IMG/VR virus record: IMGVR_UViG_3300038974_000374
Location: 1 to 58,912 of that record
Length of the DNA stretch: 58,912 nt
Strand: one strand, 5' to 3'
Source of the DNA: a virus
Taxonomy: Duplodnaviria; Caudoviricetes
The position numbers and the translations under genes were made by a program. How positions within the stretch are numbered: position 1 is the first letter of the stretch; each line of letters begins with the position of its first letter. This document shows, piece by piece, positions 1 through 58,912 of the stretch. The notes under the pieces were generated by a model. That model was not told the origin of the DNA. It saw only the letters and a program-made list of their open reading frames with translations, and ran no database searches.

Positions 1-27
1 AAAACAAACAATTAAATTTTTTAAAAG

Positions 28-1767
28 ATGTTTGACAGCAAAAAGAAAACACTATTTAGCAGAAATACGACATCTGCCCAGCAACCAGCTACTCCAGTTA
101 GCACTATGGTTACTGAGAATCCTTTTTTAAGAGCAGGATTGCAAGAAACTTCCGTTACTTCCGAACTAGGTAATGGGGCTCTTAAGTACACTACAACTGG
201 TTCAGATTTTGTAGATCAATTTGCAAAAGCAACTAACTACAAAAAGCCTCGTTCATACGCAGAGGTTTCCGCTGATATGAGTAATCTTTGGTCTCAAAAT
301 CAAAAATTAACTCTTGCATTGAGTTTTTATTTGCGTATGATTACCCGCGTCGTACAGTTCTTCTCCGGAGGAAAGACTTCGACTACTCAACGTGGTCAAG
401 GTCTTAAACATGAGGGAATTTTCAGAATGATTTGGTTAGCTATAAACGCTCCTGAATCTTTTTGGAAAAACATTACTTTATTTATTTCAGTTGGTTCTTG
501 GAAAGACATTATTACTATGTTGTCTTATGACTTACAGTATAATGGCTGGGAAAATCGTAAGTTGGATTGGAACAAATTTGGTCAATTAATTTTGGCCGGA
601 TTAGAAAATCCAAATACGTCTGAATTATTAAAGAAATACCTTCCTCAGATTAAAACAAATTCACAATGTAAAACTGTTGAAGCTGAAGCTGATAACATGA
701 TTGCAAAATGGATTTGTTCTTTACTCTTTGGATCAAAGGAGAATGAAACTGGGTCTACATACAAAAAGTATCGTAAACTAAAAGCATCAGGTACCGCACA
801 TCAATGGCAACAGTTAATCTCTCAAAATAGATTGATTGAAATCAACTTTGATACAGTACATGGTCGTGCATTAGCACAATTAGTTTCTGGTAAGTTTTTG
901 GCAAACAACAAGCTTGAGGACAAATATGAAGAATGGATTGCTTCCAAACCGATTGCTAAGTTCACTGGTTATGTATATGAACTAATGGCACCTGTGAAAT
1001 CTGGTTATCAAAACAATAACTTGAAAAAGTATCAGAAAGATACCATCAATAAACAGTTCTATGGTCTCATAGAAACTGCTAAGAATGGAATGAATACTGA
1101 TTCTTCTTTAATTGTTGTTGTTGATAGTTCATCTTCAATGACTGCTTCTGTACCTGGAACTAAAGTATCTTCTTATGACATTGCGAAATCAATGGCATTG
1201 TACTTTAGTTACCTATTAAAAGGTACATTTCAAAAAGCTTATATGGAGTTTGCTGACAGTTGTGAAATGCGTTTTTGGAAAGGTTCTACGCCTGTTGAAA
1301 AATTACAGAATGATAGATGCGAAGCTTATGGAAGTACTAACTTTCAATCAGTTGGTATCACATTCGGTAAGATATTAAAATCAGGAGTTCCTGAATCAGA
1401 GTTTCCTACAGGAATACTGTGTATATCTGATTCATGTTTTAATCCTGTTTATAAAAGGGATGGAGAACTACAATCCAATTTCAGCGCGCTAAAAAGCAAT
1501 TTAAGAAAATTTGGCTTTAGTGAAGAGTATGTTGAAAACTTCAAAGTTATTCTTTGGGATATACCTAATTATTATTATGGAGAAGTTACTCAAACAGCTT
1601 TTGAAACTTTCGCCGACGCTCCTAACATGTTTTACATGTCTGGACTTGATGGTTCATCGATTGCGTTTGTACTTGGTACAGAGTATAATCCTGTTGCACC
1701 TAAAACAGCTGAAGAGCTGTTCTTAGCTGCAATGAACCAAGAAGTATTGAATATGCTTGAGGTGTAA
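28..1767 (+). CDS. DUF2828-family protein with C-terminal vWA domain (Ro60/TROVE-like architecture)
   Basis: 579 aa; NGALKYTTTG, RGQGLKHE and GSWKD motifs typical of DUF2828; helical N-terminus; vWA MIDAS-like VVVDSSSSM, STNF and LCISD. Confidence 0.8.
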   Translation: MFDSKKKTLFSRNTTSAQQPATPVSTMVTENPFLRAGLQETSVTSELGNGALKYTTTGSDFVDQFAKATNYKKPRSYAEVSADMSNLWSQNQKLTLALSFYLRMITRVVQFFSGGKTSTTQRGQGLKHEGIFRMIWLAINAPESFWKNITLFISVGSWKDIITMLSYDLQYNGWENRKLDWNKFGQLILAGLENPNTSELLKKYLPQIKTNSQCKTVEAEADNMIAKWICSLLFGSKENETGSTYKKYRKLKASGTAHQWQQLISQNRLIEINFDTVHGRALAQLVSGKFLANNKLEDKYEEWIASKPIAKFTGYVYELMAPVKSGYQNNNLKKYQKDTINKQFYGLIETAKNGMNTDSSLIVVVDSSSSMTASVPGTKVSSYDIAKSMALYFSYLLKGTFQKAYMEFADSCEMRFWKGSTPVEKLQNDRCEAYGSTNFQSVGITFGKILKSGVPESEFPTGILCISDSCFNPVYKRDGELQSNFSALKSNLRKFGFSEEYVENFKVILWDIPNYYYGEVTQTAFETFADAPNMFYMSGLDGSSIAFVLGTEYNPVAPKTAEELFLAAMNQEVLNMLEV

Positions 1768-1776
1768 ATCCTTACT

Positions 1777-1811
1777 TAGGGGACAGATGAAATAAGCTGT
1801 CCTCTATTTTA
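1777..1811 (+). terminator. Rho-independent terminator
   Basis: taggggacag/ctgtcctcta hairpin followed by tttt, just after the DUF2828 stop. Confidence 0.6.
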
Positions 1812-1853
1812 TTAGAAAATCTTTCTATATAAATAATACAACAAAAACAAAAA

Positions 1854-2237
1854 ATGAAAAAATTCTTTATGTTGATGATTTTGGTTACGATAGCAGCTTT
1901 CACCACAGTTAACGCGCAAAGTGTATCTGTTACCGTAAATTCAATCGATTTGAAGTACGAAGAAATTGATGCCGCAAAGTGGTGTCCTCCTGGCAGCGTA
2001 GTTAGCGCAGATTTTTTATCACGAAGTGTTACCGTTATTAAAGATAATGTTGAAACTTTTAGAGCAGTTCTCAAAAATGTCAAAAAAGTTAATGGTTATT
2101 GGACATTTACTGGTGTAGTTAGTGATAAACAAATAAAGAATGCGAAAGTAAGTCTTACTTTTATTAGTGTCAGTAAAGCAAAACTAAAGGTTACTCTCCC
2201 AAGTGGTGAAGTATATCGTCGAACGCTGACGTTATAG
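1854..2237 (+). CDS. Hypothetical secreted protein
   Basis: 127 aa; signal peptide MKKFFMLMILVTIAAFTTVNA. Confidence 0.6.
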   Translation: MKKFFMLMILVTIAAFTTVNAQSVSVTVNSIDLKYEEIDAAKWCPPGSVVSADFLSRSVTVIKDNVETFRAVLKNVKKVNGYWTFTGVVSDKQIKNAKVSLTFISVSKAKLKVTLPSGEVYRRTLTL

Positions 2238-2245
2238 CTTTATCT

Positions 2246-2416
2246 TAGTGGCATACAGCAACTCCTAATTAAGAACAATTTGTAATAGTTTAAACAATTA
2301 GGGACCTAGGCTAAGTCTAGGCAAACTTCAACCTTTTTCTTTATCCCCACGGAATTATTCATCTAGCCACTAGAAAAACTTACGGGTGAATGGAGCCAGG
2401 ATATGAAAAAGGTTGA
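2246..2416 (+). ncRNA. CAGCAA stem RNA 1 (long, pseudoknot-type)
   Basis: tagtggc-atACAGCAA...gccacta-g (2366-2373); 12-bp helix tcaacctttttc 2328-2339 / gaaaaaggttga 2405-2416. Confidence 0.6.
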
Positions 2417-2423
2417 TTTTATA

Positions 2424-2558
2424 AGATGACGAACAGCAAATTAAATAACAATTAGCAATTTTAATGCAGTGGTCGAAGGTTAGAATCCTTCATCTTTAAT
2501 CAGCGTAATAGCAAGAAGAGATTAGCTCAGCTGTATAGAGCACTTAATAAGTCATCTG
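2424..2558 (+). ncRNA. CAGCAA stem RNA 2 containing a circularly permuted tRNA-like module (YrlA/Y-RNA-like)
   Basis: agatgac-gaACAGCAA...gtcatct-g; inside: anticodon-like gca-attttaa-tgc, T arm gaagg-ttagaat-ccttc, acceptor atcttt/agagat, D arm gctc-agctgtata-gagc. Confidence 0.75.
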
Positions 2559-2948
2559 CACCTTTAATAATCAATGATATGACTAAACAAGAATTAGAAC
2601 TTTTAAAAAATATTTCACTATCTTTGAAAAATCCACTAATACAACTTGGGAAAGTGGTAATTTTGAACAATGGGTTGATTATGCCAAAGTTATGCGAACA
2701 GTAATTCGCACTAATTGCATTATGTTAGATACTTTGATTGCAAATTCTAACATATATCCATCAAGTGGTTATCCAGTTATGGAAACTATTTCTACTCCAC
2801 CTACTTTTGAATCGCCCTTAGGTACATCAAAAGAGCCAAAAGATCCAAATGGAGTTGATCCTGTCTCAAAAGATTCATTAAAAACCCCTGTCTGGAAAAA
2901 CGGACAGTGGGAATAACTCAAAACAAACTAATTTAAATAAATAAAATT

Positions 2949-3329
2949 ATGTCTGAAACAAATCAAAATTCAGAAACTCCTGTTCAACAAGGTGCGTTTT
3001 ATGCGTCACTTAAAAGAAACAATCGTGAAATTCGCCAGGACAGAGCGGATGCTATTGGAAGAGCTCTTCAGTTGCGTTATAAACGTAAAATTGAAGACAT
3101 TGATGAAGAAATTTATCAGGCTCAAACTCGTAGAGAAAATGCGTTGGACTTGTCTCCATCTGTTATCGGAAGTCTCAATCCTGCTAGGGATTTTGATGCC
3201 GATCAATTTCTTAACGATGACATGAATACCGGCATTGAATTGCGTAATCTTAGAATCAAATCCAATGTAATTCGCAGTCGTTACAATTTCCTGTTTGGTA
3301 ACACTTACGAAATGTTGGAGGTTGAATAA
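2949..3329 (+). CDS. Hypothetical coiled-coil protein
   Basis: 126 aa ORF, stop overlaps start of vWA gene. Confidence 0.6.
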   Translation: MSETNQNSETPVQQGAFYASLKRNNREIRQDRADAIGRALQLRYKRKIEDIDEEIYQAQTRRENALDLSPSVIGSLNPARDFDADQFLNDDMNTGIELRNLRIKSNVIRSRYNFLFGNTYEMLEVE

Positions 3330-4216
3330 TGGGAGGTGGTGGATATTCAATTCATTCGCGCAATATTCGCGCTAATGCAATGGGTTATGATACTCGATCA
3401 GCTGAAGAAATCTTTTCAAATAGTTTTGATCCAAGTATGAACCCAAAAGGAGTTACTTTGAGAGAATCTCGTGATTCTGAAGAACATCCTCATAGTTTAG
3501 CAATTATGCTTGTACTCGATGTTACTGGGTCAATGGGAAGAATTCCTCTTGAACTTGTAAGAAGAGGATTACCCAAAATGGTGGGAAGACTGATTGAATT
3601 AGGGATTAAAGATCCTCAGATCATGTTTACTGCCATTACTGACCATTTATGTGGTAATATGGCCCCTCTTCAAATTTCACAATTTGAATCGAGTGACGAA
3701 ATGCTTGACCACTGGCTGACCAAAGTTTGGTTAGAAGGTGGAGGTGGTGGAAATGATGGTGAAAGTTATACACTTGCTCATTATTTTGCCGGCAAATATA
3801 CTTCAATTGACTGCTTTGAAAAAGGCAGAGAAAAAGGATTTTTAATCTCCATTGGAGATGATAAACCTCACGCTTCTTATTCTTCTCGTAAATTGGAGGA
3901 ACTTCTCGGAGGAGAACATCCCGCAATGACCAGAGAACAAATGATTGATATGGCGAAAGAAAAATATAATGTTTTTCATATCCATACTGGTGATGAGGCA
4001 AGTAGAGGAGTAATTCGTGATTGGACAAATTTGTTAGGAGAAAACTTCTATCATATCCCTAATCATGAGGAAATTCCTTATAAAATTGCAGAAATTATTG
4101 CTCAACGTGCCCGCAGATATCATACAGAAGTATCTCCGGACTTAAACGAAGTTGAAGACTTCAACAATGGACCAGGTAATTTATCTGCTCCTCAACAAGA
4201 AATTGAAATTCTCTAA
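3329..4216 (+). CDS. vWA domain protein
   Basis: LVLDVTGSMG MIDAS, EGGGGGNDGESY, SIGDD. Confidence 0.8.
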   Translation: MGGGGYSIHSRNIRANAMGYDTRSAEEIFSNSFDPSMNPKGVTLRESRDSEEHPHSLAIMLVLDVTGSMGRIPLELVRRGLPKMVGRLIELGIKDPQIMFTAITDHLCGNMAPLQISQFESSDEMLDHWLTKVWLEGGGGGNDGESYTLAHYFAGKYTSIDCFEKGREKGFLISIGDDKPHASYSSRKLEELLGGEHPAMTREQMIDMAKEKYNVFHIHTGDEASRGVIRDWTNLLGENFYHIPNHEEIPYKIAEIIAQRARRYHTEVSPDLNEVEDFNNGPGNLSAPQQEIEIL

Positions 4217-4346
4217 TAAAAACAACTTTTTTAAAATTTACGATTATGGGTATGACCAACAAAGCAATGAGCTTCGAAGATCTGGAATCTGAAGCCGCAA
4301 TGGAAACAGTAGTAAATACTGAAGTAACAACCAATACTGCTGAATA

Positions 4347-5462
4347 ATGAATCATAAAGCCATAATAGGCTTAGGATTTGGAGATGAGGGCAAAGGGATA
4401 ACAACAAATTTCCTTTGCCTTCACAATCCAAATACATTAGTTGTCCGTTTTTCAGGCGGACAACAAGCCGGGCATACTGTTGTCTTAGATGGCAAACGGC
4501 ATGTTTTTTCAAATTTGGGAAGTGGAACATTGAATCATAATCCCACTTATTGGTCAAAGTATTGTACTTTTGATCCAGTTGGGTTTTATAACGAAGTTCA
4601 AATACTTTTAAAAATGGGAATCACTCCAGTTATTTATATTGACAACAAATGTCCTGTTACAACTCCAATGGATAAAGAAATCAATGGTGAAAAAGATATG
4701 AAGAATGGAACTTGTGGAGTAGGAGTTGGTACAACTCAAGCTCGAGAAGAGAAATTCTTTTCTTTATTGTTTGAAGATTTATTTCATCCATCAGTAGTTG
4801 CAACAAAAATTAAACTTATGCGTGAGTATTATCGGGATTGCGATCAGGAATACATTGATGTATTTTTTTATTGCGTTAACTGGATATACAAAGTATTTGT
4901 TAATTGGGGTGCTCCTTTTTACAGAACAACTGGAGTTCCAAAAGGATTCGAAGATATTGTTTTTGAAAGTTCCCAAGGATTATTACTCGATCAACATTAT
5001 GGATTTTTTCCACATGTAACTCGTTCTAATGTTGGAAGTACTAACATTTTAGAAATGGGTTATGATCCGGAATACTGGTGTGTTACTCGAGCATATCAAA
5101 CAAGACACGGTAATGGTCCAATGACTAATTTATCAATTGATCACAACTTAAAGTTGAATCCATTAGAAACTAATGTCCACAACAAATTTCAAGGAGAATT
5201 TAAAGTATCTTTGTTGGACTTAGATCTTTTAGATTATTCGGTATCGAAAGATCCGTCAATTAGCTCTAAAAGAAAAAACTTGGTTATTACATGTGTCGAT
5301 CAGCTTGAAGATACTCCCAGATACACTCGTAATGGAGAAATTGTAGAATGTAAAGACAAATTTGAATTTATTCAATCTGTTGGTCATATTTTACAATTTG
5401 AGAATATTTATTACAGTGAATCTGAAGAATCTAAAAATATTCAAAAATTTAGTGTAAGATGA
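4347..5462 (+). CDS. purA: Adenylosuccinate synthetase-like protein (PurA family)
   Basis: GLGFGDEGKG, RFSGGQQAGHT, ESSQGLLLDQHYGFFPHVTRS, TRAYQTRHGNGP. Confidence 0.8.
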   Translation: MNHKAIIGLGFGDEGKGITTNFLCLHNPNTLVVRFSGGQQAGHTVVLDGKRHVFSNLGSGTLNHNPTYWSKYCTFDPVGFYNEVQILLKMGITPVIYIDNKCPVTTPMDKEINGEKDMKNGTCGVGVGTTQAREEKFFSLLFEDLFHPSVVATKIKLMREYYRDCDQEYIDVFFYCVNWIYKVFVNWGAPFYRTTGVPKGFEDIVFESSQGLLLDQHYGFFPHVTRSNVGSTNILEMGYDPEYWCVTRAYQTRHGNGPMTNLSIDHNLKLNPLETNVHNKFQGEFKVSLLDLDLLDYSVSKDPSISSKRKNLVITCVDQLEDTPRYTRNGEIVECKDKFEFIQSVGHILQFENIYYSESEESKNIQKFSVR

Positions 5463-5492
5463 TTGGAAAAACAGGAACCATGAAATTCAGAG

Positions 5493-5837
5493 ATGGCTCA
5501 ACGGTCAATGAAGAGAAAAGCTATTAGTATTGCTAATCATTCTCCAGAAAAAATTGTTTTGGGAGTTTATCAAAATTTGATTAATAATCACAACAGTTTT
5601 TGTTCATGTGACTATTGCCAAATTTTAAAACAGTACGTTGCTGAAAAGAAATCATTATCCAGATTTAAGAAGCGTGATTATGAATATTATTATATTACGC
5701 CTCATGAATTAGGAGGTGATTTTGATACTGAGTCTAATTTTTACAATCAGTTGGAAAAAAGAAGATTGCGTATTAAAGAACTTAAAGCAAAAAAAGATGA
5801 ATTGAAAAAACAAGTCATTTCATCGCTAAAAAAATAA
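5493..5837 (+). CDS. Hypothetical protein with CxCxxC motif
   Basis: 114 aa ORF. Confidence 0.5.
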   Translation: MAQRSMKRKAISIANHSPEKIVLGVYQNLINNHNSFCSCDYCQILKQYVAEKKSLSRFKKRDYEYYYITPHELGGDFDTESNFYNQLEKRRLRIKELKAKKDELKKQVISSLKK

Positions 5838-5995
5838 GGTGGATTTCTGCAAATTTAAAAGTTAAAACTACAATTAAATTGGCAAACCCCCGAGGACTAC
5901 TTTCTCATTAGAAATATATTTAATAATCTCTTTGGTAACATCCACCTGTTATAGAAACTAGAGAGTGTAAACATATATGGATTTGAGAAAGTGGT
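5837..5995 (+). ncRNA. CAGCAA stem RNA 3 (long, pseudoknot-type; CTGCAA variant)
   Basis: aggtggat-ttCTGCAA...atccacct-g (5940-5948); 12-bp helix actactttctca 5896-5907 / tgagaaagtggt 5984-5995. Confidence 0.55.
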
Positions 5996-6007
5996 TCTCA
6001 TTTTACA

Positions 6008-6308
6008 AGAGTACATCAGCAAATCAAAAAAGGTTAAAAAATCAATTATGTAAAACTGATAATAGCTGTTCAATTCAGCACGTCTCTATGACGTTAAACG
6101 TACTCTGATAAGGACACTCACAGCAATTTTTAAACAATTGTCTTTGGTTGATAAAAAAAGTGTCCTGATAAGTTTACCAACAGCAACTTAATAAACAATA
6201 ATCTTCTAAATTATGCACGTTATAAAAAGGTAAACTGATAAAGTGAGCAACAGCAAATTAATATATCGTTAAATTTTGTAAATTCAACTTCAATAAAATG
6301 CTCACTTG
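6008..6308 (+). ncRNA. Head-to-tail array of four CAGCAA stem RNAs (6008-6107, 6111-6167, 6171-6237, 6241-6308)
   Basis: Covarying closing stems agagtac/gtactct, aggacact/agtgtcct, agtttacc/ggtaaact, aagtgagca/tgctcactt; each 5' strand followed by CAGCAA; units joined by G-ATA. Confidence 0.75.
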
Positions 6309-6347
6309 CTTCCCAAACAAAAAAATATTAATTATTAAAAACAAAAG

Positions 6348-6584
6348 ATGAAAACAGCAATTTCAATTTTACTATTTGTGATATTAGCATTAATAGTAGG
6401 TGATTTTAAAATCACATTTTCTCCCTTTAGTGTTTCTTTACCAGGATGGATTAAAATAATTGCCTGGACTTGTTTTGTTACAGGAATGGTAATGCTTGAA
6501 GTACATTCTTTCCGACAAGGTCTTGTAAAAGGTGCTGACTTGATGGGGGACCATATTATAAAAGTTATGCAAGAATCTCGATAA
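6348..6584 (+). CDS. Small membrane protein
   Basis: 78 aa, two hydrophobic segments. Confidence 0.5.
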   Translation: MKTAISILLFVILALIVGDFKITFSPFSVSLPGWIKIIAWTCFVTGMVMLEVHSFRQGLVKGADLMGDHIIKVMQESR

Positions 6585-6609
6585 ATGCCTGACTCTACTA
6601 CAGTAGAAG

Positions 6610-6906
6610 ATGCGAAATCTGAGGTCATTGAATAGTGCAAAGCTTGAATACAATCATGATGTCGATAGAGAAACTGTGAGTTGGTCAACCCAAAATGGAG
6701 TCAAAAGACTTATTAAGGATTTGTCTGACTCACATTTAGCTAACATTATTGAATATATATCAAGAAAATCTAATGAAGGAAATGAAGCATTTATCAAATT
6801 TCTCAAGACAGAACAGGCCTATCGAGAGAATAACAATGAATTTGTTGAAGATTATCCTTCTGAAGTAGATCCTGAAGAAGATCTTTCAAAATATTTTAGT
6901 TTTTAA
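6610..6906 (+). CDS. Hypothetical phage protein
   Basis: W-x-T...IKDLSDSHLANII motif common in small phage proteins. Confidence 0.55.
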   Translation: MRNLRSLNSAKLEYNHDVDRETVSWSTQNGVKRLIKDLSDSHLANIIEYISRKSNEGNEAFIKFLKTEQAYRENNNEFVEDYPSEVDPEEDLSKYFSF

Positions 6907-6909
6907 ATC

Positions 6910-7340
6910 GGGCGTGTTTGGTTTTGACAGGTAGTAAAGAAATAATAAGACAGCAGAGGTAGACCACCCTCTATAATCAGAGATCAAAACAATAAATGAC
7001 AAGAAAGTAATTTCTTTTGCTCGTCCAGTTGCTGTAATGGTTGCTGCATAGTGAGCCGAGTTGTCAACTGACTTAGGAACAGAATAGTTGAAAAAATGTC
7101 AGTGCTCGAAGAGTGATTGACCTGGTGGATCACATTACCGTAATTGTGATTGATTTTTCTATTAGATTAAATAGAATGGTGGAGCTGGAGGTATTCTTCA
7201 CTTAAAATGAAGGATAAATTCAAAAAGTTTTTGTAGTTTTGATATAGACCAAAACACCAGAAAAGAAACTGTAAAATCTAAGCTGTATAATCTTATTACG
7301 TATCCTATTTTGGACGGCGGTTCGAATCCGCCCACGTCCA
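6910..7340 (+). ncRNA. ssrA: tmRNA
   Basis: Acceptor GGGCGTG/CACGTCC with G3:U70; 5' ggttttgac; T arm ggcgg-ttcgaat-ccgcc; tag ORF 6998-7051 DKKVISFARPVAVMVAA*. Confidence 0.92.
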
Positions 7341-7380
7341 CAACGATTTTCGAATTTTTTAGTTGTGTAACATTATGCAA

Positions 7381-7411
7381 TCGCTTGCTCGTGAGAGTAG
7401 GCGATTTTTTT
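7381..7411 (+). terminator. Rho-independent terminator after tmRNA
   Basis: tcgcttgctc-gtga-gagtaggcga followed by T7. Confidence 0.8.
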
Positions 7412-7431
7412 ATATTAAAAAAACAAATAAA

Positions 7432-7914
7432 ATGAAAAACTATCAAATCAAAGGCGTAGACGGTAAAATGTACTGGGTCCACCGTAATATTAGTGTAGCT
7501 TCATTTGTTTTTAAATTAGAGGATGAAAAGTTCTCTATTCTTGCTAACAAAAGAGGTAAAGGCACTCCTGATAATCAAGGTAAATGGAATTGTCCATGTG
7601 GATATCTTGATTATGATGAAACTTTGGCAGAAGCAGCAGCTCGAGAAGTTTATGAAGAATGTGGATTAAAGATCACTGCTGATCTTTTAGTTCCGTTTGG
7701 AGTAAATGATTCTCCTGATGCTCATATGCAAAATGTAACATTTCAACACTATGCTATTTTAACTCCCGATGTAATTAAAAAATTAGGAGGTTTAACAAAA
7801 GTAGAAGATGAATTTGATGAAGTTGATGAAGTAAAATGGATTCCTGTTGAAGAAATTGGAAACTATGAATGGGCTTATCATCACGATGAAATAATTAAAA
7901 GAGTAATGGGATGA
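7432..7914 (+). CDS. Nudix hydrolase
   Basis: Nudix box GYLDYDETLAEAAAREVYEECG. Confidence 0.9.
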   Translation: MKNYQIKGVDGKMYWVHRNISVASFVFKLEDEKFSILANKRGKGTPDNQGKWNCPCGYLDYDETLAEAAAREVYEECGLKITADLLVPFGVNDSPDAHMQNVTFQHYAILTPDVIKKLGGLTKVEDEFDEVDEVKWIPVEEIGNYEWAYHHDEIIKRVMG

Positions 7915-8321
7915 TTAAAAGATTTCGCATAAAAAGACTATTAAGATATTACTGGGTAAATCTAGTAAAATGGGCTAATTCTAGAAAATATATTTTAGTT
8001 GATGAAAGAGAACAAAGAGGAAAATTAATTTGTTTAAGATTGATTTCGCACCCTAACTCTGAACTCAAAATTTGTCCAGAAACAAATAAAAGATATATTG
8101 TTAATAAAATAGAGAACATTTCAATTATTATAAATACTGAATCAATAGATTTCTTCGATAATCATTTACATACTGTAAAGTTTTGTGAAAAAAATTATCG
8201 TGCTATTATTCAAGTATTTGATAAACATGCTTCTGCCGATAGACAAAAATTAGAAAACAAAATCCGTGTTAATGTCAAACATTCATTTGACGACATGTAC
8301 GATAATTTATTTGAAAAATGA
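7911..8321 (+). CDS. Hypothetical protein
   Basis: 136 aa ORF with ATGA overlaps at both ends. Confidence 0.55.
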   Translation: MIKRFRIKRLLRYYWVNLVKWANSRKYILVDEREQRGKLICLRLISHPNSELKICPETNKRYIVNKIENISIIINTESIDFFDNHLHTVKFCEKNYRAIIQVFDKHASADRQKLENKIRVNVKHSFDDMYDNLFEK

Positions 8322-8761
8322 AAAAAGCAGTAATATTTGATTTGGACAATACTATATTGTATCAAACCAATCGCAATCCATTTAATTGGAGTGATCTTTC
8401 TGGTGATGTAATAATTCCTGAGATGGAACAGATGATAGAATTATTTCTTGAATCTGACTACGCAATTTTGTTTGTTACAGGTAGACCTGAATCGGCAAAA
8501 GAGAATACTCAGAAGTTTTTACTTGAAAAAGATATTCCTTATGATAGACTTTATATGAAACAAGGCAATCCAAAAAAGAAAGCTGTTGTTCATAAAGAAG
8601 CTACTCTCTTGGAAATTCAAAAAGAATTCAATGTAGTATTAGCATTTGAAGATGACGATAAATGTGCAGAAATGTATGTTCGTAATAAAGTTATGACTCT
8701 TATGCCTTTAAACTATAAGATTCCAAAGAAGGGAAATCAAACGATTATTCCTTTTTCTTAG
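8318..8761 (+). CDS. HAD-family phosphatase (polynucleotide kinase 3'-phosphatase, PseT C-terminal-like)
   Basis: IFDLDNT, FVTGRPE, AFEDD. Confidence 0.8.
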   Translation: MKKAVIFDLDNTILYQTNRNPFNWSDLSGDVIIPEMEQMIELFLESDYAILFVTGRPESAKENTQKFLLEKDIPYDRLYMKQGNPKKKAVVHKEATLLEIQKEFNVVLAFEDDDKCAEMYVRNKVMTLMPLNYKIPKKGNQTIIPFS

Positions 8762-8767
8762 GAATTC

Positions 8768-8843
8768 GGTGCATTAGCTCAGTTGGTAGAGCAGGCCTAC
8801 CAATGTGTAGGTATCGTCAGAGGTTCGAGTCCTTTATGCATCA
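8768..8843 (+). tRNA. tRNA-like gene with atypical anticodon arm (identity undetermined)
   Basis: Normal acceptor ggtgcat/atgcatc, D and T arms; anticodon arm gcctac-caatgt-gtaggt has no 7-nt loop. Confidence 0.65.
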
Positions 8844-8990
8844 CAAACAATTAAAATTTATATTTATGAATGATATAGAAAAATATATTATTAAATCTCT
8901 CATAACTAATACAAGGACTGAGAAAGAAATCGGGTTTAACTCTGCGTTAATAACATTGTTAAAAGCAATGGCAGAAGGAATACCGTTACA

Positions 8991-9269
8991 TTGCAAGAAG
9001 CAGAACTTGCTAATAATGCTGAAGAGAATGAAGCAGTCCCTTTAACCATACATCAAAAAATGATGAGAAAGGCTTTTAAGTCAGTACTTGGAGATACTGT
9101 ATTATTTAGATCAATGAACTTAAATGATATTAATACAGTAATAAGTATGATTCCATCAAATAAACTTGCTGCAACTAAAAATCTTAAGAATTATACAAAC
9201 TTAGGTTTAAAAGAATCAAAAGATATTATTGATTTATTTAGTGGATCACTTGAATTAGAACAATTGTAA
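8991..9269 (+). CDS. Protein with ribosomal L7/L12 C-terminal-like domain (true start uncertain, possible upstream frameshift)
   Basis: NKLAATKNLKNYTNLGLKESKDIID resembles the L7/L12 CTD (K..IK.VR..TGLGLKEAKDLVE). Confidence 0.55.
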   Translation: MQEAELANNAEENEAVPLTIHQKMMRKAFKSVLGDTVLFRSMNLNDINTVISMIPSNKLAATKNLKNYTNLGLKESKDIIDLFSGSLELEQL

Positions 9270-9270
9270 T

Positions 9271-9837
9271 ATGAGAAAAGCAGATTTTACTTATGAAATA
9301 AAAGACAACATTGTAAGAATTGTTGATCTTAATTTAGGAAATGTTTCTGTAACAAATGATGCAGAAAATGTACTTACTACGATTCAAAAAGAAACTGCTT
9401 GGCAAAAATATCAGAAAATTATTTCTTGTGACCATGAAATGGAAAGAAGAGGTAGAACAGATGGTTATGCATATTGTAAGCATTGTTCATATTCCGCAAC
9501 TGTATTTGAACCTTTGACAAAATGTTGTAAGTGTGGAAAACCGACATCATATGATACCGATTTTAGAGGTAAGTATTATTGTAAAAAACATGCAGCTACT
9601 AAACCTAAGAATCCTGATAAATCTAAAAGAAGGCTTTGGGATGCTGGTAAAAAAAGACTTCCTCGTAAAAGAAAGAAGTTACTAAAACGTTGTGCAACCA
9701 AATTATTCAGAGAAAATGGGATAAATGGTAAGGTTACTTACGAAAATCGTGTATATGTAACATTTAAATGTTCAGGTAAAAAAATAGATCTATTATTTAA
9801 ATCTTCTGAAAAGTCTTTAATCGCTAAATATAAATAA
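9271..9837 (+). CDS. Hypothetical Cys-rich basic protein
   Basis: 188 aa; SVTNDAENV motif and several CxxC. Confidence 0.5.
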   Translation: MRKADFTYEIKDNIVRIVDLNLGNVSVTNDAENVLTTIQKETAWQKYQKIISCDHEMERRGRTDGYAYCKHCSYSATVFEPLTKCCKCGKPTSYDTDFRGKYYCKKHAATKPKNPDKSKRRLWDAGKKRLPRKRKKLLKRCATKLFRENGINGKVTYENRVYVTFKCSGKKIDLLFKSSEKSLIAKYK

Positions 9838-9903
9838 AAATCATCAAGGGTGTTGGTAAACCCTTGAGTAGTTAATGCCAAAAATAAATCAATAAACAGT
9901 TTT

Positions 9904-10819
9904 ATGGAAGTAGTTATGACAATTCTGTCTTTTTGGGTAGTCGCGTTTGGCGTGCTCGTACTAACCAAATTTTTTGTGAATGTTGGCTCTGACGAGTTAG
10001 CCACTATTGAAAAAAGGTATGTGGGTAAAGAGATGACCAATGGTCGTACTGTAGCTTTAGCTGGAGAAGTTGGTATTCAAGCACGTATCCTGGGACCAGG
10101 TTTACACTTCTTGATTCCTTTCCTTCAAGTAGCTAAAAAACACAAGTACTTAATAATCCGCGATGACGAGATTGGTTTGGTTACCTCAATTACAGGTGCA
10201 CCAATTCCACAAGTCAAATTCATGGCTGAACATGTTGAATGTAACACGTTTCAGGATGGAGAAGCTTTCTTAAAAACGGAGGACAAAAAGGACCACAAAT
10301 TTTAGTAATCCCTCCAGGAGAGCACAGAATTAATCCTCATTTATTTGAGGTAACTGTTGTCAAAGCTCCAGTTGTAGACAAAAACCAAGTTGCCACAGTT
10401 GAAGCTATTGCCGGCGCACCTATTGAACCAGGCCGTATTATGGCTAAGTCAGTAGAGTGCAATCTTTTCCAAGATGGTGTCAAATTCTTAAAGAATGGTG
10501 GACAGAAAGGTCCTCAGGTAGAAATTTTGACTCCAGGTATTTATCGTATTAATACCTATTTATTTCGTATCAAACTTGCCCCTGTGACAATCGTTCCTGG
10601 TGGTGCCATTTGCTTGGTTACTGCAATGGACGGTGCTCAAATTCCGGAAATATCAAACTTATCCCTGAAAACATCATCATTGGTGGTGAAAACGGAGGAT
10701 CGACCGTTGAAAATTTCTTAGGAATTTCAATGATTGAGAAACTTACCGGTAAAGAATTCAATTCAAAGCCTACTGAAGATCCAAAGCCTAAAGTAGCTAA
10801 AAACGAGCCAAAAGCTTAA
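9904..10819 (+). pseudogene. Disrupted SPFH/flotillin-associated membrane protein
   Basis: N-terminal TM, repeated CNxFQDGxxFLKNGGQKGPQ units, frameshift near 10275, jump near 10648 directly to a C-terminal-like IKLIPENIIIGG tail. Confidence 0.55.
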
Positions 10820-10912
10820 AAAATGAAGTGAAGGAGGGATAAACTTTGTGAACTCCTTCACTTTTCTTTTCTACGTTTGAGTGAATAATAGTAGCTTAAG
10901 ATTAAAACGTTT

Positions 10913-11314
10913 ATGCTTGACGGTATTAAGAACCGTAATTGCCACTTTAATAATCCAAGGGCATGGGAATACACTATGAGTTCAGCCATATTAATGACAA
11001 TCAAACTCAGAGGACAAATTGATGGTCCTCAAAAACATGTTGATAAACAAATTGTAACAGTTGATGTAACCAAAATAGGGTCTAAATATCCTGAAGTGGT
11101 GTCTAAAAAGATTACATTCAATGACCGAATTCAAACGGAATGTTACAGAAAGATGAAGATTTCGGAAGAAATAGTTTCGGAATGGGAAAATTCTGAATGT
11201 CCGCATTGGGAAAAACCGGGTAGCTGGAAATCAATGACCAGAAAACAAAAACTTGAATCACATATCAAAAGATATGACGAAGGTTTTGGAGTCACTTATG
11301 ACTTTATCCAGTAA
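10913..11314 (+). CDS. Hypothetical protein
   Basis: 133 aa; TACGTTTG promoter-like motif at 10872. Confidence 0.55.
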   Translation: MLDGIKNRNCHFNNPRAWEYTMSSAILMTIKLRGQIDGPQKHVDKQIVTVDVTKIGSKYPEVVSKKITFNDRIQTECYRKMKISEEIVSEWENSECPHWEKPGSWKSMTRKQKLESHIKRYDEGFGVTYDFIQ

Positions 11315-11584
11315 GTTGTTGTAAAAATCTTTTAAACAAATAATAGATCATGTTAAAATTAATTTTGAAATTCTTACGTCCTGATTTTGCATCAAGACAG
11401 GGTAAGATTATCAGCAGTTTTGTAAAAGCATCTAAAGATGCTCAAAAACTTGATGCTCAAATTGCAGAAGACTTGCAAGAAAAACAGAGTCAAATAATTA
11501 AAATTTAAAAAGAAATGAGTGTAGTTAATGGTATCAAAGCCAAAAACTTGAAATTCATTGCTAACATTTCAAAATTTATCGGCT

Positions 11585-11971
11585 ATGAAGAAAATAATGT
11601 TGTTGATTCTCCTGCTGGTGACGATACTAACGGCTAATGCCGAAATACGTTATTACAGAGCGGTTCATTACAATTTTCGATCTACAGATCAAGCATGGAC
11701 GGGGTGGCGCGAAACAAATGTGCTAATATCAATTAATACGGATACTAGGCATGTCGAGATAGATAGTAACACTCCGCAAGTAATTGACTTTGCAGCGTTA
11801 ACTAAGATTAACGGTGAGGGATTTACACTTTATACAGCGGATGCTACAGATCGAAAATATAAACCTATGCAGATTAGCTTTCAATTTTTTACAGATGGAA
11901 AATTTTTCATAACTATTAGTTATAGCGATGTGGAATATTCCTACAATGTCATTGAAATAGATCCGGATTAG
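11585..11971 (+). CDS. Hypothetical secreted protein
   Basis: Signal peptide MKKIMLLILLLVTILTANA. Confidence 0.55.
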   Translation: MKKIMLLILLLVTILTANAEIRYYRAVHYNFRSTDQAWTGWRETNVLISINTDTRHVEIDSNTPQVIDFAALTKINGEGFTLYTADATDRKYKPMQISFQFFTDGKFFITISYSDVEYSYNVIEIDPD

Positions 11972-12142
11972 TAATTATGCAAAACACTACAATAAGAACA
12001 GAATGTACTTGAAATTTGTCAAAAAATGAATTTTTAGCAATTTTTCTGTTTTTATTGTAGTACTTTTGTATCTCATTTCAGCAATAAAAAATTCAATTCT
12101 GTGAAAGTATTTCATGGAAAATAAAAAGTTAAAATAAATAAT

Positions 12143-12215
12143 GCTATCATCGTCTAGTGGTCAGGACCCCAGGTTTTCAACCTGTGAAACACGAGTTCGA
12201 ATCTCGTTGATAGTA
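12143..12215 (+). tRNA. tRNA-Glu(TTC)
   Basis: Cloverleaf, loop ttTTCaa. Confidence 0.85.
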
Positions 12216-12225
12216 CAAAACAAAT

Positions 12226-12299
12226 TGCGGGGTGTTAGCAGGTGGTAGCTTAGCGGTCTCATAAGCCGATGGTCACTGGTTCGACTCCAGTTCCCGCAA
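12226..12299 (+). tRNA. tRNA-Met(CAT), initiator-like acceptor
   Basis: tgcgggg/tcccgca, loop ctCATaa. Confidence 0.85.
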
Positions 12300-12356
12300 G
12301 GAACACGATTGTTATTACTTCCACGTAGTGTGTTCTGGGTAATGCCAAAAATAACA
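12300..12356 (+). ncRNA. Minimal HDV-like (theta) ribozyme abutting the tRNA 3' end
   Basis: P1 ggaacac/gtgttct, P2 gttatt/aataac, P3 act/agt, L3 tccacgt, GG for P1.1, C-A-A junction, no real P4. Confidence 0.8.
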
Positions 12357-12394
12357 AAACAGATGAATTATCTATTAATTATATTATTTTCTCA

Positions 12395-13025
12395 ATGCCA
12401 TTTATTTATTGTATAACAAATAAAGTTAACAATAAAAAAATATGTCGGCAAAACTGTTTTGACTATTGATCAAAGATGAAGAGATCATTGCTTAGATTAT
12501 ACTAAAGTTAGATGCGAGAAACGTCCTTTATATAATGCAATGACTAAATATGGATTAGAAAACTTTGAAGTTTCTGAACTATGTGAGTGCTCAATAGATG
12601 AATTAAGTGAAAAAGAATCATTTTATATTGATGAGTTAGATACTTATAGTTGCGGATATAATGCAACTAAAGGAGGAGATGGCTCAATATTATATAATCA
12701 TTCTGAGATAATTAAATTATATTTAGATGGATTAACTATGAAAGAAGTTTCTTCTATAATAGGTTGCTGTGAAAATACTGTTTCAGATGTATTAAAATCA
12801 AATAATATTGAATCAAGAAAAAATTATAAAGGAATTACAATTAAACAATTATCATTATCCAGAGAATATATCCGAACATTTGCATCTACTGCTGAAGCAG
12901 GGAAATGGATAGTTGACAATAATTTTGCTAAAACTTATAATGGTGATGTTAGGCAAAAAATTGGAAATGTCGCTAATGGTAATGCTAAAACAGCATATAA
13001 ATTCATATGGGAATGGGAAGATTAA
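12395..13025 (+). CDS. GIY-YIG homing endonuclease (A-run frameshift near 12440; in-frame TGA 12477 at a Trp position)
   Basis: FIYCITNKVNNKK/YVGKT...QR(W)RDH...LYNAMTKYGLENF...GYNATKGG; NUMOD/HTH-like C-terminus. Confidence 0.8.
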
Positions 13026-13182
13026 TACTCCAGTTCCCGCAACAAAGATGAAATAGTCTAGGTCCAGAGGGCTCTAGTAGTACATGAGGAAAGTGACTCT
13101 GGGATTCCCTCCGTGTTTAAAGTGTTGCTGCAAAATGCATCCGCTACTAGTATATCTTTCTTTCTTTTAAAAATTTAACATC

Positions 13183-13584
13183 ATGTATGAAATTGAATTA
13201 ACAACAAATGATAAGTATTATGATGCTTATTATTTTAAGACAAAAAATGAAAACAATCAGACTTTACAATTAGATATAATTGATTCAACGTCTTCTGAGT
13301 TGTCAACTTTTAAAACTTATTATATTTCGTTTAGTATAAATACAAAAAGAAAACATGGTTATCAATATTTAAAACAAACTGGTAAAGATGGAATTAAATC
13401 TTTGATTTGGGCTAAGAAATGTATTAAACATTTTATCAAACATAATTTAAAAAATGGAGATAAAATTGTAATATATGCTGATGATTCCAGAAGATTTAAC
13501 ATTTATGTAAAAGGATTAAAAGAATTAAAATTTGATATTACTAAAGTTAATAATCGTAAAGCTTTAATATATAAACATGTATGA
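13183..13584 (+). CDS. Hypothetical protein
   Basis: 133 aa ORF. Confidence 0.5.
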   Translation: MYEIELTTNDKYYDAYYFKTKNENNQTLQLDIIDSTSSELSTFKTYYISFSINTKRKHGYQYLKQTGKDGIKSLIWAKKCIKHFIKHNLKNGDKIVIYADDSRRFNIYVKGLKELKFDITKVNNRKALIYKHV

Positions 13585-13798
13585 ACGTAACATTTAATGA
13601 ATATTTAGAAGATATAAAATCTCAACTTTGTTGCAATATACCTAATTTAAATGAAATTGATTATATAACTTATGATTTTACCAATGAACAAATTGATGAA
13701 AACTTAGATTATTTTCAAGATTGTTTAAATCGAAATTTATCTGGATATAAAGCGTTATTGTTTTTCAACGAATATTTATCTGAGCAATAAATATACTT

Positions 13799-13871
13799 CG
13801 GAATGTAGTTCAGTAGGTAGAATGCGTGCTTTGGGAGCATGAGGTCGCACGTTCGAATCGTGTCATTCCGA
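13799..13871 (+). tRNA. tRNA-Pro(TGG)
   Basis: Cloverleaf, loop ttTGGga. Confidence 0.9.
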
Positions 13872-14100
13872 CAAATATCACGTTGATATTTATAAATAAA
13901 TTAAGTAATGAAAAAAGTTTTTTTAATTTTGGCAGTTTCTTTTGCCATGTTCGCGTGTACTAAGCCGGTTGATACTAAACCTGCTGTAAATGACTCAATT
14001 TTAATTGATACTGTTGAACTCGAAGTTGCGGAAATTCCTGCCGATTCGGTTGACTCTGTTCTTTAATTGAGTTAAAATCCTCGGGAAACCGAGGTAAATT

Positions 14101-14173
14101 GGCTCTGTAGCTCAGTGGATAGAGCAATGGTTTTCTAAACCATCGGTCATGTGTTCGAGTCACATCAGAGTCA
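14101..14173 (+). tRNA. tRNA-Arg(TCT)
   Basis: Cloverleaf, loop ttTCTaa. Confidence 0.9.
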
Positions 14174-14179
14174 CAAATA

Positions 14180-14253
14180 GGGCCCTTAGCTCAGACGGTT
14201 AGAGCAGCGCCCTCATAAGGCGAAGGTCATCGGTTCAAATCCGGTAGGGCCCA
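14180..14253 (+). tRNA. tRNA(CAT), probably Ile2 (lysidine type), otherwise elongator Met
   Basis: gggccct/agggccc acceptor, loop ctCATaa. Confidence 0.85.
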
Positions 14254-14288
14254 CAAATTAAAAAGTTAAACAGTAAACGATAATGAAT

Positions 14289-14362
14289 GTCCTCATGGTG
14301 AAGTGGTTTAACACGGAAGACTGCAAATCTTCTATTCCTCCGTTCGAATCGGAGTGAGGACT
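14289..14362 (+). tRNA. tRNA-Cys(GCA)
   Basis: Cloverleaf, loop ctGCAaa, U73. Confidence 0.9.
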
Positions 14363-14383
14363 CAAACAATTAAAATTAATAAA

Positions 14384-14839
14384 ATGAATAAATATCACTT
14401 TTTTTGGAAATCTAAACTCTCAAATTGGACTTCTTCTCGATTTATCTACAGAGGATTTAACTACAATTGCGGAGAACAAATGATGATGCATCAAAAAGCT
14501 ATTATGTTTAAAGATTGGGAAACTGCTCTTTTAATTGAACAGTCTACTAATCCTAAAGAAATGAAAGCTCTTGGTCGTAAAGTAAAGAATTTTGATACAA
14601 ATGTTTGGGATGAAATTAAATATGACTTAGTAAAAGCTGGGTTATATTGTAGATTCACTCAGGATAAATCAGCAAAAGCTGAATTATTAGCTCATGCTGG
14701 GCAGATTTTTGTTGAAGCATCTCCTTATGATAGAATTTGGGGAATTGGATATACTGCTCAAGACGCAATGCAAAATATTGACAATTGGGGAGAAAACCTT
14801 TTAGGTAAAATATTAACAGAAATCAGTAATGAAATTTAG
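14384..14839 (+). CDS. NADAR (YbiA-like) family protein
   Basis: LSNW, EQMMMHQKA, KALGRKVKNFD, VEASPYDRIWGIG, GENLLGKIL. Confidence 0.9.
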   Translation: MNKYHFFWKSKLSNWTSSRFIYRGFNYNCGEQMMMHQKAIMFKDWETALLIEQSTNPKEMKALGRKVKNFDTNVWDEIKYDLVKAGLYCRFTQDKSAKAELLAHAGQIFVEASPYDRIWGIGYTAQDAMQNIDNWGENLLGKILTEISNEI

Positions 14840-14900
14840 TTTTATTACTTGATTACAAAGAGTTTCTTTTGAATTTCTTCTCTAAAAAGAAAGAAAGCTA

Positions 14901-14975
14901 GGGGTCTTAGCTCAGCCTGGCTAGAGCAATTGCCTTGCACGCAATAGGTCAAGGGTTCGAATCCCTTAGGCTCCA
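14901..14975 (+). tRNA. tRNA-Ala(TGC)
   Basis: Cloverleaf, loop ctTGCac, G3:U70. Confidence 0.9.
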
Positions 14976-15014
14976 CATTGGTTTATAAAAGTTGTACCAT
15001 AAACAACTTCTTAA

Positions 15015-15091
15015 TGGAAAGTATACCCTCTGCCTGATAAGCAGTAGAAAGGTTAATTGGTTACACGCGGGTTCAATTCCCGCCTTTCCAA
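15015..15091 (+). tRNA. Non-canonical tRNA-Ile(GAT)-like RNA with rearranged D region
   Basis: 7-bp acceptor tggaaag/ctttcca; anticodon arm ctgc-ctGATaa-gcag only 8 nt after the acceptor; D-loop-like taattggtta lies after the anticodon arm; intact T arm. Confidence 0.7.
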
Positions 15092-15213
15092 CTTAAAAAT
15101 TATTGAATTAGGCATTCCTGTCTATGTAGCATTCGGAGATTAGTTCAGTTGGTTCAGAATAGATTTTTGATATTTTTAACATATTCGAATTAAAATTTTT
15201 TAATTATTTTTTG

Positions 15214-15221
15214 TAACTTTG
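15214..15221 (+). promoter_or_regulatory. Bacteroidota-type -7 promoter element TAnnTTTG
   Basis: TAACTTTG 22 nt upstream of the HNH ATG; same motif at 10872, 12061, 24739, 37685, 38224, 45430, 49924. Confidence 0.6.
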
Positions 15222-15242
15222 TAAAGTTTAAAAACTTTAAAT

Positions 15243-15806
15243 ATGGAAAAATACAAAAAAGAAGAATTAGAAAAATTAATTTTAGTAGATTGTCTCACAT
15301 ATGATGCAATTGGAGTTAGATATGGAGTTAGTGGAGCAGCAATTAGAAAAGCTGCTAAAAAATTAGGAATAGAATTACCGACTAGAAGAAAAATAAATTC
15401 TAGCGAAACTTTCAATAAAGGTTATAAATATGTAATTAAATATTGTAAAAATTGTAGTTCTGAAATTCCTTCAGAAAATACATTTTGTAACATTGAATGT
15501 CAAAAAGAATATCAATATACACAATATATTGAAAATTGAAAGTCTGGACAAGTCAATGGTATTTCTGGTAAATCAGATATTTCTAATTATATTAGGCATT
15601 ATTTATTCAATAAACATAAAAATAAATGCGAGTTGTGTGGATGAAATTCAATTAATCCGATTACTCAAAATATTCCCTTAGAAATACATCACATAGATGG
15701 AAATTGTTTAAATAATAAAGAAGAAAACTTACAACTTTTATGTCCAAATTGTCATAGTTTAACTGAAAATTATGGAAATTTGAATAAAAACTCAAAAAGA
15801 TATTAA
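15243..15806 (+). CDS. HNH homing endonuclease (TGA read as Trp at 15537 and 15642)
   Basis: IEN(W)KSG...CELCG(W)NSINP...LEIHHIDGN..NNKEENLQLLCPNCHSLT; 187 aa if TGA=Trp. Confidence 0.85.
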
Positions 15807-15876
15807 GGATAAGGTCCGGGGTTCGAATCCCTGATTTCCGACAATTAGATTAGATTAAATTAAAAAAAAAGAAAAG

Positions 15877-16932
15877 ATGAAAAGATTAATTAGAAATGGC
15901 TCTATACTTAGAGTTGCTGAATTTACTTCTGTTCAGGAAAAATTAGAAGTCGGTATTTATATCGTAAGGGTGTCTGAAGAATTAGGATTTTACTTAGAAC
16001 AAGTGGAACCTTTTTCTCTTCCTAAAAAGATTTATGGCGATTATTCTTTTTTGAAAAGATGGGAATCTGGTATTAAGCGAGCTCAAAACAATACAGGTAT
16101 TTTGTTATCTGGTATCAAGGGTACTGGTAAAACAGTTACTGCTAAGAAATTTTGTAACGAGAGTAATAAACCAGTATTGTTGATAAATTCGCCATATTCT
16201 GGTCCTGCTTTTGAAGCTTTCATTTCTCAACCAATTTTCAAAGATTCAATTATCTTTATTGATGAGTATGAAAAGCTGTACAATGGAAATCTTGATAACG
16301 AAGATGCATTGCTTTCATTACTTGACGGAGTATTCAATACAAAATTGACTTTCTTATTGACTGTTAATAATTTGAAAGCGGTTTCTGACAAATTGAAAAA
16401 CCGGTTGAATCGTATCAAGTATTTCAAAGAATATGTTGCTTATGATTCAGTATTAATCAATGGAATGATTGATGACTTATTGATCAACAAAGATCATAAA
16501 GAATCGATTCAATTGGTTATCCAACAACTTGGATTCATTACTCCGGATATCGTATCGGTTCTCATTGATGAAATGAATGCTAACAATGAACCTGCAACTG
16601 AATCAGTTAAATTCTTAGGTCTTCATGAAGAAAACATTGCCTATGAAGGTGAAGTGGAAGTAGGTGGCGAAACCTTTGACTTCGGTGTAGAATGGGGTAA
16701 TCCTCTCCGAGAAGTTTTGAGATTTGAACCTTCTTATTCAGACAGAGAACATTTCTTACAAACTGTAAAAGAAGACGTGAAATCCGAAATCATGAAAGTT
16801 GTAAGAAATATCAATCTGGCTAAATCTGGATTGAAGTATAAATATATTGATGGAGAGTACGTTATTACTCAACCTAAATTCATATTCAAAATTCGTCCAT
16901 CAAGATCTCGAAATTTCAATTCGAGATTCTAA
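15877..16932 (+). CDS. AAA+ ATPase
   Basis: Walker A GIKGTGKT, Walker B IIFIDEYEK. Confidence 0.85.
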   Translation: MKRLIRNGSILRVAEFTSVQEKLEVGIYIVRVSEELGFYLEQVEPFSLPKKIYGDYSFLKRWESGIKRAQNNTGILLSGIKGTGKTVTAKKFCNESNKPVLLINSPYSGPAFEAFISQPIFKDSIIFIDEYEKLYNGNLDNEDALLSLLDGVFNTKLTFLLTVNNLKAVSDKLKNRLNRIKYFKEYVAYDSVLINGMIDDLLINKDHKESIQLVIQQLGFITPDIVSVLIDEMNANNEPATESVKFLGLHEENIAYEGEVEVGGETFDFGVEWGNPLREVLRFEPSYSDREHFLQTVKEDVKSEIMKVVRNINLAKSGLKYKYIDGEYVITQPKFIFKIRPSRSRNFNSRF

Positions 16933-17210
16933 CCCAATAATCAAAATTTAATTATGACACTGGTGGCAGCCGAAGCGTAAAATGCATCAATGGTTAGGCA
17001 ATGGGAACGATAAAAGAGAGATACCTCGCATCCAGTAGGTTAGATTCAAAGCTCTTATTTTGATTATTAAAGATGTGCCTCGCATAGCCTCTGTTGTTGA
17101 AATATACATTATGTAGCGATGATCCCCAGTTACTAGTTGCAACTAGTTGGTTAAAAGCCAAACTGCGCGTAGATGGGATAGTGAGTAGTCTAATAAATTA
17201 CTCACCTAAG

Positions 17211-17283
17211 GGACTCTTAGCTCAGCTGGTAGAGCGCAGGCCTGAAGAGCCTGGCGTCGTGGGTTCGAATCCCTCAGAGTCCA
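17211..17283 (+). tRNA. tRNA-Phe(GAA)
   Basis: Cloverleaf, loop ctGAAga. Confidence 0.9.
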
Positions 17284-17480
17284 CATGATACTCAAGCTTA
17301 ATTATTTTATAATCTTACGGTAACCAATCCTGAAGAAAGTGTAGCAAATAACTACTATAGAATAATGCTTACTGGAGTTTGCATAATGAGATTTATTACT
17401 ATAGCTCTTATAAATTGAAATATGCGGGGAGTAGAAGGGAACCCTATTCTACATCAAAGAAATAATGGTTCTCATTTCTT

Positions 17481-17555
17481 GCGCTCTTAGCTCAGTTGGC
17501 TTAGAGCACGTGACTTTTAATCACGGGGTCCTGGGTTCGAATCTCAGAGGGCGCA
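17481..17555 (+). tRNA. tRNA-Lys(TTT)
   Basis: Cloverleaf, loop ctTTTaa. Confidence 0.9.
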
Positions 17556-17979
17556 CAATGACAATAAAGTCATTATTAAAAAATGAGGAATTATGAAAAA
17601 AGTATTTTTGTAGATTTTTAATTGAGGGTCTCCATAATAATTTATTACTTAAGTATGTATTACAAAATAGTAGATAAAAAATTAATAAATTATATATTAC
17701 AATATTATGGAAACTTTTAAACAAGAAATCAAAAAATTAGCAGAAGAACAAAGAAATCTTAAAAATTTAAGAAAATCAGTAAATTATCAAGGGTAAGAAC
17801 AATGGAACCATGGCAAGCACAAATGAAACATTATTTTAATGGAAAACAACTTAGAATTATGTATGCCGCATATGGTATAATTAGAGGTAAATCTTATTCT
17901 CAAATTGAAAATCATTATTCTGAAGAAATGCACCCTCTTAAACAATTTGATAATCAAATTCAAAAATTGGTTGAAAAAT

Positions 17980-18273
17980 ATGCAAAAGAAGTTGTATGTT
18001 CTGATAAGTAATGATCTTGACCCTATTTATGAATGTGTTCAAGGTGGTCACGCCGTGGCACAATGGTTATTAGATAATAAAGATTCACAAACTTGGAATA
18101 ATCAATATTTAATTTATTTAATTGCAGATGTAAAGAAATGGGAGTTTAAACTAAATTCAATGGGTATTTCCCATTCTTGCTTTTATGAACCTGATTTAAA
18201 TAATGTACTTACTGCAATTGCAGTTGAAGCTCCAAGTGAAATTTTCAAAAAACTTCAACCAATTAAATTTTAA
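17980..18273 (+). CDS. Peptidyl-tRNA hydrolase 2-like protein
   Basis: KLYVLI..DL...VQGGHAVAQW...FYEPDLNNVLTAIA. Confidence 0.7.
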   Translation: MQKKLYVLISNDLDPIYECVQGGHAVAQWLLDNKDSQTWNNQYLIYLIADVKKWEFKLNSMGISHSCFYEPDLNNVLTAIAVEAPSEIFKKLQPIKF

Positions 18274-18411
18274 TTGGAATATAGGTGTTATCCCAAAAGG
18301 ACAGAATGTATGGCAAAGTAAGGGAAACCTGAAGAGTTAAGGTGAAATACCTTAAGAGCGGAGATGTGAGCTAGCAGAGCCCATACGAATTATCTCTAAC
18401 GCCTATTTTAT

Positions 18412-18484
18412 ACTCTATTAGCTCAGTGGGAGAGCAGCAGATTCTAACTCCGTGTTGTCACAGGTTCGATCCCTGTATAGGGTA
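18412..18484 (+). tRNA. Amber suppressor tRNA (anticodon CTA)
   Basis: actctat/atagggt acceptor, D arm gctc/gagc, anticodon arm gcaga-ttCTAac-tccgt (one mismatch), T arm acagg-ttcgatc-cctgt. Confidence 0.8.
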
Positions 18485-18705
18485 CAAATTATAAAATAAT
18501 ATCCGAAATTGATCGGTAAGACAGGTAAGAGGGGAACCCAATGTCGACTTGTAATTAGGTAATGAGTCCGAATATCCTTTAATAGGTTTAGTCCCGTGGA
18601 TAACATGCGTGTAAATGTCCCTTAATTATTTTATAATTTACTGGAAGTAATCCGGCTGGATGAGGGGATGTTTGTTTATAAATTATAATAAAATAATTTA
18701 ATTCT

Positions 18706-19089
18706 GTGAAAATAAATTGTAAAAACTGCAATAAATTAATTGATAGTAGAAGTATTTCTGGTTTATGTTTAAACTGTAGAAAAGAAAAAGATGCATTAGA
18801 TAAAATAAATCATTGAAAATTAACAGGAGATACCGGTTGTGGAGTTAATACTACATTAAAAAATTGTATAAGAACTTATATTTTAAATAAACAAGATAAT
18901 AAATGTAAAATTTGAGGATTATCTACAAATTGAAATAATAAATCATTAAATTTAATTTTGGATCATATAGATGGAAATGCATCTAATAATCATGAAGAAA
19001 ATTTAAGATTAATTTGTCCTAATTGTGATTCTCAATTAGATACATATAAATCTAAAAACAAACATTCAGCTAGAACAGCTATGAATTAG
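18706..19089 (+). CDS. HNH homing endonuclease (in-frame TGA at 18814, 18913, 18931); absent from the ORF track
   Basis: GTG start; CKNC..CLNC; INH(W)KLTG; KCKI(*)G; TN(W)NNKSLNLILDHIDGNASNNHEENLRLICPNCDSQL. Confidence 0.8.
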
Positions 19090-19177
19090 GAAGTATACTC
19101 AAATTGGTTTAAGAGGATAGTCTTGAAAACTATTAGGTCAGGAAACTGGCGTGTGGGTTCGAGTCCTACTGCTTCCG
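19089..19177 (+). tRNA. tRNA-Ser(TGA)
   Basis: Long variable arm, loop ctTGAaa, G73. Confidence 0.9.
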
Positions 19178-19313
19178 CGCTTAACATCCCGGTATATAAA
19201 TTCTAAACTGCTGACCTATACGAGACAGTAATCCGGAAAGTAAATTATAGGTAAAAGTGTAGATAATGCAGTCCATACCACCTCAGGTGACGAAAAACTA
19301 CACAGAGGTAATT

Positions 19314-19398
19314 GGAGAGTTGGGTGAGTGACTTATACCACGGGTTTGCTAAACCCGCGACCTGAAAGGGTCCATCAGTTCGAATCTGGTACTCTCCG
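19314..19398 (+). tRNA. tRNA-Ser(GCT)
   Basis: Long variable arm, loop ttGCTaa, G73. Confidence 0.9.
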
Positions 19399-19621
19399 CA
19401 AATTAAAAAATATATTAAAATGGAAAATCCCTTAATTATAGGTTGTAATTATCATACTATTTGGCAAAGTAATAAACAAATGAGATTTGTGCTTGCTGAA
19501 ATTTGTAATGATAAAGTTAGATTAACTACAAGAATTACTAAAAAAAGTTTTTGGACTGATAAATCAGATTTAATATTTATTAGAACTAAACATAATATTA
19601 ACAAGGCTAAAAAATTAGGTT

Positions 19622-20146
19622 ATGAAAATATTTAAGCGTTGGTGGTGGAATTCTACAGGCTTGCATCTTCACAGAATAGCCTGGCAAGGAATTAAAAATC
19701 TTTGGAAATGGTTTCCTGTAGTTTGGAATGATAGAGATTATGATCATGCTTATATTATGATTTCGCTTCGATTTAAAATTGAAAATACTGCAAACTATAT
19801 TGAAAAACATAAACGTCATGAAGGTTGGGAACGCGATGTAGAACGAATGAGACTTTGTGTAAGATTATTCGATGCTCTTGAAAAAGATATTTACGAAAGT
19901 GAATATTTTAATTATTACGAAACCGAATCATATGTCGATGAAAAAGGCTACTATCAATCAAAACCTACAAGAGATGACTTAGATGAATATTTCAAAAAGT
20001 ATCCAAATTATTATCGAAGATTATCTGAAAAAGATAAAGAAAAAAGAGCATGGTCAGCTATCATGATTGGAGTCAATCGTCATAATAGAGCATCTAATTT
20101 GTTATTTGAGTTAATTAAACGAAATATTTATAATTGGTGGGATTAA
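19622..20146 (+). CDS. Hypothetical phage protein
   Basis: 174 aa; WFPVVWNDRDYD and terminal WWD typical of a widespread phage family. Confidence 0.6.
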   Translation: MKIFKRWWWNSTGLHLHRIAWQGIKNLWKWFPVVWNDRDYDHAYIMISLRFKIENTANYIEKHKRHEGWERDVERMRLCVRLFDALEKDIYESEYFNYYETESYVDEKGYYQSKPTRDDLDEYFKKYPNYYRRLSEKDKEKRAWSAIMIGVNRHNRASNLLFELIKRNIYNWWD

Positions 20147-20606
20147 TAAAATGAATCGAAAAGACTATAAAAGAATAATCAACAAACGAAAGAAGATTTG
20201 GGATACTTTTGAATGGTGGTATCGACAAGAACCTAATCGTTTATATAAAAACCATTCTATAAAATGTGGATGCGCAATGTGTAGATCAATGACTTATTTT
20301 AAAAGAAAAGAAAGAAGAGATCGTAGACATGAATTTAAAATAGAGTTAAATACAATTAAATTTGATTGGTAATGCAAATTGTTAAAGGTAATTTTGAAGA
20401 GTTGCAATATGATAAGTTGCTTCCTTATTTAAATATTGGTGAGATTTGCATTCGTGATTTGTCAAATAATAACTTATATGGAAGATCTTATAAATATTCT
20501 AATTTTGGAATTTGTAATATTTATGATAGACCATTGGGTATTATTTATGAAGATGAAATTAAAGATTCAAAGCATCACATCCATTTTAAATTTTAAAATA
20601 AAAAAA

Positions 20607-21026
20607 ATGTATAAACAAGTAATTGTAATGCGCAAAGATTTAAATATGTGCAAAGGTAAAATGATTGCTCAAGGAGCTCATGCTTCTATTGGAGCATTTT
20701 TAAAATTTGGAGTGAATAAAACATTTGAGTTGTTGGAACCTTTTGAAACAAATCAATCGGGTATAGAATTTCATATTGAAGCATTGAAAGATGGTTCTTT
20801 ATATAACTGGTTTTATTCAGGGCAAACTAAAATTACCGTAGGTGTTGAATCTGAAGAAGAATTAATGAAAATTTATAATAAAATTCCTGATTTTATTCCA
20901 ACTTATTTAGTTACAGATGCAGGTAATACCGAATTTAAAGGAGTTCCTACTGTAACATGTTTTGCATTTGGTCCAATAGATTCAGAATATGCAGATAAAT
21001 TTACAGGACATTTAAAGTTATTATAA
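20607..21026 (+). CDS. pth2: Peptidyl-tRNA hydrolase Pth2
   Basis: KQVIVMRKDLNMCKGKMIAQGAHAS, DAGNTEF, FGP, TGHLKLL. Confidence 0.9.
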   Translation: MYKQVIVMRKDLNMCKGKMIAQGAHASIGAFLKFGVNKTFELLEPFETNQSGIEFHIEALKDGSLYNWFYSGQTKITVGVESEEELMKIYNKIPDFIPTYLVTDAGNTEFKGVPTVTCFAFGPIDSEYADKFTGHLKLL

Positions 21027-21298
21027 AATGAAATTTAATAAAGAAGAACAAGAATTAATTGATAGATTAATGATCTTAGAAGATTCTGAAATAATATGTA
21101 ATCCTTATTCTGGAGAAGAATGTGAATTAGAACCTTTGGCGGTTGCTTTATATGATTACATTAAAGGATGTGAAATGTTTATTAATTCTGGAATTAAGAA
21201 TTTCAATGGAATAGATGTTATAGATAGCATGAGATTAGCATTAGGAATATTTGCTCAATCTTGGCCAAAAGAATATTATTTATTATTAGATTAAATTA

Positions 21299-21380
21299 GC
21301 CGACATGGCGGAATTGGTAGACGCGCTAGACTTAGGATCTAGTACCGAAAGGTGTGTGGGTTCGAGTCCCACAAAGGGTA
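21299..21380 (+). pseudogene. tRNA-Leu(TAG) with mismatched acceptor stem
   Basis: 5' gccgaca versus 3' aaagggt; D, anticodon (ctTAGga), variable and T arms intact. Confidence 0.7.
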
Positions 21381-21416
21381 CACGGTAAGACAGCGATTTC
21401 GAATACCCTGTCTGAA

Positions 21417-21483
21417 TCTCAAGTAGCTTAGTGACTAGAGCGGCAGTAATTAGCAGATCGCGGGTTTGAGTCCCGTCTTGAGA
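21417..21483 (+). tRNA. tRNA-like gene with degenerate anticodon arm
   Basis: tctcaag/cttgaga acceptor, D arm, T arm gcggg-tttgagt-cccgt; no anticodon stem-loop. Confidence 0.55.
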
Positions 21484-21489
21484 ACAAAC

Positions 21490-21561
21490 GGTTCCTTAGT
21501 TCAATGGATAGAACTCTGGTCTACGGAACCAGCAATGAGCGTTCGAATCGCTTGGGAATCA
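21490..21561 (+). tRNA. tRNA-Arg(ACG)
   Basis: Loop ctACGga. Confidence 0.9.
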
Positions 21562-21649
21562 CAACAAAATAGTCTTTACATTATAATTTGAGTTAGCAAA
21601 GTAATGTAAGGTCAAAGATAGGAGAAACTAACTGATACTCCTATACCAC

Positions 21650-21720
21650 ACGAGTATCGTCCAATGGTAGGGCTCTGGTCTCCAAAACCAGCTATCTGGG
21701 TTCAAATCCTAGTACTCGTG
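21650..21720 (+). tRNA. tRNA-Trp(CCA)
   Basis: Loop ctCCAaa, G73. Confidence 0.9.
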
Positions 21721-22628
21721 CAAAAATTTAAAATTATGACAGTACAAGAATTATATGAAAAACTCGGAAGAGTTATCGAAAGAGGTAATGGCGATTACGA
21801 AGTTAGAATAATTACTGAAAATAGTGGTTATTTTGGTGCAAGATCTTCAGTTGGAGTAAAGTATGCAAGTTCTGGATTTGATTGGGAAAGCAATCAATTT
21901 AACTTAGTAGCTGATGAAAAAATTATTACAAGTAAATCAGATACAAAAATAGATTCAATTGAATCTAATTCAATACAATTAACAAATCTTAAAAATCCTC
22001 AAAATCCGAAATAATATGGCAGGTATTTTTCCTTATACTGACATTCACGATAATTATAGGATGCATTTGCAGGTTATGGAAGATCTTAAAACAAAAGCTA
22101 AAATTTTAATACTGCCAAATATTTCATTTAATGAAGATGATCTTTCTCAAATAATATTTCACGAAAGTGGTAGAATTGAAGCTTTGTTTCAAAGACATGA
22201 CGCATTTGATGATCCTCAAGAAGAATTTATTGATTTAACTCCTTATTTATTTACTTCAATTGATGCAGTTAAACTTCGAGTAAAACATCAATTAGAGAGA
22301 ATTGATTTATTACGTGGACGTTCAAGAAATTTAGAATCATTAACCAATCTTCAAGATGTTGAAGATTTTAATAATAGATAATGAAAACAACACACTTAGA
22401 AAAACAGGTTTGTCCATATTGTGGACATATTCTTGATGCACATAGTGCTGATGAGGGGTTTCCTGCTCCTGGGGATATCTCAATTTGCTTTTATTGTGGA
22501 GGATTAAATATATTTTCTAATTACTTATCTCTTATTAAATGTAAAGATGAGGATTTAGAATCTCTTGATTCTGAAACATTAGAAAAAATAAAAGAAATTC
22601 AGGAATCAATAAAATTTAAAAACAAATA

Positions 22629-23015
22629 ATGAAAAAAGTACTTTTATGGTTAGATGATAGTCGTGATCCTAATACAGATGACTGGTTAAATTTTAGTCCA
22701 ATTGGAAAAAATTGTGAAGTTGTTTGGGTTAAAAGTTATGCAGCTTTTACTCATTGGATTATTGTAAATGGATTACCAGATGCCATATGCTTTGATCATG
22801 ATTTAGGATTTACAAATGAATATTATATAGAGAACGATATTGAATCTCCTGATCCAGAACGCACTGGTTACGATTGTGCAAAATGGTTAGTAAAATACTG
22901 TTTATTACACAATAAAGTATTACCTTTGTATTCTGTTCAATCAGCAAATATAGTAGGCAAGGTAAATATAATTAGTTATCTGGAAAATTTTAAAAAATCT
23001 CAAAATGACAATTAA
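22629..23015 (+). CDS. Cyclic-phosphate-processing receiver domain protein
   Basis: LWLDDSRDP, ICFDHDLG, TGYDCAKWL, VQSAN. Confidence 0.8.
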   Translation: MKKVLLWLDDSRDPNTDDWLNFSPIGKNCEVVWVKSYAAFTHWIIVNGLPDAICFDHDLGFTNEYYIENDIESPDPERTGYDCAKWLVKYCLLHNKVLPLYSVQSANIVGKVNIISYLENFKKSQNDN

Positions 23016-23397
23016 AACAGTAATTAAAGAAAATGATTGGTTTTTTAAACATATTCCCGAACCTCAGCGAAAAATATTTATGAAAATGATGGAAGTTGGT
23101 TGGGGAAATGGATACGCTTTAATCCCAATTGGTCATCCTTTACACGGAAAGAATTATGAAGAAATTGACGAATTTGTATCTGTTCATGGAGGACTTACAT
23201 TTTCTAATTTAATTGATACAGATCTTATTAGACACTTTAATCTTGAAGAAGAAGATATTGGAAAATGGTGTGTAGGATTTGATACTTGCCACTTTGAAGA
23301 TAATATTCAAAGATGGCCTAAAGAATTTGTTCAAGCAGAAGCTGATCGTCTTGCAAGACAATTAGAAAATTATGCTTTCAATAATAAAATAGATTAA
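23005..23397 (+). CDS. Hypothetical phage protein
   Basis: WGNGY..P..HP, VHGGLTF, GFDTCH motifs of a common phage family. Confidence 0.65.
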   Translation: MTIKTVIKENDWFFKHIPEPQRKIFMKMMEVGWGNGYALIPIGHPLHGKNYEEIDEFVSVHGGLTFSNLIDTDLIRHFNLEEEDIGKWCVGFDTCHFEDNIQRWPKEFVQAEADRLARQLENYAFNNKID

Positions 23398-23403
23398 TAA
23401 AAT

Positions 23404-23477
23404 GCGGCAATAGCTCAGTTGCTTAGAGCGTTGCACTTCCAATGCAAGGGTCGAGAGTTGGATCCTCTCTTACCGCA
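23404..23477 (+). tRNA. tRNA-Gly(TCC), partly degenerate
   Basis: Loop ctTCCaa; D loop lacks GG, T loop ttggatc, one acceptor mismatch. Confidence 0.7.
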
Positions 23478-23479
23478 CT

Positions 23480-23552
23480 GTGTTTATAGTGTTAGTGGTT
23501 AGCACGTCAGGTTGTGGTTCTGAAAGCTGGAGTTCGAATCTCCATAGACACC
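23480..23552 (+). tRNA. tRNA-His(GTG)
   Basis: Loop ttGTGgt, C73. Confidence 0.9.
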
Positions 23553-23581
23553 AAAATTAGCGCTAATTTTTAAAGTAATAT

Positions 23582-23668
23582 GTGCACGTTGCCTTAGTTT
23601 GGTCGAAAGGTCCAGGCTGTTAACCCGGTGAGGAAACTCCACCGCAGGTTCGAATCCTGCCGTGTACG
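23582..23668 (+). tRNA. tRNA-Asn(GTT) with long variable arm
   Basis: Loop ctGTTaa, variable arm gag-gaaa-ctc, G73. Confidence 0.8.
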
Positions 23669-23681
23669 CATATTTTACAAT

Positions 23682-23752
23682 TCTCTCATGGTGTAACGGC
23701 AGCACAACAGCTTTTGGCGCTGTTGGTTGAGGTTCGAATCCTTGTGAGAGAA
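23682..23752 (+). tRNA. tRNA-Gln(TTG)
   Basis: Loop ttTTGgc. Confidence 0.85.
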
Positions 23753-23773
23753 CAATTATAAAAATATACAATT

Positions 23774-24601
23774 ATTGCAATTTTTGATTTTTTAAAAAAG
23801 AAAGAAGATGAATCTTCTGAAGTAATTGAAGTTATTGATAAAGTAAAACCTTCACTCATTGATCAAATTCATATAGAATTTTATTCAGAAGTAAATATTT
23901 TATTAAATGATGCAAAGCAATTTAATGAAATAAAGAATAGAAAACCTGAATTAATAGATAAATATAATCGTTTATCTAAATTAGGTTTTAAAAATACACC
24001 TGAAATGGTAGAGGCTGAAAAAGAAATCAGTAGAATGGAAACTCTTGAAAAAGAAAATTTAAAAAAGAAAGAATTAATTGAAGCTATTAATTATTTTTCT
24101 TTAAATTATCCTGAATATAAATTTATAACTGAAGAGTCTGTTGTAAATATTTGTAATAAATATGGATTGGTTTATTCAGAAGTAGAAAATTTTAGAGGTA
24201 ATATTCCATTTGAAAATCTTGAACAAATGGAAAAATTTAAAATTAAAGACTCTGATAAATTATGTTTAAGAATTTGGCATCCTGATTCAGTAAGAATTCC
24301 AAAAAGTATTAGTAATATATCATACGGTGTTTATGAAATGTATAAACATAATAATAAAAGTTTTTACTGGGGAGACCATGAATATAAAATTGCTCCTTTA
24401 GAAATTTGTGCACATTTAAATCAATTTGATATTACTGATTTAGAACTTGAAGGTAAAAAGTTAGTTAAAAAGAAAATTGAAATTCAAGATCCAATTGTTC
24501 TCTGTCCTGTATTTTTCAAATATAAAAAACATTATCTCATTGTTACAGCATGGGGAGAAGAATCTCATGATTCAGAAGTAATTAATCATCAATTAAATTA
24601 A
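23774..24601 (+). CDS. Hypothetical phage protein (frame open from an ATT at 23774)
   Basis: C-terminal DPIVLCPV...YLIVTAWGEE motif; frame extends 231 nt upstream of the ORF-track start. Confidence 0.55.
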   Translation: MAIFDFLKKKEDESSEVIEVIDKVKPSLIDQIHIEFYSEVNILLNDAKQFNEIKNRKPELIDKYNRLSKLGFKNTPEMVEAEKEISRMETLEKENLKKKELIEAINYFSLNYPEYKFITEESVVNICNKYGLVYSEVENFRGNIPFENLEQMEKFKIKDSDKLCLRIWHPDSVRIPKSISNISYGVYEMYKHNNKSFYWGDHEYKIAPLEICAHLNQFDITDLELEGKKLVKKKIEIQDPIVLCPVFFKYKKHYLIVTAWGEESHDSEVINHQLN

Positions 24602-24639
24602 TTCTGCCGGGATGGTGGAATGGTAGACACGAAGGACTT

Positions 24640-25409
24640 AGATATAACTTTTTTTGTAAAGTTATTACCGTAAAGTATTCATGAAGTCTATATTTTTAAG
24701 ATTATTATATTTTATTATAATACATGAAAAAAATTTTATATCTTTGTGTTTTAAACAAATAAATTTTATGAGTAAGAAATACACGGATTTAGAACTAATT
24801 GAAGCAATTAAAACAAGTTTTTCAATTGCAGAAGTATGTAGAAAAGTTGGATTGAAACCAGTTGGTGGAAATTATAAAACTATTCACAATAAAATAGATA
24901 AATTAAAATTAGATACCTCACATTTTACAGGTCAAGGATGAAATATTGGATTAAAATTCCAACCTTCTCCAGCAAGACCTTTAGATGAATATCTTGTAAT
25001 AAATTCAACATATCAATCTTTTAAATTAGCAAAAAGGTTATTTAAAGAAGGGTATAAAGAAAAAGTATGCGAATGTTGTAATAATACAAAATGAATGGAT
25101 AAACCTATTCCTTTAGAGTTACATCATATAACCGGAATTAATAATGATCATAGATTGGAAAATCTACAGATGTTATGCCCAAATTGCCATGCTTTTACAG
25201 ATAATTATAGAGGTAAGAATACAGGTATGAGTGCACAAGAAGAAATTCTTGATGTAGAACAACCCTAATTCGGGGAAGGTGTAAGTTAATAGCTTACAAT
25301 AATCCCGAGCTAAAGCATAGAAATATGTAAATGTGTAGAGACTATATAGGTTGCACCTAAGGAGAAATCTATGGTGAAGAGATAGTCCAAGCAGCAGTAA
25401 TGCTGTATG
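24640..25409 (+). mobile_element. Group I intron in the tRNA-Leu anticodon (U34/A35)
   Basis: Upstream exon ends in U, intron ends in G; core elements aattcggggaa, aatcccgagc, gtagagactata, aagagatagtcc. Confidence 0.88.
24768..25268 (+). CDS. Intron-encoded HNH endonuclease (TGA=Trp at 24939 and 25092)
   Basis: DTSHFTGQG(W)N...CECCNNTK(W)MDKPIPLELHHITGINNDHRLENLQMLCPNCHAFTDNYRGKN; 166 aa. Confidence 0.88.
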
Positions 25410-25520
25410 AAAATCCTTTGAGCAGTAATGCTCGTGCGGGTTCGAGTCCCGCTCCCGGTACACTGATATAAATCTTATTTATTTAAGTTGGCTTCGTTGG
25501 TTAAAAGGAATCAACACTAC

Positions 25521-25590
25521 GAGGACGTGGTGTAATGGCTGCATAACACACTGTCACTGTGTAGGTTGGGGTTCAAATCCCCCGTTCTCG
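25521..25590 (+). tRNA. tRNA-Asp(GTC)
   Basis: Loop ctGTCac, acceptor gaggacg/cgttctc. Confidence 0.85.
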
Positions 25591-25592
25591 GC

Positions 25593-25623
25593 AAGGAGAT
25601 CCAGAAATGGATCTCCTTTTTTA
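25593..25623 (+). terminator. Terminator closing the tRNA cluster
   Basis: aaggagatcc-agaaat-ggatctcctt followed by T run. Confidence 0.75.
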
Positions 25624-26694
25624 TTATAAACACTTTTTAAATAAATATAATATGCAAACAAAAAATTTAACATTGAAAGACTTCAACAAAGTACTTGTTT
25701 CGTACTTTTATGAAACTCCTGACGAAATTGTCGCAGACGTAGAATGGGAAGAAACCGAAGAAGGACTTGTTCCAGTTCCAAAATTGAGAAAAGTAGGAGG
25801 TAAGAAACGTGGCGTGGTAGTTGCTATCGGCCCAAATATTCTTGGATGGTCTTTGTGTAATACCAAAGAACATGACCTCGAAATTATTCCTGGAGTTGAA
25901 ATTCCTATTCCCGGTGATGTATTTGACAAAGAAAAAGGTTTGTCAATTGCTTTGATGCGCGCTGATATTGCTTCAACACTGTCATCAAAAGAAAGAAAAA
26001 GCTTTTACCAAAAAGTTCCTTTTACTCTTTCTAATTTGTTTGAATCAGTGGACGAACGTTCTGAAAGATACTTCACTTACGAAGACGAAGAATTCATGGA
26101 AGATTAAGTATGGTAATCATCAAGGATAAAGAATTTGAAATGGTCCAGGTAAAATCTGGGCCATTCTTTAATTTAAGCCTACTTACTACTGTAAATGCAG
26201 GTAAGGAAAATGAGCGATCAGAAATGAAACTTTATGGATACAGTTTACCTTTTGAAGCATGTATGCAACATATAGTTGGAATCAAAATGGCATCAAAAGA
26301 AGGAACTTATACTGTAAAAGAGTATATTGACAAGTACGCTGAGGCTGTTAATGAAGTATCTAAATTGATACAATTTATCGATAAAGTTGAAGAACCTAAA
26401 GAAGAAGTAGATGAATAATATAAGTTGGAGCAAAACTATTGGAAACTGGGCAAAAAATGATCAAAATTTTGATCCAAATGCTCCTGTTGCTGAATCAAAA
26501 GAACGAATTGTAATGTCCCCAGAGGATTTGCTAAATGCTAAAAATTCTTTATTAGAAAAATGTGATGAACTTATTGTTATGTCCTCGACATTATATGATT
26601 GTTCTTCAAGTAAAGAATTGTACGATACAATAGTAACACTTAATTCAGCAAAAAGATCTTTGGATCGTATTTTTGTTAAAGAAAGTAAAAAATA

Positions 26695-27049
26695 ATGATA
26701 AAGGACGAAATAATTCAATATAGAAATAGTAACCCTAGTTATAGAACTTTACTTGGTACGGTTATTGGAGAATTAGATAGAATTTCTAAAACTCCTACTG
26801 ATGAACAAGTGGTTCAAGTAATTAAAAAAAATGATGGAAGCTAATAAAGAAATAAAATCTAATGAAGCATTAGAAGAAAATTTTATTTTGAGTAAATTTC
26901 TTCCAAAACAACTTTCAGAAAGTCAAATCATTGCTATTCTGGAAGAACAAAAATTTCAATCAATTAAAGATTGTATGAGTTTCTTTAAAGATACTTATGC
27001 AGGTTTATATGATGGAAAAGTAGTAAGCAAACTATTTAACAATAAATAA
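26695..27049 (+). CDS. GatB/YqeY domain protein (apparent +1 A-run frameshift near 26830)
   Basis: RTLLGTVIGELDR...TDEQVVQVIKK / ENFILSKFLPKQLSE...YDGKVVS. Confidence 0.7.
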
Positions 27050-27403
27050 TATGGCAATTAAATTATCAAACTTACAGATCGGTGCTCTTGCGCACAAAAT
27101 TAAGGCGGAAATTAATGCGCCAATTGATTCACACAATCAAAAGGTTTATGATTCTCCGGAATACAAGAATTTCTTTACAACAAACGAAGAATGTATTCTT
27201 CTTAATCAAATGTCTGAAAAATACAATTTTAATTATTTGAATTCAAATTTGGAATCAATTCGAAGATTTCATTTCAAAGAATTACTCATTGAAAAGAAAT
27301 ATATCAGCACTGACTCAATTGAAAGAGAAATTATTCTTGCAACAATTGACGCTACTGATATGGAATCTTTAATAGCTGCTGTATCTCTTAAATTCAAATA
27401 GTA

Positions 27404-27802
27404 ATGGATTTGTTAATGATTAGTAAGCTATTGCTTTCTGCATTTTTAGGAGGACTTGTTGGACTTGAAAGACAAAACCATAACAAAAGTTCAGGAATTA
27501 GAACAATGGCACTAATTTCATTAGGAGCATGTGTATTTTCTATTGTATCAATTAGCTTCCCTGGAGCTGATCCAACAAGAATAATTGCTCAAATTGTTAC
27601 AGGAATTGGATTTCTTGGAGCTGGGATAATATTTAAATCAGGAATGAATGTTTACGGATTAACTTCAGCAGCAACTATTTGGTGTACTGCTTCATTAGGA
27701 GTATTGGTTGGTACAGGAATGTATCAACTTGCAGTAACTCTTACTTTGATAATTCTTACAATAAATTCTTTGATTAATAAAAAATCTAAAAAAGATGACT
27801 GA
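27404..27802 (+). CDS. MgtC/SapB family membrane protein
   Basis: GGLVGLERQ, GIRT, DPTRIIAQIVTGIGFLGAGII, GLTSAATIW. Confidence 0.92.
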   Translation: MDLLMISKLLLSAFLGGLVGLERQNHNKSSGIRTMALISLGACVFSIVSISFPGADPTRIIAQIVTGIGFLGAGIIFKSGMNVYGLTSAATIWCTASLGVLVGTGMYQLAVTLTLIILTINSLINKKSKKDD

Positions 27803-28053
27803 AGTAATAGTAGGAAAAATTCAGGGACATGATGTTATATATGTTCCAGAAAAAGAAATGTTGTTTTGTAAAAATACAACAATACCTTATAAAGTAATGC
27901 GATTAGCACTATTGGATAGTCCTGTTGACAGATTAGAACTAAAAAATGATTTAGTTATGACTGTCGATCAAGGAATTGTTCAGCTAGCTTGCCTTACAAC
28001 AACAATTGAAAATTGTATCGAAATAAATAAACAAATAAAAAAAGTCAGACAAA

Positions 28054-29457
28054 ATGGCAGGAGAATTAGTAAAACAGAGGATTAACAAGTATGAGGAAGC
28101 TCAGAAGAAAAAACTTGTAGAACTTGGTCAAAGTAAGAAATCTTACAGAAACATTTTATCTTATCTTGAAGGTGAGATAAAACAGTCTACTCAAATGTGT
28201 AACTTTAACTATAACATCCTTTGTTTTAAGAACGATGGTGTGTATCAGTTGAACAAAGCAATTGAGGAAATTTATGGTGTTTCGCAAGGTAAAGGTGACA
28301 AAAACATGTCCGGCGAAGACAGTAAAATTGAAACTGTTGATGTGCAATTAGCAGACGGAACTCGTCTGAAAGTTCCTTATGGAACAATTGCATTGCCGGA
28401 AGCTGGTCCCGATGCCTCTATCAAAATTCAGTATAACAACAAGGAAAACAAGTTGTTAATTACTGGAGCTTGTGAATTCCGCTTTTCTTCGATGATTGAC
28501 GAAATCGTTGAAAGAACAAGAGAATTGTTAACCAGTAACTCGATTTACAAAAATCAAGCTATTGAATTAAGTAACAACTATGAACCAAAAATAATGGACT
28601 TGTCCAATATTGACAAAGAGTTCATGGTATTGTCAGATCGTACCGAGTATGATTTGAAACCATTGCGCGCACGTATCACACAACCACAACGTTGTGTTGA
28701 AAAAGGTATCTCGTTGAAATATGGTTGCCTTATGGAAGGTCCTTATGGAACAGGTAAAACTCTTTTGGCATTTAAACTTGCCAAGGATGCAATTGACAAC
28801 AATTGGGTATTCATTTATTTGAAAGATCCTGCGTTGCTCGCACAAACGTTAAGACTTGCGAAAGTTATTGACAAAAATGGTAATGGGGTTGTAATCTTCG
28901 TTGAAGATATCGACCAAGTAACCAGAGGTAATCGTGATACTGCTATGCAGGATATCTTGAATACATTGGATGGTGGTGATTCAAAACAAATGAATGTAAT
29001 TTCATTGTTTACCACTAATCACATTGAATTGATTGAACCAACTTTCCTTCGTGGTAAACGTATTGGTTCTATTATCTCATTAAGTTTCTTGGATAAGAAA
29101 ACTGCCGGTAAATTTATCGACTTCACATTTTCGAAAGATGGATATGTTGTTGATGATAACGGAATGGATGAAGTTCTCTCCTTAATTGAAGAGAGCAATA
29201 TTGCTCCTGCATTTATGGCAGAAATCACAGAATCGGTAAAATCTAATATGATTTTATCTGACGACAATGTGGTAAAAGCTGAATATATTGAAAACAGCGT
29301 AAGATCTTATCTTCGTCAGGTTGAACTATCTCGTAAAAAAGATATGTCAGAAACTGTAGAAATGAAACTTGCTTCATCATTTAGAGAAGTAGTTACTGGA
29401 TCTTTGACAAAAGAAGTTTCAGATTTACGAGACAAGATGATCGAATATCACGAATAG
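28054..29457 (+). CDS. AAA+ ATPase
   Basis: GPYGTGKT, VIFVEDID, FTTNH, FLRGKRI. Confidence 0.85.
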   Translation: MAGELVKQRINKYEEAQKKKLVELGQSKKSYRNILSYLEGEIKQSTQMCNFNYNILCFKNDGVYQLNKAIEEIYGVSQGKGDKNMSGEDSKIETVDVQLADGTRLKVPYGTIALPEAGPDASIKIQYNNKENKLLITGACEFRFSSMIDEIVERTRELLTSNSIYKNQAIELSNNYEPKIMDLSNIDKEFMVLSDRTEYDLKPLRARITQPQRCVEKGISLKYGCLMEGPYGTGKTLLAFKLAKDAIDNNWVFIYLKDPALLAQTLRLAKVIDKNGNGVVIFVEDIDQVTRGNRDTAMQDILNTLDGGDSKQMNVISLFTTNHIELIEPTFLRGKRIGSIISLSFLDKKTAGKFIDFTFSKDGYVVDDNGMDEVLSLIEESNIAPAFMAEITESVKSNMILSDDNVVKAEYIENSVRSYLRQVELSRKKDMSETVEMKLASSFREVVTGSLTKEVSDLRDKMIEYHE

Positions 29458-29462
29458 TCTCA

Positions 29463-29499
29463 ATAGGGGTAGAGATATTCTCTGCCCCTTATTTTTTTT
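29463..29499 (+). terminator. Rho-independent terminator
   Basis: aggggtagag/ctctgcccct followed by T8. Confidence 0.75.
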
Positions 29500-30076
29500 A
29501 AACTATATGATTATTCAAGAAAAAGATTTTAAGATTATCCATGAACATGGATGTTTTGTACTTTATTTACTGAAAAGTAAAAAGGAAATAAAAGATGATT
29601 CATCAGATAATTATAAAATAGGAGGGTATTATACAAATTTAGAAAGTGCTTTTAAAAGCGTAGTAAAATTTAGAAAAGATAAGAAATATCCTGGTAAAGA
29701 ATCTGCTTCAGATTTATTAAAACTTATCAAAGAGTATTCTGATTTTAAATCTAAATTAAAATTTGTCATAAATAAAATCTATGATCCCATTATTGAACTT
29801 AAGAAATCTTTAATTAAATATGAATAATGGATTATGAATTTCATTTTGGTCCAAATATTCTATACTTAGAATTCAAGGATGCTATGAAAGCAGACAGTGT
29901 TGAAAATGCTGTCAAAGAGATTAGGGAGTCGTTCCCAAACACGAATATTGAAGTTGTCGCCTATAAAAATATTTTAGGTTATTGGGCAGCTTATCACATA
30001 AAATCGGGACATTCGATTTATTGTGGAACAAGAAGTTTAAAAAATACAAGAGAAAGTATTACAAAATATTTAGAAA

Positions 30077-30796
30077 ATGAAACTGAAAATAGTAGCAATT
30101 AGTGACTTACATGGTTTCTTTCCTGAAATAACAGAACCTGCTGATATTGCGATCATTGCGGGGGATACAATTCCGCTTGAGTATCAATTTAATAAACCAA
30201 AAAGTAAAATATGGTTTGAAACTAATTTTGCCGAATGGATAAAAAGTTTACCTGTTGATAAAGTATTTATGATTGCAGGAAACCACGATGCTTATTTTGA
30301 GTCAATCAGTAATGCTAATATTTTGGCATTACATAATGCATGCAATAATAAACTTGTTTATCTTAAAAATGAAGTAACTCATTATTATGATAAGTATGGG
30401 CAATTATGGAGTATCTTTGGAACCCCTTATTGTCATATATTTGGTAATTGGCCATTTATGCGTTCTGAAGAATATATGGAAGAAAAATTTAAAGAAATTC
30501 CTGATAAAGTTGATATTATTATTTCTCATGATCCTCCGTTTTCTGCTGGAGATGTAGATGTAATATTAGAAGCTCCTCAGCATCGTTCTCAACGAATGTT
30601 TAATCATTTAGGAAATGAACCTTTAAAAGCAAGAATTGAACAAGTTGATTACAAAGTTTTATTCTGTGGACATATTCATGGAGGAGATCATGACTTTAAC
30701 GAAGAATGGAGGACTGTAAATGTAAGTCATTTAAATGAAAATTATAGACCACATTATCCACCATTTTATATTGAAATAGAAAAAGATGTCGAATGA
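30077..30796 (+). CDS. Calcineurin-like metallophosphoesterase
   Basis: SDLHG, AGD, AGNHD, SHDPP, CGHIH. Confidence 0.9.
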   Translation: MKLKIVAISDLHGFFPEITEPADIAIIAGDTIPLEYQFNKPKSKIWFETNFAEWIKSLPVDKVFMIAGNHDAYFESISNANILALHNACNNKLVYLKNEVTHYYDKYGQLWSIFGTPYCHIFGNWPFMRSEEYMEEKFKEIPDKVDIIISHDPPFSAGDVDVILEAPQHRSQRMFNHLGNEPLKARIEQVDYKVLFCGHIHGGDHDFNEEWRTVNVSHLNENYRPHYPPFYIEIEKDVE

Positions 30797-31304
30797 AAAA
30801 ATGACTAATCCATTCAAAAGTGCTTCAGGTGAATTAATTTGGGGTACATCTTCTTCATTTGTTATAACAGAAGAACAAGTTAATGGCTTAATTTATCAAA
30901 TAAGAGAATTAAGAAGTAACTTGGAACTTGAATTGAAACAAAGTGAATGTAATCATGAGGAGACTTTTATTTCTATTGAACAAGACGAAGATGGAAATAA
31001 AGTAAGAAAAGAAGTATGTAAATCCTGTAACAAGGTAGTAAACGATAACGTAGGAGGAGGAATGATATAATGGAAATAGATGAAGAATTGTACGAAATGC
31101 AACAAATGGAACTAGCTTTTAAAAAAGCTTGCGAATTACATCTTCAATATGAACAACATATGATTTCTAATCGTATTCAGTTTCAGCAAAAATGTCCTCA
31201 TCTGGAATTAAAAGTTTCAGACTATGAAGATCCTATTCACAAAAAACGTTATAATGTATATCATTGTAAACGATGTGAGAAATTAATTAAAAAAGAAGAA
31301 AAAA

Positions 31305-31922
31305 ATGAGTAAGATTTGGTTTATGAGTGATACTCACTATGGACATCTTAACATTTGTTATGGTACTTCTAATTGGAATGATAAAGAAACAACAACTCGT
31401 CGATATAATACAATTGATAGAATGAACGATTCAATCGTTAAATCTATAAATGATTGTGTTATGCCTGATGACATTATATATTTTCTTGGTGATTGGAGCA
31501 TGGGAGGAATTGAAAATATTGCTAAATTTATTCGTAGATTAAATTGCAAAAATATATTTTTTGTTCCTGGAAACCATGATCATCATATCAAAAAGAATAA
31601 GGCATTTATGTTTGTTGAAGATGGTAATACAATTATAGTTAATCCACAGGAGTATTTTACAATGCTTCCTGAATTAACAACTATTACTATAAATAAACAA
31701 AAGTTTGTGCTTTCTCATTATCCCGTTGAACAATGGGAAGATATGGATCGTGGTTCTATTATGCTTCATGGACACTGTCATCATACTATTGATAATTGTG
31801 AAACAAATACCAAATATCGTCGCATGGATATAGGAATAGATTGGAAAGAATTTAGACCTTACTCTCTTGAAGAAATATTAAAAATTATGGAAACAAGAGA
31901 GTATAAGAAGCATACCAGCTAA
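31305..31922 (+). CDS. Calcineurin-like metallophosphoesterase
   Basis: SDTHYGH, LGD, PGNHD, SHYP, HGHCH. Confidence 0.9.
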   Translation: MSKIWFMSDTHYGHLNICYGTSNWNDKETTTRRYNTIDRMNDSIVKSINDCVMPDDIIYFLGDWSMGGIENIAKFIRRLNCKNIFFVPGNHDHHIKKNKAFMFVEDGNTIIVNPQEYFTMLPELTTITINKQKFVLSHYPVEQWEDMDRGSIMLHGHCHHTIDNCETNTKYRRMDIGIDWKEFRPYSLEEILKIMETREYKKHTS

Positions 31923-32320
31923 TGATAAAAATATATACTGACGGTGCCTATTCTCCTTCGAGAAGTCAAGGAGGATGGGCATTCGTTGTTTTAAAAGATG
32001 ATGTAAAGATTTACTCATCTTTTTTTCCAGTAAAAGATACCACTAACAATAGGATGGAAATCCAGGCAGCTATTGAAGCTTGTAAGTGGGCAAAAGAAAA
32101 TGGATATGATGAGATAACCATATTCTCTGATTCAATGTATGTGATTGGAACAATGACATTAGATTGGAAAAGAAAAAAAAATAATGACCTTTGGTCAGAA
32201 ATGGACGATGTAACTTCAACTGTGAAAGTTAATTGGGAACACGTTAAAGGTCATAACGGAGATAAATATAATGAATTGTGCGATGCACTAGCTGTAGAAG
32301 CAAGTAAAGCAAGTAGTTAA
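31922..32320 (+). CDS. rnhA: Ribonuclease HI
   Basis: IYTDGA, TNNRME, SDSMY, HVKGH, NELCDALA. Confidence 0.92.
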   Translation: MIKIYTDGAYSPSRSQGGWAFVVLKDDVKIYSSFFPVKDTTNNRMEIQAAIEACKWAKENGYDEITIFSDSMYVIGTMTLDWKRKKNNDLWSEMDDVTSTVKVNWEHVKGHNGDKYNELCDALAVEASKASS

Positions 32321-32556
32321 TATGAGTATAATAGGTGATATTAGAGACGAACGAGAAGATGAGATGTTTAAAGAATTTTTAGTTTTAATAAGTAATAACT
32401 TAGAAACTGAAAGTATATTTTTAACTTCGAATCCACAAACATATTTCAAAGTTGAAGCTGGTGAAATGATTGAAGCTGTTGCTAAGATTTTTGGACGCAG
32501 TAATGAAACCGCAGGCAAGATATTTAATGAAATAATGGACAAAAAAGAAAATTAGA

Positions 32557-33123
32557 ATGGCAGGATTAAGAACTATTGTAGAGGAAAGACCTAAAAATGT
32601 AGCAGTTATGGATGTATTTTCAAAACTGATACAAGAAAGAATTATATTTATAGATAATGTAATTGATGATGATTTAGCGAATGGAGTAATTGCTCAAATG
32701 CTTTATCTGGATTCTCTTGATAGTAAAACTCCAATTGATGTTTATATAAATACTCCCGGTGGAAGTGTTTATGCAGGATTGGCAATTTACGACATTAGTG
32801 AAAAAATAAAAGCTCCTATTAGAACCGTATGTATGGGACTAGTTGCATCAATGGGAGTACCTTTAACCTTAATGGGAAAAGAAAGATGTGCAACAAAAAG
32901 AACTCGATTTATGATTCATCAACCATCGGGTGGAGCATTTGGTACTGTTTCGGATGTAAAAATTTCAGTTAAAGAAATTGAGACTGTTGAGAAAGAACTT
33001 TACTTAATTATTGCTGAAAAAACTGGTAGAACTTATGAAGAAGTAGTAAAAGACTGTGATCGCGATTATTGGATGAGTGCCGAAGAAGCACTATCTTATG
33101 GAATTATAACAAAAATACTTTAA
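32557..33123 (+). CDS. clpP: ClpP protease subunit
   Basis: DVFSKLIQERIIF, YINTPGGSV, VASMG, MIHQP, DRDYWMSAEEA. Confidence 0.93.
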   Translation: MAGLRTIVEERPKNVAVMDVFSKLIQERIIFIDNVIDDDLANGVIAQMLYLDSLDSKTPIDVYINTPGGSVYAGLAIYDISEKIKAPIRTVCMGLVASMGVPLTLMGKERCATKRTRFMIHQPSGGAFGTVSDVKISVKEIETVEKELYLIIAEKTGRTYEEVVKDCDRDYWMSAEEALSYGIITKIL

Positions 33124-33429
33124 TGGATTTAAGTGAACGCACATTATATGTAAAAGATAAACAAACTGTTTTAGTAGATACTACATTTATATATGAAACT
33201 TGCGTTTATCTTCATCATAAAGGATATTTCTCTTTAATTAATTCAAAATTTTACTCATCTCCTAAAGAAATTAATGGAGTTGTTGAATCATTTTTTATTA
33301 AGAAAAATGTAGAGATTTGTTCCGAGCTTTTTGCAGCACCAGAGCAATGGTTAATAGATAATCAATTTACTAGATATGTTAAACCTACAAAGATGAAAAA
33401 AGTTACAAATAAAGTAAAAAATAAAGGTA

Positions 33430-33936
33430 ATGGCAAATAGAAAATTAACACTGATAAGTCCAGCAATAGGAGAATTATTAGTAAAACAAATTGCTCATGA
33501 ATTAAAGAATCGAAATTTATATTTAAGCTTTGCTAATTATTTTGGCGTAGAAGGAATTGTTGATTTAGAAAAATATTATCGATATCGAGCAGATGAAGAA
33601 GATGATCATCACAAATGGATCATGGATTATTTATCTGAAGGTGATTATAAATTTATGTATCCCGCTGTAGAACAAAATACAGAAAAATTTGACACTTATG
33701 TTACTCCTTTTAAACAAACTGTTGACAGAGAAATAGTAACTACTCAAATGCTGTATACAATCTATGAGTTGGCAATATCTGAAAAAGATTATATGACAGC
33801 ATCGTGGTTGTACGAAAAATTAATAAAGGAACAAATAGAGGAAGAAAATACTTCAAGAATGGCAGTTACCATTATGGAAGAAGAATCCGATATTTACCTA
33901 AAAGCTGATAAAGTATTAGATTTGTTAGAAAAATAA
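33430..33936 (+). CDS. Ferritin-like protein
   Basis: QIAHELKN, EEDDHH, EQIEEE ferroxidase residues. Confidence 0.85.
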   Translation: MANRKLTLISPAIGELLVKQIAHELKNRNLYLSFANYFGVEGIVDLEKYYRYRADEEDDHHKWIMDYLSEGDYKFMYPAVEQNTEKFDTYVTPFKQTVDREIVTTQMLYTIYELAISEKDYMTASWLYEKLIKEQIEEENTSRMAVTIMEEESDIYLKADKVLDLLEK

Positions 33937-34410
33937 GATGAATTATTTGGTTTTTGATCAAGAAGGAGAACTGCTTGATGTATTAACTTTTAATTCTAAT
34001 GACGATCTAACTTTATTTAAATCTACTAACCCAACATACGTTATTCGTGAAGAAGAAGATTTCATAATTGATGAAGATGATTTTTTTACGGAAGATGATG
34101 AAGGATTTGAATGGTAGAATTAATTAAAGAAGTAGAATTATTAGCAGTAAGAGATGGAGTTTATACCGTATATGTTTTCAAAGTTTTAAATGAAGAAAAC
34201 TATGTAATGTGTACAAGACTTCCAAATTGGCAGGTTCCCGAAATATCAATTGGAGATCAAGGTTTTTTACAATATCAAATTGTAAATGCTGGAGATAAAT
34301 ATGTCACTCCTGATGGAGAAAAAGATATATTTAGATATTCTAATTGTTATTTCATAAATTTCGTAAATAAATCAGATATTGTAAAAAATAAAGAAATAAT
34401 AATGTAAGAT

Positions 34411-35265
34411 ATGAGTACATTAATGGAAGAAAAATTAAAAGAAGCAATGGATAAGAAACAAGTTGATATTAATAGCTTTATTTGGAAAGGAAATAAAGTA
34501 CTGGACGCTTCAGGTAAATATAAACAGACTGAGAAAAAACTAACTGCAATGTCTGAGTTTGAAATAAATGAGTGTTATGATCACTGTAAAACTATGTTAT
34601 TTAACAAGGATGTACTAAATCCTGGAAGATATGTAGTGTTGGAAGGAATCGCGGATCAGAAAGACAGAGTTGGGGCAGAATTGTTTTTACGCAGTGTAGA
34701 ACAAAAAGGGAGTTTAAGTCGTTTTACTCTTTTAGGATCAATAAATGAATTCTTAAAAAACAACAAAGAAGCACTTAAGAATTATAAACCTGTGGTAGGT
34801 GATGTATTCTCGGGCATACCAAACGAGTTTATGAAAATCCCTCTTAACTTAGTTATTGATGGATGTCTAGATAGACTTGGAACATTTAACAAAAAACACA
34901 TAACAAGAACCTTTATATTAAAACAAGGTATCTGGTTAACACCTGCTGAATCAAAAGAATTGGTTGAAACAAATGAGGACGGTTCAATAAAAGACAGGTT
35001 AGAAGTCATTAGAGAAAGATTAAACATTAAAGAAATTGAGAAATTGTATATCAATTCTAAAGGTTTAAATTATACTCAAATGCGCGCGATGCTGAATATC
35101 AAACCAAATAAAAAATATATGGATTTGACAACTGTTCAATTGGAAACTTTAAGATATCGAATTTTATTCAATCTTGAAGAAACAGTTAAAGAACATATTT
35201 CGGCTTGGGAAAGAAGAATGGAAGAAATCGAAATGGTAGCAAACTATAAAGGTTTCAAAATATAA
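34411..35265 (+). CDS. Conserved hypothetical protein upstream of the polymerase
   Basis: 284 aa ORF, overlaps the PolB start. Confidence 0.6.
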   Translation: MSTLMEEKLKEAMDKKQVDINSFIWKGNKVLDASGKYKQTEKKLTAMSEFEINECYDHCKTMLFNKDVLNPGRYVVLEGIADQKDRVGAELFLRSVEQKGSLSRFTLLGSINEFLKNNKEALKNYKPVVGDVFSGIPNEFMKIPLNLVIDGCLDRLGTFNKKHITRTFILKQGIWLTPAESKELVETNEDGSIKDRLEVIRERLNIKEIEKLYINSKGLNYTQMRAMLNIKPNKKYMDLTTVQLETLRYRILFNLEETVKEHISAWERRMEEIEMVANYKGFKI

Positions 35266-37211
35266 TGTTGAGTGAAGTATATGATATCGAAGTATTATGT
35301 AATTTATTTACATATACAGGGTATTGTAGACAAACTAACACGTATCATCAATTTGTAATTCATAAATCACAAAACGATTATGAATTATTAATGAGTCATT
35401 TATTTAGAGACAAATTGATAATGGTTGGATATAATAATGAAAATTATGATTATCCAATCATTCATCACATGATAAACCATTATAATGAATATAAATATCT
35501 TAGTGGTTTTGAATTGTCTCAAAAGATTTATAAAAAATCTCAAGAAATTATTGAATCTCAATTTAGTGATGTAGCTGATTGGAATAAACATATCTATCAA
35601 GTTGACTTAATGAAAATTATGCACTTTGATTCAACTGCTAAATCTACATCTTTAAAGGATATAGAGTTTTATTTGCGATTGGATTCTATTGAAGATATGC
35701 CATTTTCACATGATTATTGGATTACTACTCAAAAAGAAATTGATAATATTTTATCTTATAATAAACATGATGTTTTTGCAACATGTTGTTTATTAGATGT
35801 GGTTCAAGGCAATACTGAATTAGAATTGTACAAAGGTCAAGACAAAATTCAATTGAGAAAAGATATTCAAGCTGAGTTTGGAATCAAATGTATCAATTAT
35901 AATAATGTTAAAATTGGAGAAGAAATTAACAAAATGGAATATTTGAAAAATAATCCAGGATTACGCGCACAGGATTTGAAAAATGTAGCTCCTGTAATAA
36001 GACCTTTTACATTTGGTCAGTGTATTCCTTCTTATGTTAAATTCAAATCTCAAAAATTTATTGATTTTTATAATTCTATAAAAGATATTCAAGTAAACAT
36101 CAACATTGTTAATAAAGAGGATAAACAATCTTTTACATTAATTCATAATGGTACCAAATATACTATTGCAAGAGGTGGAATACATTCTTGTGAGACTGGA
36201 AGAAAATTAATTCCTGGACCAAATGAATTACTTCGAGATGCTGACGTTGGATCACAATATCCAAATGCGATTCGTAAAAGACGTTTATTCCCAAATCAAT
36301 TAGGAGAAAGTTGGCTAATTGGTTATACAAATAATATCCAACGAAGAATTGATGCTAAGAAAGAAGGAAAAAGAACAGGAAATCCTAAATACACTTCTAT
36401 TGCCGATACTTATAAATTGGCATTAAATGGAGGTGGTTTTGGTAAATCAGGTGAGCCAAAGAATTGGCAATATGATCCTTTCCTTTCTTTAAGTTGTACT
36501 ATTGGTAATCAGTTCGAAATTTTAATGCTTATTGAAGAAATGGAATTAAATAATATACATGTAGTATCAGCTAATACTGATGGTATTGTTTGTTTATTTG
36601 ATAAGTCATTGGATGAAAAATACTATGAAATTTGTCACAATTGGGAAAAAATAGTAGGGAATGAAACTTTAGGTCAATTGGAGTATACAGAATATAAAAT
36701 GCTTATTCAAACTTCAGTAAATGATTATATTGCTGTAAAACCTGATGGAAAAATTAAATTAAAGGGTGATTTCTGTATTGATGTAGAAATGCATAAAAAC
36801 CCTTCAATGCGAATTGTTCCAATTGCCTTACGTGATTATTTTGTTTATGGTAAACCGATTGAAGAAACAATAAAAAATCACAATAATATTTATGATTTTT
36901 GTTTACGAATGAAAACCAATCGAGCATATCAAGCTGAGTATCACTATGTTGATTTAGATAGAAGTGAGTATAAAATTGATCAACTTTCTAAAACATTACG
37001 ATATTATATATCAAATAAAGGCGGAACATTGTATAAAAGAGAAAAAGCAACTGGTAAATTAATTGGAACAAATGTTGGTTTTGTTGCTACAACTTTTAAT
37101 AGATATGTAGAAAAACCAATGGAAGACTATGATGTCAATTATCAATTTTATATAATGGAATGCAACAAAATTATTAATCAAATTGAAACTTCTCAATTAA
37201 CACTATTTTAA
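35265..37211 (+). CDS. Family B DNA polymerase (crAss-like type)
   Basis: Exo YDIE, GYNNENYD, YNKHD; polymerase DVGSQYP, KLALNGGGFGK, SANTDG. Confidence 0.9.
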   Translation: MLSEVYDIEVLCNLFTYTGYCRQTNTYHQFVIHKSQNDYELLMSHLFRDKLIMVGYNNENYDYPIIHHMINHYNEYKYLSGFELSQKIYKKSQEIIESQFSDVADWNKHIYQVDLMKIMHFDSTAKSTSLKDIEFYLRLDSIEDMPFSHDYWITTQKEIDNILSYNKHDVFATCCLLDVVQGNTELELYKGQDKIQLRKDIQAEFGIKCINYNNVKIGEEINKMEYLKNNPGLRAQDLKNVAPVIRPFTFGQCIPSYVKFKSQKFIDFYNSIKDIQVNINIVNKEDKQSFTLIHNGTKYTIARGGIHSCETGRKLIPGPNELLRDADVGSQYPNAIRKRRLFPNQLGESWLIGYTNNIQRRIDAKKEGKRTGNPKYTSIADTYKLALNGGGFGKSGEPKNWQYDPFLSLSCTIGNQFEILMLIEEMELNNIHVVSANTDGIVCLFDKSLDEKYYEICHNWEKIVGNETLGQLEYTEYKMLIQTSVNDYIAVKPDGKIKLKGDFCIDVEMHKNPSMRIVPIALRDYFVYGKPIEETIKNHNNIYDFCLRMKTNRAYQAEYHYVDLDRSEYKIDQLSKTLRYYISNKGGTLYKREKATGKLIGTNVGFVATTFNRYVEKPMEDYDVNYQFYIMECNKIINQIETSQLTLF

Positions 37212-37717
37212 AATGGAAAAGAAAAGATTTAAATTTACAGTCGAATTTGACATGGAAGATTCTCCCGAAACTTCAGGATTTGTTGAAGATGCCATTGAGG
37301 TTATAAAAAGTGGTGAATTCGCTCAATCATTAGAAGAAGATGGATTTACAAACGTTATTTGCGAAATCGTTGAACTATGAAAAAAGGAGATTTAGTAAAT
37401 ATTACAAAAATTGTTGATAATTTTGATGGTAATCATCCAAATGGAATTAACGAAGGATATTCTAAAACTGGAACACTTTATTCAGATTTAGTAGTCGGTG
37501 AAAATATTGTAGTAATTAGTAGTTCACGTCAGTTGACTACTTCTAAAATAATTGAAATAGTTGATGAAAATACGGTAAAAACTAGAAATTCTACTTACCG
37601 AATTGAACTTGTCGTACCAGAAGATTTGTAAAACTTTTTTTGAAGATTTAACTCTTTTTTCTTGTGTATGTCAAATTTTTTTTGTATCTTTGTATTAAGA
37701 AAATGAAAAATGAGAAA

Positions 37718-38009
37718 ATGAAAAATTTTAAGCTAGAAAGACTCCAACAGGGAGAAAGCTTTACTACTTCGGAAAAAGGAAATTCTATGACCCCCAAGAA
37801 TAAAATCTGGTCAAGAACATATACTGTCGCCCGCTCAATGGAATTCTGTTGATGTGGGCGACATTGTTTATTGTAAAGTCCGAGGAAGATTTTACACACA
37901 TTTAGTCATTGCTAAGAATGAATCCAAAGGTTGTTTAATTGGGAACAATCATGGAGGAATTAACGGTTGGACTAAACAGATATACGGTAAAGTAACAGAA
38001 ATACTTTAA
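37718..38009 (+). CDS. S24/S26 peptidase-like protein (apparent C-run frameshift near 37793)
   Basis: GNSMTP/RIKSGQ...VGDIVYCKVRGRFYTHLV...IGNNHGGINGW. Confidence 0.55.
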
Positions 38010-38030
38010 GTATGATTAAATTTTTTATAA

Positions 38031-40419
38031 ATGACACTTGATAGAACTGAAAGGCAACGATTAGGGGTTAGAAAGTGGATTGAAGCAGGTTGTAGAGGAA
38101 CTTTACAATGGTGTACAGGTGTAGGTATTTAAAGAAAAAATGAGTATAATTAAATTAAAACAGTTCTGAATATAAAAATTAATGTATGTCATATATTTTA
38201 GATTTTATGTACAATAAAAATATTACCTTTGTGTAATATAATAAAACATAAAATATGGGAAAAAGACATGAACAAAGAATTTATGATGAATTAGCTACTA
38301 AATATTTAGTAGAAGGATTAAGTTTGATAGAATTATCAAAACAATCAGGTATAGATAGAAGAACATTATCTACTAATTTTAAAAGAATGGGCATTGAAAT
38401 AGTTAATAAACAAAATTTAACTAAATTTGACGAACATATTTTTGATGAAATAGATAATGAAGAAAAAGCATATTGGTTAGGATTTATTTTTGCAGATGGT
38501 TATATATCAAGTTCAAGTAATAATTTTGAATTGTCTCTTGGGTTAAAAGATATAAATCATTTAGAAAAATTTTCTCAATTTATGAAATACAATGGAGCAA
38601 TAAAACAAGATTTTTATAGATGTAGATTTTCATTAAGAAATAAACATTTATGGAATACGTTAAATAACTACGGTTGTACTCCTAAAAAATCATTAACTCT
38701 AAAATTTCCAAATAAAGGTATTTTTAAATCTAAAGATTTAATAAAACACTTTATGAGAGGGTATTTTGATGGGGATGGTTGTATAACATATCAAAAAGAT
38801 ACTAATAGTGTAAATGGTGTTTGTAGTGTATTAGGTACATCTGAATTTTTAGATGAATTTGAAAATATTTTAAATTTTCAAAAATCTATTACAAGATGTA
38901 AAGATAAAAGATTAACTGGAAATACAACTAGTTTATCTTTTAAACGTACTGAATCAATACAATTAATGCATTATTTATATGATAATTCTTCTATTTATTT
39001 AGATAGAAAATTTAAATTATATTCATTTTTTAAAAATGGATGCCGTTCATTAGAGGAATTTAATGAATTATTATTGACCAATATCGGGGAAAGCTGTGAC
39101 GCTAATCCCGAGATAAATGATTAGATTACGAAAGGCTAATCATCATCGTAACGCGTAGGAGATGAATAAATATAATTCTCCCAAGAGTGGTCGACATCCA
39201 GAACGGATGAAAAGGTACGCTGGACTTATACAAAAAAAGAAGTATAAGAAGTTAAGATAAAAAGCTTAACGATAACAAAACGAAAACACGTGCTGCATTA
39301 ACTGCAATTAAAGGATTCTTAACAAAGAATTCTAATAAAAAGATAGTAGTTGTTGTTCCTACTGAACATTTAAAAATTCAGTGGATTCAAGAACTTTCTC
39401 AGTATTTTTTACTGAACTATGTTTCTGTGGAAATTATTAATTCTGCAATTAAAATTGACGATCAAATTGATTTTCTAATTCTGGATGAATGTCATAGAAT
39501 TCCATCTGATACCTTTTATGCTGTCTTTAATAAAAGACAACCAAAAATTGTATTAGGTTTATCGGCGACATTCAGTAGATTAGATGGCAGACACGAATTG
39601 TTAAACCGATTTTGTCCAGTATGTGATGAAATATCTGTAAAAGAAGCTATTGAAAATAAATGGCTTTCTCCTTACAAGGAATATAAGGTAATTATAGAAC
39701 CTGACGATATTGACATATACCGTGAAGCAAATCGACAGTTTAATGAAGCGTTTTCTGTTTTCAATTTTGATTTTACATTGGCGATGAATTGCATGACTAA
39801 CATTATTTACCGTAGAACATATGGTAAAAAGATGGGAATGGATGCAAAAGAATTAGATGCTGTAGTTTTTACTTGGGGTAGAGCATTGCGTGCGCGTAAA
39901 GCATATGTAATGGAACATGTTAAGAAGTTAGAAATAGCTAGAAAAATTATTGAAGCCAGACCGAATGAAAAGATTATAACTTTCTCCGCAACGATTGCAC
40001 AGGCCGAAAAAATTGGAGGAGGTTATGTAGTTCATTCTGGAAAAACTAAGAAGAAAAATAGAATAACTCTGGAAGAGTTTTCTAAATTGAAACTTGGGGT
40101 TATCCATACAGCTAAAAGTTTGGATGAAGGAGCAGATATTAAAGGATTAAGTGTCGCAATTGTTCTTTCCAACACATCTTCTCAAACTCAAAAAACTCAA
40201 CGAATAGGAAGGGTTATTAGATATGAAGAAGGGAAAGAAGCAGAAATATTTACTCTTGTAATAAAGGGTACAATGGAAGAAGGATGGTATAATAATTCGA
40301 CTGCTGGAAAGAATTATATTGAGATTACAGAATCAGAATTAGATGAAATTTTATTAGGAAAAGAGTCTGAAAATATAGAAAAAGTAGGAAAAGAAGTGGG
40401 AATGATGTTTAGGTTTTAA
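38031..40419 (+). CDS. SF2 DEAD/DEAH-like helicase, spliced (exons 38031-38126, 39283-40419)
   Basis: Spliced Walker A WCTGVG|KT; LILDECH; LSAT; LDEGADI; QRIGRVIR; 410 aa. Confidence 0.88.
38127..39282 (+). mobile_element. Group I intron in helicase Walker A
   Basis: U at exon end, terminal G, frame restored on joining; core aatatcggggaaag, aatcccgag, cgtaacgcgta, aggtacgctgga. Confidence 0.85.
38255..39124 (+). CDS. Intron-encoded LAGLIDADG homing endonuclease
   Basis: AYWLGFIFADGYI and HFMRGYFDGDGCI; Trp encoded by TGG. Confidence 0.9.
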   Translation: MGKRHEQRIYDELATKYLVEGLSLIELSKQSGIDRRTLSTNFKRMGIEIVNKQNLTKFDEHIFDEIDNEEKAYWLGFIFADGYISSSSNNFELSLGLKDINHLEKFSQFMKYNGAIKQDFYRCRFSLRNKHLWNTLNNYGCTPKKSLTLKFPNKGIFKSKDLIKHFMRGYFDGDGCITYQKDTNSVNGVCSVLGTSEFLDEFENILNFQKSITRCKDKRLTGNTTSLSFKRTESIQLMHYLYDNSSIYLDRKFKLYSFFKNGCRSLEEFNELLLTNIGESCDANPEIND

Positions 40420-40646
40420 AAACAAAAGAAAAATGATAAATGAAAAAATGCTTGAATACCTAATGATTTCAGAGATATTAAATACAACAGTGAATTTAAG
40501 GACAAGTCCTGTTTATAATTGGTTGTATCCTCGATACTCTGAATTAAGAGATGAGTTTATTAAAGAATACACTCCTACAATACCCAATACTAAAAATCCC
40601 GTAACGGATAATAACGACAAGGAAAGTAGTTAAAAACTACATTTAC

Positions 40647-41261
40647 ATGCAACAATTTGAATTATCTCTGAAAGAAGAGATAAACATCTATATCAATAGT
40701 GGACTTACACCCACGGAATTATTTATCCTAAGATTATTATTCTTGGCTATTGATGGAGATTCTTCTCTTCTTGTAAATTATTTATCAAACATTTCGGATG
40801 GTAAAATAATTTTTAGAAAAGTATTAGAATCACTAAAAGACAAGAAAGTTATTCTGTCTTCATTTAAGATTCCACAAGAAGGAGAATCTTTAAATTTTCA
40901 AAATATACCTTTTAATAAGAATTTTCTTAAAATGTATATTAGAGAATCAAATGAATTAGGAAAAGAGTTATTTGATGCATATCCTCCGTTTATTAATATA
41001 AATGGAAAATTATGCAGTATTAAAAATTTTACCAAAGCAAATCTTTTTACATTTGAAGAGTTTTGCACATATTACGCAAAGGCAATTAAAAATGCAGGAG
41101 TAACTCACGAAAGAGTTATAGAGGCTGTTGAATTTGGAAAAGAACACAACTTACTTAATTATTCAATTACTGAATTTATAGCTTCTCGAAAGTGGCTTGA
41201 AATTGAATATATAAGAGAGAGTGGGAACGTAAACGGGTATAATAACTCAGAGCTTGTATAA
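40647..41261 (+). CDS. Hypothetical replication-module protein
   Basis: 204 aa; overlaps the DnaB start. Confidence 0.55.
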   Translation: MQQFELSLKEEINIYINSGLTPTELFILRLLFLAIDGDSSLLVNYLSNISDGKIIFRKVLESLKDKKVILSSFKIPQEGESLNFQNIPFNKNFLKMYIRESNELGKELFDAYPPFININGKLCSIKNFTKANLFTFEEFCTYYAKAIKNAGVTHERVIEAVEFGKEHNLLNYSITEFIASRKWLEIEYIRESGNVNGYNNSELV

Positions 41262-43428
41262 TGGGTGTAAAGCAATTATTAAAAAATATAGAAGAAGGAA
41301 GAAAAGGTAGAAATATTGGTATTAGTACAGGATTACCTACTATTGATTCGATTATATACGGAATACAAAGAAAGTATTTATATACTATTGGTGCAGATAC
41401 CTCGGGTTAAGGAAATTTAAAAACAATAAGTATGATTGGAGTTTATAAAATTATAAACAAAACAAATGGAAAATGTTATATAGGCTCATCTATAAATATA
41501 AATAATAGGTGAGCAAAACATAAAGCACTTCTTAGACATAATAAACATGAAAATAAGAAACTTCAAAATGCTTGAAATAAGTATGGAGAAGAAAATTTTC
41601 AATTTATTGTGATAAAAGAATGTGATAATGAGATGCTTTTAGAAGAAGAACAAAGTTATTTAGATGAATTAGGAGCGCAAGATTTTATTAATAAAATTAA
41701 TAGAAATTTTGATAAAATTTGCTACAATGTTTCAGCTATAGCTAACACCTGCATAATAACAGAAGAAGTTAGAGCTAAAATAAAAGAGTCATTAAGAATA
41801 AAAAGAGAACAAGGATTATTGTTAAAAAGTAATACTAAAAAATGTTACCAATATAATAGATTTACTGGAGAATTAATAAAAGAATGGGATATTATAAACG
41901 ATGCCAATCGCCATTATAACACTCCTAATAATAAAACTTCTGTAATACAAAGAAACTTGTGAGGAGACACTACTACTGCCTTTGATTCTTTATGAACATT
42001 TGAGCCAATAGAATTTGTGTGAGCAAGAGCTCCTCAAAAAAGAACTACTTTAGTAGTTCAAAATATGGTAGAAAAAACATATGCTTTTTATGATAGTGTT
42101 CCTATCTTCTTAAAAGCTATAGGATTAAATCCTAATTCTAGAATAACAATAACTAAATGTATTGATAAACAAATTCCATTTAAAGGTATTTATAATTGTT
42201 TTAAAATTGAAGCCCCTGTCATTTATGACAGAAAACCATTTGAATTGCTGGGAACTCGCGAAGATATAATAACTAAAACGAATGAAGAAATTCTTAACGT
42301 AAATGTTAAAAATATTATATTATGTGACAATCAGCAGCCAATCTCCTAAGTCATTAGATATGGAGAAGGTTCAACGACTATCCCTGGAGAGGGAGTAGGA
42401 TTCAAGAGAATTCGAAGCGGATGGTAAGATTAAAAATCTTAATGATATAGTCTGGACTTATATGAAAGTATAAGAGTGTGTGCGGAATCGGCACTCACAC
42501 AACATAATCGGGTAAAACCTCTTTTGCAATAGACGTATTTGTGTATAACTTGTTGAAAAATAGACAAGATAAAAATGTATCAATCCTTTATTATTCCTTT
42601 GAGATGTCGGCAGATATTTTATTTGCTAAGTTATTATCTTTACATATCTTTGATACATATGGAGAAGTAGTGACTTATGAAGACATTTTATCCTTAACTA
42701 ATCCAATCTCTGAAGAACATCAAGACCTCGTGAGGAAGTCTGAAGATTGGCTATACGAACTCCAAGAACACCTAACTATTTATGACAAAGCTTTGTCGCC
42801 AAACGGAATATACGCAACTTGTAAAGAGTGGCTAAAACAATTTGGGACATTCGTTGAATTAGAGGAGCATCGGGAGGATTATATAGATAATGACCCTAAT
42901 AGGTATAAAGTGGCAATAATTGACCACGTTGGACTTATTACTGGTCCGGGATCTAAAAAAGAAAAAATAGACTTAACCGCAGATTATTTTATCTATTTTA
43001 GAAATAAGTGTTCCATGACTGGTGTATTTATTCAGCAATTGAATAGAAATGCTAAAAGTATGGAAAGAAAAACTAACGGATATGAACTTATTCAGTTAGA
43101 TGATTTCAAAGACACATCAGGAACTTTGGATGCGTCCGAAGTAGTAATTGCTCTCTTTTATCCATATAGAGAGAAAATAGCAAGGTGCGAGGGCTACCCT
43201 ATCCAAAATGTTCTCAAAAAGCGATTTAGATTAGTTCAAATTTTAAAGAACAGATATGGTATAGCTGATGCTTCAAAAGGTACTTCATTTTTTGGAGAAA
43301 TTGGAATGTATCGTGAGATACCAAAACCAGATGAAATTGGCGATTATGAACCATATTTATCTTTAAAATATATTAAACCAGATGAAAATTATACAGATGA
43401 AAATGACAACAATGTATTTAATTTTTAA
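41261..43428 (+). CDS. DnaB-like replicative helicase, spliced (exons 41261-41407, 42511-43428)
   Basis: GISTGL, spliced Walker A ADTSG|GKTS, SFEM, IIDHVG, QQLNR, DFKDTSG, LKNRYG; 354 aa. Confidence 0.88.
41408..42510 (+). mobile_element. Group I intron in DnaB Walker A
   Basis: U at exon end, terminal G; core gaattgctgggaa, aatcagcagcc, ggttcaacgacta, gatatagtctg. Confidence 0.88.
41432..42349 (+). CDS. Intron-encoded GIY-YIG endonuclease (five in-frame TGA read as Trp)
   Basis: IGVYKIINKTNGKCYIGSS..NR(W)AKH...LQNA(W)NKYGEENF; TGA at 41510, 41573, 41960, 41993, 42020; joins ORF-track fragments 41609 and 42065 into 305 aa. Confidence 0.85.
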
Positions 43429-43430
43429 TT

Positions 43431-44126
43431 ATGGCAGAACTTATTGCAGTAGTAGGTAATTCAGGGAGTGGTAAATCGACTTCTCTTAGGAATTTAGACC
43501 CTTCATCAACGTTTATAATCAATGTGGCAGGAAAACCACTTCCTATTAGAGGATACAAAAAGAATTATAAACCTTTGGTGATGAATACCGAAACTAAAAA
43601 ATATGAAGGCAATCTATATAACACGTCAGATGTGACAAAGATTGCGCAAATTCTTAAAATTATTGATCGAACAAGACCGGAAATTAAAACGGTTATTATC
43701 GAAGACGCTCAGTACATTATGGCTTTTGAAGCAATGGACAGAGCACAAGAAAAAGGGTATGAAAAGTTTACTCAAATTGCAGGTAACTTCTATTCAGTAT
43801 TGAAAGAAGCAATGAACATGAGAGATGACTTAAAAGTTTGCGTATTAACCCACGCAGAAAATATTGGGGATGCACTAAATCCTAATTATAAGATTAAAAC
43901 AATTGGTAAAATGATTGACTCTATGATTACTGTAGAGGGTCTATTTACTTATGTATTGTTTACATCATTAATTAGAGATGTTGAGGGAGAAGTTGCTCAC
44001 AAATTTATTACTCAATCAGATGGAACTACAACTGCTAAAACACCAATGGGATGCTTTGATAGTATGCTTATTGACAATGACCTGCAGTATGTAATTAGTA
44101 AAATTGACGAATATAACGAACTTTAA
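43431..44126 (+). CDS. P-loop ATPase (AAA_24/Sak4-like)
   Basis: VGNSGSGKSTS, VIIEDAQY, TAKTPMG. Confidence 0.8.
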   Translation: MAELIAVVGNSGSGKSTSLRNLDPSSTFIINVAGKPLPIRGYKKNYKPLVMNTETKKYEGNLYNTSDVTKIAQILKIIDRTRPEIKTVIIEDAQYIMAFEAMDRAQEKGYEKFTQIAGNFYSVLKEAMNMRDDLKVCVLTHAENIGDALNPNYKIKTIGKMIDSMITVEGLFTYVLFTSLIRDVEGEVAHKFITQSDGTTTAKTPMGCFDSMLIDNDLQYVISKIDEYNEL

Positions 44127-44686
44127 TGATTAAACAAATATCTATAACATTTGATTTTAATACTGAAACTGAAGAAGTTTCTAATATTAAAACTGTAGGA
44201 AGTACTGAGAAAAAAGCTCGTACAACTACTAAAAAAGTAAAAGATGTAGTTGAGAAAATGGCTAATGAAGCATTGATTACTCTTGAACCTAATAAGCTAA
44301 TATTTAATTCTAAAGCTGTTTCCGATATGGAAATAGAGTATGAGGATAGAATTGTTATCAAATGGGAAAAAGAAGGTAAGAAAATGACTCCAATAATTGG
44401 AAAGGATATTGCATTTGATGAAGAAGGAACTGGTAACAAAGTAACTAAATCAAATTCAATTGCGTATAAAGGTAAGGCTAATACGGTATTAGCAGAACTT
44501 GGTACCGAATTTACAATTGAGCCACTTCGAGAAGGTGTTTGGAAATTGTTATCTACAACAGGAGGAACAAATGAAGACACTTCAACATTAGAGGAAGCAA
44601 TAGAGCAAGCAGAGGAAGTAGAACCTGAATTGCTAGTTGATACAGATGAGAATAACGAAATAGATGAGTTACAATTCAAACTATAA
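44126..44686 (+). CDS. Hypothetical protein
   Basis: 186 aa, acidic tail. Confidence 0.55.
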   Translation: MIKQISITFDFNTETEEVSNIKTVGSTEKKARTTTKKVKDVVEKMANEALITLEPNKLIFNSKAVSDMEIEYEDRIVIKWEKEGKKMTPIIGKDIAFDEEGTGNKVTKSNSIAYKGKANTVLAELGTEFTIEPLREGVWKLLSTTGGTNEDTSTLEEAIEQAEEVEPELLVDTDENNEIDELQFKL

Positions 44687-44701
44687 ATAATTTAAAAAAT
44701 T

Positions 44702-45418
44702 ATGAGTTTTTCATTTAATACAACAGCAGGAGCATCACAAAGCAGTGCAAAACCAAGATTAGCAGGTAATGATATCTATAATGTAAAATTTGACGGTTGT
44801 GAAATCGTAGACATTAAAGGTGTTAAAGACCCAGACAAAGTATACAAAGTAATTAAACTGAAATTTTCAAATGGCGATGGAATTTATGAACATACGGTGT
44901 TTGAGCCAAGACCTGAAGATTTCACAAGAACAGAAAACGAATATACTTCAAAAGATGGTAAAAAGGAAAAAATTCCTCAACCATCTGGAGTTGAAAATAT
45001 GATGTTATTGTTCAAACACGCTATTGATTCTATAGCACCATCTATCGGAAAAGAAATTGACAACGGAACTAAAAACTTAGGTGCAGCCAACTGGGATGAC
45101 CTAAGAACTCTTGTTGCTAAAATCTTAGATTCTGGTAAAGGAAAAGAAGTCCAAATTAAACTTTTGAAAAACACTAAAGGAGAGGCTACTTTCCCTGGTT
45201 ATTTCTCAGGTATCACTAAAGAAGGTAAAGCTTATGTAAGAAATAACTTTATCGGTGATAAATTGGCTTTTAGTACTTATGAAATTACGAGAATTAATAA
45301 CGAAGCTAATGCGAAACCAACTAGAGCTGCATCTTATGGAACTCAATCTACAGTAGGAAGTGAATCATCACTTGGAACTCCTGGGTTAGATATCGAGTTT
45401 GATATGCCAGTTTTATAA
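44702..45418 (+). CDS. Possible single-stranded DNA-binding protein
   Basis: Position between ATPase and primase; flexible tail ending DIEFDMPVL; inference only. Confidence 0.4.
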   Translation: MSFSFNTTAGASQSSAKPRLAGNDIYNVKFDGCEIVDIKGVKDPDKVYKVIKLKFSNGDGIYEHTVFEPRPEDFTRTENEYTSKDGKKEKIPQPSGVENMMLLFKHAIDSIAPSIGKEIDNGTKNLGAANWDDLRTLVAKILDSGKGKEVQIKLLKNTKGEATFPGYFSGITKEGKAYVRNNFIGDKLAFSTYEITRINNEANAKPTRAASYGTQSTVGSESSLGTPGLDIEFDMPVL

Positions 45419-45457
45419 AAATAATTTCTTATCTTTGTAGGCTTAAATTAACAATGT

Positions 45458-46471
45458 ATGTACAAATTAGACGTAGCCCCAAAGATAACAAAAGAACTTT
45501 TACTTTCAAAATACTCCCAAGAAACGTTTTTCGAACATTACTTGGGAGTACCTGTTAAAAAAGGATTATTCAAGAGTCCTTCAATTATTAGAACAGATAA
45601 CAATCCAACTTGTTCTTTTTATAAAGACAAGAAGGGTAATTTAAAATATAAAGATTTTGCAGGACCAACTTTCGACTTTGTCGGATGTGTAATGTATATA
45701 TTTAATTGTAGTTATTATAAAGCTTTGCGAATAATAGCTAATGATTTTGGATTTATTGAGATTGAAAAAGTTGAGAAGAATCCTCCAAAAATGGAATATA
45801 CTGGTCATGAGTTGAAGCAGACTGATAAAGCAAAAATAGAAGTAGAAATCAAAGAGTTTTCTCAAAGAGAACTTGATTGGTGGGGAACCTATGGTATTGG
45901 CTTACCAACTCTTAAAAAATTTAAAGTATTTTCAATTAAATCTGTATTTCTAAACGGAGTTTATTTTACATCTTCTTCTGAATCATGTCCGATTTATGGA
46001 TATTATGGTGGAGAAAATTCAGATGGAGATGAACTCTGGCGTTTGTACATGCCGACGAAAAGAACCTACCGGTTTCTAAGTAATTGGAGTTCTACTATGA
46101 TTCAGGGATCTAAAATGCTTCCTAAATCTGGAGAGTTTGTTGTAGTAACAAAATCACTTAAAGACGTAATGGCTTTATATGAATTTGGTATTCCAGCAAT
46201 CGCTCCAAATAGTGAGAACTTATTTTTAACAGAAACACAATATGAAAAACTTCAAACTAAATTTCAACAAATATATATATTATATGATAGGGATTTACCT
46301 GGAGTAAAATCAGCTAATCGAATTCGTAAGAAATTTGATGGCTTACAAGTATTGTTAGTTCCAAAAGTAAAAGACTTTACGGACTATGTTAAGAAATATG
46401 GTACATATAAAACATTTAATCTAATTGAAGAATGGCTAGAAAAAAGAAAGAAGAATCTACCGAATGAGTAG
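45458..46471 (+). CDS. DnaG-like primase (crAss-like type)
   Basis: RTDNNPTCSF, YKDFA, TOPRIM VVTKSLKDVMAL and LYDRDLPG. Confidence 0.85.
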   Translation: MYKLDVAPKITKELLLSKYSQETFFEHYLGVPVKKGLFKSPSIIRTDNNPTCSFYKDKKGNLKYKDFAGPTFDFVGCVMYIFNCSYYKALRIIANDFGFIEIEKVEKNPPKMEYTGHELKQTDKAKIEVEIKEFSQRELDWWGTYGIGLPTLKKFKVFSIKSVFLNGVYFTSSSESCPIYGYYGGENSDGDELWRLYMPTKRTYRFLSNWSSTMIQGSKMLPKSGEFVVVTKSLKDVMALYEFGIPAIAPNSENLFLTETQYEKLQTKFQQIYILYDRDLPGVKSANRIRKKFDGLQVLLVPKVKDFTDYVKKYGTYKTFNLIEEWLEKRKKNLPNE

Positions 46472-46875
46472 AACAAGAAGTTCAGGTTGAAAAACCTAAG
46501 AAGAAAAAAAGTGGGGCGTATTCCAAAACAAAGGGATCAGCTTATGAAAGACAAATTGTAAATGAGTTAAAAGCATTAACTGGTAATGAAAACATATGCA
46601 CCGCTAGAAGTGAATCTAAGAAATTAGATGATATGAAAATAGATATTGCAGACCCTGATAATATTTTACCTTGTTATATTCAGACAAAGAAAACACAAAC
46701 TACACCAAGTGTTAAAAAAATAAACGCCGAGGTTGGAAAGAAAGATAAACCTTTGTGTATCTTATGGAATATACAAGAAAAGAAAGAAGGGAATACTAAT
46801 ATTACTTCACAAGGTGAATATGCGATCATTCCAAAAGAGTTCTTTTATGAACTTTTAAAAAATCATAAAGAATAA
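46432..46875 (+). CDS. Holliday-junction-resolvase-like PD-(D/E)XK nuclease (in-frame TGA at 46465)
   Basis: SKTKGSAYERQIVNEL...KLDDMKIDI...YIQTKK; motif I lies upstream of the ORF-track start. Confidence 0.6.
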
Positions 46876-47063
46876 TGGAATTATTACTAAGAACTTATAT
46901 AAAACAAACCTTTGACAAAAATGTTTCTGAAACAGCAACTGTTGGAGAATTATTAGCATTTATTGTTAATTTTTCGTATTCAGAAGGTTATCAAGAAGGT
47001 TATCAAGATGGCAGTAATTCGCAATAAAGAACATAAATAGATTAATCATTAAAAGTAAAAAAT

Positions 47064-47558
47064 ATGAATGTATATTTAGATATCGACGACGTAATATTTG
47101 ATTGGCATAGAGACTATGCAAAACGCTTTAATTGCAAAGTTCCTAAAAGATGGAGCAAATCTAAAGTAATGTCCGACAGACTTAAAATTCTTTCTACAGA
47201 GAAAGATTTTTGGTTAAACCTTACCGTGAAAAATAGACCTAACTTTATTCCTAAAGGATTCGTTAGTGCTAGAGGAATTTCTAAAGACTGGACAGTAGAA
47301 TCTCTTCGTAAGAATCAGATCCCTGGCCGTAGTAACGTTCACCAAGTTCATTGGGGGCAAAGCAAAGTTGAACTTTTAAAATCTCTTAATTGTGATTTAT
47401 TTATAGATGACAAATATGAGACCTTTAAAGAGTGTCATAAAAATGGAATATTCTGTCTTTTGATGGATGCTCCACATAATCGACATATTGTGACTCCTTA
47501 TCGCATTTATACATTAGATATTGAAAATATTTTATATTTATGGCGGAAATTGCGATAA
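47064..47558 (+). CDS. HAD 5'(3')-nucleotidase-like protein
   Basis: YLDIDDV, VSAR, FIDDK, DAPHN. Confidence 0.75.
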   Translation: MNVYLDIDDVIFDWHRDYAKRFNCKVPKRWSKSKVMSDRLKILSTEKDFWLNLTVKNRPNFIPKGFVSARGISKDWTVESLRKNQIPGRSNVHQVHWGQSKVELLKSLNCDLFIDDKYETFKECHKNGIFCLLMDAPHNRHIVTPYRIYTLDIENILYLWRKLR

Positions 47559-48577
47559 TACCTGAATCTATTCGGTTAGTAAGATTAACCGATGAAGAAT
47601 ATTTTAGTACAGATTATAAAGAGTATATTTCAAATTCCAAATTAGGACTATTAAATCCTGATGAGGGAGGATCAATGGAAAAATATCTTGCGGGATATTC
47701 AGGAGATTATTCTGACTCATTTGAATTAGGCTCTGCTGTTCATGCAATGGTACTTCAACGAAACGATTATGATGTGTCAAATATTAGAAAACCAAGTGGT
47801 AAACTTGGACTATTTGCTGACCATGTATTTCGTCTTGAAAAAAAAGGAGTACCTCGAGAAAATGCTATTGCTGAAGCATCTATATCTGCTAACTATTATG
47901 CAAATAAATTAACAGATAAAAGATTAACTGCTGCACTGGAAGCATGTGAACCATATTGGGAATCACGAAAAGCATTTGAGGAATCTCCTGCATTTGAAAC
48001 TGCAAGATCTCAAATATATTTATCTAGTGCATTAGCATCTAAGTACGAAATGTGCATGGCAGGAATAGAAAATAATCCTGAAGTTTATAATACATTATAT
48101 CCAAAAAGTATTTTAGGTGATGTTGAGGTTTATAATGAATTTGCACTATTTGCAGAAGTTGATGTAACAATAGATGGTAAAACAACTAGATTAAAGTTAA
48201 AGTCTAAACTTGATAATTTTACAGTAAATCACGAAACTCAAGAGTTAACTCTTAATGATTTGAAAACTACTGGAAAACCCGTTAATTTTTTTATGGGAAA
48301 TAATGTAAGAGTAAAAGATGAAAATGGCAATAATACTACTGTGTGGTATGATGGTTCTTTTCAAAAATTTCATTACTATCGACAGATGGGAATGTATCTT
48401 TGGATTCTTGCTTGTTATTTTAAACATAATCTTATTAATTATCGGTTAAAAGCAAATATGGTTGTTGTTGAAACAATTCCTGACTTTAAAACAAGAATTT
48501 ATAAAGTTAATAATAAACATATTAAACAAGGACTTGACGAATTTAAGAAATTATTAATACTTGTTGCTAATGGATAG
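47540..48577 (+). CDS. PD-(D/E)XK exonuclease (RecE/Cas4-like)
   Basis: ISNSKL, LGSAVH, KSKLDN, NDLKTT, YYRQMGMY. Confidence 0.8.
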   Translation: MAEIAIIPESIRLVRLTDEEYFSTDYKEYISNSKLGLLNPDEGGSMEKYLAGYSGDYSDSFELGSAVHAMVLQRNDYDVSNIRKPSGKLGLFADHVFRLEKKGVPRENAIAEASISANYYANKLTDKRLTAALEACEPYWESRKAFEESPAFETARSQIYLSSALASKYEMCMAGIENNPEVYNTLYPKSILGDVEVYNEFALFAEVDVTIDGKTTRLKLKSKLDNFTVNHETQELTLNDLKTTGKPVNFFMGNNVRVKDENGNNTTVWYDGSFQKFHYYRQMGMYLWILACYFKHNLINYRLKANMVVVETIPDFKTRIYKVNNKHIKQGLDEFKKLLILVANG

Positions 48578-48940
48578 AAATGCAGTACAATCCGCTGTAT
48601 CAACTTTTGAAGGGTTAGAGTATACAGATAAATTAAGTGCTTATCAAAAAGTATTTTCACTTGGGAATTTTACTTCCGAAGATCTTAATGAAAAGCTTGT
48701 TTTAATTTCTCTGACTGCTCTTACTTATCAAAAGATGAAAGAAAAGGATTCGGAAATTACGCCACTCAAAATTCTTATGAAAATTACAGGACAAATTAAA
48801 GATAATTCAGGATTTTATCAATTTCTTGAAGCTTTATCAATCCTTGTAACTGATATGTCTTATGGGTGTACTAAAATAGACACTTGTGGGATGAAAACTT
48901 CACAAGAAATTATTAATAAAATTAAAGAAATACTTGATAC

Positions 48941-49879
48941 ATGGCTCCCGTTTTAAACGAACAACAATTTTTTATTTTAGAAAATCCAATGGATTTTTCG
49001 TTATCCGAACAAGAAGAATATGAATCAAAACAAACTGTATCTGTTTGGGTTAAAGATAAGGATGTTATAAGGGCGTCCACAGATATTTCACTATTACAAA
49101 AAATAGAACCTGGTGTTTATGCTGTAGATTTCAGTAGAGATATGGGTTTATTTTGTAAAAAAATTGATATTAAATCAGATGAGTTATTTATCTTTTCTGA
49201 TTCAATCACTCAAGAATTATTAGAAGAAATAAATTTGTTTTGGAGTAAAGCAGAATTATATAAAGCTAATAATTTAATTCACAAAAGAGGAATTCTTTTA
49301 GAAGGATTTCCTGGCACTGGTAAAAGCTCTATCATTTCAATATTATCAAATGAGATTATTGCAAAAGGTGGAGTAGTGTTTAAAATAAACGGGTTTAGAA
49401 ATCTAGATCATTATATTGAGTTCGTGAGAACAGGATTTAGAAAAATACAACCCGATACTCCAATTATTACAATACTTGAAGACTTAGATCAATATGAAGA
49501 TGTTGAGGTTGAATTGTTAGATTTTCTTGATGGAAAAACTCATCTAGATCATCACGTAATTATTGCAACTACAAATAACACCGAAATTATTCCAGATACA
49601 TTTTTAAGACCAAGTAGGATTGACCTAAAAGTTGAGATACCACTTCCTAATGAAATTACTCGAAGAGAGTATTTTACACACAAAGAAGTGCCTGAAAATG
49701 ATATTGAAGAATTAGTTTCTAAATCTAATAACTTTTCATTGGCGGATTTAAAAGAGTTGTACATTTGTATTTATTTATTGGATTATACAATTGACGAAGC
49801 AATTAATAAAATTTCTTCTCCAAGAGAAAAGAAAAATTATCTTCATTCTCCAGTAAATAAAGTTAAATTAGGACTTTAA
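48941..49879 (+). CDS. AAA+ ATPase
   Basis: GFPGTGKS, ILEDLD, ATTN, RPSRID. Confidence 0.85.
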   Translation: MAPVLNEQQFFILENPMDFSLSEQEEYESKQTVSVWVKDKDVIRASTDISLLQKIEPGVYAVDFSRDMGLFCKKIDIKSDELFIFSDSITQELLEEINLFWSKAELYKANNLIHKRGILLEGFPGTGKSSIISILSNEIIAKGGVVFKINGFRNLDHYIEFVRTGFRKIQPDTPIITILEDLDQYEDVEVELLDFLDGKTHLDHHVIIATTNNTEIIPDTFLRPSRIDLKVEIPLPNEITRREYFTHKEVPENDIEELVSKSNNFSLADLKELYICIYLLDYTIDEAINKISSPREKKNYLHSPVNKVKLGL

Positions 49880-50003
49880 CATTTTTTAACATAGGTGATT
49901 CAATTTATTTCAAAATAAAGTCGTACCTTTGTATTGTAATTAAAGCAGATAATATACTACGCAGATGAACAATTAAATTTAATTTTCAAAATGTAAATGA
50001 ATT

Positions 50004-50582
50004 ATGAAAACAGTAGAAGCACAAGGCTACAACAAAGAAAAAGCACTAGAATCAACAGGATTAGACGTTCAGTTAGAAATGTTAAAAAATGCTACTCAAG
50101 CATGGAAAAAAGCTGGTTCTCCAATGAACGCAAAAGATTTAAATCGCTTTATGGCAGATTATATCAAAAGAAACAAACTAGTTGGAGCTTATTTGGTAAT
50201 TGAGCCATCTTCAGACGACACTCGTCTTCGTCCTTATAGCGTTATCAACGAAACAACAAAAGGAAAACGCAAAACAACTACAACTTATCAGATTAAAGAA
50301 GCTGAACTTAAAGTGAAATTCACTAAAATGATTACTGAAGAAAATGAAGAAATCGAAGTTCCAGTAGTTGACGTAATTTCAGTAGGTGCTGTAGAAGCTC
50401 GCGCTGACAAGAAAGATGCCGCTCTCAAATTGATGAAGGATCTTATTGAAGTTAACAAGAAAGATTACGTTGTAGAAATCGTAAAAGAAGTAACAGAAGG
50501 TCAAAAATATGCTGGTTACGGTCAGTACACTCCTTCTAAGTCTGCAAAATTAGGTAAATTCCTATTTTTCGTACAAGACTAA
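50004..50582 (+). CDS. Conserved hypothetical protein with its own promoter and terminator
   Basis: TACCTTTG at 49924; terminator at 50606. Confidence 0.6.
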   Translation: MKTVEAQGYNKEKALESTGLDVQLEMLKNATQAWKKAGSPMNAKDLNRFMADYIKRNKLVGAYLVIEPSSDDTRLRPYSVINETTKGKRKTTTTYQIKEAELKVKFTKMITEENEEIEVPVVDVISVGAVEARADKKDAALKLMKDLIEVNKKDYVVEIVKEVTEGQKYAGYGQYTPSKSAKLGKFLFFVQD

Positions 50583-50605
50583 TTAGATTAGGTTAGTAAT
50601 CAGAT

Positions 50606-50638
50606 AGGTCAGGGTCGTAAGGCTCTGACCTTTTTTTA
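50606..50638 (+). terminator. Rho-independent terminator
   Basis: aggtcagggtc-gtaa-ggctctgacct followed by T run. Confidence 0.8.
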
Positions 50639-50682
50639 TTTAATTTATATTAACGGCGTAACAGCTTATAAACAATCAGTAA

Positions 50683-52059
50683 ATGGATAAAACAATAAAT
50701 CACGATGCATCAGTAGATGAAGCATTTGAAGGTAGATCAGTAATAAATGCTCTTAGAGATGACTCTAAAGTTATTGAAGTTGCTGGCGAAAAAGTAGGAA
50801 AAATAACCGGATATTCTTTTAAGGTATTGGTTAGAAATAAACCTGCTATTGAAGGAACTTTCACAAGAGAAGAAGTCGATCTGATGTATAGACTTTATTC
50901 AACAGAAGGATCTAATTTAACACAACGTACAGTTTCGAGATATTTCCCGAATTATACGTTCCAGGACTTTAAAAAGATAATGAAAGCTTTCAATATCAGT
51001 AAGTCCTCGGCTCCTCTGGCACCTCACGCAATAGAGGAAAAACCCGTAGATGAGTTAATCAAACTTACTCTGCAAAACAAAGAAAATGATTTTCTAAGAA
51101 AATTAGAACAAGATAGAAATAGGCTAACTGAGGTTAAGCTCAAAGAGATGACTAAATCTTATTATGATCTTAGACAACAAGTTGCGGATTTTAGTGAGTT
51201 TCTCGGATCAATCAAAATTGAAGGCAGATTTGAAATTGTAAAACCCTCTACCATAAATACGAAAACGCTTATGGTATATCTTAGTGATATGCATATTGGA
51301 GCAGATGTTTCAAGATATTCGGTTTATGAGAATAATTTCACTTATGAAACTGCCAGAGAAAGATTACAAAAAATTGCATTGAAAATTCAAGAAATTGCCT
51401 TGACAACTGGGTGTACAAATGTTATTGTTTGTAATATAGGTGATTCTCTTGACGGCTACAACGGTGAAACAACTCGAGGAGGTCATTTATTACCTCAAAA
51501 CATGAACAATAAAGATCAATTTAAGAATTATCTTCAAATGATGACTGAGTTCTTTGGCACTATTTCAGGTTGTGGGGTCTTCAATAACATCAAGTATTAT
51601 GCTGTAGAAGGCGGTAATCATGATGGAGATTTTGGATTTGCAGCTAATAAAGCTCTTGAAGCCATGTTATCAATTCTTAACCCTAGTATTGAAGTAACTA
51701 TCTTTGAAAAATACATTGAGCATTTTAAAGTAGAGAATCATACCTTTATTTTATGTCATGGAAAAGATGCAAAAGATGTATTTAAAAATATGCCTTTAGT
51801 TCTAAATGATAAAACCGAAAATCAAATAAATGAATATTTGGATTATAACGAAATTTATGGTAAAAATACCCACTTTATTAAAGGTGATTTGCATCAAACT
51901 GCTGTAACATTCGGAAAAAGATTCAGATATAAATCAGTTGCTTCATTCTTTGGCTCCAGCGAATGGATTCATAAGAATTTTGGAAATACCCGAGCTGCGG
52001 TAGATTTCGATGTAATTGATGGAGATACTATTTTAGAAACTCGATTAGTATTAAACTAA
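50683..52059 (+). CDS. Metallophosphoesterase with N-terminal extension
   Basis: LSDMHIG, IGDSLDG, GGNHD, CHGKD, KGDLHQ. Confidence 0.8.
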   Translation: MDKTINHDASVDEAFEGRSVINALRDDSKVIEVAGEKVGKITGYSFKVLVRNKPAIEGTFTREEVDLMYRLYSTEGSNLTQRTVSRYFPNYTFQDFKKIMKAFNISKSSAPLAPHAIEEKPVDELIKLTLQNKENDFLRKLEQDRNRLTEVKLKEMTKSYYDLRQQVADFSEFLGSIKIEGRFEIVKPSTINTKTLMVYLSDMHIGADVSRYSVYENNFTYETARERLQKIALKIQEIALTTGCTNVIVCNIGDSLDGYNGETTRGGHLLPQNMNNKDQFKNYLQMMTEFFGTISGCGVFNNIKYYAVEGGNHDGDFGFAANKALEAMLSILNPSIEVTIFEKYIEHFKVENHTFILCHGKDAKDVFKNMPLVLNDKTENQINEYLDYNEIYGKNTHFIKGDLHQTAVTFGKRFRYKSVASFFGSSEWIHKNFGNTRAAVDFDVIDGDTILETRLVLN

Positions 52060-52818
52060 ATGGATATAACTATTCAAGAATTATTGAAAGGTAAACCGAC
52101 AATAATTAAAAATAAAGAATTTTTTCAAACAAAAACATATGTAGAACCTTTCTTAGAAAGAATGTCTGGAATAACTAATGATATTCGAGTACAGGTAAAA
52201 ACACCTGAACAAATGACATTTACTAGAGATTCAGCAGACCTTACTTATAATAGAGTACTTATTCAAGCGGTTCTTCCGCCAGAACACACTATTGATGGTC
52301 ATGATGAAGTAATAGGTTTCTTATATGGAATTGATGTAAAAAGACCTGTTGTAAAAATTTACAGAGGTTATTTAAATCAAGCTTGTACAAACTTGACAGT
52401 ATTTAATCCACAATGGATTGATGTACAAGAATTGATTCCCGGAGATCCAATTAATTATAATGCTGTAAAGCATTTGATGGAACAAACAAACGATTTTGCA
52501 CTTAAACTAAAACATCTTAAAGAAACTTATTTAGACAGGACAAAACGAAAAGAATTTCTTGGCGAATGGATAGATTATTCTTTAAGAGAACATCAAGACT
52601 ATGGATTCGGTAAAGTAAAAATTGCGGTATCTACCCCAATTGATGCTTATAAACAACTGTTTATAGACCAAGATAGTCAGTATTTTATCCCTGAAGGGAT
52701 AGACCCTTCTTTATATGACGTTTACAATTCTTTTACTCAAATCATTACTGATGATAAGAAAGATATTATGAACAAATTTGAGAAAACCATCATTGTTAAT
52801 CGTTTACTTAATGTATAA
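52060..52818 (+). CDS. DUF932/DUF945-like protein
   Basis: ACTNL motif and SLYDVYNSFT C-terminal helix. Confidence 0.45.
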   Translation: MDITIQELLKGKPTIIKNKEFFQTKTYVEPFLERMSGITNDIRVQVKTPEQMTFTRDSADLTYNRVLIQAVLPPEHTIDGHDEVIGFLYGIDVKRPVVKIYRGYLNQACTNLTVFNPQWIDVQELIPGDPINYNAVKHLMEQTNDFALKLKHLKETYLDRTKRKEFLGEWIDYSLREHQDYGFGKVKIAVSTPIDAYKQLFIDQDSQYFIPEGIDPSLYDVYNSFTQIITDDKKDIMNKFEKTIIVNRLLNV

Positions 52819-53275
52819 TGAAAGTAATTAAGGTAATTTTTAACAATGAAACTACCTTTATAAATGATATTGTATCCGACATTGATATTCCACATATCTT
52901 TGAAGGATACAATATTAGTTATCTTAAAGATAGAAGAAAAGCTCGAGAAATAATGGAACGACATGGAACAAAAAATATTCCATTGGTTGTCTTTGAAGAT
53001 GAAAATCTTCAAGAATGTTCCGCTATATGGAGTGAATCTAATCCAGATTGGAAAAAAGAAATAATTAAAAAATTAAAAGAATAATGGTAATGTATTTTAC
53101 AGAAGAAGATTTAGCATCTTTCGGACAATATTTACTTTCTGATGAAAGACGAGAAATGATTGAAAGAGCATCAATCGGAGAAACTCAAGATGTTTTACAG
53201 GACAGATTAAAAAATGTCAGCAATTTGGATTTAGCAAATTGGGCACAAAGTTTAAATCAATCAATGGAACAATAA

Positions 53276-53761
53276 ATGAAGGTAAATGTTATTAATAAGA
53301 GCACTAATGAGTTACCAGTTTATGCTAAAGCTGGTGATTCTGGTGTTGATGTAAAAGCAGATTTTTCAAGAGGCATTTCAGATAAATTTATGTGGGGAGC
53401 TGCTTACGACGAAGAAAGAAAAGTAATTAATCTTTTTAGTGGAGGTAGACTCTTAGTTCCTACAGGTTTGTTTACATCTTTTCCTCCAGGATATGAAATT
53501 CAAGTGAGACCTCGAAGCGGATTAGCTTTGAAAAATGGAATTACTGTTTTAAATACCCCTGGTACAATTGATGCAGGTTATCGTAATGAGTTAGGAGTAA
53601 TCTTATTTAATAGCTCGGATGAAGTATTCGAAATTGCTCATGGTGATAGAATTGCTCAATTAGTATTAGCTAAAGTTTCCTTAATTGAATGGAATGAAGT
53701 TGAATCACTTGATGAATCAGATAGAGGACAAGGTGGATTAGGTAGTACAGGAATTAAGTAA
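53276..53761 (+). CDS. dut: dUTPase
   Basis: SGVD, RPRSG, GTIDAGYR, RIAQL, RGQGGLGSTG. Confidence 0.95.
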   Translation: MKVNVINKSTNELPVYAKAGDSGVDVKADFSRGISDKFMWGAAYDEERKVINLFSGGRLLVPTGLFTSFPPGYEIQVRPRSGLALKNGITVLNTPGTIDAGYRNELGVILFNSSDEVFEIAHGDRIAQLVLAKVSLIEWNEVESLDESDRGQGGLGSTGIK

Positions 53762-54924
53762 TGACAATAAATAAATTATATCTAGTAACAAGAAATGCTA
53801 GAGATAAAGTTCAAGTAGTTATAACTGAATTAGAACAAAATGGAAACACTTTTGTAATAAAAAGAACTACTGGACAATATCAAGGTAAAATGACTGATCA
53901 ACCTGAACTTACAATCGAGAGGGGTAAAGCCAAAAGATCAGTTTTACAACAAGCTGAATCAGAGTATAACAGCATTGTAAATAAATATTTAGATAAAGGA
54001 TATAAGAAATTAGATTCTTTAACTACTAAGAAGTTTGAAGAGATATCATCTTTAGAAATGGATACATTAGTTCCAACAATAAAGAGTGATACAAATGGAA
54101 ATTTAAAACCAATGTTAGCCAAATCTTCTAATAATTGTCAAAACTCTGTACTCAATAAACTTATGTACTGTTCACGAAAATTGAATGGTGTAAGATGTAT
54201 GGTTAAATGGTCAGGAGATGGAGTAGTTACAATTAGTAGAGGAGGTAAGAATTATGATGTTGCTGCAACTAAAATTACAGCAGAATTATATAATTATCTT
54301 AAAGAAAATCCTGAAATTATATTGGATGGAGAATTGTATCACCATGGTACATATCTTCAGGTAATATCTGGAATTGCAAGATTAGAAACTTGGGAAGACA
54401 GATGTGATATACTTGAATATTGGATTTATGACATTGCAAGTGGTTCAATGGTATTTGAAAAACGTCTTGAAATATTAGATGAATTAAGAGATACTTTTGA
54501 AGGAAACCCTAAAATCAAAGTACTTGAACATATCCCCACCGAAAGTTGGGAAGAAATTCAAAGATTACATGATAAATGGGTATCTGAAGGATTTGAAGGT
54601 CTGGTTGCAAGAAAGCCAGATAAAGTATATGAATTTGGTAAAAGAGGTTCTACAATGATAAAGGTAAAACAATATCAAGATGCAGAATTTCTAATTGTTG
54701 ATTATCAAGATGGATTAAGAGAAGAAGATTTTTGCTTCATTTGTCAAACAGATGATGGTAAATTATTCTCTGCTAAGCCAGTTGGTACGAGAGAGATGAA
54801 AGCTGAGTATATTAGTAATATTGACGATATTATTGGTAAAAAAGGAGTAGTAAAATATTTTGAAATATCTAAAGATGGGATTCCTCAACAGCCAGTATTT
54901 CAAGCAGTAAGAATTGACTTATAA
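53761..54924 (+). CDS. ATP-dependent DNA ligase
   Basis: PMLA, KLNGVR, LDGELY, EGLVAR, KVK. Confidence 0.9.
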   Translation: MTINKLYLVTRNARDKVQVVITELEQNGNTFVIKRTTGQYQGKMTDQPELTIERGKAKRSVLQQAESEYNSIVNKYLDKGYKKLDSLTTKKFEEISSLEMDTLVPTIKSDTNGNLKPMLAKSSNNCQNSVLNKLMYCSRKLNGVRCMVKWSGDGVVTISRGGKNYDVAATKITAELYNYLKENPEIILDGELYHHGTYLQVISGIARLETWEDRCDILEYWIYDIASGSMVFEKRLEILDELRDTFEGNPKIKVLEHIPTESWEEIQRLHDKWVSEGFEGLVARKPDKVYEFGKRGSTMIKVKQYQDAEFLIVDYQDGLREEDFCFICQTDDGKLFSAKPVGTREMKAEYISNIDDIIGKKGVVKYFEISKDGIPQQPVFQAVRIDL

Positions 54925-55279
54925 TGAAAGAGTTGATATTTAAAAAAGTAAAAGAAATTTTATCAGATCCTAGTAAAGTATTTTCTCATAAAATATATAT
55001 TCACAAGAGAAATGAATATTATGGACTTACCATATATGGGGATGATAATGAAACATTGGTGGGAATAGATTTAAGAGTTTATGAAAATTTTGTAACTGAA
55101 CCTACTGATAATTTTGAAGTTGGAAAATCAAAAAAAGTAAGAGAATTAAACGTTCTTGTAAATCACTTAGGTAGTGCAACAATTGATTTGTCTGAAGATG
55201 AGGTAATTGAATTTATATATTTGTACAATAATTTGTATAAAATATTTGAAACTAAATTAGTTGAAGAAATTAAAATATA

Positions 55280-55582
55280 ATGAAAGAAACAACAAATGAA
55301 AATTTTTCGTCGGATATTAGTAGTAATAAAAACGTTATTATTGAGTTTTCTGCGGAATGGTGTGGTCCTTGCAAAACTATGGTACCAATACTTGAAGAAA
55401 TTGATAGTCAAAATGAAAACATTTCTGTTTTCAAAGTAGATGCGGATACACAAGATGAATTGTGTAATCAATTTGGAATTCGCAATATTCCAACAACATT
55501 ATACTATCGCGATGGTGATCTAATTGATCGAACAGTTGGATCAAAATCTAAAGACGCGATACTTAGTGTATTTAACGATTAA
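55280..55582 (+). CDS. trxA: Thioredoxin
   Basis: WCGPC, IRNIPT. Confidence 0.93.
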   Translation: MKETTNENFSSDISSNKNVIIEFSAEWCGPCKTMVPILEEIDSQNENISVFKVDADTQDELCNQFGIRNIPTTLYYRDGDLIDRTVGSKSKDAILSVFND

Positions 55583-56384
55583 AAAAATAAAAAATTATGT
55601 ATGCATTATATAAAGTAGAAGTTTGGATTAAAGCAGATTTAGATTCTGGAACTCCATTATCAAAAGTGCTACAAGAAGTAGAGAATATTCCATCAGGTAA
55701 AGTTGACTTTATTGATACGGAAGATTATCTCACAAAAACAGAAAAGTTTGTTCAGCCAACTGAAGAAGCTACTTTAAAAATATACTCTGATCAAGGAGTA
55801 GAGTTATTTACAAATAAAAAAGAATAATTATGCCAACAATAGTAAAACAATGCAATTGTAAATCTGATTTTCAGGATAGAACATATGGTAAAAATATGCG
55901 TCTACATAATGAAAAATTACAAGGTAAGGGTTCTGTATGTACAGTTTGTGGATCAATTAAGAAGTAATATGGATGTAATAAAATACTTAGAACTTCCTGA
56001 AGATATCAGAAGAGAACTTTACAAATACCATCATAATTATGATGAAACGTTTGAAGAATTTGATTCCGATATTGCAGAATGTACAACAAATGGCGATCTT
56101 GAAAATTTTGCTGAATATGTTAAAGAATGGGGAGAATGTAAAGAGACAGTTTCTGGAGGTTATATAATTTCAGACTATGTACTTGACACTGAAAATTATC
56201 GATTCACTGTTCAAGGCAGTCAGTATATTAAAGATCAAGGATTATGTGATTTTGAATTGAACGAGTTAGTAAATGTAATTCCTTTATCAGAAATTGAAGA
56301 AATGATTACAATTACTAAAAAAGAATACGACAGATTGTTGGAGATTGAATCCCAATTTAATAAATTGAGTTCGTAAAAAAATTT

Positions 56385-57002
56385 ATGACAGTTGATAATT
56401 TTGAATTAATTAAACAACTTTTAGTTTTTGAATCTGAGGATGATTTTTACCATCTTCAGATTCTTAAACGTAAAAAAGATTGTGCAGAACACGAAAAAGG
56501 ACGTAATAATAATGCGAGATGTATTAAGACTTACTATATAAGAAATCGTGAATATTTAGATAGTAAAAAGGATGAAATAATTTCATTATGTAAATTGTTT
56601 AAAGCAAGGGCCTATATTAACTTAAATAAAAAAAGTTATCAAAAGTCTGCAATGTATATGCTTAGAGAAGTAACCGATAGGATAATCTTTAAGCAATATG
56701 AACATATTTACAGAGCTTATGACTCCGTAATTGGAAGTAGCGAAGTAAATTCTGGAGAAAAAAGATGGATTGTTGATATTGACAATGTAGAAAATGTAAA
56801 TAACTTAGAGTTATATAAGAATAATATTAATTCTTGTCGCCCAGAAGGTGATAAGATTATTGCAGAAATTCCAACTAAAAATGGAATTCATCTTATTACT
56901 AGACCATTTAACATTAAAGAAATGGAACCATTTCAATGTCTGCATCCTTTTGATATTCAGAAAAATAATCCTACTTTATTATATTTTGACGACAATGAAT
57001 AG
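56385..57002 (+). CDS. Conserved hypothetical phage protein
   Basis: 205 aa; WIVDID and PTKNGIHLIT motifs. Confidence 0.6.
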   Translation: MTVDNFELIKQLLVFESEDDFYHLQILKRKKDCAEHEKGRNNNARCIKTYYIRNREYLDSKKDEIISLCKLFKARAYINLNKKSYQKSAMYMLREVTDRIIFKQYEHIYRAYDSVIGSSEVNSGEKRWIVDIDNVENVNNLELYKNNINSCRPEGDKIIAEIPTKNGIHLITRPFNIKEMEPFQCLHPFDIQKNNPTLLYFDDNE

Positions 57003-57435
57003 TCCAAAAATATATTTAATTGATGAAATTCGATTAAAAAATTTATTAAAAGAAAGTAGATTGTTAGCCGCATTATTAAATGGAGGAGTTGACAATTGGG
57101 AATGGTATGACGAATCAATTAATCAGTTTGAAATTAATACTGGTGAAGATATTGATAACATATCAACAGAGTTAGAAACATTTGATTTATATAAATAATG
57201 GATACTGCTTACTTAAATAAAATAAGTTATCATTTTTCACAAGAAGGTAATACCAGTGGTACAACTTCTGAAGATGAAGAATTGATTGTTGAAGTTGAAG
57301 GACCAGTTGGTTCTATAGAAAGAGAAGGAGGGTTTTTAGTAATTAGATCTTCTACTGGATGGAGCATAAATGATGCTGATGAATTAATGGAAATACTTAA
57401 CCTTGTTCAAAAAGGAGTACCTCTTTCAAAACAAA

Positions 57436-58746
57436 ATGAAAATAAATAAACCAAAAAATGAAAACTATGCAGCAATAGTTGTACAAATTAAAACAATTGT
57501 TCCACTTGAAAATTGTGATAATGTACATGCTGCTATTATACTTGGTAATCAAGTAATTGTAGATAAATCTGTGAAAGTTGGAGATATTGGATTGTATTTT
57601 CCTTTAGAAACTCAACTTTCACAACAATACCTTTCTAACAATAATCTTTATAGAAAACCTGAACTTAATGTTAATCCAGAAAATAAAGGATATTTTGAAG
57701 AAAATGGTAGAATTAGATGTGTAAAATTTAGGGGAAATAAATCTGAGGGTTTATTTATGCCTATTGAATCTATATGTTTTATATCAAATCCTCCAGTTGA
57801 ATTGAATTTAAATGATACATTTGACGAATTAAATGGAGTACCTATTTGTACAAAATATGTAGTAAAACAAAATAAAACTCCCGGTCAGCCTGGGACAGGT
57901 AAAAAAGGAAAAGGTAAAATAGCAAGAGAAAACAAGTTAATCGAAAATCAATTTAGATTTCACGATGATACTTCCATGCTATACAAAAACTTACATAAAA
58001 TTAAACCTAATGATTTAATTTCTGTTACTTACAAAATGCATGGTACATCTGGTATTTCATCTAAAGTATTATGCAAAAGACCACTTAAATGGTATGAAAA
58101 ATTTCTTATCAAACTTGGAGTAAAAGTAGTTAATACTGAGTATGACTATATTTATTCTTCTCGTAAAGTAATCAAAAATCCTGATTTAAATCCAAATGCT
58201 CAACATTATTATAATGAAGATATTTGGGGAATTGCTCATAATGAAGTTAAAGATTTTCTGCAAGCGGGAATGACTTTATATTATGAGATTGTTGGATACT
58301 TGCCTTCTGGTGCTGAAATCCAGAAAGGATATGATTATGGATGTAAACCAAAAGAACATGAAATTAGAATATATAGAATTACTTATACTAACCCTGAAGG
58401 AAAAGTATTTGAATTCAGTGCTAAACAAGTTCAAGATTGGTGTCATTATAAAGGTTTAAAAGCAGTTCCTCAATTGTATTATGGATTTGCCAAAGATTTG
58501 GGTAAACACGCTAATTTATTACATCTTGATAAACCTTGGGATTCTGAAAAATTCTTAGATCTTATAAAAACAAAATACAATGAAAAAGATTGTTATATTT
58601 GTAAAAACAAGGTTCCTGAAGAGGGATGTGTTATTCGAGTAGAACAAGAAAATTTTGAAGCGTTTAAACAAAAGTCTAACCGATTCTATGAATTAGAAAC
58701 AAAACAGCTTGATAAAGGCGAATCTAATATAGAAGACGAAAATTAA
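57436..58746 (+). CDS. RNA ligase (Rnl2/DRB0094-like, with N-terminal tRNA-binding OB fold)
   Basis: YKMHGTS, YEIVG, VPQLY, EGCVIR, FKQKS; N-terminal VKFRGNKSEG. Confidence 0.8.
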   Translation: MKINKPKNENYAAIVVQIKTIVPLENCDNVHAAIILGNQVIVDKSVKVGDIGLYFPLETQLSQQYLSNNNLYRKPELNVNPENKGYFEENGRIRCVKFRGNKSEGLFMPIESICFISNPPVELNLNDTFDELNGVPICTKYVVKQNKTPGQPGTGKKGKGKIARENKLIENQFRFHDDTSMLYKNLHKIKPNDLISVTYKMHGTSGISSKVLCKRPLKWYEKFLIKLGVKVVNTEYDYIYSSRKVIKNPDLNPNAQHYYNEDIWGIAHNEVKDFLQAGMTLYYEIVGYLPSGAEIQKGYDYGCKPKEHEIRIYRITYTNPEGKVFEFSAKQVQDWCHYKGLKAVPQLYYGFAKDLGKHANLLHLDKPWDSEKFLDLIKTKYNEKDCYICKNKVPEEGCVIRVEQENFEAFKQKSNRFYELETKQLDKGESNIEDEN

Positions 58747-58764
58747 AAACAATGAACAACGAAC

Positions 58765-58912
58765 TAGATGGATTAGATACATGGGATTAATTTGAAGATG
58801 ATTCGGATGAAGATTATTTTAACGATGAAATGGATTCTTTTTTTTATGAAGATGAAATAGATGGATTAGATACATGGGATTAATTTGAAGATGATTCGGA
58901 TGAAGATTATTT
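58765..58912 (+). repeat. 55-bp exact direct repeat, 93-bp period, running to the window end
   Basis: 58765-58819 is identical to 58858-58912. Confidence 0.85.

Follow-up and report, generated by a model that had tools for sequence, protein, structure and literature searches.

Positions 2424–2557 (+) of a phage DNA from wastewater (IMG/VR record IMGVR_UViG_3300038974_000374, whose 58,912 analysed nucleotides are referred to here as the window) hold a terminal stem of 7 bp, an unpaired CAGCAA motif and an entire tRNA cloverleaf whose parts stand in a rotated order; from 5′ to 3′, the anticodon hairpin and variable loop are followed by the T arm, the sealed acceptor stem, U8–A9 and the D arm. 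In what we judge, taken as a whole, to be the probable explanation, this is a non-coding RNA of about 134 nt made of two modules, a handle, in which the single-stranded CAGCAA(A/U-rich) motif adjoins the 5′ strand of the stem, and a permuted tRNA cargo. Genes for RNAs with this handle stand alone or repeat head to tail next to a divergent Ro60-like gene in tRNA-rich phages, and we consider the CAGCAA unit with a cloverleaf to be a new variant among the Y RNA-like tRNA mimics.

Architecture of the unit

The unit is composed of the following elements.

2424–2430 (+), 5′ strand of the handle stem, AGATGAC, pairing with 2551–2557
2431–2433 (+), spacer GAA, read from the sequence
2434–2439 (+), CAGCAA, single-stranded and 3 nt past the 5′ handle strand, the presumed protein-recognition motif
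2440–2454 (+), linker before the anticodon hairpin
2455–2467 (+), anticodon hairpin GCA-AUUUUAA-UGC (DNA GCA-ATTTTAA-TGC), tRNA positions 29–41
2460–2462 (+), anticodon UUU, with U33 at 2459 and A37 at 2463
2468–2469 (+), AG, tRNA positions 42–43, whose trans partners C27 and U28 (CT, 2543–2544) complete the top of the anticodon stem
2470–2474 (+), variable loop UGGUC (DNA TGGTC), tRNA positions 44–48
2475–2491 (+), T arm GAAGG-UUAGAAU-CCUUC (DNA GAAGG-TTAGAAT-CCTTC), with A at position 56, which is usually C
2492–2498 (+), 3′ strand of the acceptor stem, ATCTTTA
2499–2515 (+), loop of 17 nt closing the acceptor stem
2516–2522 (+), 5′ strand of the acceptor stem, AAGAGAT; the stem (2492–2522) has six pairs and an A–A mismatch
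2523–2524 (+), U8–A9 (DNA TA)
2525–2541 (+), D arm GCTC-AGCTGTATA-GAGC (RNA GCUC-AGCUGUAUA-GAGC)
2542–2544 (+), A26, C27 and U28; the chain exits the cloverleaf past position 28
2545–2550 (+), linker before the 3′ handle strand
2551–2557 (+), 3′ strand of the handle stem, GUCAUCU (DNA GTCATCT), followed by G2558 (compare the family consensus CU|G)

The first-pass annotation had proposed a circularly permuted tRNA body housed within a CAGCAA RNA, and this is borne out; the T and D arms lie at the positions it gave, and the whole cloverleaf, permuted and sealed at its acceptor end, is confirmed at the coordinates above both by the sequence and by a covariance model. It had also described the tRNA as opened between the D and anticodon arms. 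The chain is indeed opened, but the break falls within the 5′ strand of the anticodon stem, at tRNA positions 28/29, rather than exactly at the boundary of the two arms, and the anticodon stem is accordingly made of two trans pairs contributed from the D side and three cis pairs from the local hairpin. The suggestion that an anticodon arm is retained here, unlike in YrlA, holds, as the arm of the window unit was classed as complete (5-bp stem and 7-nt loop AUUUUAA). With a loop closing its natural acceptor end, the RNA would not be aminoacylatable, a property that applies to the primary transcript only.

Comparative evidence for the fold

A covariance model (R1) built from 29 relatives, with the window left out, matches exactly 2424–2557 from end to end (model positions 1–124; 73.4 bits, E 3.6e-12), and this match of a window-free model argues that the architecture is more than chance. 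In 83 sources (721 kb) R1 gives 52 matches at E ≤ 1e-5, all on the + strand, which is that of the gene. The earlier reading depended on conservation of the D and T arms in homologues, and among 49 distinct relatives these arms are kept, with compensatory changes in every helix. When these relatives are aligned by fitting them to R1, 95.7% of cells are paired (59.2% when shuffled), and the covariation score is 0.941, compared with 0.234 for shuffled sequences and 0.11–0.20 for slid partners. Pairing reaches 98.8% of cells in the handle stem, where all seven pairs vary on both sides, and 94.3% in the acceptor pairs, again with variation on both sides in seven of seven. Because the script that assembled the first unit set required paired T, acceptor and D stems, the pairing percentages of that set are partly by construction; the trans helix of positions 42–43 with 27–28, which the script did not select for, is paired in 80–85% and shows many pair types in relatives. 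Folding of the single sequence, a check named in the first-pass annotation, gave no significant result (z −1.30), and the support for the structure is comparative.

When the unit is rotated in silico into conventional order, ARAGORN calls it as tRNA-Lys(ttt), and it calls all 18 of 18 rotated units as tRNA. In its native order the unit lacks the contiguous cloverleaf with open acceptor end of a tRNA (RF00005) and is called neither by ARAGORN nor by the Rfam tRNA model at gathering score, where only a partial match of 20.3 bits is seen. The A56 of the T loop together with a G–U, not G–G, in the D loop is found in the window unit alone, 46 of 49 others having C56 and GG, a combination that would fit a compensated 19:56 pair. 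A blastn search of the region against 50,697 phage records returned no match.

Anticodon loops in the family

A full 5-bp stem with a 7-nt loop is present in 24 of the 49 model-derived relatives, whereas 1000 sets of shuffled linkers average 3.86 complete arms and never exceed 11. The loops of the 24 relatives have U33 in 24/24 and R37 in 23/24. The loop is absent, giving a YrlA-like form, in a further 16 of the 49. Sixteen different anticodon triplets occur among the 24 loop-bearing relatives. The description of the body as tRNA-Lys-like therefore stands for the anticodon UUU alone and the body is not Lys-specific; once rotated, its sequence has an identity to the window's 20 tRNAs that ranges from 0.50 to 0.68, with tRNA-Lys at 0.66 tied third with two others, and a Lys-specific body was rejected. 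The phage has its own normal tRNA-Lys(UUU) at 17481–17556.

The CAGCAA-handle family

No name for this family was found in the RNA family libraries or the literature searched. There are 321 handle-bearing units on the + strand and 28 on the − strand, with 11–22 in shuffles, and 58 of 81 sources have at least three. The consensus was drawn from 285 distinct units, in which CAGCAA starts 9–11 nt past the first base, a spacing imposed by the unit search; the alignment (A3) shows no variation at C11, G13, C14 and A15 of the unit. The same handle is found empty, with a T arm, with a YrlA-like body or with an entire cloverleaf that includes the anticodon loop. The window itself has further elements of this kind, listed below with the protein gene.

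26–75 (+), handle-like element AGATGTT-TGA-CAGCAA...GACATCT over the start codon of the Ro60-like gene (weak in R1, 20 bits, E 0.25)
28–1767 (+), Ro60-like gene, 579 aa, DUF2828 and DUF7788, with the vWA MIDAS DxSxS at residues 366–370 (from Pfam and fold)
2245–2373 (+), candidate CAGCAA unit 1, stem TTAGTGGC/GCCACTAG, motif at 2256, without tRNA-like cargo (found by script only, lower confidence; no R1 match at E ≤ 1)
6008–6307 (+), second array of four CAGCAA units without tRNA-like cargo (R1 18–30 bits)
6008–6106, 6111–6166, 6171–6236 and 6241–6307 (+), the units of the second array, with TGATAAG-type junctions

A handle-like stem over the gene start is seen at 18 of 66 distinct starts, where about 4.2 are expected, and the element at 26–75 is possibly an autoregulatory site.

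Among cultured phages, R1 detects units in the Escherichia phages phiSUSP1 (59 bits) and HY02 (63.1 bits) and in Mycobacterium phage Archie (60.6 bits), where the unit lies immediately past the Ro-like gene; Leptolyngbya phage Lbo-JY46 has five units and Listeria phage AG20 three. The mycobacteriophage unit is annotated as tRNA-Asn in the records of Wilder and Gardann. A pattern scan yielded 16 loci with at least three units, and the Ro60-like gene is in the fetched flank of seven and elsewhere on the contig of one; for four of the remaining eight the contigs were searched, and these contigs, which are 7–64% complete, yielded no such gene. Protein and RNA co-occur down to 23% protein identity.

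The Ro60-like protein encoded upstream

The unit at 2424–2557 lies 657 nt downstream of the Ro60-like gene on the same strand, and, following the model of Y RNAs, the encoded protein is the presumed partner of the CAGCAA RNAs. Pfam finds DUF7788 in 36 and DUF2828 in 23 of 37 family members, and TROVE neither in the window protein (P0001) nor among the 17 families reported for its 37 relatives; the window protein also matches phrog_850, ‘RNA-binding protein’ (2.2e-29). Its AF2 model (pLDDT 89.1, pTM 0.89) predicts a ring of helical repeats with a vWA domain carrying a MIDAS, and the DxSxS of the latter is invariant in the family. In Foldseek, PDB ranks 1–13 of this predicted model are all Ro60, Rsr or TROVE structures (best 1yvr, E 2.5e-8), with alignments over 501–597 columns at TM 0.32–0.58, and Ro60 chains in the PDB gave no sequence match to the window protein by phmmer or profile.

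The DUF2828/DUF7788 family is large, with at least 2643 relatives in a protein search, the best 120 of which are close relatives that are nameless or labelled ‘hypothetical protein’; a phiSUSP1-type protein matches 710 cultured-phage records, and the clusters shown by the Atlas are all viral. A literature search on DUF2828, DUF7788, PF11443 and DDB_G0281243 found no functional paper. In a preprint (PMC11482910), gp130 of the Felixounavirus Bas63 is described as Ro60-like by structure, directly upstream of tRNA genes and countering the Ppl defence, and the same preprint offers only as a guess that some annotated tRNAs may be Y RNAs of gp130. By its description and position, gp130 would belong to the window protein family.

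Relationship to known systems

The closest known RNA is YrlA (RF02553; PMC4201824), a small RNA beside a Ro60-type gene, as the window unit is beside a gene whose product has a predicted Ro60-like fold. In both RNAs the two termini pair into a stem, and a short conserved motif is located close to the 5′ end. The cargo order of T arm, sealed acceptor stem and D arm is common to YrlA and the window unit. The first-pass annotation had called for alignment with the YrlA model, and this gives the best sub-threshold match (30.1 bits, E 1.5e-4, 2451–2574), although the gathering score of 69 is not reached; relatives score 33–42 bits on RF02553, YrlA is not found at gathering score in 17 related loci (136 kb), nor at E ≤ 0.1 in Archie, HY02 or AG20. 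The motif of YrlA is given as GNCGAAN0-1G (PMC4201824), whereas that of the window family is CAGCAA; GNCGAAN0-1G occurs in the first 40 nt of 0/49 family members, the window having only a partial GACGAA that overlaps the stem. The systems differ further in that the YrlA partner is a TROVE protein and the presumed partner here DUF2828/DUF7788, that the YrlA stem runs straight to the Ro site whereas the window unit keeps a full anticodon arm, and that the CAGCAA handle also bears empty, T-arm-only and other cargos, in arrays. Table S2 of Chen et al. 2014 (PMC4201824) lists 22 phages, namely Bacillus phage G, CcrColossus and Bxz1-type mycobacteriophages, and has no phage in common with those found here.

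The handle itself resembles the Class I RNAs of Dictyostelium (RF01414; PMC7919456), in which a short terminal stem connects the 5′ end to the 3′ end, and an unpaired conserved motif ending in CAGCAA adjoins the 5′ strand, as it does in the window unit. Further likenesses are a length of about 60 nt, an A/U-rich variable middle, clustered genes, an AAG-like start and a CUG-like end. Short phage units score 24–39 bits on RF01414, the sole family hit repeatedly besides tRNA, tmRNA and YrlA, but none reaches the gathering score of 41.5 (best 39.3, in Lbo-JY46; window unit 15.8, E 4.8). The Class I RNAs differ in that their known direct binder is an RRM protein and tRNA-like cargo is not described; they belong to eukaryotes, are transcribed from a DUSE promoter of their own about 60 nt upstream, and are reported as confined to dictyostelids (PMC7919456). 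The resemblance may be convergence on a short motif.

Thermus phage phiLo (PMC12135203; PDB 9KOP, 9L5Y) likewise has a Ro60-fold protein with small RNAs, Yrl1 and Yrl2, beside it, and 9kop and 9l5y are among the top Foldseek matches of the window protein at 14–15% identity in the structural alignment. The phiLo RNAs, in contrast, were chosen by a CGAA motif and a stem-bulge-stem shape, and the term ‘tRNA-like’ is absent from the main text of that paper (PMC12135203).

The permuted tRNA genes of red-alga type share with the unit a 3′ half placed before the 5′ half and natural ends joined by an intervening sequence. Such genes are processed into normal, chargeable tRNAs. The CAGCAA units differ in having the anticodon-stem break tied to a conserved handle, a closing loop of down to 3–4 nt and no encoded CCA.

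Expression and regulatory signals

DNA of the phage occurs in runs from 12 studies, of wastewater, bioreactor and aquatic origin. RNA-library contigs of four runs (X15–X18) were placed on window positions 1–7400; they give no starts, ends or levels, and DNA may contribute to them, so that they speak neither for nor against expression of the unit. The Ro60-like gene is covered. In X15, X16 and X17 the long contigs all end at 2346–2348, inside candidate unit 1; the bins 2471–2964 have no cover in X15–X17 and only sparse cover in X18, a library of doubtful type. Promoter and terminator scans near the unit found nothing above shuffles, the lone terminator-like match being the T arm itself. We also considered whether the three most-transcribed regions of Listeria phage CKA15 (26,236–26,727; PMC12282133) are CAGCAA units and rejected this, as the units lie within 25,214–25,614; the AG20 stretch equivalent to those regions contains no CAGCAA unit.

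Possible functions and alternative explanations

By analogy with Y RNAs, the handle would be the docking site of the ring-shaped Ro60-like protein, and protein and RNA most likely form a Y RNA-type particle. The cargo would fold into a tRNA L-shape that presents an authentic anticodon loop, and this tRNA-shaped module may engage factors that recognise tRNA, be they processing, modification or repair enzymes or tRNA-directed nucleases; what it targets at the molecular level is a matter of speculation. The setting could be a phage–host conflict over tRNA integrity, as the same window encodes a PNKP-type phosphatase, an RNA ligase, a cREC domain, PTH2, a tmRNA and more than 20 tRNAs.

A more specific possibility, which we hold to be rather unlikely as stated, is that the RNA is a decoy or sensor for anticodon-directed nucleases, its loop titrating or reporting host tRNA-cleaving enzymes and its sealed acceptor barring it from translation. 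It can coexist with the explanation preferred above, since it would name the tRNA-recognising factor. The nuclease PrrC cleaves tRNA-Lys(UUU). The tRNA signature of the retained loops at U33 and R37 agrees with such a role, as do the tRNA-repair-type genes (PNKP phosphatase domain, RNA ligase and cREC), the phage's own tRNA-Lys(UUU) and the Bas63 gene in the same genomic position; yet the Ppl system (ATPase and PHP domain) that the latter is reported to counter is proposed by its authors to degrade DNA, not tRNA (PMC11482910). The 16 triplets among 24 loops speak against a single nuclease target, and the 16 of 49 relatives without a loop imply that the loop is not essential to the family.

It is improbable that the unit is instead a tRNA precursor, whose closing loop would be opened through RNase P, 3′ trimming and CCA addition to give a two-piece chargeable tRNA that its stems keep together and that remains on the handle, or whose ends would be religated into a normal tRNA, as happens with the permuted tRNA genes of red algae. 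Chen et al. 2014 (PMC4201824) provide a precedent, reporting that M. smegmatis YrlA is cut by RNase P and receives CCA, and the long (17 nt) closing loop of the window, the A that follows the acceptor 3′ strand, the anticodon UUU and the RNA ligase encoded by the phage are all in keeping with it. However, the closing loop is only 3–4 nt in 7 of 34 parsed units, too short to accommodate a discriminator base plus CCA; CCA is not encoded, the 1:72 position is the A–A mismatch, and a normal tRNA-Lys(UUU) is already present. A functionless degenerate or rearranged tRNA gene, left by chance in a spacer of a phage with more than 20 tRNA genes, can practically be dismissed, even with the insignificant single-sequence fold (z −1.30), as the architecture and handle recur in 52 matches, all on the gene's strand, every helix shows compensatory changes, and the element is present in phages of E. 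coli, Mycobacterium and a cyanobacterium.

Beyond the preferred reading of a handle with tRNA cargo, one may conjecture, though we think it doubtful, that the CAGCAA handle marks a second Ro/Y-RNA branch, with DUF2828/DUF7788 proteins as Ro60 paralogues whose cognate RNAs would all bear the terminal stem and CAGCAA, phage arrays of tRNA-shaped baits or sensors against tRNA-directed host defences, among them non-chargeable mimics with genuine anticodon loops, and the abundant Dictyostelium Class I RNAs, of the same stem and CAGCAA design, as eukaryotic members. If this were true, the uncharacterised Class I interactor DDB_G0281243, named in bioRxiv 10.1101/2020.04.05.026054, or another dictyostelid protein, would be a DUF2828-type Ro paralogue.

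Implications

Since some phages that carry members of the family propagate on E. coli K-12 and M. smegmatis, binding, processing and a role against host defence are directly testable. The annotation of ‘tRNA-Asn’ in Wilder and Gardann should be corrected to a mycobacteriophage copy of the CAGCAA-handle RNA. More widely, the units provide a sequence-defined candidate RNA partner for a very common phage protein of unknown function (DUF2828/DUF7788), and they indicate that tRNA mimicry on Y-type RNAs is broader than YrlA, with one handle used for several kinds of cargo.

Architecture of the permuted cloverleaf

The element at 2424-2557 on the plus strand is a circularly permuted tRNA carried on a handle, by which we mean a terminal stem together with a single-stranded CAGCAA.

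Parts of the element (plus strand), as read from the sequence
From 2424, +: terminal stem, 5' strand AGATGAC, then GAA, then CAGCAA
Within 2424-2557, +: A/U-rich linker of 15 nt between CAGCAA and the anticodon hairpin
Within 2424-2557, +: anticodon hairpin GCA-ATTTTAA-TGC, then AG, then variable loop TGGTC
2475-2491, +: T arm GAAGG-TTAGAAT-CCTTC
Between T arm and D arm, +: ATCTTTA, 17-nt loop, AAGAGAT (closed acceptor), then TA
2525-2541, +: D arm GCTC-AGCTGTATA-GAGC, then A, CT and TAATAA
Up to 2557, +: terminal stem, 3' strand GTCATCT

A26, C27 and U28 (tRNA numbering) come from the D-arm side, and C27 and U28 pair with G43 (2469) and A42 (2468). Three further pairs (29-41, 30-40 and 31-39) form within the local hairpin, whose 7-nt loop contains U33, the UUU triplet and A37. 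The trans and local pairs add up to an anticodon stem of the canonical 5 bp, after which comes a variable loop of 5 nt. The parts are therefore those of a class I tRNA complete in all its elements, with its natural ends sealed and new ends between positions 28 and 29, from where linkers run to the handle. The first-pass annotation had described a permuted cloverleaf on a CAGCAA RNA with an anticodon-like arm seemingly retained, and this reading proved essentially right, its T-arm and D-arm coordinates being exact when checked directly against the sequence. In native order the element receives no tRNA call from ARAGORN or the Rfam tRNA model; rotated in silico, it is called tRNA-Lys(ttt) by ARAGORN. 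The fold predicted for the single sequence contains the outer stem, the T and D arms and the acceptor hairpin, and is by itself not significant (z -1.30).

Conservation of the fold

A script search found 34 distinct units in which a CAGCAA-type motif is followed by a T arm, a closed acceptor and a D arm. As the script itself demands pairing, a covariance model (R1) was built from 29 of these, with the window unit left out. R1 matches 2424-2557 across the whole model (73.4 bits, E 3.6e-12), and over 83 sources it gives 52 matches at E <= 1e-5, all on the plus strand, at least 16 of them units missed by the script. Conservation of the D and T arms among homologs, on which the first-pass annotation had staked its interpretation, is borne out, with every R1 helix supported in the relatives: across 49 distinct R1-derived sequences 95.7% of cells are paired, compared with 59.2% in shuffles. 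The covariation score in these sequences is 0.941, against 0.234 when shuffled and 0.11-0.20 with slid partners, and changes on both sides occur in 7/7 handle pairs and 7/7 acceptor pairs. The two pairs that connect the D side with the strand preceding the variable loop, never a selection criterion, are formed in 80-85% of cases with six pair types each. The alignment was fitted to R1, which favours the structure, but so large an effect, together with the result for slid partners, makes this an unlikely source of the pairing signal. Of the 49 relatives, 46 have C56 along with GG in the D loop; the window unit alone has A56, with G-U there, which would fit U19:A56 replacing G19:C56 and, as one single event, is suggestive of a folded L-shape.

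The anticodon arm across the family

Anticodon arms were assessed from the pairing of the five bases that precede the variable loop, whose partners could lie in trans (bases after the D arm), in cis (a local strand on the other side of a 7-nt loop) or in both. A complete arm is found in 24 of the 49 R1-derived units, all 24 with U33 and 23 with a purine at 37; shuffled linkers gave a mean of 3.86 complete arms (maximum 11 in 1000), and 0.66 with both U33 and R37. In another 16 the stem of 4 or 5 bp is formed wholly in trans and there is no loop, which is the YrlA design; seven are unclear and two too short to be classed. Complete-arm units differ in their break point, which follows position 28 in 12 units, 29 in nine and 26 in three, and ARAGORN called a tRNA in 18/18 first-set units after in silico rotation. 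The 24 loops display 16 different triplets (CAT three times; TTT, TGA, TTC, TCT, TAT and GTC twice each; others). The original label 'Lys-like' thus holds for the UUU anticodon alone, because the triplets vary among relatives and the rotated body is no closer to the window tRNA-Lys than to several others (identity 0.66, in a range of 0.50-0.68 over window tRNAs).

A handle-defined family of small RNAs

The element belongs to a broad family, absent from Rfam, that is defined by its handle. In IMG/VR relatives (7 + 80 loci; protein identity 40-62%), repeated units lie downstream of a Ro60-like gene on the same strand. Each begins with a 5' strand of 7-9 nt whose first bases are usually AG or AA, followed by 1-3 spacer bases, CAGCAA and an A/U-rich run, and continues with a variable middle (the cargo), the complementary 3' strand ending CU, and GAUAA. 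Unit starts were required 9-11 nt before CAGCAA, and by the fixed rule used for counts (stem of at least 7 bp) the 81 sources (704 kb) hold 321 units on the plus and 28 on the minus strand, against 11-22 in shuffled sequence. At least three units occur in 58 of the 81 sources obtained through the protein, and consecutive units are separated by exactly 4 nt in 96 of 240 neighbouring pairs. The 285 distinct units comprise 160 short ones (<=80 nt, no T arm), 59 with a T arm and 66 longer ones without. We found no description of handle or units in the literature outside subscription journals on YrlA, phage Ro60, permuted tRNAs and Class I RNA.

Units in the window
2245-2373: candidate unit
2424-2557, +: unit with the permuted tRNA
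6008-6307: second unit array

An inverted repeat (AACCTTTTTCTTTATCC ... GGATATGAAAAAGGTT) at window 2329-2415, followed by GATTTTAT, covers the 3' part of the candidate unit, and long contigs from three RNA-library runs (two studies) stop at 2346-2348, just past its 5' arm. In the related locus L008 (same DNA as L001), a CAGCAA unit at 2935-3050 surrounds a normal-order tRNA (Rfam tRNA 53.4 bits, 2961-3033) whose ends are joined to the handle through short linkers, so tRNA-like cargo on the handle need not be permuted.

Linkage to a Ro60-like gene

The units are linked to a gene whose window copy lies upstream of the element.

Gene and associated element
28-1767, +: Ro60-like ORF, 579 aa, its stop 657 nt upstream of the 2424-2557 element
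26-75: handle-like element over the Ro60-like start codon, AGATGTT-TGA-CAGCAA ... GACATCT

Alone, the protein gives weak matches to Pfam DUF7788 and DUF2828, and it matches phrog_850 'RNA-binding protein' at 2.2e-29. Among 37 aligned relatives, DUF7788 is found in 36 and DUF2828 in 23, and Pfam TROVE is absent from the families reported. An AlphaFold2 model based on this 37-sequence alignment (pLDDT 89.1, pTM 0.89) has Ro60, Rsr or TROVE structures as all of its 13 best Foldseek PDB matches; these matches, which include Thermus phage phiLo Ro60, span 501-597 columns at 11-15% identity. The DxSxS MIDAS motif is invariant in the protein family. Despite the lack of a match to Ro60 in sequence searches of the PDB, the predicted fold and invariant motif point to a very divergent Ro60-like protein. 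This likeness is not wholly new: relatives are named 'RNA-binding protein' in RefSeq and 'Ro-like RNA binding protein' in mycobacteriophage records, a preprint notes the Bas63 gp130 structure as Ro60-like (PMC11482910), and Rsr was matched by HHpred in a paper on a Listeria phage (PMC12282133).

A reverse scan of IMG/VR for the junction CTGATAAG-N7-9-CAGCAAA gave at least 117 stretches. In the 80 of these that were examined, 16 loci had at least three units; the Ro60-like gene lay within the flank in 7/16 and 1.2 kb beyond it in one more, and was not found on the contigs (7-64% complete) of four among the other eight. The 64 loci with fewer than three units are mostly chance matches, and the gene was present in two. 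A handle-like element lies at 18 of 66 distinct gene starts, which include some starts of other genes, against about 4.2 expected; this is the pattern expected if an RNA-binding Ro60-like protein were to repress its own translation.

Units in cultured phages

With the window protein, tblastn matched Leptolyngbya phage Lbo-JY46 over its full length (44.7% identity), phages of Escherichia, Salmonella, Shigella and Citrobacter (e.g. Suspvirus phiSUSP1) at about 23-25% identity, and Bacillus phages; the phiSUSP1-type protein matched 710 phage records. Lbo-JY46 has five tandem CAGCAA units directly 3' of the gene, and among the tRNA genes of phiSUSP1 lie three short units and a single permuted-tRNA unit (59 bits on R1), which has a wholly local anticodon arm, TTTCT-CTGGTAA-AGAAA. 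Felixounavirus HY02 carries a permuted unit as in phiSUSP1 (63.1 bits), and one scoring 60.6 bits, with a CAGCAA handle and the hairpin CCA-CUGUUAA-UGG, lies directly 3' of the Ro-like gene in Mycobacterium phage Archie. In Listeria phage AG20, three short units lie immediately upstream of the gene.

The Archie-type unit (L208 4007-4126; cluster-L-type mycobacteriophages) is recorded as tRNA-Asn in Wilder and Gardann and is without annotation in the remaining phage records listed. The HY02 stretch (L209, NC_028872.1 19760-29172) has about 20 tRNAs by Rfam, amid which its CAGCAA units sit, and zero tRNA genes in the RefSeq feature table. For Listeria phage CKA15, the most highly transcribed part is reported as cka15 26,236-26,727, and the Ro-like protein CKA15_055 as present in purified virions (PMC12282133). 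The equivalent AG20 stretch (L207 2447-2938) contains neither a CAGCAA unit nor an annotated gene, and may encode a different structured RNA.

Relation to known RNAs

The CAGCAA handle is placed like the Ro-binding motif of YrlA, near the 5' end and beside the terminal stem, and the element may be regarded as a putative YrlA-type Y RNA in its way of working. It departs from YrlA in three of the defining features tested: its score falls short, its motif differs, and it has an anticodon loop where YrlA has none. Searches of Archie, HY02 and AG20 with the Rfam YrlA model gave no match at E <= 0.1. The YrlA phages listed by Chen et al. 2014 (Table S2, PMC4201824) number 22; they are Bacillus phage G and CcrColossus together with mycobacteriophages of the Bxz1 type, which have a TROVE protein of 552 aa, and Lbo-JY46, phiSUSP1, HY02, Archie and AG20 are not among them. 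In that paper YrlA is described as bearing tRNA-type modifications and being recognised by tRNA enzymes, including RNase P and those of CCA addition.

In three Rfam E-value scans, Dicty_Class_I_RNA (RF01414) was the sole family beyond tRNA, tmRNA and YrlA to match units repeatedly, and its scores (24-39 bits; best 39.3, E 3.7e-4) stay below the gathering score of 41.5; units of this kind include L088 5734-5791 and window 6111-6307. Class I RNAs are described as about 60 nt long, with an AAG start, a CUGU end, a 6-bp end-joining stem, an unpaired 11-nt motif adjoining the 5' strand and clustered genes, and the authors report none outside dictyostelids (PMC7919456). The short phage units share with them the stem-plus-CAGCAA plan, length and end sequences, which may reflect homology or short-motif convergence. 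One of four proteins reported as pulled down with Class I RNA is DDB_G0281243, whose function is not known (bioRxiv 10.1101/2020.04.05.026054).

Genomic setting and proposed working

The window encodes more than 20 tRNAs and a phage tmRNA at 6910-7343 (Rfam 83.4 bits), downstream of the second CAGCAA array. The Ro60-like gene is followed by a tmRNA in three related loci as well (L014, L016 and L025), which makes Ro-like gene, CAGCAA array, tmRNA, tRNAs a conserved order. ARAGORN further reports a tRNA with a four-base anticodon (aatg) at 8768-8844 and one with anticodon CTA, labelled Pyl and hence amber-reading, at 18412-18485; these may be phage suppressor or frameshift tRNAs.

Protein genes forming an RNA-repair and translation-rescue toolkit in the window
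4347-5462: adenylosuccinate synthetase-like protein
8318-8758: PNKP-type HAD phosphatase
14354-14836: NADAR domain protein
20436-21023: PTH2 peptidyl-tRNA hydrolase
22629-23012: cREC (cyclic-phosphate processing receiver) domain protein
57403-58743: RNA ligase

In a review of jumbo phages, ROT/TROVE proteins and a tRNA-like partner are presented as a platform for RNA repair (PMC7824862), and gp130 of Bas63 reportedly counters the Ppl defence (PMC11482910). By analogy, we infer that the Ro60-like protein binds the handle, and the resulting particle would present its tRNA-shaped cargo to other factors. The intact anticodon loop could then serve as bait for an anticodon nuclease, as a site for an anticodon-loop enzyme, or as a sensor. 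The surroundings of the element are in keeping with a part in the conflict over intact tRNAs: alongside its tRNAs and tmRNA, the window encodes the PNKP-type phosphatase, RNA ligase, cREC protein and PTH2 given above.

Follow-up and report, generated by a model that had tools for sequence, protein, structure and literature searches.

The window (the whole stretch of phage DNA that was analysed, 58,912 nucleotides long) contains about 23 tRNA genes. One of these, a tRNA-Met(CAT) gene at positions 12226..12299, is followed without a gap by a minimal HDV-like (theta-type) ribozyme (12300..12357) and then by a gene for a GIY-YIG homing endonuclease (12395..13025), all on the plus strand. The sequence ACTCCAGTTCCCGCAA, which forms the last 16 nt of the tRNA, recurs on the far side of the endonuclease gene: copy 1 of this plus-strand direct repeat occupies 12284..12299 and copy 2 occupies 13027..13042, with a spacing of 743 nt. 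Copy 1 spans tRNA positions 58-73 (the T-loop A through the discriminator), belongs to the presumed working tRNA and ends exactly where the tRNA ends. Copy 2 is a displaced copy of the same positions that begins one base past the endonuclease stop codon and has no tRNA body before it. The repeat is G+C-rich in comparison with the window as a whole (31% G+C). A preliminary description of this DNA had remarked on the recurrence of the tRNA 3′-end just after the GIY-YIG stop codon, and the match proves to be exact over all 16 nt. The tRNA adjoining the endonuclease gene is the only one in the window with a ribozyme.

The tRNA 3′-end and its repeat

The acceptor stem of the tRNA-Met comprises 7 bp (12226-12232 with 12292-12298) and is followed by the discriminator A12299, with no encoded CCA. 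The ARAGORN call differs slightly, extending from 12225 to 12300 with an 8-bp acceptor stem, and the Rfam tRNA model scores 26.3 bits, under its gathering score of 29. In unrelated phage tRNAs that share the 22-nt 3′-end, the CCA directly follows the A equivalent to A12299. The position of the CCA in these tRNAs, together with the canonical 7-bp stem, thus identifies G12300 as the first base beyond the discriminator, and cleavage 5′ of G12300 would fall exactly after the discriminator base, as had been predicted.

Short repeats are frequent in the A+T-rich window, where 127 exact 12-mers are repeated within 1500 nt, and it might be supposed that the repeat is a product of chance or of assembly, and that the adjacent HDV-like fold is a coincidence in A+T-rich spacer. 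Markov-shuffled versions of the whole 58.9-kb window, however, yield a mean of only 0.22 exact 16-mers repeated at a distance of 50-1500 nt, with at least one such repeat in 32 of 200 shuffles. Both copies are also spanned in independent assemblies from three studies, including single contigs of runs X2 and X3 that cover 12164-13082 and 12188-13108, respectively. The architecture of the locus is not an assembly artefact.

The theta-type ribozyme

A descriptor scan of both strands of the window returned 12300-12357 as the only clean match, and the same segment is the sole window match to a covariance model (R1) at E < 0.1, with 61.3 bits as a seed member of that model. P1 is a perfect helix of 7 bp (12300-12306 with 12330-12336) that includes a G12300-U12336 wobble, P2 has 8 bp (12309-12316 with 12350-12357), and P3 has 3 bp (12317-12319 with 12327-12329) closed by L3 (12320-12326). 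C12321 and C12322 of L3 pair with G12337 and G12338 to form the 2-bp P1.1. The G-U wobble that closes P1 (G12300/T12336 in the DNA) is a G-U pair in 16 of 19 aligned members of the family. The candidate catalytic cytosine, assigned by homology with the published motif, is C12345, the first base of J4/2; it aligns with column C46 of alignment A2, which is C in at least 90% of the 19 ribozymes. The base next to it is C where the consensus has T, and the window J4/2 reads CCAAA against a family consensus of CTAA.

Two further results are of the kind expected if the fold were a coincidence. The Rfam family RF02682 (HDV-F-prausnitzii) aligns from exactly 12300 and reaches 22.7 bits against a gathering score of 44 (E 0.12), and the window ribozyme lies below the gathering thresholds of every Rfam HDV-type family. 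Minimum free energy folding is no better than that of shuffled sequences (z -0.36), a value to be expected because the fold is a pseudoknot. The same folding applied to 13027-13182 is uninformative (z 0.36).

The GIY-YIG endonuclease gene

The endonuclease gene extends from an ATG at 12395 to a stop codon at 13023-13025 and encodes a C-terminal helix-turn-helix. Its identity as a GIY-YIG gene, as the preliminary description had it, is upheld by a match to Pfam PF01541 (score 23.4 bits, cut-off 22.6, TGA translated as W) and by an alignment with 12 relatives, in which E67 and N82 never vary and R20 and H24 hardly do; the GIY strand (MPFIY) is encoded just upstream in another frame. The expectation of an intact reading frame does not hold for this record, in which an additional A within the A-run 12434-12440 causes a +1 frameshift and an in-frame TGA (12477-12479) occupies a Trp position; the longest uninterrupted segment is 12540-13025 (161 aa). 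Contigs of runs X2, X3 and X7 drop one base at 12434, which leaves the frame intact (the A6 form), and keep the TGA. A reading of the gene as a pseudogene, based on the 161-aa ORF cluster P0001, was dropped, since that ORF results solely from the standard-code stop and is no evidence on the frameshift. Global recoding of TGA as Trp in the phage was likewise rejected: read-through of TGA would fuse the adenylosuccinate synthetase gene, whose stop codon is TGA, with the next ORF, so that recoding of TGA is at most partial.

Endonuclease genes of this family are often found, according to annotations, within group I introns, and integrating elements commonly duplicate tRNA 3′-ends. The locus might accordingly be read as an endonuclease-bearing group I intron, or as an integrase-type element that has duplicated the tRNA 3′-end as its attachment site. 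Searches of 12100-13300 with Rfam at E <= 10, however, give only the tRNA and the HDV-type match and no intron core, for which the roughly 95 nt of non-coding sequence would leave no room. The insertion point is in the T-loop or just past the discriminator rather than in the anticodon loop, and the endonuclease gene is the sole ORF between the repeats, with no integrase. Either origin is therefore extremely improbable.

Recurrence of the design in other phages

Related endonucleases were collected from 80 viral loci. The R1 model at E < 0.001 gives 35 matches in these loci, all on the strand of the endonuclease. In at least 28 of the 80 loci the ribozyme lies 60-170 nt upstream of the endonuclease gene and starts at the base after a tRNA; five of the remaining seven matches are followed by a further GIY-YIG gene within about 60 nt. 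A separate search anchored on the 11-nt P3/L3 core (allowing at most one mismatch) found 44 places in the 80 loci, 42 of them on the endonuclease strand and 34 with all seven P1 pairs; the window, whose own core differs at two positions, is not among them. Across the 19 aligned ribozymes, both partners vary in 16 of the 18 pairs of P1, P2 and P3, and 91.7% of cells are paired, as against at most 44.6% when the partner is slid, figures to be read with the caveat that the rows were initially chosen by a pairing descriptor; the core-anchored search is the separate check. The descriptor match and this covariation bear out the earlier proposal that G12300 opens a minimal HDV-like fold.

The duplication recurs with the ribozyme. 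An exact 12-16-nt copy of the locus's own tRNA 3′-end is present just after the endonuclease stop codon in 16 of 30 ribozyme-bearing loci, where the duplicated ends represent seven different sequences and copy 1 ends at the base before G1. At four sites (the window, the L004-type site, L009 and the L038-type site) the duplication is exactly 16 nt long, counted from tRNA position 58. In the window and in the 16 related loci alike it brackets the ribozyme and the endonuclease together. With the same design at other tRNAs, and with P1 and P2 covarying across the family, an origin of the repeat and fold by chance or misassembly is scarcely credible.

Filled and empty sites

A search with the right junction of locus L004 (repeat copy 2 plus flank), a 54%-identical relative, retrieved 22 viral contigs. 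Fifteen of these carry a plain tRNA-Met that passes directly into the flank, and the other seven have the end of an endonuclease gene at that place and are filled. The empty allele L219 and the filled allele L165 are alike for at least 400 nt upstream and at least 300 nt downstream and differ by an insertion of about 734 nt, which consists of the 16 nt, the ribozyme and the endonuclease only. A plain allele could also arise by deletion between the repeats, so that comparisons of this type reveal a difference of one unit, not its direction.

The search for empty-site alleles that had been suggested earlier thus succeeded for this relative, and for the window's own site the IMG/VR and JGI contigs yielded neither an empty nor a filled relative. 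Viral contigs contain no match to the exact 36-nt right junction or to the 45-nt 3′ half of the tRNA, the downstream ORF (13183-13581) has no relatives there, and in a megablast comparison of 11500-14500 with GenBank phages the sole match was 74 nt of tRNA. No contig joining 12299 to 13043 was found in four runs, whose contigs can show presence only. Two sets of candidate empty alleles were rejected. Matches to the 22-nt tRNA 3′-end (14 metagenome and five viral stretches) are unrelated tRNA genes with no ribozyme. Joints between 12179 or 12217 and 13048, with a shorter side of 22-30 nt, do not represent an empty site of this cassette and probably come from related phages in which a tRNA-Glu is followed by the element at 13048-13126.

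The anatomy of the stretch 12284-13042, its repeated occurrence, the covarying fold and the existence of both filled and empty alleles in relatives make it very probable that the stretch represents a DNA-level mobile cassette that recurs among large phages rich in tRNAs. A replacement for tRNA positions 58-73, a theta-type ribozyme and a free-standing GIY-YIG gene make up the cassette, and the native 16-nt 3′-end has been pushed downstream of the endonuclease stop codon; equivalently, the ribozyme, the endonuclease and 16 nt have been inserted after the discriminator. Points that count against this reading are the frameshift and the TGA in the endonuclease gene of this record, the low Rfam scores and deviating J4/2 of the ribozyme, and the failure to find an empty or filled relative of the window's own site in the contigs searched. 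That ribozyme and endonuclease form one mobile unit, as first suggested from the window itself, gains support from the recurrence at differing tRNAs, from presence and absence as a unit and from the restriction of the ribozyme to one of about 23 tRNAs.

Ribozymes with and without an endonuclease

A sample selected by ribozyme and blind to the endonuclease comprised 82 theta-type matches, among the matches listed in IMG/VR. The preliminary description had proposed a count of theta ribozymes that adjoin homing endonuclease genes, and such adjacency is found: 20 of the 71 evaluable ribozymes, among the matches listed, are followed by a related GIY-YIG endonuclease. Endonucleases are absent from 60 of the 82 ribozymes, or from 42 of the 57 evaluable distinct sites, in both cases among the matches listed, and the 60 ribozyme-only sites among the matches listed have neither a duplication within 1500 nt nor an endonuclease remnant even at E <= 10. 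These sites indicate that the ribozyme also persists by itself, and they favour a different history, in which the ribozyme is a resident device for 3′ processing of phage tRNAs and the endonuclease a later, separate arrival, with no joint travel.

Three comparisons point in the same direction. Locus L137, which has the ribozyme only, and locus L163 lie in near-identical genomes with a shared tRNA and ribozyme and differ only by the endonuclease and the repeat, so that at this site the ribozyme is not the moving part. Loci L169 and L047 have the tRNA 3′-end, the ribozyme and a further 14 nt in common and then diverge. The closest likeness to the window ribozyme is that of L075, with the same P1, P3 and L3 and a compensated P2, yet the L075 endonuclease is only about 34% identical to that of the window, which implies that the histories of ribozyme and endonuclease are not strictly coupled.

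Separate arrival is nonetheless improbable as an account of the cassette. The duplications of the window and of the 16 related loci enclose the ribozyme as well as the endonuclease, not the endonuclease alone; the 15 plain tRNA-Met alleles lack both parts where the filled alleles hold both. A ribozyme at a single tRNA of the window is a poor fit to a general processing strategy. An endonuclease is found within 1160 nt of 15 of 44 tRNAs with a ribozyme, against 38 of 417 tRNAs without one, the latter figure being inflated by neighbours of the same cassettes. The occurrence of the ribozyme at unduplicated sites without an endonuclease, which the preliminary description had held to speak against a joint unit, is therefore real (L137, and the 60 sites among the matches listed) and shows that the ribozyme either persists after the endonuclease is gone or occurs apart from it, but it does not explain the duplications that bracket both parts or the empty sites that lack both.

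Mode of entry

If ribozyme and endonuclease do travel together, the 16-nt duplication could have arisen in either of two ways. In the first, the cassette brings its own replacement 3′-end and displaces the native one. In the second, ribozyme and endonuclease were inserted after the discriminator and a 16-bp stagger was filled in, which would make copy 2 a target-site duplication produced by the insertion. Several features are in keeping with a filled stagger: no difference separates the two copies in the window or in several relatives, the duplicated sequence is in every case that of the local tRNA, and its length is exactly 16 nt at the four sites named above. In relatives generally the copies differ by 0 to several bases, and the native copy cannot be told from the other. 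GIY-YIG enzymes such as SegB, however, are described as leaving mostly 2-nt 3′ overhangs rather than 16-nt staggers (PMC2330249), and the T-loop, the region recognised by SegB-type enzymes, contains the left edge of the repeat. The first bases of copy 2 adjoin the endonuclease stop codon or are shared with it, and copy 2 decays stepwise among relatives (16, 14, 13, 12 nt, none), as a useless remnant would. Endonuclease ORFs that supply a replacement 3′-end and displace the native one are, moreover, described from fungal mitochondria (PMC3630166). A staggered-cut origin of the same cassette is on these grounds rather unlikely, though it deserves more weight than a separate arrival of the endonuclease.

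A model for the cassette and its implications

For the replacement cassette, we infer self-cleavage, the cut site, the function of the tRNA and homing. The tRNA cluster would be transcribed through the cassette, and the ribozyme would cut 5′ of G12300 to leave a tRNA-Met that ends at the discriminator with a 2′,3′-cyclic phosphate, ready for end-healing and CCA addition. Candidates for end-healing in the window are a PNKP-type phosphatase domain (8318-8758), a cyclic-phosphate-processing receiver domain (22629-23012) and an RNA-ligase-like ORF (57403-58743). The same cut would free an endonuclease mRNA carrying the ribozyme at its 5′-end. By freeing the tRNA, the ribozyme may render the insertion harmless; it is proposed that the tRNA thereby survives an event that would otherwise bury its 3′-end in a trailer of about 740 nt. 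In a mixed infection the endonuclease would cut cassette-free tRNA alleles, probably in or near the T-loop, and repair from the filled allele would copy ribozyme and endonuclease together. The cassette suggests how theta ribozymes that trim tRNAs have spread.

A broader reading is possible but distinctly more tentative. Theta ribozymes in general may be the RNA module of a family of homing-endonuclease cassettes whose way into tRNA genes is the conserved T-loop, and not primarily a processing invention of phages, with the ribozyme taking the place of splicing in keeping the host gene alive. The endonuclease would decay and be deleted, and the ribozyme would be retained as the tRNA comes to depend on it, so that ribozyme-only junctions, which no longer present the target, would accumulate as immune scars. 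Such accumulation, if it occurs, would account for the roughly three quarters of theta sites, among the matches listed, that have no endonuclease. On the same tentative reading the endonucleases would track the late code of the phage, with in-frame TAG at Gln or TGA at Trp positions, and their translation would wait for a suppressor tRNA.

Were the cassette model correct, it would be the first evolutionary explanation of both the exact placement of theta ribozymes at tRNA ends and their spread, as cargo of a selfish endonuclease. Introns and inteins would be joined by a third means for a homing endonuclease to invade an essential gene and leave that gene alive, the parts being a spare 3′-end and a self-cleaving RNA to generate the new terminus. 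A theta ribozyme should not by itself be taken to show that tRNAs are regulated adaptively. Since relatives provide filled and empty alleles, the cassette is directly testable with cloned parts, and compact cassettes of tRNA, ribozyme and ORF are of practical interest for the expression of a tRNA and a protein from one transcript.

Comparison with known systems

Theta ribozymes were described as tRNA-associated minimal HDV-like ribozymes of Caudoviricetes, with 1753 tRNA-associated examples and a cleavage site within +/-5 nt (mostly +/-1) of the tRNA 3′-end (Kienbeck et al. 2024; PMC10879173). The window ribozyme lies within this distance, as G12300 follows A12299, and agrees with the motif given in the main text of that report in its nested double pseudoknot, a G1 right after the tRNA, a C opening J4/2 and a tRNA with no encoded CCA; the phage likewise resembles theta-bearing phages in having a suppressor tRNA and an RNA-ligase-like gene. 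Four tRNA/theta pairs underwent Mg-dependent self-scission in vitro, which was abolished by a C to U change in J4/2, and the ribozyme was viewed as a phage device that saves coding space and serves tRNA 3′ processing and code switching (PMC10879173). Unlike theta ribozymes as presented there, the window ribozyme is a module of an insertion that is bounded by a tRNA 3′ duplication and includes an endonuclease gene. The words 'endonuclease', 'GIY' and 'homing' do not occur in the main text of PMC10879173, though its supplementary tables may differ, and no paper combining a theta or HDV-like ribozyme, a homing endonuclease and a tRNA was found in a literature search that covered titles and abstracts for the theta papers. 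The samples with the window's sequence come, by their labels, from wastewater, bioreactor and aquatic sources and not from the gut.

Two classes of mobile element that carry a catalytic RNA offer functional parallels. R2 retrotransposons have an HDV-like ribozyme at their 5′-end that is co-transcribed with the host RNA gene and separates host RNA from element RNA; as in the window cassette, a self-cleaving HDV-type ribozyme marks the upstream boundary of a mobile element that is site-specific. R2 elements move through RNA and a reverse transcriptase in eukaryotic rDNA, whereas the window cassette has no reverse transcriptase and should move by repair of a DNA break. Group I introns with homing endonucleases also occur in tRNA genes, where an RNA catalyst keeps the tRNA usable and a selfish endonuclease rides along, as it would here. 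The window cassette differs from them in having no splicing and no intron core; a single predicted cut at the tRNA 3′-end takes their place, and the tRNA is completed by duplicated DNA.

The closest precedent for the enzyme is SegB of phage T4, a free-standing homing endonuclease of the GIY-YIG type whose gene lies in a tRNA cluster; it recognises 27 bp including the conserved T-psi-C stem-loop motif of tRNA genes and brings about preferential inheritance of its own gene and of neighbouring tRNA genes in mixed infection (PMC2330249). SegB and the window enzyme, as far as the description of SegB allows a comparison, are alike in being GIY-YIG enzymes encoded among phage tRNA genes, and SegB provides a precedent for targeting of the T-loop. 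The segB gene lies between tRNA genes, however, and its description includes no ribozyme or tRNA 3′ duplication. For the mode of entry the nearest parallel is that of the mORFs of fungal mitochondria, described from atp6 of Allomyces and from atp6, atp9, cox2 and nad3 of Glomus, which carry a replacement 3′-end of the host gene and leave the native 3′-end duplicated downstream of the endonuclease, the hybrid gene still being expressed (PMC3630166). As in mORFs, the endonuclease ORF of the window appears to have entered its host gene with a substitute 3′-end, and the host 3′-end is present twice, one copy fused to the gene (12284-12299) and one behind the ORF (13027-13042). The inserted copy of mORFs is foreign, whereas that of the window has not diverged from the native copy and the two are identical. 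The hosts of mORFs, as described, are protein-coding genes in which a stop codon ends the product; the host of the window cassette is a tRNA gene, with a self-cleaving ribozyme placed where a 3′-end is needed.

The ribozyme-endonuclease cassette at tRNA-Met

The window carries a real member of a recurrent cassette in which a theta-type ribozyme and a GIY-YIG endonuclease gene sit on the 3′ end of a tRNA; the anatomy of this cassette, its recurrence, the covariation of its ribozyme and the existence of filled and empty alleles are direct observations. The tRNA-Met(CAT) gene occupies 12226-12299 on the plus strand (called by ARAGORN as 12225-12300 with an 8-bp acceptor stem), and its Rfam score of 26.3 bits is under the gathering score of 29. 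A canonical acceptor stem of 7 bp makes A12299 the discriminator, and in unrelated phage tRNAs with the same last 22 nt, CCA directly follows the equivalent of A12299. As the preliminary description had noted, the last 16 nt of the tRNA (12284-12299, tRNA positions 58-73) recur as an exact copy at 13027-13042, behind the endonuclease stop; shuffled windows gave an expectation of 0.22 repeated 16-mers of this kind per 59 kb. Just 3′ of the second copy, at 13048-13126, metagenome-contig depth is several times that of the cassette. The covering contigs differ at 3-6 bases and run into other sequence, so that this is a conserved element common to other genomes; it has no Rfam match and its fold is not significant.

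Ribozyme fold

In a descriptor scan, the sequence from G12300, directly past the discriminator, fits a minimal HDV-like fold with zero mismatches. On the plus strand, P1 (12300-12306 with 12330-12336) is closed by a G-U wobble, P2 pairs 12309-12316 with 12350-12357, P3 pairs 12317-12319 with 12327-12329, two C's of the 7-nt loop L3 pair with G12337 and G12338, and the conserved C lies at 12345. This is the only clean descriptor match on either strand of the window. The Rfam model HDV-F-prausnitzii aligns from exactly 12300, with 22.7 bits where 44 are needed, and energy folding is uninformative (z -0.36 versus shuffles), as expected because the fold is a pseudoknot.

Support for the predicted fold comes from relatives of the ribozyme. 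Among 19 aligned ribozymes, both sides change in 16 of 18 pairs, and 91.7% of paired cells are complementary versus at most 44.6% with partners slid. These 19 were originally chosen by a pairing descriptor, and a search anchored on the 11-nt P3/L3 core is thus the less circular test. With up to one mismatch allowed, that search covered the window and 80 related loci and located the core in 44 places, 42 of them on the endonuclease strand and 34 with all 7 P1 pairs; the window, with two differences in its own core, contributes none. The ribozyme of one comparison locus (L075), which sits behind a tRNA-Arg, has P1, the rare ACT/AGT P3 and L3 as in the window, and a P2 that is different but compensated.

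Endonuclease gene

The endonuclease reading frame starts at the ATG at 12395 (MPFIYCITNKVNNKK...), shifts within an A-run at 12434-12440, then reads YVGKT... and stops at 13023-13025; an in-frame TGA (12477-12479) occupies a position that is Trp or Phe in relatives. When TGA is translated as W, the product matches Pfam GIY-YIG (23.4 bits against a cut-off of 22.6) and has a helix-turn-helix in its C-terminal half. Homologues number 255 at E ≤ 0.001 and are mostly of 211-223 aa; several lie on contigs of 130-185 kb. Identity to the closest intact homologue is 72%. Contigs from three metagenome runs of three studies (X2, X3, X7) cover the cassette; each lacks a base at 12434 and thereby regains the frame, and the TGA is present in every one, so the frameshift is either private to the IMG/VR record or an error. 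The architecture is reproduced by independent assemblies, across 12164-13082 in X2 and 12188-13108 in X3.

Each of the window's four endonuclease-type ORFs has in-frame TGA at an expected Trp: one in the cassette gene, five in a second GIY-YIG gene (41432-42349; PF01541 at 44 bits with TGA as W) and two in each of two HNH-like ORFs (15243-15806 and 24681-25268), whose motifs were identified by eye, not by Pfam. The standard code keeps ordinary genes of the window open, adenylosuccinate synthetase, at least, terminates at TGA, and the window has no tRNA with anticodon TCA. Relatives of the cassette endonuclease in other phages have in-frame TAG at Gln or TGA at Trp positions. ARAGORN calls a suppressor tRNA with anticodon CTA at 18412-18485; no in-frame TAG was seen among the genes of the window.

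Recurrence among related loci

The comparison set comprised 80 viral loci encoding relatives of the window endonuclease. At E < 0.001, a covariance model (R1) whose structure is P1 and P3 matched the window once and these loci 35 times, 36 matches in all and always on the endonuclease strand. A match that begins at the first base past a tRNA and ends just before the endonuclease start is present in 28 of the 80 loci. The other seven are followed by another such GIY-YIG gene within ~60 nt (five matches), by a tRNA (one), or by four tRNAs and a second ribozyme-endonuclease pair (one). Locus L081 holds near-identical ribozyme copies at 2481-2534 and 2897-2951, one after tRNA-Tyr and followed by four tRNAs, the other after tRNA-Gln and followed by the endonuclease. 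Divergent ribozymes were recognized by eye in L032, L037 and L076, and L074 and L079 score weakly with the model.

An exact 12-16-nt copy of the locus's own tRNA 3′ end lies just past the endonuclease stop in 16 of 30 ribozyme-bearing loci; in one more (L030) the copy has a single mismatch, and 13 loci lack it. The 16 duplicated ends represent 7 different sequences, with copy 1 ending one base before G1 of the ribozyme. At four sites (window, L004-type, L009 and L038-type) the duplication is exactly 16 nt from tRNA position 58, and the endonuclease stop abuts or overlaps the start of copy 2.

The endonucleases of L002/L003/L020 and L004-L006 are identical over their C-terminal two-thirds and differ in their N-terminal parts; the former lie behind a tRNA-Cys without a ribozyme, the latter behind a tRNA-Met with one, and L002 and L003 retain a tRNA-Met 3′ fragment behind the endonuclease stop. 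This pattern points to recombination between cassette copies. At L023, L027/L028 and L029/L049/L051, ribozyme-free endonucleases lie right behind tRNA-like genes, ~80-200 nt upstream of the start, whose T-loops deviate by eye from the usual TTCGA; these might be alleles escaping a T-loop-directed enzyme.

Empty sites and ribozymes without an endonuclease

The preliminary description held that ribozyme and endonuclease travel together at a tRNA 3′ end, and proposed that empty-site alleles be found in relatives. The junction between copy 2 and the downstream flank of L004, whose endonuclease is 54% identical to that of the window, was found in 22 viral contigs. Fifteen are empty, a complete tRNA-Met running directly into the flank with neither ribozyme nor endonuclease, and in seven filled contigs the end of the endonuclease precedes the L004-type flank. 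An empty contig (L219) and a filled one (L165) agree over at least 400 nt upstream and at least 300 nt downstream and differ by a ~734-nt insertion consisting of the 16 nt, the ribozyme and the endonuclease, so both parts were gained or lost there as a unit. This difference and the bracketing duplication in 16 loci support the claim of a single unit. A plain tRNA-Met allele could also be obtained by deletion between the repeats; the difference identifies the unit and carries no direction of change.

A sample blind to the endonuclease was drawn by searching viral contigs for the core pattern, and 82 of the matches listed, in 80 loci, were examined. An endonuclease of this type lies within 1100 nt of 22 of these 82 ribozymes among the matches listed, and the other 60 are ribozyme-only. 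The count is 20 of 71 among the matches listed that have 700 nt or more of DNA downstream, and 15 of 57 among their evaluable distinct tRNA-end/P1 combinations. Duplication accompanies 11 of the 22 ribozyme-endonuclease cases among the matches listed, including L124, where only the last 35 endonuclease residues are left and the repeat lies at +212; among the 60 ribozyme-only sites of the matches listed, none had a duplication within 1500 nt or a weak endonuclease remnant. The base rate of an endonuclease within 1160 nt is 15 of 44 for tRNAs with a ribozyme versus 38 of 417 for those without, many of these 38 being merely neighbours of a cassette.

A ribozyme without an endonuclease at an unduplicated site, which the preliminary description had named as a refuting case, does occur: the near-identical genomes L137 and L163 share the same tRNA and ribozyme, and their sole difference is the endonuclease plus repeat. 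The ribozyme therefore exists, or persists, in the absence of the endonuclease; this pair leaves unexplained the duplications around both parts and the empty sites that lack both.

Genomic context

The window is an entire viral contig of 58,912 bases (G+C 31%; completeness 34% by CheckV estimate) with all long ORFs on the plus strand. ARAGORN finds 20 tRNA genes and Rfam 3 more, and a tmRNA lies at 6910-7343. This tmRNA belongs to a set of tools for RNA repair and translation that surrounds the tRNAs, together with a PNKP-type phosphatase domain (8318-8758), a peptidyl-tRNA hydrolase (PTH2; 20436-21023), a cyclic-phosphate-processing receiver domain (22629-23012) and an RNA-ligase-like ORF (57403-58743; PHA02142 OB fold). 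At 8768-8844 ARAGORN also calls a tRNA whose anticodon has four bases (aatg), and exact 16-mers repeat every 93 nt at the extreme contig end (58765-58880).

The HNH-like ORF at 15243-15806 seems to interrupt a tRNA gene (region 15133-15850), with an acceptor/D-arm-like 5′ part at ~15133-15175 and a T-arm and acceptor 3′ part at ~15808-15850, directly behind the ORF's stop; this region has no R1-type ribozyme. A fragment of a helicase gene (39427-40416) has directly 5′ of it an ORF with a LAGLIDADG-like domain (38255-39121), perhaps a further homing endonuclease or the remnant of an intein.

Possible mechanism and precedents

The cassette would be co-transcribed with the tRNA cluster, and self-cleavage 5′ of G12300 would produce two RNAs: a tRNA-Met whose last base is the discriminator and carries a cyclic phosphate, and an mRNA for the endonuclease that begins with the ribozyme. 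Healing of the tRNA end, for which the phosphatase, receiver-domain and RNA-ligase-like products could be handlers of the cyclic phosphate, would be followed by CCA addition. Cassette-free alleles would be cut and repaired from the filled allele.

In vitro cleavage by theta ribozymes has been published, and they were interpreted as a space-saving processing device in a paper whose main text makes no mention of endonucleases or homing (PMC10879173). Literature searches returned nothing on the combination of ribozyme, endonuclease and tRNA; the parts are already published, and the literature searched does not describe them as joined in one mobile unit. The GIY-YIG enzyme SegB of phage T4, encoded in a tRNA cluster, is described as recognizing 27 bp that include a T-psi-C stem-loop motif (PMC2330249), which agrees with the T-loop position of the duplication's left edge. 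The closest structural precedent is provided by fungal mitochondrial endonuclease ORFs, described as bringing a replacement 3′ end of the gene and displacing the native one (PMC3630166).

Follow-up and report, generated by a model that had tools for sequence, protein, structure and literature searches.

Homing endonuclease genes in the early arm of a probable crAss-like phage share the tryptophan code of its relatives' late genes

Results

Codon usage in the homing endonuclease genes

Five homing endonuclease genes (HEGs) of a phage represented by a 58.9-kb contig (58,912 nt, the whole stretch of DNA analysed, here called the window) spell tryptophan mostly with TGA, as the late genes of related phages do, and their proteins are probably made only late in infection. 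The genes lie among early genes: four are free-standing and one is carried by a group I intron in the gene for a DnaB-like helicase (Table 1). A codon count over the whole window gave 13 in-frame TGA, 4 TGG and no TAA or TAG in the frames of the five HEGs, and 174 TGG with no internal TGA in the 83 core genes (14,763 codons); the difference (13/4 versus 0/174) has a Fisher p of 5e-17. The four TGG belong to the two GIY-YIG genes, and the three HNH genes have TGA in all seven of their TGG-or-TGA codons, numbers too small for a test. Six of the 83 core genes terminate with TGA, and they are no closer to a backup stop than the other core genes (Mann-Whitney p=0.36). Two of the six overlap the next start codon as ATGA. 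In all of this the initial annotation, which had listed the 13 TGA positions, the lack of TGG in the HNH genes and the use of TGG together with six TGA ends in core genes, proved right at every coordinate. It was also right in assigning the standard code to the LAGLIDADG gene.

Table 1. Features of the window discussed in the text, with the positions of in-frame TGA codons and, for core genes ending in TGA, the distance to the next in-frame TAA or TAG
Feature	Position	Strand	Remarks
GIY-YIG HEG 1	12395..13025	+	one TGA (12477), 3 TGG; extra A breaking the frame
HNH HEG 2	15243..15806	+	TGA 15537 and 15642; no TGG
HNH HEG 3	18706..19089	+	TGA 18814, 18913 and 18931; no TGG
HNH HEG 4	24768..25268	+	open frame from 24681; TGA 24939 and 25092; no TGG
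Intron-encoded GIY-YIG HEG 5	41432..42349	+	TGA 41510, 41573, 41960, 41993 and 42020; 1 TGG
LAGLIDADG endonuclease gene	38255..39124	+	Pfam LAGLIDADG_3, 35.6 bits; 2 TGG, 0 TGA
DnaB-like helicase, exon 1	41261..41407	+	ends inside the Walker A motif; intron opens with TAA
Group I intron in DnaB-like helicase gene	41408..42510	+	begins after U, ends in G; 1103 bases
DnaB-like helicase, exon 2	42511..43428	+	PHROG 19, DnaB-like helicase
tRNA, anticodon CTA (amber suppressor type)	18412..18485	+	ARAGORN; Rfam 52.6 bits
tRNA-Trp (CCA)	21650..21721	+	ARAGORN/Rfam; ordinary, U11-G24 pair in D stem
Core gene ending in TGA	4347..5462	+	next stop 125 codons on
Core gene ending in TGA	7363-7914		next stop 6 codons on
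Core gene ending in TGA	7911-8321		next stop 4 codons on
Core gene ending in TGA	13183-13584		next stop 2 codons on
Core gene ending in TGA	27404-27802		next stop 23 codons on
Core gene ending in TGA	30077-30796		next stop 4 codons on

When the HEGs were aligned to their homologues, 12 of the 13 TGA codons were found in conserved Trp columns. In HEG 2 (27 sequences) W99 is invariant and W134 is Trp in at least 90%; in HEG 3, W37 and W76 are invariant; both TGA columns of HEG 4 are at least 90% Trp (30 sequences); and in the 24 sequences aligned for HEG 5, Trp is the only residue at W48 and W177, reaches at least 90% at W27 and W188, and predominates at W197. The TGA of HEG 1 falls in the RW..H motif. 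The exception is TGA 18913 of HEG 3 (column 70), a zinc-ligand Cys in all 20 of the closer homologues and encoded by TGT in 4 of 4 relatives; on the alignment, this codon replaces the Cys and is not a Trp site. The claim that most of the TGA codons stand at Trp sites thus holds for all of them but this one. Within the clade, one homologue may have TGG and another TGA at a given Trp column, the behaviour expected of synonymous codons. The second TGA column of HEG 4, for example, is TGA in the G002 and G010 orthologues and TGG in three others, and the column of HEG 1 is TGA in its G009 homologue as well. Among the differences listed between metagenome contigs and the window, none falls on a TGA codon.

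Of the 16 Trp codons of the HEGs, 12 are TGA, a share inside the range of the relatives' late blocks (about 74% in G009 and about 54% over 24 loci around the capsid gene, both summed by hand). Its use by endonuclease genes is uneven: the LAGLIDADG gene, the GIY-YIG gene that replaces it in another contig (L004) and several HEGs of G009, G010 and G002 use TGG only.

State of the free-standing genes

HEG 1 has a run of seven A residues at 12434-12440, one A more than its uninterrupted G009 homologue, which reads MAYIYCITNQINQKKYVGKS..RW.EH. Its GIY-YIG motif becomes visible, by likeness to that homologue, only once the two frames are joined; Pfam finds just a sub-threshold HTH_23 match in the truncated frame. 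Metagenome contigs show a one-letter gap in this gene. The three HNH genes score 19.6, 20.7 and 18.1 bits against Pfam HNH cut-offs of 21.4 or 24.8, many of their close homologues carry PF01844 or PF13392, and the HH/DH...N...CPNCH/D motif is conserved in them. HEG 4 probably starts at 24768 and not at 24681, going by a 99%-identical database protein; its copy in metagenome run X4 has two single-base deletions. Altogether, two of the five HEGs look damaged, HEG 1 by the extra A and HEG 3 by the Cys-to-TGA change.

The initial annotation had credited the HEGs with host-type promoters. Sigma-70-like sites between 12 and 26 kb number 77, as compared to 73.4 +/- 8.3 in shuffled sequences, and this lack of enrichment leaves that claim without support.

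The intron and the mobility of the endonuclease genes

The catalytic core of the group I intron matches RF00028 at 42167-42474 with 83 bits (Rfam; cut-off 50, E=8.6e-22); the match did not show up in a search of 5 kb in one piece. Exon 1 ends in T (base 41407) and the intron in G (base 42510), in line with the U that precedes the 5' splice site and the final G of group I introns. The interval 41408-42510 is missing in L004, a 99%-identical contig in which the helicase frame is continuous. The GIY-YIG domain of HEG 5 scores 44.2 bits (PF01541, cut-off 22.6), and the 3' end of this gene overlaps the intron core. An Rfam search found no group I intron near the LAGLIDADG gene.

While L004 lacks the intron and HEG 5, it has two other HEGs with 3 in-frame TGA, and its LAGLIDADG site is occupied by a different GIY-YIG gene without TGA. 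The segment 15165-15804, which bears HEG 2, is missing from the contigs of 3 of the 4 metagenome runs compared. On these comparisons, HEGs come and go between near-identical genomes of the clade, cleavage and homing being predicted activities.

Relatives and their late block

The window is the early arm (replication and tRNA genes) of a phage whose relatives have records of about 180-210 kb. Two records rated 100% complete, G009 (54 proteins in common, mean identity 60%) and G010 (50 in common, 59%), have forward blocks collinear with it. In these two and in G002 the forward block is rich in TGG, and in-frame TGA abounds in the reverse block; between 70 and 150 kb, G009 has 222 TGA versus 78 TGG (bins summed by hand). 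The opposite-strand late block of G009 and G010 is open only with TGA as a sense codon, and a gain of open frame with code 4 is seen at 24 of 24 clade loci around the capsid gene, with next to no gain under code 15. Read with TGA as Trp, the reverse block of G009 yields a Crassvirus capsid protein (PF23898, 44.8 bits) and a muzzle protein (PF25731, 113 bits). Judged by these two proteins of its relative, the window phage is probably crAss-like. PHROG put a name to 1 of 8 late proteins for G002 and to 0 of 1 for L008. A 266-kb record, G001, was dropped as a relative, having 8 weak matches with the window, and was left out of all counts except the HEG codon survey.

No late gene is present in the 58.9-kb window. 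Its last gene encodes an RNA ligase; in L008 the RNA ligase gene is followed, at a distance of about 4 kb, by the start of a reverse-strand frame with 4 TGA and 1 TGG. Scans with window proteins returned only relatives or a single 27-kb early-arm contig, and none of the phage's own late genes or a tRNA with anticodon TCA. The 27-kb contig came from a PolA search of viral contigs, and an RNA-ligase search among metagenome contigs turned up nothing near-identical. A capsid scan yielded no contig that could be tied to the window phage. Against phages, megablast of 34000-42500 matched two crAss-like phages over 158 bases and nothing else. A clade-typical protein had matches in unannotated records only. 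The clade was sampled from wastewater and aquatic sources. RNA runs contain 6-10% of the sampled words, and metagenome run X1 contains 98% of them.

tRNAs and the TGA suppressor

As the initial annotation had noted, no tRNA with anticodon TCA is visible in the 58.9-kb contig, whether by ARAGORN or by Rfam. In both of the complete relatives a tRNA(TCA) lies on the reverse (late) strand, outside the early tRNA array (G009, c161242-161337; G010, c30014-30087, with A1-U72 and G73). Its absence from the window is explained by this location and by the contig ending within a few kb of the point where the relatives' late block starts. In G002 (125 kb, 69% complete) the late genes are TGA-rich, yet no tRNA(TCA) was detected. 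The window does carry a tRNA(CTA), as does the tRNA array of G009; the genes of the window make no use of in-frame TAG, and reading TAG as sense merges none of them.

Discussion

We consider it likely that the HEGs are written in the late code of the phage and depend on a phage suppressor tRNA. The host is assumed to use the standard code, in which case TGA would mean termination early in infection. Later, a phage tRNA with anticodon UCA, made from the late strand beyond the contig, would read TGA as tryptophan and the virion genes would become translatable. The five HEGs, four among the tRNA genes and one in the intron, would carry this late code in the midst of early genes, and before the suppressor appears each would give a fragment ending at its first TGA. 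Splicing of the intron would still be possible, so that the helicase could be made early despite the block on HEG 5. We infer that the window phage has a late block and a suppressor as its relatives do, that the suppressor is made late, and that phage or endonuclease gains from the delay, beyond merely tolerating it. Late, suppressor-dependent expression had been proposed from the window itself. In the relatives the proposal fares well, since all those with a visible late block are recoded and both complete ones have a tRNA(TCA); for the window phage, whose own late block was not recovered, it rests on these relatives. The other origin proposed at that stage, import from code-4 relatives, is compatible with a late code and is no true alternative to it, since the HEGs of the clade swap TGG and TGA and move between near-identical genomes.

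The same decoding might operate without any purpose: HEGs that are not needed early would have drifted to the TGG/TGA mix of late genes, the delay being a side effect. We regard this as a substantial possibility, if the less probable one. The exchange of TGG for TGA would be free in an A+T-rich genome that reads TGA as Trp late; the two codons do interchange at the same columns among homologues, many HEGs of the clade have few or no TGA, and the HEG share equals that of the G009 late block (222/300, our own sum). Drift to a code-4 equilibrium fits 12 of 16 as well as a selected lock does. What speaks for selection is the preference for TGA in the Agate phages' intron endonuclease family (p=1.32e-3; parts consulted of bioRxiv 10.1101/2021.08.26.457843); the 7 of 7 TGA in the HNH genes here point the same way but are too few for a test. 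It is unlikely that the phage itself is standard-code and carries the HEGs as silent cargo from recoded relatives, translatable on co-infection by a suppressor-bearing relative. The 58.9 kb without a tRNA(TCA) or a recoded core gene and the movement of HEGs between clade genomes would fit such a phage, and relatives with more than 90% ANI can differ in code (Borges et al., the same parts of bioRxiv 10.1101/2021.08.26.457843); however, every relative with a visible late block is recoded (G002, G009, G010, L008 and the 24 capsid-gene loci), and the window stops just short of where that block begins. There is a slim chance that the phage has no TGA suppressor of its own and that its five endonucleases are translatable only during co-infection by a relative that has one. 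The presence of a target genome would then be the very condition that switches homing on, and the code would act as a co-infection sensor for selfish genes.

That the HEGs are decaying pseudogenes, their TGA codons being nonsense mutations, is very improbable. The extra A in HEG 1, the TGT-to-TGA change at a zinc ligand in HEG 3 and the two deletions in the X4 copy of HEG 4 would be expected of decay. Decay of TGG by G-to-A changes, however, would yield TAG as often as TGA, and the Trp columns hold 12 TGA and 0 TAG (two-sided binomial p=0.0005), which speaks against this origin; moreover, none of 363 codons one step from TAA or TAG in the HEG frames has changed to either, the catalytic motifs are kept, and presence or absence of the genes varies between 99%-identical genomes. 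In bacteria, tRNA-Trp can read UGA as a near-cognate codon, and the window has a tRNA-Trp(CCA); read-through by an abundant phage tRNA of this kind would make TGA a throttle, with a constant trickle of endonuclease and no timer. We give this little credence. The Hirsh UGA suppressor has an A24 change, whereas the phage tRNA has the ordinary U11-G24 pair, and at 2 to 5 TGA in each gene, several small probabilities would have to be multiplied to give the yield. Least probable of all is a host that reads TGA as Trp (code 4), to which nothing beyond the HEGs points: the core genes have 174 TGG and 0 TGA, TGA closes six of them, two in ATGA overlaps, and the early blocks of the relatives show the same TGG pattern.

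If the HEGs do depend on the late code, they add an environmental (wastewater, aquatic) crAss-like clade to the phages with late-code mobile endonucleases in their early region, and extend the trait from the intron to free-standing endonuclease genes of the tRNA array. The late-strand position of the suppressor tRNA in two complete relatives would fit a timer. In practical terms, standard gene calling breaks such HEGs, and a partial contig can pass for a standard-code phage.

The work of Borges et al. on Agate phages reportedly reached Nature Microbiology in 2022 in a later version. In the parts of its preprint consulted, a TGA-recoded group I intron endonuclease is described in an early gene of Agate phages, and in-frame stops are proposed to delay its production until late (Borges et al., bioRxiv 10.1101/2021.08.26.457843). 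Late-code HEGs among early genes are thus an idea already published, of which the window phage is a further case. It shares with Agate, as described there, the early-gene group I intron whose endonuclease has TGA for Trp, together with standard-code replication genes. In Agate the recoding of late genes is observed, whereas here it is derived from relatives; the clade also differs, being crAss-like by a relative's capsid and muzzle proteins and coming from wastewater and aquatic samples where Agate is a gut phage, and the trait is found as well in four free-standing genes, of HNH and GIY-YIG type, within the tRNA array.

The layout resembles that of the zeta crAss-like phage Lera, for which the portions of PMC12386605 consulted describe a forward block that combines genes for nucleic-acid metabolism with most tRNAs and five HEGs, virion genes in a reverse block that reads TGA as Trp, both tRNA-Sup(TCA) and tRNA-Sup(CTA), amber use not being apparent, and an HEG content that varies between close genomes. 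The forward-strand genes of the window likewise include tRNAs, among them a tRNA(CTA), and HEGs. The likeness is one of layout, the best match of the window's PolA in the phage collection having 32% identity.

I-TevI of phage T4 is also a GIY-YIG endonuclease in the intron of an early gene, whose protein is withheld until late infection even though splicing of the intron takes place early. HEG 5 is placed in the same way, in an intron inside an early gene. The delay of I-TevI is brought about by late promoters and by RNA structure over the ribosome site, whereas that of HEG 5 would rest on a suppressor-dependent codon.

Codon usage in the homing endonuclease genes

All long reading frames of the window (G+C approximately 30%) lie on the + strand. 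Replication and nucleotide-metabolism products include a family A DNA polymerase, helicases, a primase, a Sak4-like protein, DNA and RNA ligases and a PurZ-like enzyme; there are also about 23 tRNA or tRNA-like genes and one tmRNA. No virion gene was found among the genes of the window, which is the entire 58,912-base record.

When translated with TGA as Trp, the frames of five homing endonuclease genes (HEGs) are open, with 13 in-frame TGA codons, 4 TGG and no in-frame TAA or TAG. In contrast, the 83 core genes (14,763 codons) contain 174 TGG and none of the three stop codons in frame (13/4 vs 0/174 for TGA/TGG; Fisher p=5e-17); six of the 83 end in TGA. The LAGLIDADG gene is in the standard code (2 TGG; no in-frame TGA, TAA or TAG). 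The codon pattern described in the initial annotation, including TGG and terminal TGA in core genes, is real.

Each HEG was aligned with database homologues to test whether TGA columns correspond to Trp. Among 24 sequences of the intron GIY-YIG gene, Trp is invariant at W48 and W177, reaches at least 90% at W27 and W188, and predominates at W197, where some have Tyr or Phe. Both TGA columns of the HNH gene at 24681 are at least 90% Trp (30 sequences); across 27 sequences of the HNH gene at 15243, Trp is invariant at W99 and at least 90% at W134. The HNH gene at 18706 (21 sequences from a representative search) has invariant Trp at W37 and W76. Its remaining TGA, at 18913, occupies the second Cys of a CxxC zinc site in 20 of 20 homologues, spelled TGT in 4 of 4 relatives at the DNA level. 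In the first GIY-YIG gene the TGA falls in the RW..H motif, which a relative, G009, also spells with TGA. Thus, 12 of the 13 codons stand at Trp sites, and in the remaining one TGA replaces Cys. In the DNA of relatives' homologues, these Trp columns read TGG in some and TGA in others.

Random decay of the HEG frames does not fit these data: it should turn TGG into TAG and TGA equally often, but Trp columns hold 12 TGA and no TAG (p=0.0005), and none of the 363 codons one step from TAA or TAG in these frames has been hit.

Features of the window and suppressor tRNA genes of its relatives (c, reverse strand).
Feature	Position	Remarks
PurZ-like adenylosuccinate synthetase relative	4347-5462	phrog_1211, E=5e-49
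tmRNA, phage-encoded	6910-7343	Rfam RF00023, 83.4 bits
tRNA-like gene	8768-8844	8-base anticodon loop
GIY-YIG gene	12395-13025	TGA at 12477
tRNA-like gene	15015-15091	D arm missing, long extra arm, GAU in anticodon place
HNH gene	15243-15806	TGA at 15537, 15642
tRNA, anticodon CTA	18412-18485	A-C mismatch in anticodon stem
HNH gene	18706-19089	TGA at 18814, 18913, 18931
PTH2 peptidyl-tRNA hydrolase gene	20436-21026	
tRNA-like gene	21417-21484	anticodon arm shortened
HNH gene	from 24681	TGA at 24939, 25092
GIY-YIG gene, in intron	41432-42349	TGA at 41510, 41573, 41960, 41993, 42020
tRNA(TCA), G009	c161242-161337	
tRNA(TCA), G010	c30014-30087	standard cloverleaf, A1-U72, G73

Recoded late genes and suppressor tRNAs in relatives

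Scans with window proteins identified three collinear relatives: G002 (125 kb, 69% complete, 35 matches to window proteins), G009 (178 kb, 100% complete, 54 shared proteins, mean identity 60%) and G010 (213 kb, 100% complete, 50 shared, mean 59%). All three have a TGG-rich forward block and a reverse-strand block with very long frames, open only with TGA as sense. Between 70 and 150 kb, G009 has 222 TGA and 78 TGG (hand sum over bins), and reading TGA as Trp reveals a Crassvirus major capsid protein (44.8 bits) and a muzzle protein (113 bits) in its reverse block. Scanning with the G009 capsid gave 24 loci, G009 and G010 included; open frame increases at every one of them under code 4 (TGA as Trp), with almost no gain under code 15 (TAG as sense). 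The last window matches in G009 and G010 lie about 4-5 kb ahead of the late block. A further relative, L008, has a reverse-strand frame (4 TGA, 1 TGG) that begins about 4 kb past the RNA ligase gene, the final gene of the window.

In line with the initial annotation, no tRNA with a TCA anticodon is detected in the window by ARAGORN or Rfam, and none of its three odd tRNA-like genes carries TCA. In G009 and G010 tRNA(TCA) lies on the reverse strand, distant from the forward tRNA array; it was not found within the 125 kb of G002. A tRNA(CTA) sits at matching places in the arrays of the window and G009. Reading TAG as sense merges no window genes, and in G009 the gain in open frame is small. In G010, an HNH endonuclease gene (0 TGA, 2 TGG) adjoins tRNA(TCA) on the late strand (29439-30087). 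HEGs may carry tRNA genes, the suppressor included, from phage to phage.

Mobility and damage of the HEGs

Comparison of related contigs indicates that the HEGs of the window are mobile. The IMG/VR contig L004 matches window 25445-46507 at about 99% identity, except that 41408-42510 is missing; its DnaB-like helicase frame is continuous through the Walker A motif. The missing segment is preceded by U, ends in G and matches the group I intron model (83 bits; cut-off 50). The last ~60 codons of its endonuclease (42167-42349) overlap the intron core, and its last ~30 residues hardly vary among proteins that elsewhere drop to 44% identity. This looks like a double constraint, the overlap of the core with the 3' end of the frame explaining the invariant tail.

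L004 also has a 1.8-kb insertion in its Sak4-like gene, containing a GIY-YIG gene (2 TGA in frame) and another endonuclease-like gene (1 TGA, 5 TGG). At the LAGLIDADG site (window 38126-39041) it has a TGA-free GIY-YIG gene (12681-13621); the two frames have their last ~17 residues in common. No group I intron was matched at this site. The LAGLIDADG gene also occurs in G009 (87.5% identity), and the stretch behind it (39122-39279) matches unannotated sequence of the crAss-like phages cr7_1 and cr131_1 at 78% identity.

Contigs from four runs of four studies (wastewater, aquatic, one coded organism) were compared over 12300-25300. The second HEG (15165-15804) is missing in three runs and present in one; the fourth was found in all four. 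All four skip 23756-24620, with 18-31 other letters instead; this segment contains a 198-residue gene (24005-24601) without match in Pfam or PHROG. Three skip 20396-20600.

Two of the five HEGs look damaged. The first GIY-YIG gene stays in frame only if one base of the A7 run at 12434-12440 is left out, while the G009 homologue is uninterrupted; two independent metagenome contigs are one letter shorter somewhere across the gene. The other is the HNH gene at 18706, with TGA in place of a zinc-site Cys. In addition, the copy of the fourth HEG in one of the four runs has two single-base deletions.

Other features

ARAGORN detects a tmRNA in G010 as well, and in an unrelated 266-kb record, G001. 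The PurZ-like gene hints at a 2-aminoadenine genome; it stops with TGA, and the next 125 codons are without in-frame TAA or TAG. On protein comparison, the family A DNA polymerase of the window matches nothing in G009, although the flanking genes are collinear (58-88% identity). This looks like a polymerase replacement, as described for crAss-like phages (PMC12386605).

Decoding of TGA and relation to known systems

On the simplest account, TGA would terminate translation early in infection and the HEG frames would yield fragments only; the intron could still splice, allowing helicase production. With the late-strand tRNA(UCA) available, TGA would then be decoded as Trp, making virion and endonuclease genes translatable. 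We consider it likely that this account holds for the window phage. The earlier proposal of late, suppressor-dependent HEG expression appears largely right, given the recoded late blocks of the relatives and the tRNA(TCA) of the two complete ones; the window phage's own late block is absent from the 58,912-base record. TGA in the HEGs could be either a selected lock or merely tolerated drift. Bearing on this choice are the HEG TGA share (12/16, like the G009 late block), the several clade HEGs with TGG only, and the damaged appearance of two window HEGs.

A late-code interpretation of HEGs is already in print: in TGA-recoded Agate phages, an early-gene group I intron endonuclease favours TGA over TGG (p=1.32e-3), and in-frame stops are proposed to delay its production (Borges et al., bioRxiv 10.1101/2021.08.26.457843). 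Lera, a zeta crAss-like phage, is described as having the genome layout of the window phage's clade and the same pairing of suppressors, tRNA(TCA) and tRNA(CTA), with TGA alone in use; its five HEGs differ from the HEGs of its closest relative (PMC12386605). To these systems the present data add an environmental crAss-like clade, HNH and GIY-YIG genes that show the trait while standing free within a tRNA array, and the late-strand position of the suppressor tRNA in two complete relatives.

Follow-up and report, generated by a model that had tools for sequence, protein, structure and literature searches.

The 5′ leaders of bacterial tRNAs are cut off by RNase P, and RNAs that carry a stem at the 3′ end are protected by it from exonucleases. 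Some of the closest described counterparts of the locus considered here are found in phage T4, whose tRNA region makes a pair of small RNAs, RNAC and RNAD, of unknown role according to the available parts of two publications (PMC3014915, PMC9697503). As for suppressor tRNAs, the available part of a preprint on phage recoding (bioRxiv 10.1101/2021.08.26.457843) describes no RNA that gates a suppressor, and the words "non-coding" and "riboswitch" are absent from it, in a search that was not aimed at suppressor-tRNA leaders; the term "peptidyl-tRNA hydrolase" is absent from that part too.

The DNA analysed here (the window) is the whole of the IMG/VR virus record IMGVR_UViG_3300038974_000374, 58,912 bases of about 30% GC with an estimated completeness of 34%. 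Between about 6.9 and 25.6 kb, its forward strand carries an array that comprises a tmRNA and roughly two dozen genes for tRNAs, in which tandem tRNAs lie 5–9 nt apart (ARAGORN). Within this array, a small gene on the forward strand (17980–18273, with its TAA stop at 18271–18273) encodes a protein of 97 aa with the fold of peptidyl-tRNA hydrolase 2 (PTH2), and a tRNA with the anticodon CTA, that is, an amber suppressor (hereafter tRNA(CUA)), occupies 18412–18485 on the same strand (ARAGORN; Rfam RF00005, 52.6 bits). The 126 bases between them, at 18281–18406 and directly 3′ of the gene, are the subject of this report. A preliminary description, made from the letters of the sequence, had taken them to be a structured RNA that might control the release or timing of the suppressor or else be an independent non-coding RNA.

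Anatomy and Folding of the Element

All of the helices in the preliminary description are present in the sequence where it had placed them. The element is closed by P1, in which ATAGGTGTTA (18281–18290) pairs with TAACGCCTAT (18397–18406), both on the forward strand, to give 10 bp, one of them a T.G wobble, with a mean pair probability of 0.79–0.92; this stem encloses 106 nt. As had also been described, it ends 5 nt from the suppressor tRNA, the linker being a single-stranded TTTAT (18407–18411) between P1 and the tRNA. Inside P1, and on the same strand, lie P2, where GTATGG (18308–18313) forms 6 bp with CCATAC (18381–18386); the P3 hairpin AGG-GAAA-CCT (18321–18330), of 3 bp with a GAAA loop and a probability of 0.81–0.83; and the P4 hairpin TTAAGGT-GAAAT-ACCTTAA (18337–18355), of 7 bp with a GAAAT loop and a probability of 0.87–0.88. 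P4 may equally be read as a 6-bp stem with a G-C closing pair and a 7-nt loop, TGAAATA. In the Boltzmann ensemble, P1, P3, and P4 stay at 0.79–0.92 as the length folded is raised from 126 to 721 nt (with flanks of up to 300 nt). P2 is weak (0.34–0.41), and it has a near-equal and mutually exclusive competitor on the forward strand (18361–18365 with 18392–18396, probability 0.38–0.44). The element is non-coding, with TAA stops in all three forward frames, and a scan of 18274–18411 found neither a sigma-70-like promoter on the forward strand nor a terminator-like site.

The minimum free energy of the element, −28.7 kcal/mol, compares with −25.5 ± 3.5 for shuffled sequences (z = −0.92, and −0.91 in a repeat run), 31 of 200 of which are as stable. 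Likewise, a helix of at least 10 bp arises in 34 of 300 dinucleotide shuffles of the element, and 7.7% of 600 random positions in the window have a helix at least that long ending 2–9 nt upstream of them. The base composition is another matter: the GC fraction of 0.421, against 0.305 ± 0.052, is reached by 1.8% of 5459 non-tRNA windows of 126 nt. The fold is no better than chance, and the GC composition is beyond chance. The description of a structured RNA is partly upheld, in that the element is non-coding, GC-enriched, and foldable as described, whereas its energy and the length of its helix are at the chance level. A structured RNA at this junction is plausible because a spacer with covariation support occupies the same junction in a sister lineage (see below). 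A processing stem of the rRNA kind, formed between the element and the 220 nt 3′ of the tRNA, was considered and rejected (−49.7 against −50.4 ± 5.0 for shuffles).

Other ORF-free gaps in the tRNA array (18486–18620, 19179–19313, 13026–13182, 10306–10439, and 16933–17210) are GC-rich too, at 0.38–0.44 against a background of 0.30; none of them beats its shuffles in folding or has a match in the related loci.

Tests Against Known RNA Families

The check that the preliminary description had proposed, a cmscan search, yielded no family for the element at E ≤ 10 with the 4227 models of Rfam 15. In the larger region 17950–19100, the tRNA alone scores, everything else being at 12–21 bits against thresholds of 34–105, and when 148 nt were searched alone, the best match was to ar15, on the minus strand, at 14.1 bits against 40.

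Several particular candidates were tried and rejected. The element is not itself a tRNA, since RF00005 has no match over 18281–18406 at E ≤ 10 and ARAGORN, run with and without introns, finds none on the forward strand; nor does it look like a decayed one, the best BLAST match to the 204 tRNAs of the window and the related loci being at E = 9. None of the self-cleaving ribozymes (hammerhead, twister, pistol, hatchet, and HDV-like) is matched in Rfam. The hammerhead core consists of CUGANGA ... GAAA, and, by eye, CUGAAGA does sit before P4, followed after P4 by GAG rather than GAA. A riboswitch or a T-box leader is also without an Rfam match, and there is no terminator-like site in 18274–18411. 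An intrinsic terminator is rejected by the same scan, P1 enclosing 106 nt and the TTTAT tail containing only four T. A group I intron (RF00028) is not matched at the element, although the model scores 83 bits at 42167–42474; the gene and the tRNA on either side are complete, and 126 nt is below the usual size of such introns. RNase P RNA was suggested by a resemblance to GGTGAAA...AAGAGC and has no match in the whole window at E ≤ 1. The P4 strands of RNase P RNA are GAGGAAAGUCC ... ACAGAA..GGCUUA, and this pair of motifs was found in one of the related loci only (L041, where the strands are also seen in the alignment described below) and is absent from the window. Finally, a repeated or mobile element of the MITE type is rejected in that neither the window nor any of 39 related loci contains a further copy, and the best match in four related full records is at E = 0.34.

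The tRNA and YrlA (Y RNA-like) families nevertheless invite a comparison. Like them, the element has an end stem of at least 7 bp and a small first hairpin at the place of the D arm. The T arm of tRNAs has a G-C-closed loop of 7 nt in which position 1 is T and position 5 is A, and the element has, in P4, a G-C-closed hairpin with a 7-nt loop that has T at 1 and A at 5. Unlike them, it has no anticodon arm, its T-arm-like hairpin is not beside the 3′ strand of the end stem, and no Rfam match is found at E ≤ 10.

The Search for Relatives

A single-sequence model of the element with its four helices (R1) matched only itself among 25 sources, so that the co-occurrence with suppressor tRNAs that had been put forward as a check was not borne out: an element homolog stands beside another suppressor in none of the 24 related loci. 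In four related full records, R1 found nothing convincing (0 of 4; best 13.9 bits, E 0.34). BLAST of the element with 7-nt words against 39 related loci gave nothing under E = 1.3; a 12-nt match to the spacer of L038, at E = 25 in a small database, is due to chance. A distant BLAST search with 18270–18700 against 50,697 phage records matched the tRNA part only, and the phage records, like the viral and genome collections, may omit records close to the window. Scans of the viral collection for the exact 24 nt of P4 and for 19 nt around P3 gave no match, and the three matches to 17 nt located 3′ of P4 all lie in unrelated coding sequence. A pattern scan with 25 nt of the suppressor tRNA was equally empty, as was a scan of genome contigs with 23 nt of P4 and its flank; a scan of the genome contigs anchored on the protein returned one locus, with the match position as in L016. 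The element is an orphan; at most, it belongs to a loose group of folded spacers that the tRNA arrays of phages contain.

The PTH2-Fold Gene and Its Suppressor tRNA

The AlphaFold model of the 97-aa protein has a pLDDT of 90.7, and its top Foldseek matches in the PDB all belong to the PTH2 family (2zv3, 1xty, 3erj, and 1q7s, with TM scores of 0.66–0.78). Pfam PF01981 is matched by 5 of 14 homologs (best E 3.4e-4), and the window's own copy has no Pfam match. With this protein as an anchor, 6 viral and 33 metagenome loci were fetched, at 32–65% protein identity. The next tRNA after the gene has the anticodon CTA in 31 of these 39 loci, which points to one conserved unit, and the suppressor tRNAs concerned are of different types across the loci. 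As to the remaining eight, at least four are cut by contig ends (the contigs of L017, L020, and L028 run out within 82 nt, and that of L027 does so inside the gene); in L006, a tRNA-like sequence with the anticodon CTA was seen by eye and missed by ARAGORN, L023 has a partial tRNA, and L019 and L032 differ. In 9 of the 39 loci, a single TAG lies in frame within the PTH2-fold gene itself; three positions are involved in all, and an in-frame TGA or TAA never occurs.

The length of the junction between gene and tRNA(CUA) was compared in 20 distinct relatives. It is 2–35 nt in 12 of them, 76–196 nt without an ORF in four (L005, L003, L038, and L011), and 419–520 nt with an extra ORF in the other four; such ORFs are found in L015, L025, L026, and L041. 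In the 12 relatives with spacers of up to 35 nt, the suppressor works without the element, which is therefore not needed. The junction of L038 contains an intron-bearing tRNA (2778–2902), with an intron of 53 nt in the anticodon loop (ARAGORN; Rfam, 38.6 bits).

A strong hairpin ends 3–6 nt before the suppressor tRNA in 10 of 21 distinct loci, and P1 ends at 5 nt. Compared with 40 other tRNAs, however, suppressor tRNAs are not preceded by significantly more frequent or stronger leader hairpins (Mann–Whitney p = 0.49 and 0.21), and the tRNAs of the window, taken as a group, have a mean best upstream helix of 7.2 bp against 7.1 bp at random positions.

A Folded Spacer in a Sister Lineage

Two of the related loci, L003 (2823–2941; L009 and L010 are identical) and L011 (1587–1703), have a spacer of 119 nt at the same junction of gene and tRNA(CUA). 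RNAalifold gives this spacer 27 pairs, of which 6 are changed on both sides, in an alignment of two sequences only; it is closed by a stem of 8–10 bp that stops 9 nt short of the tRNA, and Rfam has no family for it at E ≤ 1. A model built from the two sequences (R2) did not match the window element when run with filters off at E ≤ 10, nor did it match any other locus, and, conversely, R1 does not find the L003/L011 spacer. The spacer of L003 is dispensable too, since L004, a close relative, has a junction of 13 nt. L004 contains, at 1303–1691, three weak tRNA matches of 110–116 nt, which are tRNA genes with short insertions.

The two elements are alike in their place, in their similar size, in being closed by a stem, and in having a G-C-closed hairpin with the loop TGAAANN; they are unlike in the order and number of their hairpins, and compensatory changes are seen only in L003/L011. 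G-C-closed TGAAANN hairpins of at least 4 bp occur three times in 231 kb (the window and the loci, both strands), namely in P4 of the window, in L003, and in L011; permuted loops gave 0–2 on the forward strand, and the motif had been noticed before it was tested. Elsewhere in the viral collection, the same hairpin is found in the variable arms of tRNA-Ser, in leader hairpins of other tRNAs, and in coding sequence. As the marker of a wider family, the GGTGAAA hairpin was rejected: two gapped scans gave 30 and 38 loci, mostly unrelated, with the L003 contig as the sole true relative. The shared TGAAANN hairpin is a hint, and no more, of a common origin or a common use. It seems very unlikely that stem-closed leaders with a T-arm-like UGAAANN hairpin form a fast-evolving class, counted here as two members (the window element and that of L003/L011), which would set the onset of amber read-through by docking on, or competing with, the suppressor tRNA or the enzymes that process it.

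Close Strains and RNA Libraries

Parts of the stretch analysed occur in 20 public sequencing runs, mostly from wastewater and bioreactors, and the contigs of four of these (X4, X5, X6, and X8) were compared with it. The element is present in X4, X6, and X8; the contigs of X5 and X6 cover only parts of the stretch. An apparent joint from 18120 to 18419 in X5 rests on 29–33 nt, in a contig whose likeness to the window is at the level of another organism, and no conclusion is based on it. The variant 18401 G>A is found in all three covering runs (X4, X6, and X8) and turns the T.G wobble of P1 into a T-A pair, while the G-C pair 18341–18351 of P4 is lost through 18341 G>A, a variant confined to X4. 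X4 has 2 SNPs in the 126 nt of the element and 4 in the 294 nt of the gene; these densities match, and no difference in constraint between element and gene is visible.

A contig from the X8 RNA library, at a depth of 2.8, runs unbroken over 18251–18434 and thus takes in the end of the gene, the element, and the start of the tRNA; a second contig from the same library covers 18458–18620. These contigs are compatible with a single transcript, bearing in mind that they show neither ends nor strand and that RNA libraries can hold DNA. The end of the second contig at 18620 is just short of a 34-nt repeat, of which one copy (18621–18653) lies after the suppressor tRNA and the other (17297–17330), 85% identical, after tRNA-Phe; the latter copy overlaps a promoter-like site (10 of 12 matches).

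Other RNAs and Introns of the Array and Related Loci

The neighbourhood of the element offers leads of greater promise. Three HNH endonuclease genes (15243–15806, 18706–19089, and 24681–25268), with weak Pfam HNH matches, each contain two or three in-frame TGA codons at places where Trp fits (e.g., ...CGW-NS...HHIDGN), and the window has no tRNA with the anticodon TCA. The sequence of X4 diverges from that of the window at 18668, and the copy at 18706–19089 is therefore probably a variable insertion. ARAGORN, run with introns, gives two split tRNA genes, Ile(GAT) and a class II Ser/Leu-like one (15134–15842 and 24606–25461), with insertions of 613 and 768 nt that hold two of these HNH genes; the two HNH regions are alike at 64.5% over 220 nt. 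After the ORF of the second insertion, 142 nt (25269–25410) look like a group I core, for which Rfam makes no call; we take the resemblance to lie in a AAGAGATAGTCC stretch and in the final G before the 3′ exon. A group I intron lies at 42167–42474, with 83 bits where the gathering threshold is 50 (E 1.2e-19); it came up in a permissive search only, having been missed by the fast-filter gathering run, and the frame around it contains in-frame TGA codons.

Two further features of the window are a tRNA with the four-base anticodon AATG in an enlarged loop (8768–8844; ARAGORN, with 44 bits for the Rfam tRNA model) and a weak YrlA match (2451–2574; 30.1 bits against 69, E 0.016) in an ORF-free gap of 454 nt. 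Among the related loci, L041 has in its tRNA array, 190 nt 3′ of the suppressor tRNA, an RNA of about 224 nt (2126–2349) that gives an end-to-end alignment with the archaeal RNase P model (42.9 bits where the gathering threshold is 84; E 3e-11). In it, the P4 strands (GAGGAAGUUC... and ACAGAAUCCUGGCUA) are preserved and the specificity domain is much reduced; it may represent an RNase P RNA in miniature, carried on a 2.4-kb contig that is phage-like.

What the Element May Be

The observations comprise the anatomy of the element, a conserved pairing of gene and tRNA with no promoter- or terminator-like site between them, and a long spacer that relatives dispense with. The explanation that we favour, tentatively and with somewhat less than even confidence, is that the element is a lineage-specific transcribed spacer in which the untranslated 3′ tail of the PTH2-fold gene doubles as the 5′ leader of the suppressor tRNA. 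The gene, the spacer, and tRNA(CUA) would be carried on one transcript of the tRNA array, and host RNase P would cut at 18412, the first base of the tRNA; this would leave an upstream RNA that ends in the 10-bp P1 stem and a 5-nt tail, and the terminal stem would both slow 3′-to-5′ exonucleases and keep the leader from pairing with the body of the tRNA. The 106-nt interior (P2–P4) would be an expansion peculiar to the lineage, with no role of its own assigned to it. Such a leader is suggested by the conserved succession of gene and tRNA(CUA) in 31 of 39 loci, by the lack of promoter- and terminator-like sites in 18274–18411, and by junctions that usually measure 2–35 nt and have, in 10 of 21 loci, a hairpin 3–6 nt before the tRNA, as P1 is. 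Moreover, of all the helices P1 is the most robust, and the pairing in it is improved by the one variant that is common (18401 G>A); the X8 contig is unbroken from the end of the gene into the tRNA; and a GC fraction of 0.42 in a genome of 30% GC accords with an RNA that is transcribed and folded. Against this stand a fold that is not above that of shuffles, a 10-bp stem that would be this close at 7.7% of random positions, leader hairpins that are not significantly more common or stronger than those before 40 other tRNAs, and window tRNAs that, as a group, do not beat random positions in their helices. The X8 contig has a depth of 2.8, is without ends, and comes from a type of library that can hold DNA, and 18341 G>A breaks a pair of P4. 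Since a hairpin of 3 to 9 bp would suffice, a leader also leaves the 106-nt interior unexplained.

The element could instead be functionless filler, the decaying remnant of an insertion (an old tRNA, a piece of an intron, or a mobile cassette) whose helices are the chance products of an inverted repeat. Such filler would be at home in a junction where DNA is often gained and lost, its length in relatives ranging from 2 to 520 nt and some junctions containing ORFs or an intron-bearing tRNA, and it would agree with an orphan whose energy and helix statistics are at the chance level and whose SNP density in X4 matches that of the neighbouring gene; yet we consider it unlikely, given that nothing like the element was found among 204 tRNAs (best E = 9) or by the Rfam tRNA model (E ≤ 10), that so high a GC content should decay in a genome of 30% GC, and that P1, P3, and P4 are robust to the flanking context. 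The same GC content, in the top 1.8%, would suit an independent small stable RNA, freed from the precursor of the tRNA array by the tRNA-processing enzymes in the manner of T4 RNAC and RNAD (the precedent being the two small RNAs of the T4 tRNA region, as far as the available parts of PMC3014915 and PMC9697503 describe them). A domain closed by a stem, with its 3′ end 5 nt from the tRNA where tandem tRNAs of the window are separated by 5–9 nt, is what such processing might leave, and the sister lineage has a stem-closed spacer of 119 nt in the same place, with compensatory changes in 6 of 27 pairs and with the G-C-closed TGAAANN hairpin that is common to both elements and occurs nowhere else in 231 kb. 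This second alternative is nonetheless quite doubtful, as BLAST, R1, R2, and the pattern scans found no homolog, the fold is at the chance level, the element is known here from assembled contigs alone, and hairpins of the TGAAANN type recur in unrelated settings of the viral collection. The preliminary description had also raised the control of suppressor release or timing. In such a cis-acting gate, the fold of the leader, or the exchange of P2 for its competing helix and back, would time the release of the suppressor by RNase P and hence amber read-through. The element does adjoin a suppressor, its two inner helices are mutually exclusive at near-equal probability, and two lineages have structured leaders at the same junction. 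But 12 of 20 distinct related junctions lack the element, only 2–35 nt separating gene and tRNA in them, and no homolog of it was found at other suppressors; the two structured leaders are not detectably homologous (R2, E ≤ 10, filters off); no riboswitch, T-box, or ribozyme family is matched; and no in-frame TAG is seen in the genes of the window, so that a need for timing is not evident here. We regard the gate as highly improbable. Were it real, such a gate would be the first known RNA device for timing the switch of a phage's genetic code.

Comparison with Known Systems

For the present, the element adds to the unexplained folded spacers of phage tRNA arrays, and its value is mainly that of a pointer to its neighbourhood: a conserved hydrolase-fold gene paired with a suppressor, tRNA genes split by introns that carry endonucleases, and endonuclease genes that contain TGA codons in frame. 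With RNAC and RNAD, it has no visible sequence relation, and it is known here from contigs alone; it does resemble them, as they appear in the available parts of the publications, in being a non-coding RNA of about 120–140 nt among phage tRNA genes on the same strand (PMC3014915, PMC9697503). Compared with most of the related junctions, which measure 2–35 nt, it is long (126–138 nt) and multi-branched. RNase P processing at this locus is presumed, and it is with the leaders of bacterial and phage tRNA precursors, and with mRNA-tRNA co-transcripts cut by RNase P, that the element shares its position directly 5′ of a tRNA, its short linker, and its stable helix a few nucleotides upstream.
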